In this document: piece after piece, positions 1 through 24,000 of the stretch | Layout: each line of letters opens with the position of its first letter | Position numbering within the stretch: position 1 is the stretch's first letter | Source of the DNA: Candidatus Saccharibacteria bacterium RIFCSPHIGHO2_12_FULL_47_17 | GTDB lineage: Bacteria; Patescibacteriota; Saccharimonadia; Saccharimonadales; UBA10212 | Direction of reading: 5' to 3' | NCBI GenBank assembly: GCA_001790575.1 | Contig: MGCV01000001.1 | Coordinates: 7,870 to 31,869 of the forward strand | DNA length: 24,000 bases | Translations under genes and position numbers: made by a program | Notes under the pieces: generated by a model | Databases searched by the model: none | Told to the model about the DNA's origin: nothing | The model's input: only the letters and a program-made list of their open reading frames with translations

Positions 1-353
1 AGATAGTTTAGCTTTGCAAGTTCGGCTTTGGTTAAAAAATCATGCAGTGTCTGGTTCATAATCTCGGCTATGTTATCAGCAGCCGTCCGCAGGCCGGAGA
101 ATTTATAAACATTAATTAATTTTTTGGCAGCGCCCTCGTAATTTGTGCTTATCCAAACATAGCGCGGCGAGTCTTTTCGACATGAAGAGCAAGTCCGACC
201 ACCGGCACTGGTAGCGCCGCAGGACCAGCAACGCTCACCATACGTTATGATTTCGGCGCTGCTGCAGGCTAAGCAAAACGCAGTCCCCTCAACACCGCAG
301 CTGATGCACTCCGGCGGCGCAACCAAACCAATGACTGCTTCCAAGATACTCAC
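1..353 (-). CDS. comF: ComF-family competence protein (double zinc-ribbon N-terminus). Only the 5' part is present; the gene continues past the left edge
   Basis: Not in the ORF track because it is edge-truncated. My minus-strand translation from GTG at 353..351 reads VSILEAVIGLVAPPECISCGVEGTAFCLACSSAEIITYGERCWSCGATSAGGRTCSSCRKDSPRYVWISTNYEGAAKKLINVYKFSGLRTAADNIAEIM... It has two CxxC...CxxC pairs followed by Y-x-G...I..YKF, as in ComF/ComFC N-termini. An in-frame stop at 398..396 bounds the start, and AAGG lies about 7 nt upstream of the GTG. Confidence 0.6.
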   Translation of the reverse strand, partial: MSILEAVIGLVAPPECISCGVEGTAFCLACSSAEIITYGERCWSCGATSAGGRTCSSCRKDSPRYVWISTNYEGAAKKLINVYKFSGLRTAADNIAEIMNQTLHDFLTKAELAKLNY

Positions 354-395
354 GAGAGACCTTCTTCGGAGGCAATGAACCCATGCGACAAGTGT

Positions 396-524
396 TCAAT
401 GTTCAATGAATGGTCAATGGAGTAATGGTTTAAATGGATTGAATCATTAAGGGCATTAGCTGTATTCATTCGTCCATTGGGCATTAATTAAATAATTGTG
501 AATTGGAAAATGAGAAATGTAAAA
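396..524. repeat. Degenerate period-7 tract (TCAATG-type units, then AAAATG/AATTG-type units)
   Basis: Visual parse: tcaatgt tcaatga atggtca atggagt aatggtt taaatgg attgaat ... aattgtg aattgga aaatgag aaatgta aaatggc. Same design as 12201-12300. Confidence 0.45.
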
Positions 525-525
525 T

Positions 526-544
526 GGCTACGTTTAACGTAGCC
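526..544. promoter_or_regulatory. Perfect palindrome GGCTACGTT-T-AACGTAGCC in the comF/hsp20 divergent spacer (operator or hairpin candidate)
   Basis: Arms 526-534 and 536-544 are exact reverse complements. It sits about 30 nt upstream of the candidate hsp20 -35. It does not match the CIRCE or HAIR consensus as I remember them. Confidence 0.25.
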
Positions 545-572
545 TGTTGTAATTATTGTGCAGTGTAACATG

Positions 573-602
573 TTGCATATCCCTGGGTTAAGCGGTTATA
601 CT
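573..602 (+). promoter_or_regulatory. Candidate sigma70-type promoter for hsp20
   Basis: TTGCAT (573-578), 18-nt spacer, TATACT (597-602), about 57 nt upstream of ATG 659. Motif match only. Confidence 0.3.
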
Positions 603-658
603 TTGATTAACACAAAAAGGCAAATTAACTAAAACTGATAAGTTTGGAGGGAATTTAT

Positions 659-1129
659 ATGGCTAAGGCCAGCCAACAGCAAGATGATTTATTGATGGGC
701 GATGATATCACCGCCGCTTTTTTGAGTGAGGACGAAGCTGCAACTGCTGATGAGGCTGCTGAACCCGCAGCCGCCGAAGACGAAAATTGGGACGAAGAAC
801 CAGTTGCCGGACAATTAGCGGTTGATGTCTACGAAACCAAAGAAAAGCTAGTTGTCAAAGGCCGCGTGGCCGGCGTCAATAAGAACGATCTAGATGTCAG
901 CATTTCTGATAACACACTAACTATCAAGGGCACCTTGAGCTCGGGATCTGAAGACGACGTTGAAAATTACTTTTTGCAGGAATGTTACTGGGGCGAGTTT
1001 AGCCGCAGCATTGTTTTGCCGGTGCCTGTTAAAGAAGACGAGATTGAAGCCGTGCTTAAAGACGGCGTACTGACGATATCATTTGCCAAGGTCAAACAAG
1101 ACACAGTCAAGAAAATCCAAGTGCTTTAA
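659..1129 (+). CDS. hsp20: Hsp20/alpha-crystallin family small heat-shock protein
   Basis: The alpha-crystallin domain is readable: GQLAVDVYETKEKLVVKGRVAGVNKNDLDVSISDNTLTIKG...EFSRSIVLPVPVKEDEIEAVLKDGVLTISFAKV. The track starts at TTG 644, but GGAGGG at 647-652 followed by ATG 659 is the better start. Confidence 0.9.
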   Translation: MAKASQQQDDLLMGDDITAAFLSEDEAATADEAAEPAAAEDENWDEEPVAGQLAVDVYETKEKLVVKGRVAGVNKNDLDVSISDNTLTIKGTLSSGSEDDVENYFLQECYWGEFSRSIVLPVPVKEDEIEAVLKDGVLTISFAKVKQDTVKKIQVL

Positions 1130-1162
1130 GCTGAAAGCTGAAAGTCCTTAGCCTAAAGCTTT
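1128..1162. repeat. Period-7 AAGC-type tract between convergent hsp20 and the four-helix-bundle gene
   Basis: aagctga aagctga aagtcct tagccta aagcttt. The last units overlap the 3' end of the minus-strand CDS. Confidence 0.45.
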
Positions 1163-1497
1163 TTAATAAAGCCGCTGAGCAATTTTTGTATTTCTTGTAC
1201 TTTTTCAATTAATCTATTGCTTTCTTGAAGGTTAATGTAGCCAAGCTTATCCGCAATTAGGAGCATCGACTCGACTTCAACCGCAGATCCCTTAGCAATC
1301 AACAAGAAATTTCGGAGTGACTTGTCGCTTCTACGAGCATAACCTTCCGCAATGTTATTTGGAATGGATAAACCCGCACGTTGTATCTGATCGCGGAAAC
1401 TAAAGTCTTTAAGATTTCGGAATTGCTTGTAAACCTCAGTCGAGAAATCGCCCGCCTTTTGCCAGACTATTAAATCTCTAAAGGACTGAGTCGCCAT
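1153..1497 (-). CDS. Four-helix-bundle protein (23S rRNA intervening-sequence protein family; the same family as DGR Avd proteins)
   Basis: 114 aa. Family hallmarks are present: DLIVWQKA...F...VY, FRDQIQRAGLSIPNNIAEGYARRSDKSLRNFLLIAKGSAVEVESML. Confidence 0.85.
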   Translation of the reverse strand: MATQSFRDLIVWQKAGDFSTEVYKQFRNLKDFSFRDQIQRAGLSIPNNIAEGYARRSDKSLRNFLLIAKGSAVEVESMLLIADKLGYINLQESNRLIEKVQEIQKLLSGFIKKL

Positions 1498-1532
1498 AGA
1501 AAAATATTAACAACCAAACGGTCTTAAACCAT

Positions 1533-1576
1533 GAGCTTTAAGCTTTTAGCTTTTGGCTTTTGGCCTTAAGCTTGGG
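1533..1576. repeat. Period-7 AGCTTT-type tract (6 units)
   Basis: gagcttt aagcttt tagcttt tggcttt tggcctt aagcttg, in exact 7-nt register from 1533. It lies between the last pilin gene and the four-helix-bundle gene. Confidence 0.6.
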
Positions 1577-2011
1577 TTAGCCGGTGATTTGGCGCAGGAC
1601 GAAGCGGACCATGATTTGGGCTAGAGCTACAATTATCAAGCCGATGATGGCGTAGAGGATGGTGTTTTTGGCGCTGGTGACGGAGGTGTCGCTACCGCCG
1701 GAAGTTATGTAGCGCAGGCCGCCAATGATAATCATGACTACGGCGACAATGCCGACGATCAACGACAGAGTATTAATAACTCCGCGAATAACTTTGTTAA
1801 ATTTTTCAACGCCTGTATCGCCGGCTGCCTCGCAGTTGCCATCGCTTAGTTTAAGATTAGAGCCAGCACATAGGCCTTCCTGAATGACTTGCGAAGTTTC
1901 TTGTTGGGAAGTATCTTGGGCGCTGGCCGTGGAATTTAAGGCCACAAAGCTAAAGACAGTTAGCACAAAAAAACTGCCAGCTATTAATAAGAATCGTCTA
2001 AAAGCACCCAT
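1577..2011 (-). CDS. VirB2/TrbC-like T4SS pilin paralogue P1
   Basis: 144 aa. Signal peptide MGAFRRFLLIAGSFFVLTVFSFVALNSTASA, a short polar region with a Cys pair, then two hydrophobic helices joined by GGLRYITSGG...SAKNTILYAIIGLIIVALAQ. The C-terminal half aligns at DNA level with P2 and P3. Confidence 0.75.
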   Translation of the reverse strand: MGAFRRFLLIAGSFFVLTVFSFVALNSTASAQDTSQQETSQVIQEGLCAGSNLKLSDGNCEAAGDTGVEKFNKVIRGVINTLSLIVGIVAVVMIIIGGLRYITSGGSDTSVTSAKNTILYAIIGLIIVALAQIMVRFVLRQITG

Positions 2012-2038
2012 GCCTCAAATTATAGGGCATGGGTGCTT
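2002..2038 (-). terminator. Perfect 13-bp hairpin, terminator-like, overlapping the P1 start codon
   Basis: aagcacccatgcc (2002-2014) and ggcatgggtgctt (2026-2038) are exact reverse complements with an 11-nt loop. On the minus strand the stem is followed by TTTTA. The loop reads CTATAATTTGA (contains TATAAT). The 3' arm contains the P1 ATG (2011..2009). Confidence 0.4.
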
Positions 2039-2054
2039 GGGATTCTAGGAAAGT

Positions 2055-2498
2055 CTAGGTAGTACCTTTTAGAACAAACTGGACGACGGCTTGGGCTAAT
2101 GCCACGATGATCAAACCGACGATGGCGTAGAGAATGGTGTTCTTGGCAGCTGTGACACTTTCTTGTTTACCGCCACTGGCCACGTAGCGCAGACCGCCAT
2201 AGATGATCATGATGACAGCCACGATGGCGATTACTGCCGATAGGATGTTGATAACACTCTTGATTTTAGTTCCAAGATTACCTTCTTGGCCGGCTCCAAG
2301 TGTACATGCCTCACCTTTAAGAGTCTTGCCGGTGCCTGCACTAGTTATGACTGCATCCGAACCACATATTAAGCTGCCCTTTATACCTTGCTCAACAGTG
2401 TTGCTTTGGGCGTAGGCTGGGACCGCCAAGGCAACCGGTGCCACTAGAGTTAGTACTGAGGCCAGGACAATTAATTTCTTTTTTATTTTTTGAATCAT
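2055..2498 (-). CDS. VirB2/TrbC-like T4SS pilin paralogue P2
   Basis: Signal peptide ...LVAPVALAVPAYA, a Cys pair, then IAIVAVIMIIYGGLRYVASGGKQESVTAAKNTILYAIVGLIIVALAQ. The track starts at TTG 2504. ATG 2498 is preceded by AAGGA (2509..2505) at 6-nt spacing and is preferred. Confidence 0.75.
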   Translation of the reverse strand: MIQKIKKKLIVLASVLTLVAPVALAVPAYAQSNTVEQGIKGSLICGSDAVITSAGTGKTLKGEACTLGAGQEGNLGTKIKSVINILSAVIAIVAVIMIIYGGLRYVASGGKQESVTAAKNTILYAIVGLIIVALAQAVVQFVLKGTT

Positions 2499-2533
2499 TT
2501 TCAATCCTTTTAAGAATTATTAACTATAAGCAG

Positions 2534-2563
2534 TTTATATCACAACTATACAAGGTTTGGCAA
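2534..2563 (-). promoter_or_regulatory. Candidate promoter for P2
   Basis: The minus strand reads TTGCCA (2563..2558), 18-nt spacer, TATAAA (2539..2534). Motif match only. Confidence 0.25.
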
Positions 2564-2570
2564 TGCATGT

Positions 2571-3068
2571 TCACTGTCCGCCGCCCGTCCTTGGAGCATT
2601 GGCTCCGGTATTCGATGAACTTGTAGAGGAGGTAGCTTCGGTGGCCTCGCGCAGAACAAAGTGGACGATGGCTTGAGCGAGCGCTACTACAATTAAGCCG
2701 ATGATGGCATAAAGGATGGTGTTTTTGGCAGCCGTAACGTTTTCTTGTTTGCCGGCGCTGGCGACGTAGCGGAAGCCGCCTATGACAATCATTATTACGG
2801 CGACGATAGCCACGATAGCCGACAAAACGTTAAGTATCTTTTTAATCGTGGCGCTCAATTTGCTGCCGGATTCGGCAGAAATATCACTGACTTCTTGACC
2901 CGTTACGTCTTGCCCAGCCGCACCGCTGGCACCACACTGAAGAGCTTCCTGGGCGTTGGCTGGCTTATTACAGTCAATCGCAAAAACCTGAGTTGGCGCC
3001 CAAACAGACATCGACATCATAATGACAAGACCAGTTAGGATTCGGGCAATAAGTAACTTCATAACCAT
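2571..3068 (-). CDS. VirB2/TrbC-like T4SS pilin paralogue P3 (with a Ser/Thr/Gly-rich C-terminal tail)
   Basis: 165 aa. Signal peptide, Cys pair (IDC...LQC), then IVAVIMIVIGGFRYVASAGKQENVTAAKNTILYAIIGLIVVALAQ, plus an extra tail EATEATSSTSSSNTGANAPRTGGGQ. Confidence 0.75.
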   Translation of the reverse strand: MVMKLLIARILTGLVIMMSMSVWAPTQVFAIDCNKPANAQEALQCGASGAAGQDVTGQEVSDISAESGSKLSATIKKILNVLSAIVAIVAVIMIVIGGFRYVASAGKQENVTAAKNTILYAIIGLIVVALAQAIVHFVLREATEATSSTSSSNTGANAPRTGGGQ

Positions 3069-3086
3069 AATATTACACGACTCATG

Positions 3087-3524
3087 TTAGCCAATTATCC
3101 TTGTGTTGATGAAAGTCACGATCAGCCAGGCAAAGGCCACGATGACCATGCCGGTTAAGGCGCTGGTAATGATGCTGCGGGCTTGGCGGGCTCGGGTTGG
3201 ACTATCGGTGGCCCGTTGACCGCCAATGCTGCCGCCGGCGGTGACGAAGACATAGCCGCCATAAACAATTAAAATGGTGCCGCCAACCGCCGCTACCAGC
3301 GCAAAGACATTGGCAACCTGTTGGAGTATGCCGTCAGGGCCGGCAATCGGGTTTTGGCCGGAGGCCTTTTGCTCCTGAACCTGTTGACAAGCTGGGCTGC
3401 TTTGGGCCGCGCCGGTTTTGCAGGCATCCTCAAACAAATCTTCGGCGCTAGTTTTTGGAGCGAATATAAAAAATGCAAATAGGCTTAATATAATCAGACT
3501 GAGCAATTTAAATCTGAACATCAT
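3087..3524 (-). CDS. Divergent VirB2-like pilin paralogue P4
   Basis: 145 aa. Signal peptide ...FIFAPKTSA, Cys pair, then two hydrophobic helices (ALVAAVGGTILIVYGGYVFVTAGG ... ALTGMVIVAFAWLIVTFI). ATGA overlap with P5 at 3521-3524. Confidence 0.6.
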   Translation of the reverse strand: MMFRFKLLSLIILSLFAFFIFAPKTSAEDLFEDACKTGAAQSSPACQQVQEQKASGQNPIAGPDGILQQVANVFALVAAVGGTILIVYGGYVFVTAGGSIGGQRATDSPTRARQARSIITSALTGMVIVAFAWLIVTFINTRIIG

Positions 3525-3808
3525 TTGCGGAGTCCTCCGATTATGATATTAACTAACAATGCCGCCGAGGCGACAATGATCAGGCCGATGACCGCATAAA
3601 TCACACTGTTGCGGGCCTTGGCAATGTTTTCGGGATTATCGCGGGCAAAAACTAGGCGCATGCCAGACAGGACTATCCAGACTACTGCGAAAGCACCGAT
3701 GATGGCAAAGGCGATGTTAATTGTAAGTTTTAAAGTATCGTCTTTGGCTTCCGGCAAAGCCCCCCTCTCGACGATTCCCTGAAGTGCAAAAAATATTAAA
3801 CTTTTCAT
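3521..3808 (-). CDS. Minimal VirB2-like two-helix protein P5
   Basis: 95 aa. No Cys region. Two helices: AFAIIGAFAVVWIVLSGMRLVFARDNPENIAKARNSVIYAVIGLIIVASAALLV. ATGA overlaps at both ends (3521-3524 and 3805-3808). Confidence 0.55.
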   Translation of the reverse strand: MKSLIFFALQGIVERGALPEAKDDTLKLTINIAFAIIGAFAVVWIVLSGMRLVFARDNPENIAKARNSVIYAVIGLIIVASAALLVNIIIGGLRK

Positions 3809-4158
3809 CCCATTAGCTCCAGAAAACGCTTAACTCTATTCTTTAGATAACGTTTGCCAGGTCCTGTTTTTAGAAATTTCTCCCTAGCTCTGGCATCAGT
3901 TGAATTTAAACAAGCTTCATAATATATCAATTGATATGGACCGCGCTTGTTGGTGGACCTGGTTTTATTTTCCAGATGTTCGGTTAAGCGTTTTTTTAGG
4001 TCGAACGTGAAACCAGTATAAAAACCTCCGTTGTTCGTATTGCGCAGTACGTAAACGTAACTCATGCTGGAGCTAACGGGATAGACCCCGTTAGAAGTCT
4101 GATTCGCTGTAAGCAAGTCAGAAATTTTTGATAAAAAGTTATTTCTAATCGGGGTCAT
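3805..4158 (-). CDS. GIY-YIG nuclease family protein (small UPF0213/YhbQ-like type) with a 31-aa N-terminal extension
   Basis: YVYVLRN...GFYTGFTFDLKKRLTEH...YQLIYYEAC...ARAREKFLK matches the GIY / YxG / R / E layout of small GIY-YIG proteins. tcat at 3805-3808 and at 4155-4158 gives ATGA stop/start overlaps with the flanking pilin genes. An alternative start is ATG 4065 (MSYVYVL). Confidence 0.85.
   Translation of the reverse strand: MTPIRNNFLSKISDLLTANQTSNGVYPVSSSMSYVYVLRNTNNGGFYTGFTFDLKKRLTEHLENKTRSTNKRGPYQLIYYEACLNSTDARAREKFLKTGPGKRYLKNRVKRFLELMG
4069..4158 (-). repeat. Copy A of an element of about 87 nt (the 5' end of the GIY-YIG ORF), homologous to 14350-14436
   Basis: By my hand alignment, 69 of 87 aligned nt are identical, with one 3-nt gap. 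It contains the hairpin ctaacgggg-ucua-ucccguuag (plus-strand coordinates 4073-4094). Confidence 0.55.
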
Positions 4159-4592
4159 TTGGTTAAGCTATTACCGATAAAGGCTACAAATAGTGTAGCG
4201 GTGAAGGCTATACCTAAGCCAATCAAGGCGTTGTAAATACCCTTCCGAGCCGAGGCGGCTTTCTCCGGATTACCTTGAGCGGCAATGTATTGAATACCGG
4301 CTACCATTATCATTATGACCGCCGCAAAGCCGGCAATCCGCAGCAGCATATCTAAAACCGCCAAGCCAACCGGGAAGACACTGGTAGGAAATGTCACATA
4401 TGGCACACACTGATTAAGTGCGTCAACTTTGAAGGTGTTCATGTATTGCCACCAATGAGGCAGGAAGAAAAAGCTGTTCTCATTAAGCTTGGCAAGTTGG
4501 TCTGCCGTACAAGCTCCGCCGGGCTTGCCAGCAGGTATAGTAGCGGCGAAGAATAAAATCTTATCGATATATAAATAAAGTGCGCTATACAT
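4155..4592 (-). CDS. Divergent VirB2-like pilin paralogue P6
   Basis: 145 aa. Hydrophobic N-terminus, two Cys, then LRIAGFAAVIMIMVAGIQYIAAQGNPEKAASARKGIYNALIGLGIAFTATLFVAF. TAATG overlap with P7 at 4592. Confidence 0.55.
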   Translation of the reverse strand: MYSALYLYIDKILFFAATIPAGKPGGACTADQLAKLNENSFFFLPHWWQYMNTFKVDALNQCVPYVTFPTSVFPVGLAVLDMLLRIAGFAAVIMIMVAGIQYIAAQGNPEKAASARKGIYNALIGLGIAFTATLFVAFIGNSLTK

Positions 4593-5146
4593 TATGGTGT
4601 CTTGCTATTAAATATGCCTCCGGGGATTAACCACTGCAGGAAAGTAAACATCAGAATAAAAACGACAAGGGCAATCAGGGCATTATAGATGCGTTTTTTG
4701 GCAGCTGTTACGGCCTCGGCCTTGTCGCCGGCCATGGAATATTGAATACCGCCAAGAATAATCACGCCAGTTATTACCACTGCCACCAAGCCGCTCAAAA
4801 ATTTAACTATGGTGTTTATACGCTTGATTATAGGGTTGGCTTCGGAAACTGCGTATTGAGCTAAGCAGTCCCTAAATTGTTTTTCTCCTTTGTCAGTAGA
4901 GCGGTCCGTATTCAAACAATCCTTAGGAGTGTTAGCCACACAATCTTTGACTTTTAAGCCTTCCGGGTCTTTTTCAGTATCGACAAATTTTTGGCAAGCC
5001 GGGTAGGTCGTCGCGGACAAAGGTCCTGGATCAGGAGGAATGACCGCTTGTGCGTCTGGAATCAGAACGAGTGAAAAAATAAAGGATAGTACAAATGCCC
5101 AAGCAAGCCCAATTAATTTTTTTTGAATAAGTTTTATTTTTGACAT
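4592..5146 (-). CDS. VirB2-like pilin paralogue P7 (largest; ectodomain with 4 Cys)
   Basis: 184 aa. Signal peptide ...SLVLIPDAQA, a polar region of about 75 aa with four Cys, then LVAVVITGVIILGGIQYSMAGDKAEAVTAAKKRIYNALIALVVFILMF. Confidence 0.65.
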   Translation of the reverse strand: MSKIKLIQKKLIGLAWAFVLSFIFSLVLIPDAQAVIPPDPGPLSATTYPACQKFVDTEKDPEGLKVKDCVANTPKDCLNTDRSTDKGEKQFRDCLAQYAVSEANPIIKRINTIVKFLSGLVAVVITGVIILGGIQYSMAGDKAEAVTAAKKRIYNALIALVVFILMFTFLQWLIPGGIFNSKTP

Positions 5147-5275
5147 AAGAGCGGCTTTCGCTACTTATAAGAAAATATACCATAATCGGGTTCCATAAAC
5201 ACTTTTCCTTTGCGCAAAAACATCTATACAACACTTTACGATTATGCTATATTGCCAGCAGCTTACACAGCCAAA
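5147..5275. promoter_or_regulatory. Divergent control region of the two T4SS-like transcription units, with two outward-facing extended -10 motifs
   Basis: Plus strand: TGcTATATT at 5245-5253, 22 nt before ATG 5276. Minus strand: TGgTATATT at 5182..5174, 27 nt before ATG 5146. Neither leader has a clear Shine-Dalgarno (SD) sequence. The palindrome TTTGCGCAAA lies at about 5209-5218. Confidence 0.3.
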
Positions 5276-8200
5276 ATGAAAAACCTCAGAAAAATCATTC
5301 TAAAGCTTGGTTTATTTATTGGCCTAATCGGCTTTTTGAGTGTTTTCTTGCTTTCCACCAAACAGGCTAATGCAGCAATTGTGCCGTCGGATTTAACCAA
5401 AGGCAGTTATACATTTCAAGACGGCGGCAATATAACGGCTGTTTATCCTAGTGGCACAGTCAAATTTATTGACAATAATCCTTTTGACTCAACTCGTAAC
5501 TTTAAGCCAGATTCTTCCGCTAGCCTATGTAATTCAGAAATAAACATTACCGATAAGGACCTATCAGCTCCGGAGGTGGCAGCTGAAGTAAAGCTTAACT
5601 ATTTAGTAGGGGCTGGTCAGTGTCCTAAAGAAAATCAAGTAGTTATCAATCCTAAAATAGCAACTAATGGCGTAGCCAATAAAACGCTTGGGTGGAATGG
5701 CGCTAATATTGCTACCTTAGCAGGGACTAAAGACCAAAGAACATTTGAGCCGGGTCTTAATGTTGACGAAGTTGACGGCGTTCCCAGCGTCTATATAAGT
5801 CCGGACGGCGATGGCAGCTGCCAAAGTAATGGCGTAGTTAAGTTAACCAGTGCCAGCGAAGGTAAATATTACAAAATCAAGTTCATTGCGTTCGGTGGTG
5901 ATCTGCCTAAGGAAATTGATGGTGTCGTTGAACAGGAAAACTGCACGATTGACCATGTCTATTCAGTTATTCTCAAAGGGACGCCAGATACAAATGCCGG
6001 CGGCGGTCCTAGTGAAACCGGAGCTGGTGGAGGGACGTGCAGCAGTGTTGCTGAATGTCTAAAAGATGAAAGTAGGGGGGATTCATCAGCTTGTGTAGCC
6101 AATAGCAGCACGACTATGGAATGGCTTTTATGTCCGATTATCACGGCCATCAGTAAATTTACTGATGAAATAAATAATTTTGTTGAGGGTCAACTGCATT
6201 TTAGAGTTAATCAGCTTTTGCCGGCCACTGGCCAAGTCAATAAAGCCTGGGTAATAATTAAAAATCTTGTCTCCGGTTTGGTTGTAATACTAATGCTTAT
6301 TATGGTTATATCCCAGGCCATCGGCGGCACGTTTTTTGATGCTTACACGGTTAAAAAAATGTTGCCGCGACTCGTCATAGCTGTCATTGCTATGCAGTTT
6401 TCTTGGGTACTTGGCACCTGGCTGATTGGCTTAGCCAATGATTTGGGCGAGGGCTTGAAGCAAATTATGCTAGCGCCGTTCGGCGGTGGCGGCAATATGG
6501 ACCTACCAAGTATTATGCACCACCTGGACGGCACTTATCCGGCAGTCACTACTGTTGCGATTCTTGGTGTCCTTTTCTTACTCCTACTTACTCCCGCGTC
6601 AACGTTTATTTTACCAATATTTCTTTTCGTCGGACTTGCTATTGGCAGTGCAGTATTGATCGCTTTGGCGACTCTTGTATTTAGAAACATTCTAATTATT
6701 ATGGCGATAATTTTTGCGCCGCTGGCGTTATTACTTTGGGCTACGCCCGGCCAAACCATGCAAAGTTACTGGAAAAAGTATGCCGATAATTTTGCCAAGT
6801 TACTGTTGTTTTTCCCACTTGTGGTGGCTCTGATCTATACCGGACGCATAGCGGCTTGGCTGGCCGGCGGTCTCGGCACACCTAGCCTAATCGAGTACTT
6901 TATAGTTTTGGTAGCCTTTTTTGGCCCATACTTCTTTTTGCCAAAAACCTTCAAATGGGGTGGCGCGATTCTGGCAGGCATCAATCAGGGCATTAATCAA
7001 AACAAACTGCTCAATGCAGCCAAAGGTTTTGGCTACAATCGAATTAAAGCCATGACCGCCGAACGCTCAGGCCGATTAGCCAAAGAATGGAAAGAACCTG
7101 ACAAGTATCTAAGGTCGGGTAGGCGAGAATTTAATACTGGAAAGTGGTGGCAAAAAGGTGGACGCCTTAACCCATTGGCGTTTGCTACGTCCAAAACTGT
7201 TAAGGACGAGCGTGGAAATGTAATCGGAACGACCGGCCGGAGAATGTGGCAACTTCAGGGTCGAAAAATGTATGGCTTGGGTGGTGGCGCTTTCTTTGAA
7301 AAGGGTTTAAGTAACGAAGGTATGCTGCGTCGTGGCGAGGAATTTAAGAAAAGGAAAGATGAAGCCGGCTCTATTAGGGAGCAGCGGAGGAAGGAATTCG
7401 GCCGTGACCGGAAAGATGCGTCATATGCAGACGTACTACTTCCTAATGGTACTCGTAGGAAAATGATTATTCCCAAAGGCACCGGACCGCCAAGTGAAAG
7501 AGGTGCATTGTGGCAAAAAATGAAAGGCCTAAACAGCGTCCACGAACGCCAACAGGAACAGGCTGCTGTAGATCTACTAGATGACCCCGCCTTTCCTATA
7601 AATGCCGAAACCCGTTTGATGATGGATCCGACCGGTGCAGCTGGACGGCATCTAGCAAAGCTAAAGAAACAATACGGACTAAAGGGTGATTACGAAGAGG
7701 GTATAAGCGATCAACCGGGAACAAAAGACTCTCTTCTCATGAACCAGCTGGACCTATTGAAGGCCCGCCACTATCGCCTGCAAGAACTAAATGACAAAGT
7801 CGCCAGCGGCGAAGCCTTGAAAGCCGACGAGCAAGTCGAGCTCAATAATCTCCAAGCACAAGGGCCGTTAAATCGGGAGGAATCTGGGAAGATGCGCGAT
7901 TTGCAGTTTATGTATGACAAAGATGTTAACGGTGGCTTCCGCAAAGCTAACGAGAGAGAAATGACCCGTGGGGAGAGGGCAGCAGTTCAAAAGAACCTTA
8001 AGCTTGCCGAACAAATACCGGGAGGGATAGAACACATCGACGCAGAAATGGATCCAGATAATGTTTTGAACGATCTTAATGCTAGTTTGACTGAAGGGGA
8101 GAAAATTAAGTACACGCCGGTAACAAAACACCCGATGCTGCAGAAGAAACTTGCTGGTACTTCCGAACAAATGATGAAGTTGGCTAACATTGCCCCACAA

Positions 8201-10090
8201 GACTTGCCGGTTATTATCGAAAAATTTGAAAACGATTTGGGGCTAAAAAGAGGCGAATATACAGAAGCAGACTTGTGGCGCTATTACCTTAGTGATCACG
8301 CATCATACCAAAGACTAGCTTCCACCCCTGAAGGTGTTCATAAAGGCAATGAACAGCGCTTTCTTAAAGGGAAGAGAACTAACGACCTTGGAATGATAGC
8401 CAATAATGCGACTGGCGAAATGGGATATTTACTGGAGGCTGATGAGCTATCCGATAAATTATATAAAGCTTTGGAGAGTGGCGACTCAAGCATTTACTCG
8501 ATTGTTACTAACTGGCGCAGTGTCGACAGTACGCGACTGCCAATTGACCGGGGCCTCGGCGAAGGTGGTTTGCGGGCTGACGACATTTTCGGTGAACATA
8601 AAATTTGGACTCCCGATGGTACTGGTGCTGCAATCAAAACGCTGGAGCCCCAAAACCTGCTAGCGCTGTATCAGGCCACCACCGATGAAGACCAAAGGGA
8701 AAGACTCAAGGGACAAATCAAGCAGTCGCTCGAGCTACGCAAGTCAATGGGTATAAAATTCAATGACGCCAGACCGATAAGCACCCGCGATTTTCTTATA
8801 GCCGCTGAAGCCTCCCAGATGCGACGTTATGGCTGGACAACGGAGCAGACACGAGCCTTTTTTGACGCAAAAGTTGACCCCAAGGGCAAGCCGCCGGAAT
8901 TACTGGTGGCTCCAGACGAGGATACATTCACCGCTAGAATCGCCAAAGAATTTGGCGACGAGGCCAAGCCGATCGCGCAGCCTGATGTACACGTTGAGAC
9001 GCCATGGGAAAGTAGAGGAGGAGGTGAAGCGGAGCTTCCAAGATGGCAAATGGCGCAACAGGCACTGCAGTCGCTTAACCCGGGGACCGCGGCGCTAACT
9101 AGACAGCAACAAATAGCAGTACAGCGAGCTCATGAGGTTGGCACTAATCCTGATGGTACTAGCCAGGCGGGTAAGGATCCAACGCGACCAGCTGGAGTGG
9201 GTAATTATACTGTTAGACAATTGTGGGAAAAAGGCAAGATACTGGAAGCTGCTGGATTTGATCGGAATCAAAGACGAATACTCATTGAAAGAGGCATCGT
9301 AGGTGACTCAGGCACGATAACGACGCCTGTGCCGCCGGACGTAGCAGCCGTAAATGCTCATATGGCTGATATTAGACGACAAATTGCCGAAGCGACTGAT
9401 GACGCGGTCCGTACACAACTTGGCGCTCAGTTTGCCCAAGCCCAAGCACAGTTAGCTAATCTCGGACCGGAAGTCCAGGTTGCTGCCGCCCAAACGCTTG
9501 CACAGGTCGATACATCTGCTGTCTCGGGAGGAACGCTAACCGCTGAGCAACGCGCTATGAATCCAGGACCTGATATGTCAAAGGTTGACCCGGCGGTTAC
9601 TGCCGCCCTGGCCCAAGCAAGGGGCAGCACACCGGCCATGCCGCCAGTCCAGGGCTTCGCTCCACAACTGCCAAACATACTTAACTTAAACCAAGGCCTA
9701 CCTACTCCAGTTAAGCCAGTAATAAACCAGACAACTGTGGTAAGAACTGTTCAAGCTCCAACGAGTTCCAGAGGTGTGTCTGTGCGGCAAGGGCCGGCCG
9801 AAGGTTCTACCCGCATACCACATCCTAATTACTCGTATGATCGCCCGGGGTCGGCCGAACAAAGGTATTTCCAAGCCCAGCAAGAGGCCAACGCCTTTCG
9901 TTATGCAATTCAAAAAGGTATTGAGGCCGGTCTTGCCAACCGACCAGGTAGTAATGTTAGTACCACTGGAATAAATCCCAGTGGCAAAGGCGGTAACGTC
10001 AGCACTACTGGAGCAGCTGATAAAGCCGGCAGGATTTATGAAAGCCGCCCCGGCGGCCCAACCGGACCGCCGCCCCCACCGCCAGCCTAA
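5276..10090 (+). CDS. VirB6/TrbL-like polytopic membrane protein with an N-terminal Cys-rich ectodomain and a C-terminal hydrophilic extension of about 1040 aa
   Basis: The track starts at TTG 5210. ATG 5276 gives a clean signal peptide (MKNLRKIILKLGLFIGLIGFLSVFLLSTKQANA). At least 6-7 hydrophobic helices lie between about 6245 and 6960 (e.g. LVVILMLIMVISQAIGG, ILPIFLFVGLAIGSAVLIALATLVF, IIMAIIFAPLALLLWA, LLLFFPLVVALIYTG), as in TrbL/VirB6/TcpH-type proteins. The remainder is charged, Ala/Gln-rich and ends in GPTGPPPPPPA. Confidence 0.6.
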   Translation: MKNLRKIILKLGLFIGLIGFLSVFLLSTKQANAAIVPSDLTKGSYTFQDGGNITAVYPSGTVKFIDNNPFDSTRNFKPDSSASLCNSEINITDKDLSAPEVAAEVKLNYLVGAGQCPKENQVVINPKIATNGVANKTLGWNGANIATLAGTKDQRTFEPGLNVDEVDGVPSVYISPDGDGSCQSNGVVKLTSASEGKYYKIKFIAFGGDLPKEIDGVVEQENCTIDHVYSVILKGTPDTNAGGGPSETGAGGGTCSSVAECLKDESRGDSSACVANSSTTMEWLLCPIITAISKFTDEINNFVEGQLHFRVNQLLPATGQVNKAWVIIKNLVSGLVVILMLIMVISQAIGGTFFDAYTVKKMLPRLVIAVIAMQFSWVLGTWLIGLANDLGEGLKQIMLAPFGGGGNMDLPSIMHHLDGTYPAVTTVAILGVLFLLLLTPASTFILPIFLFVGLAIGSAVLIALATLVFRNILIIMAIIFAPLALLLWATPGQTMQSYWKKYADNFAKLLLFFPLVVALIYTGRIAAWLAGGLGTPSLIEYFIVLVAFFGPYFFLPKTFKWGGAILAGINQGINQNKLLNAAKGFGYNRIKAMTAERSGRLAKEWKEPDKYLRSGRREFNTGKWWQKGGRLNPLAFATSKTVKDERGNVIGTTGRRMWQLQGRKMYGLGGGAFFEKGLSNEGMLRRGEEFKKRKDEAGSIREQRRKEFGRDRKDASYADVLLPNGTRRKMIIPKGTGPPSERGALWQKMKGLNSVHERQQEQAAVDLLDDPAFPINAETRLMMDPTGAAGRHLAKLKKQYGLKGDYEEGISDQPGTKDSLLMNQLDLLKARHYRLQELNDKVASGEALKADEQVELNNLQAQGPLNREESGKMRDLQFMYDKDVNGGFRKANEREMTRGERAAVQKNLKLAEQIPGGIEHIDAEMDPDNVLNDLNASLTEGEKIKYTPVTKHPMLQKKLAGTSEQMMKLANIAPQDLPVIIEKFENDLGLKRGEYTEADLWRYYLSDHASYQRLASTPEGVHKGNEQRFLKGKRTNDLGMIANNATGEMGYLLEADELSDKLYKALESGDSSIYSIVTNWRSVDSTRLPIDRGLGEGGLRADDIFGEHKIWTPDGTGAAIKTLEPQNLLALYQATTDEDQRERLKGQIKQSLELRKSMGIKFNDARPISTRDFLIAAEASQMRRYGWTTEQTRAFFDAKVDPKGKPPELLVAPDEDTFTARIAKEFGDEAKPIAQPDVHVETPWESRGGGEAELPRWQMAQQALQSLNPGTAALTRQQQIAVQRAHEVGTNPDGTSQAGKDPTRPAGVGNYTVRQLWEKGKILEAAGFDRNQRRILIERGIVGDSGTITTPVPPDVAAVNAHMADIRRQIAEATDDAVRTQLGAQFAQAQAQLANLGPEVQVAAAQTLAQVDTSAVSGGTLTAEQRAMNPGPDMSKVDPAVTAALAQARGSTPAMPPVQGFAPQLPNILNLNQGLPTPVKPVINQTTVVRTVQAPTSSRGVSVRQGPAEGSTRIPHPNYSYDRPGSAEQRYFQAQQEANAFRYAIQKGIEAGLANRPGSNVSTTGINPSGKGGNVSTTGAADKAGRIYESRPGGPTGPPPPPPA

Positions 10091-10245
10091 GCTCAAGTTG
10101 ATATGATGCGTAAACTGAAGGATACTAACATAAGCGGGGAGCTAGAAGCTGAAAGCCGAAAGCATAATGAAGACTAAGATATGAGAAGAGCGAAAGAAAA
10201 AATTAGAGCTAGGGACTTTAGGCTAGGAACTTTAGGCTAAACATT
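10088..10245. repeat. Longest period-7 AAGC-type spacer (about 22 units), including a 14-nt x2 tandem
   Basis: ...gggagct agaagct gaaagcc gaaagca taatgaa gactaag atatgag aagagcg aaagaaa aaattag agctagg gacttta ggctagg aacttta ggctaaa cattATG. Confidence 0.5.
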
Positions 10246-11103
10246 ATGGCTGTATACAAAGTACTCCAAGATATCGAGGCTGAGGATAAGCTGGTTGGGC
10301 CGTTGACGCTTAAAGGCTTTATTTATGCGGCGGCGGCTGGAGTTTTGGCCTTTATTAATTTTAAGCTGCTTATTACAACCGGCGGTTCATTCAAGTGGTT
10401 GCTGATTCTACTTTTCTTGCCACCAATGGTTTTATTTGGGGTTTTGGCCTCACCGCTCGGCCGACAGCAGCCGACTGAAGTTTGGCTGTTAGCACGCATC
10501 CGCTTTCTACTTAAACCGCGCAATCGTCTGTGGGATCAGACCGGCATCAGCAAGCTAGTGACAATAACTGCGCCCAAAAAAGTTGAGCAGCCCCGCACCA
10601 AAGGCTTAAGCGAACCAGAGGTTCGCAGCCGTTTGCAGACTTTGGCGGTAACTTTGGACAGTCGTGGCTGGGCGATTAAAAATTTGTCTTTGCCGGTATC
10701 CAGTCAACGAGATGATTCGGACAGATTAATAGTACCGACGACTACTTCGGCGGTGGCGGCAACGGTTGATATTGACCCATCAGACGACATTTTGGATGAG
10801 AAAAACAATCCGACTGCTCAGAATTTTGCCGCGCTGATGGAGCAGGCGGATGCGGCCCGCAAGTTGAATGTGGCCAATGAACTAACTCAAGCTCGACAAA
10901 CAGCCGCCAACCCCGCCCTTTCTCAAAAAGAGCGGGACGCGAGGCCTCCGGCACAAGAGGTGACAGGTAAAGACCGAGCTGATAAACTGGAGCTAGCCCA
11001 AAGCGGTAGTGCTTTGAGTGTGGCCACGGTTGCCAAATTGGCCAACCGAACGAGTATTCAGCAGCTCGGTCCGAACGAAGTGCTGATCTCACTCCACGCT
11101 TAA
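10246..11103 (+). CDS. PrgI-family / VirB3-like T4SS membrane protein with a hydrophilic C-terminal half
   Basis: The N-terminus MAVYKVLQDIEAEDKLVGPLTLKGFIYAAAAGVLAFINF... is followed by a second helix and by PTEVWLLARIRFLLKPRNRLW. This is the pattern I associate with PrgI-family (VirB3-like) proteins of Gram-positive-type T4SS. Its position directly upstream of virB4 is typical. Confidence 0.6.
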   Translation: MAVYKVLQDIEAEDKLVGPLTLKGFIYAAAAGVLAFINFKLLITTGGSFKWLLILLFLPPMVLFGVLASPLGRQQPTEVWLLARIRFLLKPRNRLWDQTGISKLVTITAPKKVEQPRTKGLSEPEVRSRLQTLAVTLDSRGWAIKNLSLPVSSQRDDSDRLIVPTTTSAVAATVDIDPSDDILDEKNNPTAQNFAALMEQADAARKLNVANELTQARQTAANPALSQKERDARPPAQEVTGKDRADKLELAQSGSALSVATVAKLANRTSIQQLGPNEVLISLHA

Positions 11104-11160
11104 CCCTCCGAAATTTTTACCAAAATTTTGGCGGGTCAAGACCGCGAAAAAGGGTGGAAA

Positions 11161-11244
11161 AAATGAAATTTAAGCAAATAGAAATTAGAAAACAGGAATT
11201 AGCAAATGTCCTAGTTCCTAGTTGCTATTTACTATTTACTGCGA
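11161..11244. repeat. Period-7 tract (12 units) with two exact 7-nt duplications
   Basis: aaatgaa atttaag caaatag aaattag aaaacag gaattag caaatgt cctagtt cctagtt gctattt actattt actgcga. Confidence 0.55.
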
Positions 11245-11254
11245 CCGGTCATTC

Positions 11255-11296
11255 GACTCCGAGGGAGAGGCCCTCGGGCTCAGACTCGAGGAGAGG
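11255..11296 (+). promoter_or_regulatory. SD-like direct repeat with an intervening anti-SD hairpin, upstream of the 11303 gene
   Basis: GACTCCGAGGGAGAGG (11255-11270) and GACTCGAGGAGAGG (11283-11296; the second copy is the real RBS). ccgaggg (11259-11265) pairs with ccctcgg (11271-11277) across a 5-nt loop. cctcg could alternatively pair with cgagg at 11287-11291. Confidence 0.25.
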
Positions 11297-11302
11297 TGGT
11301 CT

Positions 11303-12196
11303 ATGAATCCAAATATAGTTTCGCCAGGGCCGGCCGAGCCCAGTCAAATGCCCGCAGCTGCACCTTCGCCGGAAGCTGTGGTTTCGGCACCACCGGTTGA
11401 ACCATTGGCTGGCAGTGCGGCAACTGTACTACCACCGCCAACCGCGCCGCCGTCAACCGAGCCAACTAACCCTAATAGCACTCAAAACAGCCTGCGCATC
11501 AGTGAGATTCGCGACGGTCTGGTCATCATGAATGATGGCACTTTCCGAGCAGTGGTGATGTGCCAGTCAATCAATTTTGATCTGATGAGCCCATCCGAGA
11601 AGGAAGCTGTGGAGTACAGTTATCAGGGCTTCTTAAATTCGCTATATTTTCCGATTCAAATTTTTATGCGCAGTCAAAAAATTGACTTAGCGCCATATTT
11701 AGATAAGTTGCAGAAACTGCGCACCCGACAGGAAAGCATGCTGTTGGGCGTACTGATGGATGATTACATTAGCTTCTTGGATGAGATTTCCTCTCAGACT
11801 AATATTATGGATAAGAAATTTTATATCGTTATCGGTTATCCCGATGCTAATGCCGACATCCGGCGGGCGCTGAAAACAAGCACCGGTTTTTTCACCGGCA
11901 TCGTGGAGCTTTTCAGGCCGGCCAAAACGCCACATGTAGTGATTGACGAAAACGCCTTGGAAAAAGCCAAGACCGAACTGCGCAATCGGGTCAATGCCGT
12001 CATGCAGGGTTTGATGCAGTGTGGCGTCCAAAGTGTGCCTTTGGATACCCAAGAGCTGATTGAACTTTATTACGAGGCCTACAATCCCGACACAGCCACC
12101 AACCAAAAACTGGGCGACGCCAAGGACTTAAACGTCAGAATGATAACTAAAGGCCAAGGCCAAGCGCCTCAGCCGCAAGCCGGAGGCGCGGCATGA
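11303..12196 (+). CDS. Hypothetical T4SS-associated protein. Pro/Ala-rich N-terminus plus a domain resembling the non-ATPase N-terminal domain of Gram-positive VirB4 (TcpF/PrgJ/Orf16-type) proteins
   Basis: The track starts at TTG 11222. ATG 11303 follows GGAGAGGTGG. No TM segment and no Walker motifs. ISEIRDGLVIMNDGTFRAVVMCQSINFDLMSPSEKEAVEYSYQGFLNSLYFPIQIFMRSQKIDL...KKFYIVIGY...LDTQELIELYYEAYNP recalls the VirB4 N-domain pattern from memory. Unverified. Confidence 0.35.
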   Translation: MNPNIVSPGPAEPSQMPAAAPSPEAVVSAPPVEPLAGSAATVLPPPTAPPSTEPTNPNSTQNSLRISEIRDGLVIMNDGTFRAVVMCQSINFDLMSPSEKEAVEYSYQGFLNSLYFPIQIFMRSQKIDLAPYLDKLQKLRTRQESMLLGVLMDDYISFLDEISSQTNIMDKKFYIVIGYPDANADIRRALKTSTGFFTGIVELFRPAKTPHVVIDENALEKAKTELRNRVNAVMQGLMQCGVQSVPLDTQELIELYYEAYNPDTATNQKLGDAKDLNVRMITKGQGQAPQPQAGGAA

Positions 12197-12200
12197 GGCG

Positions 12201-12300
12201 CCAATGTTCAATGCTCAAAGTTCAATGCTCAATGAATGATCAATGGTCAATGATCAATGAAAAATTAATGAAAACTGTAAATTGTAAACTGAAAATTGCA
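12201..12300. repeat. Period-7 tract (14-15 units), TCAATG-type then AAAyTG-type, immediately upstream of virB4
   Basis: ccaatgt tcaatgc tcaaagt tcaatgc tcaatga atgatca atggtca atgatca atgaaaa attaatg aaaactg taaattg taaactg aaaattg. Nine ATG triplets in about 70 nt. Confidence 0.6.
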
Positions 12301-12317
12301 TTAGGAGGTACCTCCAA

Positions 12318-14339
12318 ATGCTAGGTTTTGGCAAAAAACCACCGATTGACCCAGTAAAACAGGCCGAGATGATGGAGGCCCAAGAGGTCTCGACGGCTTT
12401 TCAAAAAGGCATTACCGCTCTGCGCGATTTTATTGCGCCAAGCTCGCTGGAATTTAACAGCACCCATTTTCGAATCGGCACTCGCTTTGCTCGAACCTAC
12501 TATGTTTATGGCTACCCACGCCAAGTCTATACCGGTTGGCTGTCCGGCATGGTCAATCTTGATGAAGTTATTGATCTATCAATGGTCATTCAGCCGGTGG
12601 ATAGCCAAATCGTGTTGAACAACCTGCGTAAAAAAGTCAGCCAATTGCAAGCCGGTATCCAAATTGATGCCGAAAAAGGCCGGGTGCGTGATCCGGGCAA
12701 AGAGGCAACCATCCAGGACGCTGAAGAAATGCGTGACAAATTGCAGGTTGGTGAGGAAAGATTCTTCCGCTTTGGCTTTTACTTCACGATTTATGCCGGC
12801 TCTATCGAGGAACTGGAATTTGTCAGCCACAAAGTTGAGTCAATGCTTGGGCAGCAATTGGTTTATTCCAAACCAGCTACTGCACAACAGGAACAAGGTT
12901 TAAACAGCACCATCCCGCAATATGTTGACCAGCTGCAAATCTACCGCAATTTGGACACGGCAGCCTTATCAACTAGTTTCCCATTTACATCGGCCGACCT
13001 AACTCAAGACAACGGCATTTTGTATGGCATAAACATGCATAATTCCGGGCTAGTGATTTTTGACCGCTTTAGTTTGGAGAATTCTAACAGTGTGATCTTT
13101 GCCAAGTCCGGCGCTGGCAAAAGTTTTATGATCAAACTGGAAGCCCTGCGCAGTTTGATGTTTGGCACGGAAATTTTTGTGATTGATCCGGAGAACGAAT
13201 ACCAACGTATGTGTGAGGCCGTTGGCGGTACCTATATTCGCTTAAGTTTGGCCTCTGACAGCCGCGTTAACCCGTTTGATTTGCCGCAAGTGATTGATAA
13301 AGACGAAGGCGACAATGCCCTGCGCTCCAACTTGATAACCTTGCATGGGCTGCTGCGCTTAATGATGGGCGGCGCCCAGGCCCAGATGCAGGCTGGTGGT
13401 TTGGCCATGGCACCAGCCATGTCGCCGGCCGAAGAGGCCGATCTTGATGCCGCTTTAATCGAAACTTATGCCAAAGCCGGCATAACCAACGATCCGTTAA
13501 CACATGGCTCACCGCCGCCAACAATTAGTGATCTGTATGACACACTGCTGCACATGGGCGGCACTGGACCGCAGCTCGCCCAACGGCTGCGCAAATACAC
13601 CTCCGGCACCTTCGCCGGCATCTTTAGCCAGCAGAGCAACGTCAATATTAATAATCCGATGGTCGTTTTTAACATCCGCGATTTGGAGGATGAACTACGA
13701 CCGGTGGCCATGTACATCGTGCTTAACTACATCTGGAATCGAACCAAGGTTGATAAGAGAAAAAGACTCCTGATTGTTGACGAGGCCTGGCAGCTGATGC
13801 GCTATGAAGACAGTGCCAACTTTATGTTCTCGCTGGCCAAACGGGCTCGAAAATACAATCTTGGTTTAACTACCATCACCCAAGACGTGGAGGACTTTAT
13901 GGCCTCACGGATGGGTCGGGCGATTGTGGCCAATGCCAGTATGCAGTTCTTGCTCAAACAAAGCCCCAGCGCCGTGGATGTGCTAGCCGATGTCTTCAAA
14001 TTGACCGAGGAGGAGCGAAAGCGCTTAAGCCAATTCCCGATTGGCCAAGGCTTGTTTTTTGCCGGCCAGAACCATGTTCATATCCAAGTCATTGCCAGCG
14101 CAACCGAAACTCAATTAATCACCGCCGGGCCAGAAGGTACCGGCACGGAGGGTGAGTTTAATTTGGATGAGGCCGGTGAAGATGCATACGAAGATAAAAC
14201 TGCCGAAGATGTTGGCGAACCCCAAGAGCCAATACCAGCTCCGCCGACTCAAAATCTGCCTCAGCCAGCTGCAGTGGCACCGCTACCTAGTCAAACCAAC
14301 TTAAATCCGCCACCGACTCAGCAAACTCAAGGAGTTTAG
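12318..14339 (+). CDS. virB4: VirB4/TrbE/TraE-family T4SS ATPase
   Basis: 673 aa. AGGAGG lies 9 nt upstream. VirB4-type N-domain (FRIGTRFARTYYVYGYPRQVYTGWLSGMVNLDEVIDLSMVIQP). Walker A FAKSGAGKSF (about 13100-13130). Walker B RLLIVDEAWQL (about 13765-13795). TTITQDVEDF motif. Low-complexity Pro/Gln tail. Confidence 0.9.
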   Translation: MLGFGKKPPIDPVKQAEMMEAQEVSTAFQKGITALRDFIAPSSLEFNSTHFRIGTRFARTYYVYGYPRQVYTGWLSGMVNLDEVIDLSMVIQPVDSQIVLNNLRKKVSQLQAGIQIDAEKGRVRDPGKEATIQDAEEMRDKLQVGEERFFRFGFYFTIYAGSIEELEFVSHKVESMLGQQLVYSKPATAQQEQGLNSTIPQYVDQLQIYRNLDTAALSTSFPFTSADLTQDNGILYGINMHNSGLVIFDRFSLENSNSVIFAKSGAGKSFMIKLEALRSLMFGTEIFVIDPENEYQRMCEAVGGTYIRLSLASDSRVNPFDLPQVIDKDEGDNALRSNLITLHGLLRLMMGGAQAQMQAGGLAMAPAMSPAEEADLDAALIETYAKAGITNDPLTHGSPPPTISDLYDTLLHMGGTGPQLAQRLRKYTSGTFAGIFSQQSNVNINNPMVVFNIRDLEDELRPVAMYIVLNYIWNRTKVDKRKRLLIVDEAWQLMRYEDSANFMFSLAKRARKYNLGLTTITQDVEDFMASRMGRAIVANASMQFLLKQSPSAVDVLADVFKLTEEERKRLSQFPIGQGLFFAGQNHVHIQVIASATETQLITAGPEGTGTEGEFNLDEAGEDAYEDKTAEDVGEPQEPIPAPPTQNLPQPAAVAPLPSQTNLNPPPTQQTQGV

Positions 14340-14349
14340 GAAACTCAAC

Positions 14350-14436
14350 TATGGCCACGATTAGAAATAGCTTTCTAGCGAAAACTTCTGACATGCTAGC
14401 GTGTCAGATTTCTAACGTGGCCTATCCCGTTAGACC
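14350..14436 (+). repeat. Copy B of the GIY-YIG 5'-region element. It forms the first 29 codons of an unannotated 41-codon ORF (14350-14475)
   Basis: MATIRNSFLAKTSDMLACQISNVAYPV... versus MTPIRNNFLSKISDLLTANQTSNGVYPV... at the GIY-YIG N-terminus. The hairpin tctaacg-(tggcctatcc)-cgttaga at 14410-14433 is conserved with copy A. No GIY-YIG domain follows. Confidence 0.5.
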
Positions 14437-14481
14437 TAAGATTTTTACTAAAATCTGCCGCAGAGCGGAGGTCTAATCGGG

Positions 14482-17400
14482 ATGGCTCTCGCAAACCAAG
14501 CGCCGCTTAATCAATCAGCCAACCCGGAAGGTTCTGAACCGGGTGAAGTTGAAATTAGAATAAGACGGACGCGGCGACTAAGACGTCAGCCGCCAGGCCG
14601 TGCCGGACCTGGTACCACACCGGAAACCGCAGGTACATTGAATATAGGCCAGCCAAAGACATCAGCCAGCGGCGTGCCAAGTCCCGGCCCCGGAGAGCAA
14701 GATGCAGGTCTTACGCTTATCGAAGGAGGCGGTGAAGGTGGCGGACCGGCTAGTTCCCGGGAAAATATCACGGGTCTACCCTCAGCAATTGGCCAAACCC
14801 AGCCAGTACCAACGCAGGGCCGAGGCGCAGGGCTCAGGGGCATTACAGGCGGCGGTGAGGGCGGACCGCCGAGCCCTCGGGAAAACTTTTCGGTTGCTCC
14901 GACAATTGGCCAATCTGCCGGCCGGCGCGGTCCAACTTCTGGTGCACAGTTAACCAAAGGACCGGAAAGTCAATTGCCCAAACGACGACTTTCAGCCGTC
15001 CCTACGCCAACCCCCAGACCAAGCCCGGAGGACATCCAGCGTATGGAGAGGGGTGGTGATCAGACTGTGTCCGAAGCGCCAAATTATGTTCCACAAACTG
15101 CTAGCCCTGGCGGACAAACGCCAGGTGAGCAACAAAGTCCTGGCGGTGTAATCCTGCCACAGGAAAGACGCACTAAAGCGCCCGAAGAGTCGGAGCCGGT
15201 TGATGTCGAAAAATCTCCCTATGACCAGCCGGGTATACCGGATATTGTACCTGATGAGGAATCGTCGCCCGGTGAAGAACCCAATCCCGCCGCTGCCCAG
15301 CCGTCTTTTATGGACAGATTTAGACCCAGCAAGAGAGACAAGGGCGCTCCGGATCGCGATGAGCTAGCCGACAAGGAAAAGGGCGGGCTCGGCCAAGAAA
15401 AAGCCGGAGATACTCCAACAGATCAAGAAAAGGACAAACTCGGCCGAGGCTACAATCCAAGTGCCGAACCTGAAAGTAAATCCCGCTTCCGAAACCTACT
15501 TAGTACCCGTCGCCGAAAGGTAATAGCCGGCGGCGGAGTTGTGGGCACAATCATCGGCCTCTTTTTCGGCTTCTCGGTTCTACAGGGACCATTACAATTC
15601 ATTCATTTTGCTCAGCTGCTACGGGGATTTCATATGACCAGTCAAGAAGACGCCGGCGATGGCCGGGTAGGCAGATTTTATCGCTTTGTTCGATCTGGCG
15701 GTGATTTTGGTGAAACCCGTGTAAGTTGGCTGGGCAGTAAATATAAGAACAAAATATTTGCCGATTTTGAAAGAATCGGTTTAAAGCCAGAGTTTGGCGG
15801 TTTTAAAACCTTCAGTGGTTTTACAATTGACCGTAAAAATCCAAATTCCCCTTACAGAAATCTTAATAACGCTGAAGTTGAAGCCAAATTAATAGAAAAA
15901 GGTATTGCTAAGGAAAGTATCAGCTTTAGAGGTAATGAAGTTTTTGTCGATGCCGAAAAGGGCTATTTCAAACAAACACGTGCCTTGCGAGCAATGATCA
16001 GCGAATTAGGTTATGGCACAATCAGCTCAGCCATCAGGGCAAGGCCACTGCAAAAATATGGTCTGGTGACGTGGCACCCCTTAAAACTTTTGGATAAGAA
16101 ATTAAATAAAACTGTGGCCGAGGCATACGAAAAATGGCGGATAGCTCGTGAAGAGCGTTTTAGAACTGGGATTCGCGATCCGAGCGTTGACGGCAAAAAT
16201 GCACAGATTGATGAGGGAGAAACGGATGAGGACGGCAATAAAAAATACAGGCCCATTCCAGAAGAAACTAAGCTCGAACCAAGCAAGACCCGTGAAATTT
16301 TGGGCAAAATCAAAAGCAGCGGCTACACTAAAGGAGCGGCCGGCATAGCCGGTGCGACTGGGGTTGTCTGCATTATTAGGGATGTCAACAATAATGTTGG
16401 TCTAATCCGCAAAGAGAATATTATCGATCCCCTGACCCGTATTGGCATGGATGCCTTAACTATCGGTCAGCAGTTGATGAGCGGCGTAGATATAGACCAA
16501 GAAACATTAAGCTTCGCGGCCAAAAAATTTAACGGCAAAAGCACAAAAGGAAAGTGGGCCGGCGTTGGTGGCGCGGCAGATGTAAGGGCAACTTCCGCTT
16601 TTGAGGCTGCCAGTATCCAAGCCGAGTCAGGACAAAAGCAGACCGGTCTGGATATTGATGAGGGTATAAAGGAAAACATCTCTGGCCCTTCGCCCGGTTT
16701 TCTAAGCTGGGCTGATGATTCATTCAAAGAATTATGTAGTACAGTCGGATTAGTAGTTGTTGGAGCTATCAGCGCAGTAATTGGCGTCCTTAGCGGCAAC
16801 ACGGTCAACACAGCTTTCGGTATAGCCGCTAGCGCCCTTGCCTTACCCTTTGTAATCGATAAAGTGTCCGATTTTATAGCTGGTCAAAGTGTGAATGTGG
16901 CGGCTGTTGGTGCGGAATTTGGTAACTACGCCAATTACGGCGTAAGACTGGCCGGCAATAGCATGGCTTTGATGACAGGCGGATCCGCACTTAGTAAGGA
17001 GGAAGAACTTGCCCTTAAAGAGGATCTGCACCAGAAACGCCTGGCCGAATTTCAATCACAGAGTCTAGCCTATCGGCTTTTTAATCTATATGACCCGGAC
17101 GCTGCTATCTCCAAATTGATCGATCGAACTCCGGCCGATTTCTCACAAAAATTGGCAAGCTTAGGTAGCTCATTTATTAATAGCGCTAGGTCCGTACTCA
17201 AGATCGGGGATCTTTTCTCGGCTAAAGCCATGGCCGCAGAAGATACCGATTATGATTATGGTTTTCCAAAATACGGTTTTAGCAAAGAAGACCTAGAAGA
17301 TGCGAGGTTCGCAGATCCTTACGGAAACGCCGAAGGTGCTGCCCAGATTCTAAATAATGATAGCGCCAGCGGAGGAACATATATTAGCAGAGCCAAAAGG

Positions 17401-18939
17401 TGCTTTGGTGTCGAAATCAAAAAATTACCAGAAGCCGAAGCTGATAATAAAGAGCTTTGGAATGTTATACCGGCTGATGTAGCGGCTAATCCATACGACC
17501 CCAAGAACTATCCAAAAGATGAATGCGCCAGCCGAGAGCTGGACTGGCTAAGAATCAGGTTCTTCATATTCGACACTGGGGTGGTCGAGGGCTGGGCTTG
17601 TTACAACGACGACGAAACCTCCTGCAAAAACAGCGGTGTTGATGAATTGGCGACTTCTTCCACAACAACCAGTTCTGTTGCTACAACTATTGATAGTCTT
17701 GGCGGTCAACAGCTTGCTCCTAATCCACAACGCTGGATTCAATGGATAGCTCAGAACGTCGTGCCGAATCTGCCGGGTAATGCCGACGAAAAGGCTGCCA
17801 TGGCGGCTACGGTAACCTGGTGGTCGCTTAAAGAAGCCGACTTGGACGTCGACAATCCCTTAAGTTATTCCAACTGTGGCGATACCAGCCACTCTAACAA
17901 TTGTCCCGCTAACACACTATGGCAGGTTGGTATTGCCGGTGTGCAGGTACCGAAAGATCCCGGTGCAACCGAAATTAAATCCTTAGAAGATAAAGCGCTA
18001 TCGCTGCACCCCGGCCAAACGATTGAGCAAATTCTAGGTCAAGTTGCCCAAAACGCCGGCTATTTGGCTGGTTCAAATGAATACAGTAGTGTCATAAACT
18101 CTACCGGCCGTACCAGAGCTTCCTGGCTGCTGCGTGATCCGGTCACCGGTTTCGTTACTGTACGACCAGCAATTGAACCCTGCCTAACTGAAGAAGGGCG
18201 GAATAAATTAAAGGCTGCCGGCGATGACTGGTGCCGGGGGTATGGCTCGGCAGCTCATGTGGCTAAAGATGTCGATACAACTTTAAGTGTGATTGGCGAA
18301 TTAAAGGCCTACTTTAAAGGCTCAAGTGCAACTGCCATTGGTGATCAAAACGGCGATTCTGCTTCAATAGCCTGTGCGCCTGGGTCGATCGAGGTGCTGA
18401 CTGAATATACAGCTTATGTAAACGGCACCCCTCGAAAAGTAAGATTGTGTAAAGTTCTTACTATCCCTTGCGATAATGAAGAATGTAGCGGTGGTTATGG
18501 TATTCCGCTTGGCCCGGGTAAATACGCCATCGTTAATTCGCAAGTTTCGGCTGCTTGGGCGGCTGTTGGCGAAAAAGCCAAAAAGGATGGGGTTTCATTA
18601 TCTACTAACAGTAGCCTACGTACCTACGAACATCAGGGTGAACTATGTCGAACTAAAACGAAATATACTGTTGGCGAGAATGGCAGGTGTATCTCTGGTA
18701 ATTCTGGTTTAGTAGCCAGTCAAGGTTATTCACCACACGAAAGCGGTACAGCTATGGATTTGAACATCCCTCACAATACAGGCACGGCGAATAGTTGCTC
18801 GGGCCGAGCGACTGCGGTTGGCGATCCGGTCTGGGAATGGATGAAAAATAACGCTCCGGCTTACGGTATTTTGCAATATAGCGGTGAAAACTGGCACTGG
18901 GATACCAACCCGGCCGGCCTTAATAACAGGTGTTCATAG
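14482..18939 (+). CDS. Giant membrane-anchored protein: disordered N-terminus of about 345 aa, TM helix, large ectodomain, C-terminal M15/VanY-type (LAS) peptidoglycan peptidase domain
   Basis: GGAGG lies about 10 nt upstream. The N-terminus is Pro/Gly/Glu-rich with an internal repeat of about 41 aa. TM helix VIAGGGVVGTIIGLFFGFSVL at about aa 346-367. A second hydrophobic stretch lies near aa 750-800. The C-terminus LRTYEHQGELC...SQGYSPHESGTAMDLNI...VWEWMKNNAPAYGILQYSGENWHWD matches the VanY/M15 SxHxxGxAxD ... ExxH layout. Confidence 0.65.
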   Translation: MALANQAPLNQSANPEGSEPGEVEIRIRRTRRLRRQPPGRAGPGTTPETAGTLNIGQPKTSASGVPSPGPGEQDAGLTLIEGGGEGGGPASSRENITGLPSAIGQTQPVPTQGRGAGLRGITGGGEGGPPSPRENFSVAPTIGQSAGRRGPTSGAQLTKGPESQLPKRRLSAVPTPTPRPSPEDIQRMERGGDQTVSEAPNYVPQTASPGGQTPGEQQSPGGVILPQERRTKAPEESEPVDVEKSPYDQPGIPDIVPDEESSPGEEPNPAAAQPSFMDRFRPSKRDKGAPDRDELADKEKGGLGQEKAGDTPTDQEKDKLGRGYNPSAEPESKSRFRNLLSTRRRKVIAGGGVVGTIIGLFFGFSVLQGPLQFIHFAQLLRGFHMTSQEDAGDGRVGRFYRFVRSGGDFGETRVSWLGSKYKNKIFADFERIGLKPEFGGFKTFSGFTIDRKNPNSPYRNLNNAEVEAKLIEKGIAKESISFRGNEVFVDAEKGYFKQTRALRAMISELGYGTISSAIRARPLQKYGLVTWHPLKLLDKKLNKTVAEAYEKWRIAREERFRTGIRDPSVDGKNAQIDEGETDEDGNKKYRPIPEETKLEPSKTREILGKIKSSGYTKGAAGIAGATGVVCIIRDVNNNVGLIRKENIIDPLTRIGMDALTIGQQLMSGVDIDQETLSFAAKKFNGKSTKGKWAGVGGAADVRATSAFEAASIQAESGQKQTGLDIDEGIKENISGPSPGFLSWADDSFKELCSTVGLVVVGAISAVIGVLSGNTVNTAFGIAASALALPFVIDKVSDFIAGQSVNVAAVGAEFGNYANYGVRLAGNSMALMTGGSALSKEEELALKEDLHQKRLAEFQSQSLAYRLFNLYDPDAAISKLIDRTPADFSQKLASLGSSFINSARSVLKIGDLFSAKAMAAEDTDYDYGFPKYGFSKEDLEDARFADPYGNAEGAAQILNNDSASGGTYISRAKRCFGVEIKKLPEAEADNKELWNVIPADVAANPYDPKNYPKDECASRELDWLRIRFFIFDTGVVEGWACYNDDETSCKNSGVDELATSSTTTSSVATTIDSLGGQQLAPNPQRWIQWIAQNVVPNLPGNADEKAAMAATVTWWSLKEADLDVDNPLSYSNCGDTSHSNNCPANTLWQVGIAGVQVPKDPGATEIKSLEDKALSLHPGQTIEQILGQVAQNAGYLAGSNEYSSVINSTGRTRASWLLRDPVTGFVTVRPAIEPCLTEEGRNKLKAAGDDWCRGYGSAAHVAKDVDTTLSVIGELKAYFKGSSATAIGDQNGDSASIACAPGSIEVLTEYTAYVNGTPRKVRLCKVLTIPCDNEECSGGYGIPLGPGKYAIVNSQVSAAWAAVGEKAKKDGVSLSTNSSLRTYEHQGELCRTKTKYTVGENGRCISGNSGLVASQGYSPHESGTAMDLNIPHNTGTANSCSGRATAVGDPVWEWMKNNAPAYGILQYSGENWHWDTNPAGLNNRCS

Positions 18940-20246
18940 TGATTAAGTATTTGCTTACCGCCGCCTTTTTCTTGACAGTAATAACACTGTTTCCAGCAAA
19001 GGTTGTTGCTCTATCAGCTCAACAAAAAACTATTTTTGATTCCGGTATCTACTATTTTGATACTGAAACCAGCGATACAACCAGTTGCTCGGTTTTAAGT
19101 TCAGCGAATTCCAGCGGCAGTCTATCAACCAACGTACCAGCCGTTTGGCGAAACTTAATTCTTGAGACGGCACCGAAGTATCCGGATGTCGACCCGCGGA
19201 TAGTTGCAGCAGTTTTGTGGGTAGAAAACCGTGGTTGGCCGGAGTATAAAACAAGTGGCTGGGGTGTATCGTCTGCTGGCGCTAAAGGCCCCTGGCAATT
19301 TATTGATAGTACCTGGGTAAGTCTTGGTACTGATGGTGACGGCGATGGTAGCAAAGATCCAGAAAATCCAAAGGATGCAGTTCATGCAGCTTTCAAACAT
19401 AACATAGGTTCGGCCGGCAAGCCGATCGCTACGGAAGGGTACACCGGCAACGCTGAAGCTGATTTTAATACCGTAGTTCTGCATCGCAATAATTCAAATC
19501 TGCTGGCCTTTGCTGCCAAATATAACGGTAGTGGTGCGCCAGACGGCGTAAAGCTTAAAGACTTTTCAAGAAATCAAAACTCTGATTACGTAATTATGGC
19601 TTATTGGATACTGGCAACAGACTTTAGCAAGGGCTTTAATGCAGATTCCCAGCAATTTGTAGATGCCAAAACAAGCGGCAAGGCTAATCAATCTACCGCA
19701 AGTATAAGCTCCTGCCCGGCTGGCAGCGGTATTGTCAGCACAGACGGCTATTCTTTCCCAGTAGCCCCGCAACGTAAGAGCCAAAACGGTGGCGTACCTA
19801 GTATGTCGCCGCTACCATGTGCCGACCCAACCAAGTGTCACCACGATTTTGTCCCACCGTCGAGTCACGCCTTTGATATTTCCCGTCAACCCGGTGGGGA
19901 TAGCGTAGTTGGTACGCCTGTTTATGCAATATCTGATGGCACAATCGCTAAACTTTCGCCGAGCTATCAAGGTATTGTCGGCTGTCAACACTTGCAGCTG
20001 GAAAGCAAGGATGGCTATCGTTATTGGTATGGTCATATTCAAAAAGTTTCAGTTAAAGAAAACGAGCCAGTTTCGGCCGGCCAACAGATTGCTGTGGTTG
20101 GTGAACGTAAGTGTGCCGAAAAAAGTGATCCACACCTTCATATTGACCGCGGCTCACCTAAGGGAGTCAATGGCGGCAGCCCTGAGAGCCGCGACGCTGG
20201 AATTGTGCCATTAATTAATTCATTGTTCGAAAGCCTACCGGATTAA
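18930..20246 (+). CDS. Secreted bifunctional cell-wall hydrolase: lytic transglycosylase (SLT-like) N-domain + peptidase M23 C-domain (VirB1-type role)
   Basis: GTG start at 18930, or GTG at 18939 overlapping the upstream TAG. Signal peptide. SLT-like AAVLWVENRGW...GPWQFIDSTW...AAKYNGSG. M23 motifs SSHAFDIS...GTPVYAISDGTI...YWYGHI...GQQIAVVG...PHLHID. Confidence 0.7.
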   Translation: MFIVIKYLLTAAFFLTVITLFPAKVVALSAQQKTIFDSGIYYFDTETSDTTSCSVLSSANSSGSLSTNVPAVWRNLILETAPKYPDVDPRIVAAVLWVENRGWPEYKTSGWGVSSAGAKGPWQFIDSTWVSLGTDGDGDGSKDPENPKDAVHAAFKHNIGSAGKPIATEGYTGNAEADFNTVVLHRNNSNLLAFAAKYNGSGAPDGVKLKDFSRNQNSDYVIMAYWILATDFSKGFNADSQQFVDAKTSGKANQSTASISSCPAGSGIVSTDGYSFPVAPQRKSQNGGVPSMSPLPCADPTKCHHDFVPPSSHAFDISRQPGGDSVVGTPVYAISDGTIAKLSPSYQGIVGCQHLQLESKDGYRYWYGHIQKVSVKENEPVSAGQQIAVVGERKCAEKSDPHLHIDRGSPKGVNGGSPESRDAGIVPLINSLFESLPD

Positions 20247-20250
20247 CGTT

Positions 20251-21816
20251 ATGAAATTAAGCATCCTTCTAAGATACAAAAACCTTATTCTGGCCCTGGT
20301 CCTAATACTAGGTTCGATCATCCTAATTAATAACTTCTTACTGACGAGTACTTTAAAAGTCGAGGTTAGCAAGGCCGTATCAGATCAAAAAATAACCCTC
20401 AGACTAAACGACTTAAATGGCAAAACTGTTGCAACTAAAGAGCTAAATAAGAAAAAAGCTGCCAATTTTCGCTTGCCAATCGGTAGTTTTAGCGTCTCGG
20501 CGATCCAAGATGATAGCGAAACTATCGGTCAGGCAAAAACAGTCCGCTTCAAATCGTCTGAACTAAAACTCGATTTGGAGCCACAACGAGCCGTCAGCAA
20601 AATCGGCAGCGAAAGTTTGGGCTGTGACATAGTTGTTAACAACATCTTGTATAGCTACGCTTGCGCTAAGGAGAGCTTCATTCTAAGACACGATAGGCCC
20701 GGGCAATTCGTTAATCCCACGCCGATATTGTCAAGCATATTCCAACTGCCTATAACCAGTTCCTCGCCAAACGGCCTATTAGCAAAGCTTCAGCCTGAGG
20801 ATGCAGCCCCAAGCCTAAATATTATTGATTTAGCAAATGATAGTACCTCTCCAATTTATACCCGAGAAGGGCTGGACATTAGTTCATCGCTAATAGTTAC
20901 TGATGTAGCCAATGCGTCCTCAAATCAACGTTTTCTGGCTATCGATCAAAACGGCGCGATTTATAGCTACCAAAATATTCAAGATAAAAATCCCAAAAAA
21001 ATTGAGCTACCTGATAACAAAAATTTAAAGGCATCAATTGATCTTCTGGCCAAAGACTACAGTTTATTTAATAACAAATTTTTGGTTTATGTTGGTAAAA
21101 CCGAATCGCTAGGTGATAATCCGGAAGCTATAAAAGCGCAATCAGCGATTGAAAGAGGCTTCTTATATATTGCCGACCTTGGTCATTCTAAACCAGAATT
21201 TAAAATAATTGAGTCGCCAAAAGAGGTCAGTAACAACGATATTCAACTTATTGATGACTCCAATTTGGCGCTGTTAAAAAACGGCGGGCTGTATGTGTAC
21301 AGGCTTGACAATAACAAGGTAGATCTTAAGGCTCACTTTACTGGTACTAATCAGGTCGTAGTTAGAAACGGCGGCACTGCCTGGTTTATCAGAAACAATG
21401 GTGTCTATAAATATAATGTAGAAACAAATCAAGCAATTAAGGTTTTTCAGTCGACTCATCTCAAGCCTTCGCAAGTCTTTACCATAGGCGATCAAGTCAG
21501 CTTCAATGCATTTATAGAAAATGACGAATCAAATGTACTTCACAGTTACCTAATCAGCGATAGTGCTGCAATAAAACCTCGACTAGAGGATAAACTACCA
21601 TATACCAGTAAAAGTGGGTTGTCCATTCTTAAAATGGATTACTCCGATAGTCAAATTTGGGTGCAGCTGGCATTAACTTCATTAGCGACAGATAAAGAAA
21701 CACGGCGTGTGTCATATGAACAAACTGAGTTCGATGCCGCCAAACAGAAAGTCTTGGAGCGTTTAAAGGTGGATGGTTTTGATCTCAATAAATATCAAGT
21801 TTTCTTCACTAACTAA
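20251..21816 (+). CDS. Hypothetical single-pass membrane-anchored protein, low GC, probably beta-rich ectodomain
   Basis: 521 aa. N-terminal anchor LILALVLILGSIILINNFLL. No motif I recognise. Last gene of the rightward unit. Its stop is 7 nt from the convergent recF stop. Confidence 0.5.
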   Translation: MKLSILLRYKNLILALVLILGSIILINNFLLTSTLKVEVSKAVSDQKITLRLNDLNGKTVATKELNKKKAANFRLPIGSFSVSAIQDDSETIGQAKTVRFKSSELKLDLEPQRAVSKIGSESLGCDIVVNNILYSYACAKESFILRHDRPGQFVNPTPILSSIFQLPITSSSPNGLLAKLQPEDAAPSLNIIDLANDSTSPIYTREGLDISSSLIVTDVANASSNQRFLAIDQNGAIYSYQNIQDKNPKKIELPDNKNLKASIDLLAKDYSLFNNKFLVYVGKTESLGDNPEAIKAQSAIERGFLYIADLGHSKPEFKIIESPKEVSNNDIQLIDDSNLALLKNGGLYVYRLDNNKVDLKAHFTGTNQVVVRNGGTAWFIRNNGVYKYNVETNQAIKVFQSTHLKPSQVFTIGDQVSFNAFIENDESNVLHSYLISDSAAIKPRLEDKLPYTSKSGLSILKMDYSDSQIWVQLALTSLATDKETRRVSYEQTEFDAAKQKVLERLKVDGFDLNKYQVFFTN

Positions 21817-21823
21817 TTTACGC

Positions 21824-22873
21824 CTATAGGGGGATGAGGTGGTGGGAGTCAAAGTGGGCGATGACGGAGTCGGCGTCGGTGGTGGTAATTAAGGTCTGAT
21901 GGCCGGTGAGGTGTTCAACCAAGTGCCGGCGGCGGGCACCGTCCAGTTCGGAAAAAACGTCGTCCAGTAAAAGCAGCGGCTTTAGATCCCGGGCTGATTC
22001 CAGTAAATCCAGTTCGGCGATTTTTAAGGCCAACACAATTGAACGCATTTCGCCGCGCGAAGCATGAGAGGCGGCTGGTTTTTTGTTAATAGCTATAAGC
22101 ACGTCTTCGCGGTGCGGGCCGTAGCTGGTGAAACCCAGATTAAAATCACGGTTGGTGTTTTTTTCCAGATGCGACAGCAGGCTAGAGGAATAATTATCAA
22201 TTCGCAAGGGCGTTACGTAATCAAGCTTAATGCTCGTCCTCTTACCGGCAATTTGGCTGTAAACTCGGCCAAGTTTTTTATTAAACGTTTCCAAAAGAGC
22301 ATAACGAGCCTGGACAATTTCCGCCCCCAACTCACTTAATCTGATATTCCAAACGAATAATTGTTGTTGGGCTTTGGCCTGGCCGTGCTTAAGCAGGGCG
22401 TTGCGTTGCGCCACTGCTCGGCGGTATTTGGCAGCCGTGGTTTTAAAGCCGGGCAGGGTTCGTTCTAATAAATCGTCAAGGTAGTCCCGGCGTTGCTCCG
22501 GACCACGAATCATCAGCTGTAAATGGTTAGGCTCAAATAGAACGACCGGTAGGGTTTTATCCAAAGTTAAACGTCGGATAACCTGATTGTTTATTTCGTA
22601 AATCTTCTTGAAGCGATCATCCTCTTTAGTTATTTTTAGAACCCGTTGTTGGCTATCAACCACTGTATCCAAACGAGCCCAATCCGCCCCAAAACGGACA
22701 AGCTCATTCTCACGAGACCTAAATGAACTGCCGCACAAAATTATAAACACCGCCTCTAAAAGGTTGGTCTTACCGCTGGCGTTGGGGCCTACAATAATAT
22801 TGACGCCATCCTCAAATTCAAAACTATCATCTCGATAAGATCGGAAGTTTTGCAAGCGAATAGAATTTAACAT
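21824..22873 (-). CDS. recF: DNA replication and repair protein RecF
   Basis: MLNSIRLQNFRSYRD...VNIIVGPNASGKTNLLEA (Walker A). C-terminal LLLDDVFSELD (Walker B/D-loop). Position downstream of dnaN. Confidence 0.95.
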   Translation of the reverse strand: MLNSIRLQNFRSYRDDSFEFEDGVNIIVGPNASGKTNLLEAVFIILCGSSFRSRENELVRFGADWARLDTVVDSQQRVLKITKEDDRFKKIYEINNQVIRRLTLDKTLPVVLFEPNHLQLMIRGPEQRRDYLDDLLERTLPGFKTTAAKYRRAVAQRNALLKHGQAKAQQQLFVWNIRLSELGAEIVQARYALLETFNKKLGRVYSQIAGKRTSIKLDYVTPLRIDNYSSSLLSHLEKNTNRDFNLGFTSYGPHREDVLIAINKKPAASHASRGEMRSIVLALKIAELDLLESARDLKPLLLLDDVFSELDGARRRHLVEHLTGHQTLITTTDADSVIAHFDSHHLIPL

Positions 22874-22879
22874 TATCTA

Positions 22880-22914
22880 TAGCTTACAGCTTTCGGCTTT
22901 AGGCTTTTAGCTGC
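22880..22914. repeat. Period-7 AGCTTT-type tract in the dnaN-recF spacer
   Basis: tagctta cagcttt cggcttt aggcttt tagctgc. The reverse complement shares AAAGCCGAAAGC with 10155-10166 and AGCCTAAAGC with about 1150-1159. Confidence 0.55.
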
Positions 22915-23992
22915 GGAGGGGCATTATTAGATGCAAATAGTGGGGGTCGTCGTGACTGCGCAGGATGCAAGGCTCCAACTTACCGTTAAAGCAAAATTCA
23001 ATTTGCTCACCCTCAAAAACGTTCAGAGCCTCGATTAGATAGCGCGAATTCAGCGTCACTTCGCCGCCGCCCTTAACTTGAGCATCAGCCGAGGCGGTGT
23101 TTTCACCAACTTGCGAAGCAATCGCATTAATACTAACCTTATCGGCTTCGGCCGAGATGGTAACAGAGCCGGCGCTTTCGCGGGCAAATAGTGACGAAAC
23201 TTTGGTAATGTTCATAAATTCAGCTCGACTGAGTCTGACTGCTGTTTCAAATTTTTTGGGAATTAGCTTTTGATAATCGGGGTAGCTGCCTTCAATCAGA
23301 CGGGCCACCAATATGGTGTCGCCAGTGGCAAAAGACACTTGCTGATCGTCATGAGTGATGGTCAAAGCTTGCGCCTCGTCGGTCATTATCCGCAGAAGAT
23401 CATTAGCGGCAGTATGCGGTAGCAGAAAATTTACATCTGTCTTGGCGGTTGGATATTTATATTCGGCTAAGCGATAACTATCTGTGGACGCAATTATGGT
23501 TTTGTTATCAACCACGTGGAACAAGACACCTGTTAAGACTGGCCGCGAATCATCGGCGCTGGCGGCAAAAACTATCTTTTGCAGCCCTTTTTTGAGTTCA
23601 CCGGTTTTGGTCTTCCAAGTTATGCCGTTTTTAATATCTGGCATAACCGGGAAGTCATCAGCCGCGACGCCGTTTATAACTGATTGGTATCTATCGGCCC
23701 AGATATACAGTTTATCGTCCTTGGTTTCCAGTTTTATGACAGCGTCGGGTAAGTTGTTGACAAAGTCTTGCATTAGGCGAGCGGGAACAGTTAAAGCGCC
23801 TTCTTTCTCGACCTTAGAACCAACTGTTTGGGTAATGGCGATATCAAGATTGGTAGCGGATAGGTTCAAGCGATTTTTATTGGTTTTAATTAAGACATTG
23901 GATAGTATTGGCAAAGTAGCGCGGCCAGAAGCTACTCGGGCAACCATATTTAAGGCTTTAGCTAAATTTTGTTGGGTAACTTGTAACTTCAT
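22907..23992 (-). CDS. dnaN: DNA polymerase III beta sliding clamp
   Basis: 361 aa. MKLQVTQQNLAKALNMVARVASGRATLPILSNVLIKT...LNLSATNLDIAI... is typical of DnaN. dnaN-recF order. Confidence 0.95.
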   Translation of the reverse strand: MKLQVTQQNLAKALNMVARVASGRATLPILSNVLIKTNKNRLNLSATNLDIAITQTVGSKVEKEGALTVPARLMQDFVNNLPDAVIKLETKDDKLYIWADRYQSVINGVAADDFPVMPDIKNGITWKTKTGELKKGLQKIVFAASADDSRPVLTGVLFHVVDNKTIIASTDSYRLAEYKYPTAKTDVNFLLPHTAANDLLRIMTDEAQALTITHDDQQVSFATGDTILVARLIEGSYPDYQKLIPKKFETAVRLSRAEFMNITKVSSLFARESAGSVTISAEADKVSINAIASQVGENTASADAQVKGGGEVTLNSRYLIEALNVFEGEQIEFCFNGKLEPCILRSHDDPHYLHLIMPLRS

Positions 23993-24000
23993 AACAACTA

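Follow-up and report, generated by a model that had tools for sequence, protein, structure and literature searches.

A chromosomal, origin-adjacent locus of the type IV secretion system class in Saccharibacteria, with seven pilin genes and probably non-conjugative

[quoted passage not shown] The locus, which every member of the Saccharibacteria carries, is real and biologically important, yet already described, and it is essential in a cultivated relative. Specifically, Tn-seq in Southlakia epibionticum showed that the T4SS cluster genes, including the pilins, are essential for epibiotic growth (Wang 2023, PMC10633639), and the class, its pilin arrays, the absence of relaxases and the position near oriC have been surveyed over 2,474 virB4 loci (Quinonero-Coronel 2025, PMC12102498); as the sequence-only reading had expected, the cluster class is thus not new. 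Our own data show the gene content, the synteny and the very strong conservation of VirB4 directly, while the essentiality of the S. epibionticum orthologues is taken from the literature. Together with that published view they also support the earlier proposal of a domesticated, T4SS-derived machine, which in Patescibacteria appears to be vertically inherited, chromosomal and probably non-conjugative.

The ORF map agrees with two gene blocks diverging from the intergenic region at 5147-5275. The minus-strand block (1577-5146) encodes seven PF18895 (T4SS_pilin) proteins and one GIY-YIG ORF, and the plus-strand block (5210-21816) encodes, in order, a TrbL/VirB6-like protein, PrgI/VirB3, a TrsD-like protein, VirB4, a 1485-aa VanY protein, an SLT+M23 hydrolase and a 521-aa beta-propeller protein. 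Every ORF of the locus is intact, and Pfam and NCBIfam profiles support the VirB3, VirB4 and pilin assignments. One gene order (hsp20 > pilins < VirB6 > PrgI > TrsD > VirB4 > hydrolases > recF < dnaN <) is shared by this locus and all 80 related Saccharibacteria loci as far as their contigs reach, and it matches SEML1_0003-0021 of S. epibionticum ML1 gene for gene. Relatives of this VirB4 were detected in 568 species-level genomes. VirB4 is more conserved than DnaN in the same genomes, a new detail: DnaN reaches 58% identity across the 80 genomes and RecF 52%, against 82% for VirB4, a figure somewhat inflated since the loci were picked by VirB4 similarity. The surface parts of the locus show 27-50% identity across the same genomes (31-50% for the pilin array).

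The seven small minus-strand ORFs had been read as signal-peptide plus two-helix proteins. All of them pass the Pfam gathering cut-off for PF18895 (30.1-54.8 bits; cut-off 26.6) and have two C-terminal hydrophobic helices according to the TM scan, but a clear N-terminal signal-like segment is present in only five, being absent from 3521-3808 (95 aa) and 4155-4592 (145 aa). Numbered from the distal end, pilin 1 (1577-2011, 144 aa; PF18895, 5e-14, and PF04956, 7.8e-7, both above cut-off; NCBIfam Mbov_0395 pilin-like, 1.3e-7) is a canonical VirB2/TrbC-like protein that combines a signal peptide and two TM helices with a Cys pair. It is 42-46% identical to its canonical-type paralogues pilin 2 (2055-2504, 149 aa; PF18895, 1.5e-11) and pilin 3 (2571-3068, 165 aa; PF18895, 1e-14), with which it shares the DNA repeat family D1; pilin 3 has a Ser/Thr-rich C-terminal tail, and its best match in relatives is the last-position pilin of six-gene arrays. 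Counting from VirB6, the divergent pilin 4 (3087-3524, 145 aa; PF18895, 5.2e-7, 30.1 bits) occupies position 4, which is also its best hit in 26 of 35 arrays, and the short pilin 5 (3521-3808; PF18895, 1e-13), for which neither the TM scan nor the sequence revealed an obvious signal peptide or N-terminal hydrophobic leader, occupies position 3. Pilin 6 (4155-4592; PF18895, 3.7e-10) and pilin 7 (4592-5146, 184 aa; PF18895, 8.3e-10), the latter adjoining VirB6 and having a long, predicted extracellular N-terminal region with four Cys, each find their best hit at their own position (2 and 1, respectively) in 34 of 35 complete arrays, reciprocally so in 25/25 six-gene arrays. By these matches the two pilins nearest to VirB6 have positional orthologues in other species, which is a new detail, and pilin 6 is a predicted specialised pilin-like protein of conserved position.

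An eighth ORF amid the pilins, missing from the sequence-only reading, encodes a 117-aa GIY-YIG nuclease-domain protein (3805-4158, minus strand; PF01541, 7e-14) and overlaps each of its two neighbours by 4 nt. None of the 80 related loci has it, and a second copy (43% identical) lies approximately 2 kb to the left of hsp20; it is probably a passenger and not a part of the T4SS.

Between the pilin and machinery operons (5147-5275), one site on the plus strand (5225-5253) resembles a promoter, although the promoter scan taken as a whole does not rise above chance. The extended TrbL/VirB6-like protein (5210-10090, plus strand, 1626 aa) more likely starts at ATG 5276 than at TTG 5210, since a typical signal peptide follows from the former (MKNLRKIILKLG...). 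According to the TM scan, a signal/TM segment comes first, then about 270 aa forming a Cys-rich extracytoplasmic domain; the polytopic TM core spans aa 303-627 (nt 6116-7090), and roughly 1000 hydrophilic residues make up the tail. The suggested VirB6 identity is upheld as the weakest assignment in the locus: it draws on PF19590 (TrbL_3) in the precomputed Pfam annotation of identical contigs, a domain carried by five of six homologues, and on one hhalign profile match to TrbL-like proteins of monoderm plasmids (88% probability, E 3e-6, 48 columns). The protein had no hit in the local Pfam or NCBIfam libraries, nor in the PDB profile search; the local Pfam library also misses homologues bearing the precomputed PF19590. 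Its AF2 model (pLDDT 49) was unusable.

The three genes that follow were named correctly from the sequence. The PrgI/VirB3-like membrane protein (10246-11103, plus strand, 285 aa) matches PF12666 over aa 5-95 (9.6e-8, 32.9 bits; cut-off 27) and has two TM helices and a C-terminal extension of approximately 190 aa. The TrsD-like protein (11303-12196, plus strand), 297 aa from ATG 11303 or 324 aa from TTG 11222, was read as VirB4-N-domain-like; it matches NCBIfam TrsD (1.5e-6), is precomputed as PF26593 (TraC-like), and aligns to the CD1110 VirB4 model at positions 2-121 and to VirB4_plasma at positions 100-234. These alignments point to the counterpart of a detached VirB4 N-terminal domain, and the gene is present in 77 of the 80 loci. 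Ahead of virB4 lies a simple-repeat spacer (12197-12317), in which an AGGAGG RBS comes after some eight TCAATG-type heptamers, and the 43-aa ORF placed there by gene callers is probably spurious; in most relatives the junction is spacerless, and in about 12 it holds unrelated simple-repeat inserts. VirB4 itself (12318-14339, plus strand, 673 aa) is a CD1110-family ATPase without the N-terminal domain (NF045971, 1.2e-106, 357.7 bits, cut-off 325, model positions 183-732; PF19044, 1.8e-26), whose Walker A motif (AKSGAGKS) lies at aa 262-269 (nt 13101-13124) and whose Walker B motif (LLIVDEAW) lies at aa 484-491 (nt 13767-13790).

Downstream, Pfam places M15, SLT and M23 domains on two proteins, as read before. 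The 1485-aa envelope protein (14482-18939, plus strand; PF02557, 1.1e-10) begins with a disordered stretch rich in Pro, Gly, Glu and Ser, contains TM segments and a large Cys-rich extracytoplasmic region, and ends in a VanY/M15 peptidase domain (aa 1351-1471, nt 18532-18894); in relatives, giant proteins with VanY or M23 at the end hold this position, and the ML1 counterpart, SEML1_0007, is annotated Hedgehog/DD-peptidase. The secreted peptidoglycan hydrolase (18930-20246, plus strand, 438 aa, or 435 aa from ATG 18939; PF01551, 1.8e-15, PF13406, 1.2e-6, PF01464, 6e-4) combines a lytic transglycosylase (SLT/SLT_2, aa 83-156) with an M23 endopeptidase (aa 327-405). The last gene encodes a 521-aa membrane-anchored extracytoplasmic protein (20251-21816, plus strand), for which AF2 predicts (pLDDT 94.3, pTM 0.91) a TM helix, a beta-sandwich, a beta-propeller and, at the C-terminus, a small alpha/beta domain; Foldseek returned generic propellers (for example BamB, LGI1 and WD40 proteins). 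The family has 323 representatives; of 64 related loci about 20 carry the gene, its stop lying ≤400 nt from recF in 17 of those.

The flanks are housekeeping genes, as noted earlier: hsp20 and then, just outside the window, a comFC-like PRTase gene on the left, and recF-dnaN-dnaA-rpmH-rnpA-yidC on the right. The window contained no match to Rfam families, no flanking direct repeats were detected, and T4CP, relaxase, integrase and tRNA genes and att-like repeats were found neither in the window nor within 10 kb on each side, in line with what the sequence-only reading had stated for the window and leaving no sign of an ordinary integrative element just outside it. The locus yielded no VirB8-like or VirB5-like component, and related loci showed no second conserved Walker-A ATPase besides DnaA. 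As a positive control, VirD4 was found directly after VirB4 in the Embleya and Bacillus plasmid relatives, with a relaxase-like gene added there in Embleya. Since the search for DNA-transfer genes covered about 44 kb of the genome, we infer, and do not claim outright, that the machine is non-conjugative.

All steps of how the machine might work are drawn from homology. Sec would insert the pilins into the membrane as two-helix hairpins, and the separate TrsD-like N-domain protein would complete a VirB4 hexamer that PrgI/VirB3 tethers to the polytopic VirB6-like platform. The VirB4 complex would pull pilins from the membrane into a predicted polymerised pilus or channel of the conjugative type, with the canonical distal paralogues as major subunits and the two position-conserved, VirB6-proximal proteins in specialised subunit roles (initiation or tip). 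The M15, SLT and M23 hydrolases would open a path through the peptidoglycan, and the structure may then touch the host bacterium and move proteins or other macromolecules. Tubular structures have been seen at the Patescibacteria-host interface, only suggested to be T4SS pili (2026 preprint).

We consider it unlikely that the locus is instead a machine for uptake of DNA or other nucleic acids, like the Helicobacter ComB T4SS or archaeal Ced, feeding nucleotides to a cell that does not synthesise them. Published work has considered such a role, and a 2026 preprint connects VirB4 with 'macromolecule transfer' in a parasite that feeds on RNA; ComB- and Ced-type importers likewise have no relaxase, and a comFC-like gene lies two genes from the pilin block here and in ML1. 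However, the similarity of VirB4 to CedB (2.3e-15) and CedD (1.3e-4; NCBIfam, both far below cut-off) is generic P-loop similarity, nothing at the locus can be recognised as an import substrate or a DNA-binding component, and deletion of comEC in S. epibionticum abolishes competence while preserving viability, so that the essential role of the T4SS is independent of ComEC. A working DNA-export system with coupling protein, relaxase and oriT encoded elsewhere is improbable, even though this VirB4 falls in a conjugative family (NF045971), the plasmid loci closest to it are modules of the conjugative type that include VirD4, and T4CP homologues lie far from virB4 in many Patescibacteria (Quinonero-Coronel 2025, PMC12102498). 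Neither T4CP nor relaxase is conserved in the 80 relatives, relaxases occur in only 103 Patescibacteria genomes, and in ML1 the T4CP homologue is non-essential while the T4SS genes are essential (PMC12102498); moreover, a growth-essential conjugation system more conserved than DnaN would be unprecedented.

That the locus builds only an adhesive pilus, attaching to the host without translocation, is quite improbable. The fast-evolving pilin array, the surface beta-propeller protein (PEGA and Ig-like proteins in relatives) and the missing coupling ATPase for substrate recruitment would fit, but type IV pili already serve attachment in Saccharibacteria, T4CP-less T4SSs (Ptl, Brucella VirB) still secrete (PMC12102498), and the giant cytoplasmic tail of VirB6, like the strictness with which VirB4 is conserved, suggests a role beyond filament assembly. 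The missing DNA-processing genes and the selfish-looking GIY-YIG ORF might also indicate a decaying, functionless remnant of an integrated conjugative element, a reading effectively refuted by the conservation data: VirB4 identity exceeds that of housekeeping genes, intact ORFs stand in an order kept across 80 species-level genomes, neither the window nor its 10-kb flanks showed an integrase, att site or tRNA, and the orthologues are essential in ML1.

For the preferred reading, a monoderm-derived pilus or channel machine, the origin may be sketched as follows. The ancestor would have been a monoderm (MPF-FATA, CD1110-type) conjugation apparatus already equipped with a VirB2-like pilin gene; later the coupling ATPase and relaxase would have been lost, the pilin gene multiplied to seven, and the locus fixed, housekeeping-like, beside oriC. 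The closest monoderm relatives of this VirB4 are in Embleya, Pontibacillus and Bacillus, whose plasmid T4SS loci carry PF18895 pilin genes upstream of TrbL/PrgI/TrsD/VirB4. The premise that VirB2 pilins are missing from monoderm systems thus fails for precisely these relatives. Since the closest Firmicute and Actinobacterial plasmid T4SSs share PF18895 pilins with the Saccharibacteria locus, the pilin is probably ancestral and not an addition of Patescibacteria, a further new detail.

The T4SS locus at 1577-21816 is real and was correctly read from sequence as a T4SS-derived machine; that observation and its interpretation are both sound and both already published, and the window adds another orthologue to a known class. 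As the sequence-only reading had it, the ORF map places two gene blocks that diverge from 5147-5275. The minus-strand block consists of eight tightly packed small ORFs, seven of which exceed the Pfam gathering threshold for PF18895 (T4SS_pilin; 1577-2011, 2055-2504, 2571-3068, 3087-3524, 3521-3808, 4155-4592 and 4592-5146). Only the 1577-2011 protein passes the cut-off for PF04956 (TrbC/VirB2), and two of the window pilins have sub-threshold matches to the NCBIfam model "Mbov_0395 pilin-like conjugal transfer protein". Pairwise identity among the seven is 26-46%, and at least one Cys pair is present in the exposed N-terminal part of six. All seven had been described as proteins with a signal peptide and two helices; a crude hydropathy scan detects the two strongly hydrophobic C-terminal helices in every one, while a clear signal-peptide-like N-terminal leader is seen in five and is not evident in 3521-3808 and 4155-4592.

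The plus-strand block encodes, in order, a VirB6-like protein of 1626 aa (5210-10090), PrgI/VirB3 (PF12666, above cut-off), a TrsD-like protein of 297 aa (11303-12196), VirB4 of 673 aa (12318-14339), a 1485-aa giant with a C-terminal VanY/M15 domain (14482-18939), a 438-aa hydrolase with SLT and M23 domains (18930-20246) and a 521-aa protein (20251-21816). VirB4 scores 357.7 bits against NF045971 (CD1110 family; cut-off 325 bits), and its Walker A (AKSGAGKS) and Walker B (LLIVDEAW) motifs are as first read. Since its match spans only positions 183-732 of the CD1110-family model and the TrsD-like protein matches NCBIfam TrsD as well as the N-terminal ~120 positions of VirB4 models, VirB4 is split into two proteins. 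The start codon of the VirB6-like protein is uncertain, with ATG 5276 giving a canonical signal peptide and TTG 5210 being the start used in public gene calls and in the longest ORF, as is that of the hydrolase (ATG 18939, 435 aa, in ENA gene calls vs GTG 18930, 438 aa, in one NCBI contig and the longest-ORF list).

Profile searches bear out the family assignments made from the sequence, with the cut-offs of PF18895, PF12666 and NF045971 passed and VirB6 reached through precomputed Pfam matches and hhalign; the VirB6 label on the 1626-aa protein is the weakest assignment of the locus. The polytopic core of this protein lies at aa 303-627. Local Pfam and NCBIfam searches with the protein, whole and in parts, gave no match, a negative that is uninformative because that library also fails to detect homologues annotated with PF19590 in precomputed Pfam. 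PF19590 (TrbL_3) is assigned to the giant protein in the precomputed Pfam annotation of identical public contigs and to five of six homologues, and profile-profile comparison with TrbL-like proteins of monoderm plasmids gave 88% probability (E 3e-6) over a conserved helix-Pro-Trp region. When the alignment of the VirB6 TM region was searched against PDB profiles, only noise came back, and the AF2 model of the TM core (7 sequences; pLDDT 49) was of unusable quality. The giant proteins of relatives show scattered Walker-A matches; these were set aside, as other members of the respective clusters do not share them.

The first ~340 residues of the VanY giant (14482-15500, plus strand) are of low complexity, rich in Pro, Gly, Glu and Ser, and contain an internal duplication of ~25 aa (GGGEGGGPASSRENITGLPSAIGQTQ / GGGEGGPPSPRENFSVAPTIGQSAG); a local GC peak (0.55) and an assembly break at 15087 coincide with this region. 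Specifically, LCLR01000003.1 (GCA_001002185.1; L002, a public contig) is 100% identical to window positions 1-15087 and then, at its position 12770, continues without Ns into unrelated genes. The switch point falls inside the low-complexity N-terminus, the continuation seen in the window is backed by three independent ENA assemblies, and this MAG contig is, judged by these alignments, probably chimeric at window position 15087.

For the 521-aa protein at 20251-21816 (plus strand) Pfam gave no family match, and AF2 (59-sequence alignment; pLDDT 94) predicts a confident fold in which a TM anchor and a beta-sandwich precede a beta-propeller and a small alpha/beta domain at the C-terminus; the PDB matches are generic propellers only. 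Of 64 related loci, about 20 encode a member of the family, and 17 of these genes stop <400 nt from recF. It is fast-evolving (323 representatives at 50% clustering), with C125 and C138 as invariant Cys residues.

Among the smaller features, the spacer between trsD and virB4 (12197-12317) holds ~8 heptamer repeats of the TCAATG type followed by an AGGAGG RBS. Gene callers put a 43-aa ORF there (12193-12324), which we rejected as a gene, as it sits in a simple-repeat spacer absent from most relatives. The two genes abut in most of these, and ~12 have inserts of 90-170 nt built from other short tandem repeats, in many cases with the inverted complement after them (as in the related loci L092, L061, L013, L083 and L085). 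Similar simple repeats occur just upstream of prgI (10203-10239) and downstream of the pilin gene at 1577-2011 (1534-1573). The pilin block adjoins a gene for a "23S rRNA intervening sequence protein" (PF05635, 4.7e-34; 1153-1497, minus strand), which is found at other intergenic places in five related loci (L051, L061, L065, L069 and L089), among them recF-dnaN, next to hsp20 and, in L089, prgI-trsD; this distribution suggests a small mobile gene.

The window VirB4 (GenBank KKU20143.1, from a Candidatus Saccharibacteria MAG) is matched by >8000 database proteins at E<1e-20; among the best 120 of these, which are 77-91% identical, every named one is from Saccharimonadales, Saccharibacteria or the Patescibacteria group, and a scan of one genome per GTDB species returned 568 genomes with a VirB4 relative. 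By sequence similarity, VirB4 thus appears to belong to the Patescibacteria clade. Synteny across relatives, put forward earlier as a check on the locus, holds: in a phmmer-based map of the best 80 VirB4-related loci, ranked by VirB4 similarity, the order is the same wherever the contig is long enough, i.e. hsp20 (+), pilins (-), VirB6 (+), PrgI (+), TrsD (+), VirB4 (+), hydrolase region (+), recF (-) and dnaN (-). Between VirB4 and recF the relatives encode a giant VanY or M23 protein, a hydrolase and variable small exported proteins, and the number of pilin genes per locus ranges from 4 to 9 with a mode of 6. Median identities to the window proteins in the same 80 genomes, to be read with the caveat that these were ranked by VirB4 similarity, are 82% for VirB4, 72% for Hsp20, 59% for TrsD, 58% for DnaN, 52% for RecF, 47% for PrgI, 31-50% for the pilins and 27% for the VanY giant. 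With VirB4 at 82% vs DnaN at 58% and low values for the surface parts, the gradient points to a motor under stronger constraint than the replication clamp and to fast-evolving surface parts.

The pilins at 4592-5146 and 4155-4592 have their best match in position 1 (next to VirB6) and position 2, respectively, in 34 of 35 complete arrays, and these matches are reciprocal in all 25 six-gene arrays. The three distal window pilins are paralogues (42-46% identity) of the canonical pilin in last position. The two VirB6-proximal pilins are accordingly positional orthologues across species, which is the new detail here; taken with the finding that each of the six pilin genes of Southlakia epibionticum ML1 is essential by itself, this differentiation of the array favours specialised subunits over simple antigenic redundancy. 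Within the pilin operon lies a GIY-YIG nuclease-domain ORF (117 aa; 3805-4158, minus strand), which overlaps each neighbouring pilin gene by 4 nt, is found in none of the 80 related loci and has a second copy, 43% identical, ~2 kb to the left of hsp20 (7960-8325 of the public contig L010). It has the look of a selfish or mobile small gene and not of a T4SS component.

Pfam searches of the window found no T4CP (VirD4-type coupling ATPase), relaxase, VirB8/9/10/11 or integrase domain, and the window contains no tRNA, no Rfam family and no flanking direct repeats; promoter and terminator scans gave nothing above shuffled expectation. The 10 kb beyond each window end were read from identical contigs of independent assemblies. 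The right flank has dnaA followed by rpmH, rnpA, yidC, jag and then glycosyltransferases, the left flank a ComFC-type PRTase, the second GIY-YIG gene, YkuD, EamA and several hypotheticals, and neither carries a DNA-transfer gene, T4CP or relaxase. The lack of a DNA-transfer module and of att-like boundaries, and the chromosomal flanks (recF/dnaN and dnaA to the right, a comF-type gene and hsp20 to the left), are therefore as the sequence-only reading had them; for hsp20, the look-up matched with the start at ATG 659 and gave no match with a TTG start. An ICE remnant, for which an integrase, att direct repeats, insertion at a tRNA or hotspot and a patchy distribution would speak, is refuted: none of these is found, the sole real repeat family is the paralogy of the three pilins at 1577-2011, 2055-2504 and 2571-3068, and the position is fixed in 80 genomes. 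The window and the 10 kb on each side likewise lack the VirD4/TcpA-type ATPase, the relaxase/oriT and the mobile-element context of conjugative MPF-FATA systems. Conjugation with DNA-transfer genes distant in the genome is unlikely; in a published survey of Patescibacteria, T4CP homologues occur only far from virB4 and relaxases are rare (PMC12102498).

Gene content, fixed chromosomal position, conservation and (in ML1) essentiality are established, and a working order can be proposed by homology to VirB/Trb systems. Sec would insert the pilins into the membrane. TrsD would complete a VirB4 hexamer, which PrgI would anchor to the VirB6 platform; the pilins would then be extracted and polymerised at the expense of ATP, and the M15, SLT and M23 activities would open the wall locally. 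The three-domain hydrolase set parallels the multi-domain hydrolases of Gram-positive T4SSs. Nucleic-acid import of the ComB/Ced type would suit a locus that has no relaxase and sits near comF, but competence in ML1 depends on ComEC and is dispensable for growth, and we consider such import possible, at a low probability. A 2024 perspective called the role of the machine "completely unknown" and raised nucleotide import. A 2025 review sums the system up as a monoderm T4SS, essential and perhaps able to assemble conjugative pili (PMC12857230), and a 2026 preprint reports tubular structures, possibly T4SS pili, at the parasite-host interface of another Patescibacterium. A pilus serving adhesion only is possible but less likely. 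The T4SS-derived machine is thus conserved across the Saccharibacteria genomes sampled, located at the replication origin and essential on the host in the one species tested, and its cargo, direction of transport and filament make up a major question of Patescibacteria biology that the literature has already posed. To this our data add modest but concrete handles: a VirB4 conserved above the replication proteins, two VirB6-proximal pilins that are positional orthologues across species, a last gene for a confidently modelled beta-propeller protein, and PF18895 pilins in the nearest Firmicute/Actinobacterial plasmid T4SSs.

The claim that monoderm systems lack VirB2 pilins does not hold for the plasmid systems whose VirB4 is closest to that of the window. 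The nearest plasmid-borne VirB4s are 28-40% identical to that of the window, and a tblastn search of plasmids with the 1577-2011 pilin gave no match, while an HMM of the seven window pilins identified PF18895 pilin genes in the Embleya (L094, 7541-8071), Pontibacillus (L093, 7483-8395) and Bacillus (L095, 10599-10952) plasmid loci. The Embleya pilin ORF (72 bits) is unannotated in the record used, and the Bacillus gene (32 bits) is annotated as "pilin". As CD1110/CD1115-type monoderm T4SSs, Embleya sp. (NZ_CP108778) and Bacillus sp. BS98 (NZ_CP043833) share with the window the VirB4 family, a PF18895 pilin, TrbL-like and PrgI proteins, a TrsD-like region by VirB4 and a hydrolase (M23 or NlpC/P60). 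They differ in having VirD4 immediately after VirB4 (with a relaxase-like gene also directly after VirB4 in Embleya), relaxase-like or ArdC genes, a plasmid context, one pilin gene only and no giant extensions. The locus on the Pontibacillus sp. ALD_SL1 megaplasmid (NZ_CP062975, 351-361 kb) encodes two pilins, a TrbL-like protein of 779 aa, a small protein like PrgI/TraL, a TrsD-like protein (8e-32), a CD1110 VirB4 (36% identity) and a 1050-aa M23 protein, with no T4CP or relaxase annotated within 12 kb; the megaplasmid is a non-mobilizable 898-kb Firmicute replicon on which the locus lies next to flagellar genes and has two pilins only.

Because the nearest plasmid VirB4 loci also carry PF18895 pilins together with TrbL-, PrgI- and TrsD-like genes, the pilin is probably ancestral, and the comparison suggests its presence in the monoderm ancestor; the Saccharibacteria locus has the look of the same module minus T4CP and relaxase, with pilin amplification, and not of a monoderm core with a pilin taken over from diderms. 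A broader reading, which we put forward tentatively and hold to be rather less probable than its opposite, is that the pilin was not added in Patescibacteria, that Firmicute/Actinobacterial CD1110-type T4SSs generally encode, and perhaps build, a VirB2-like pilus or a channel lined with pilin, and that Saccharibacteria differentiated a multi-subunit filament as an essential host conduit, possibly for import. Such a filament would have two invariant-position specialised subunits by VirB6, then the leaderless short pilin and then amplified major pilins. Gram-positive T4SSs are generally stated to be without VirB2-like pilins, a statement with which PF18895 in the plasmid loci conflicts and which general pilin encoding in CD1110-type T4SSs, if true, would contradict at the level of the textbook.

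Compared with Gram-negative VirB/Trb systems (MPF-T), the locus has the VirB2-type two-helix pilins, VirB3, VirB4, VirB6 and VirB1-like lytic transglycosylase functions, and differs in lacking VirB5, VirB7-10 and VirB11, in having VirB4 as two proteins and multiple differentiated pilin paralogues, and in its monoderm envelope. With MPF-FATA systems it shares the CD1110-like VirB4, PrgI, the TrbL/VirB6-like protein and VanY/SLT/M23 hydrolases by VirB4.

In S. epibionticum ML1 the T4SS cluster (SEML1_0006-0019; Wang et al. 2023, Cell; PMC10633639) follows dnaA, dnaN and recF; the order then runs through two small exported proteins, a hydrolase, a DD-peptidase protein of 1113 aa, VirB4, a protein of 293 aa, PrgI, two giants of which one is annotated TrbL/VirB6, and six pilins of PF18895 to hsp20 and comF. 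Its T4SS genes, including the pilin array, were classed as essential in host co-culture by Tn-seq (PMC10633639), and a requirement for epibiotic growth is known only in this strain. The gene order matches that of the window, which is known from sequence alone, and neither locus has an adjacent T4CP or relaxase. The window differs in having seven pilins with a GIY-YIG ORF between them (six pilins in ML1), one 1626-aa VirB6-like protein (giants 0011 and 0013 with 0012 between them in ML1), a hydrolase with SLT and M23 domains (lysozyme-like and Cys-peptidase in ML1) and the 521-aa beta-propeller protein in place of the PEGA/prealbumin-like 0004 and 0005. Finally, a survey of 2,474 Patescibacteria virB4 loci recognised a clade of their own with a relationship to MPF-FATA (Quinonero-Coronel et al. 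2025, Microb Genom; PMC12102498); this assembly is not listed in its supplementary tables. With an MPF-FATA-related VirB4, a TrsD homologue, PrgI/VirB3, VirB6, 2-11 VirB2-like pilins (abundant in Saccharimonadia), no relaxase and a position near dnaA/dnaN, the T4SS of that clade is one from which the window differs in nothing essential.
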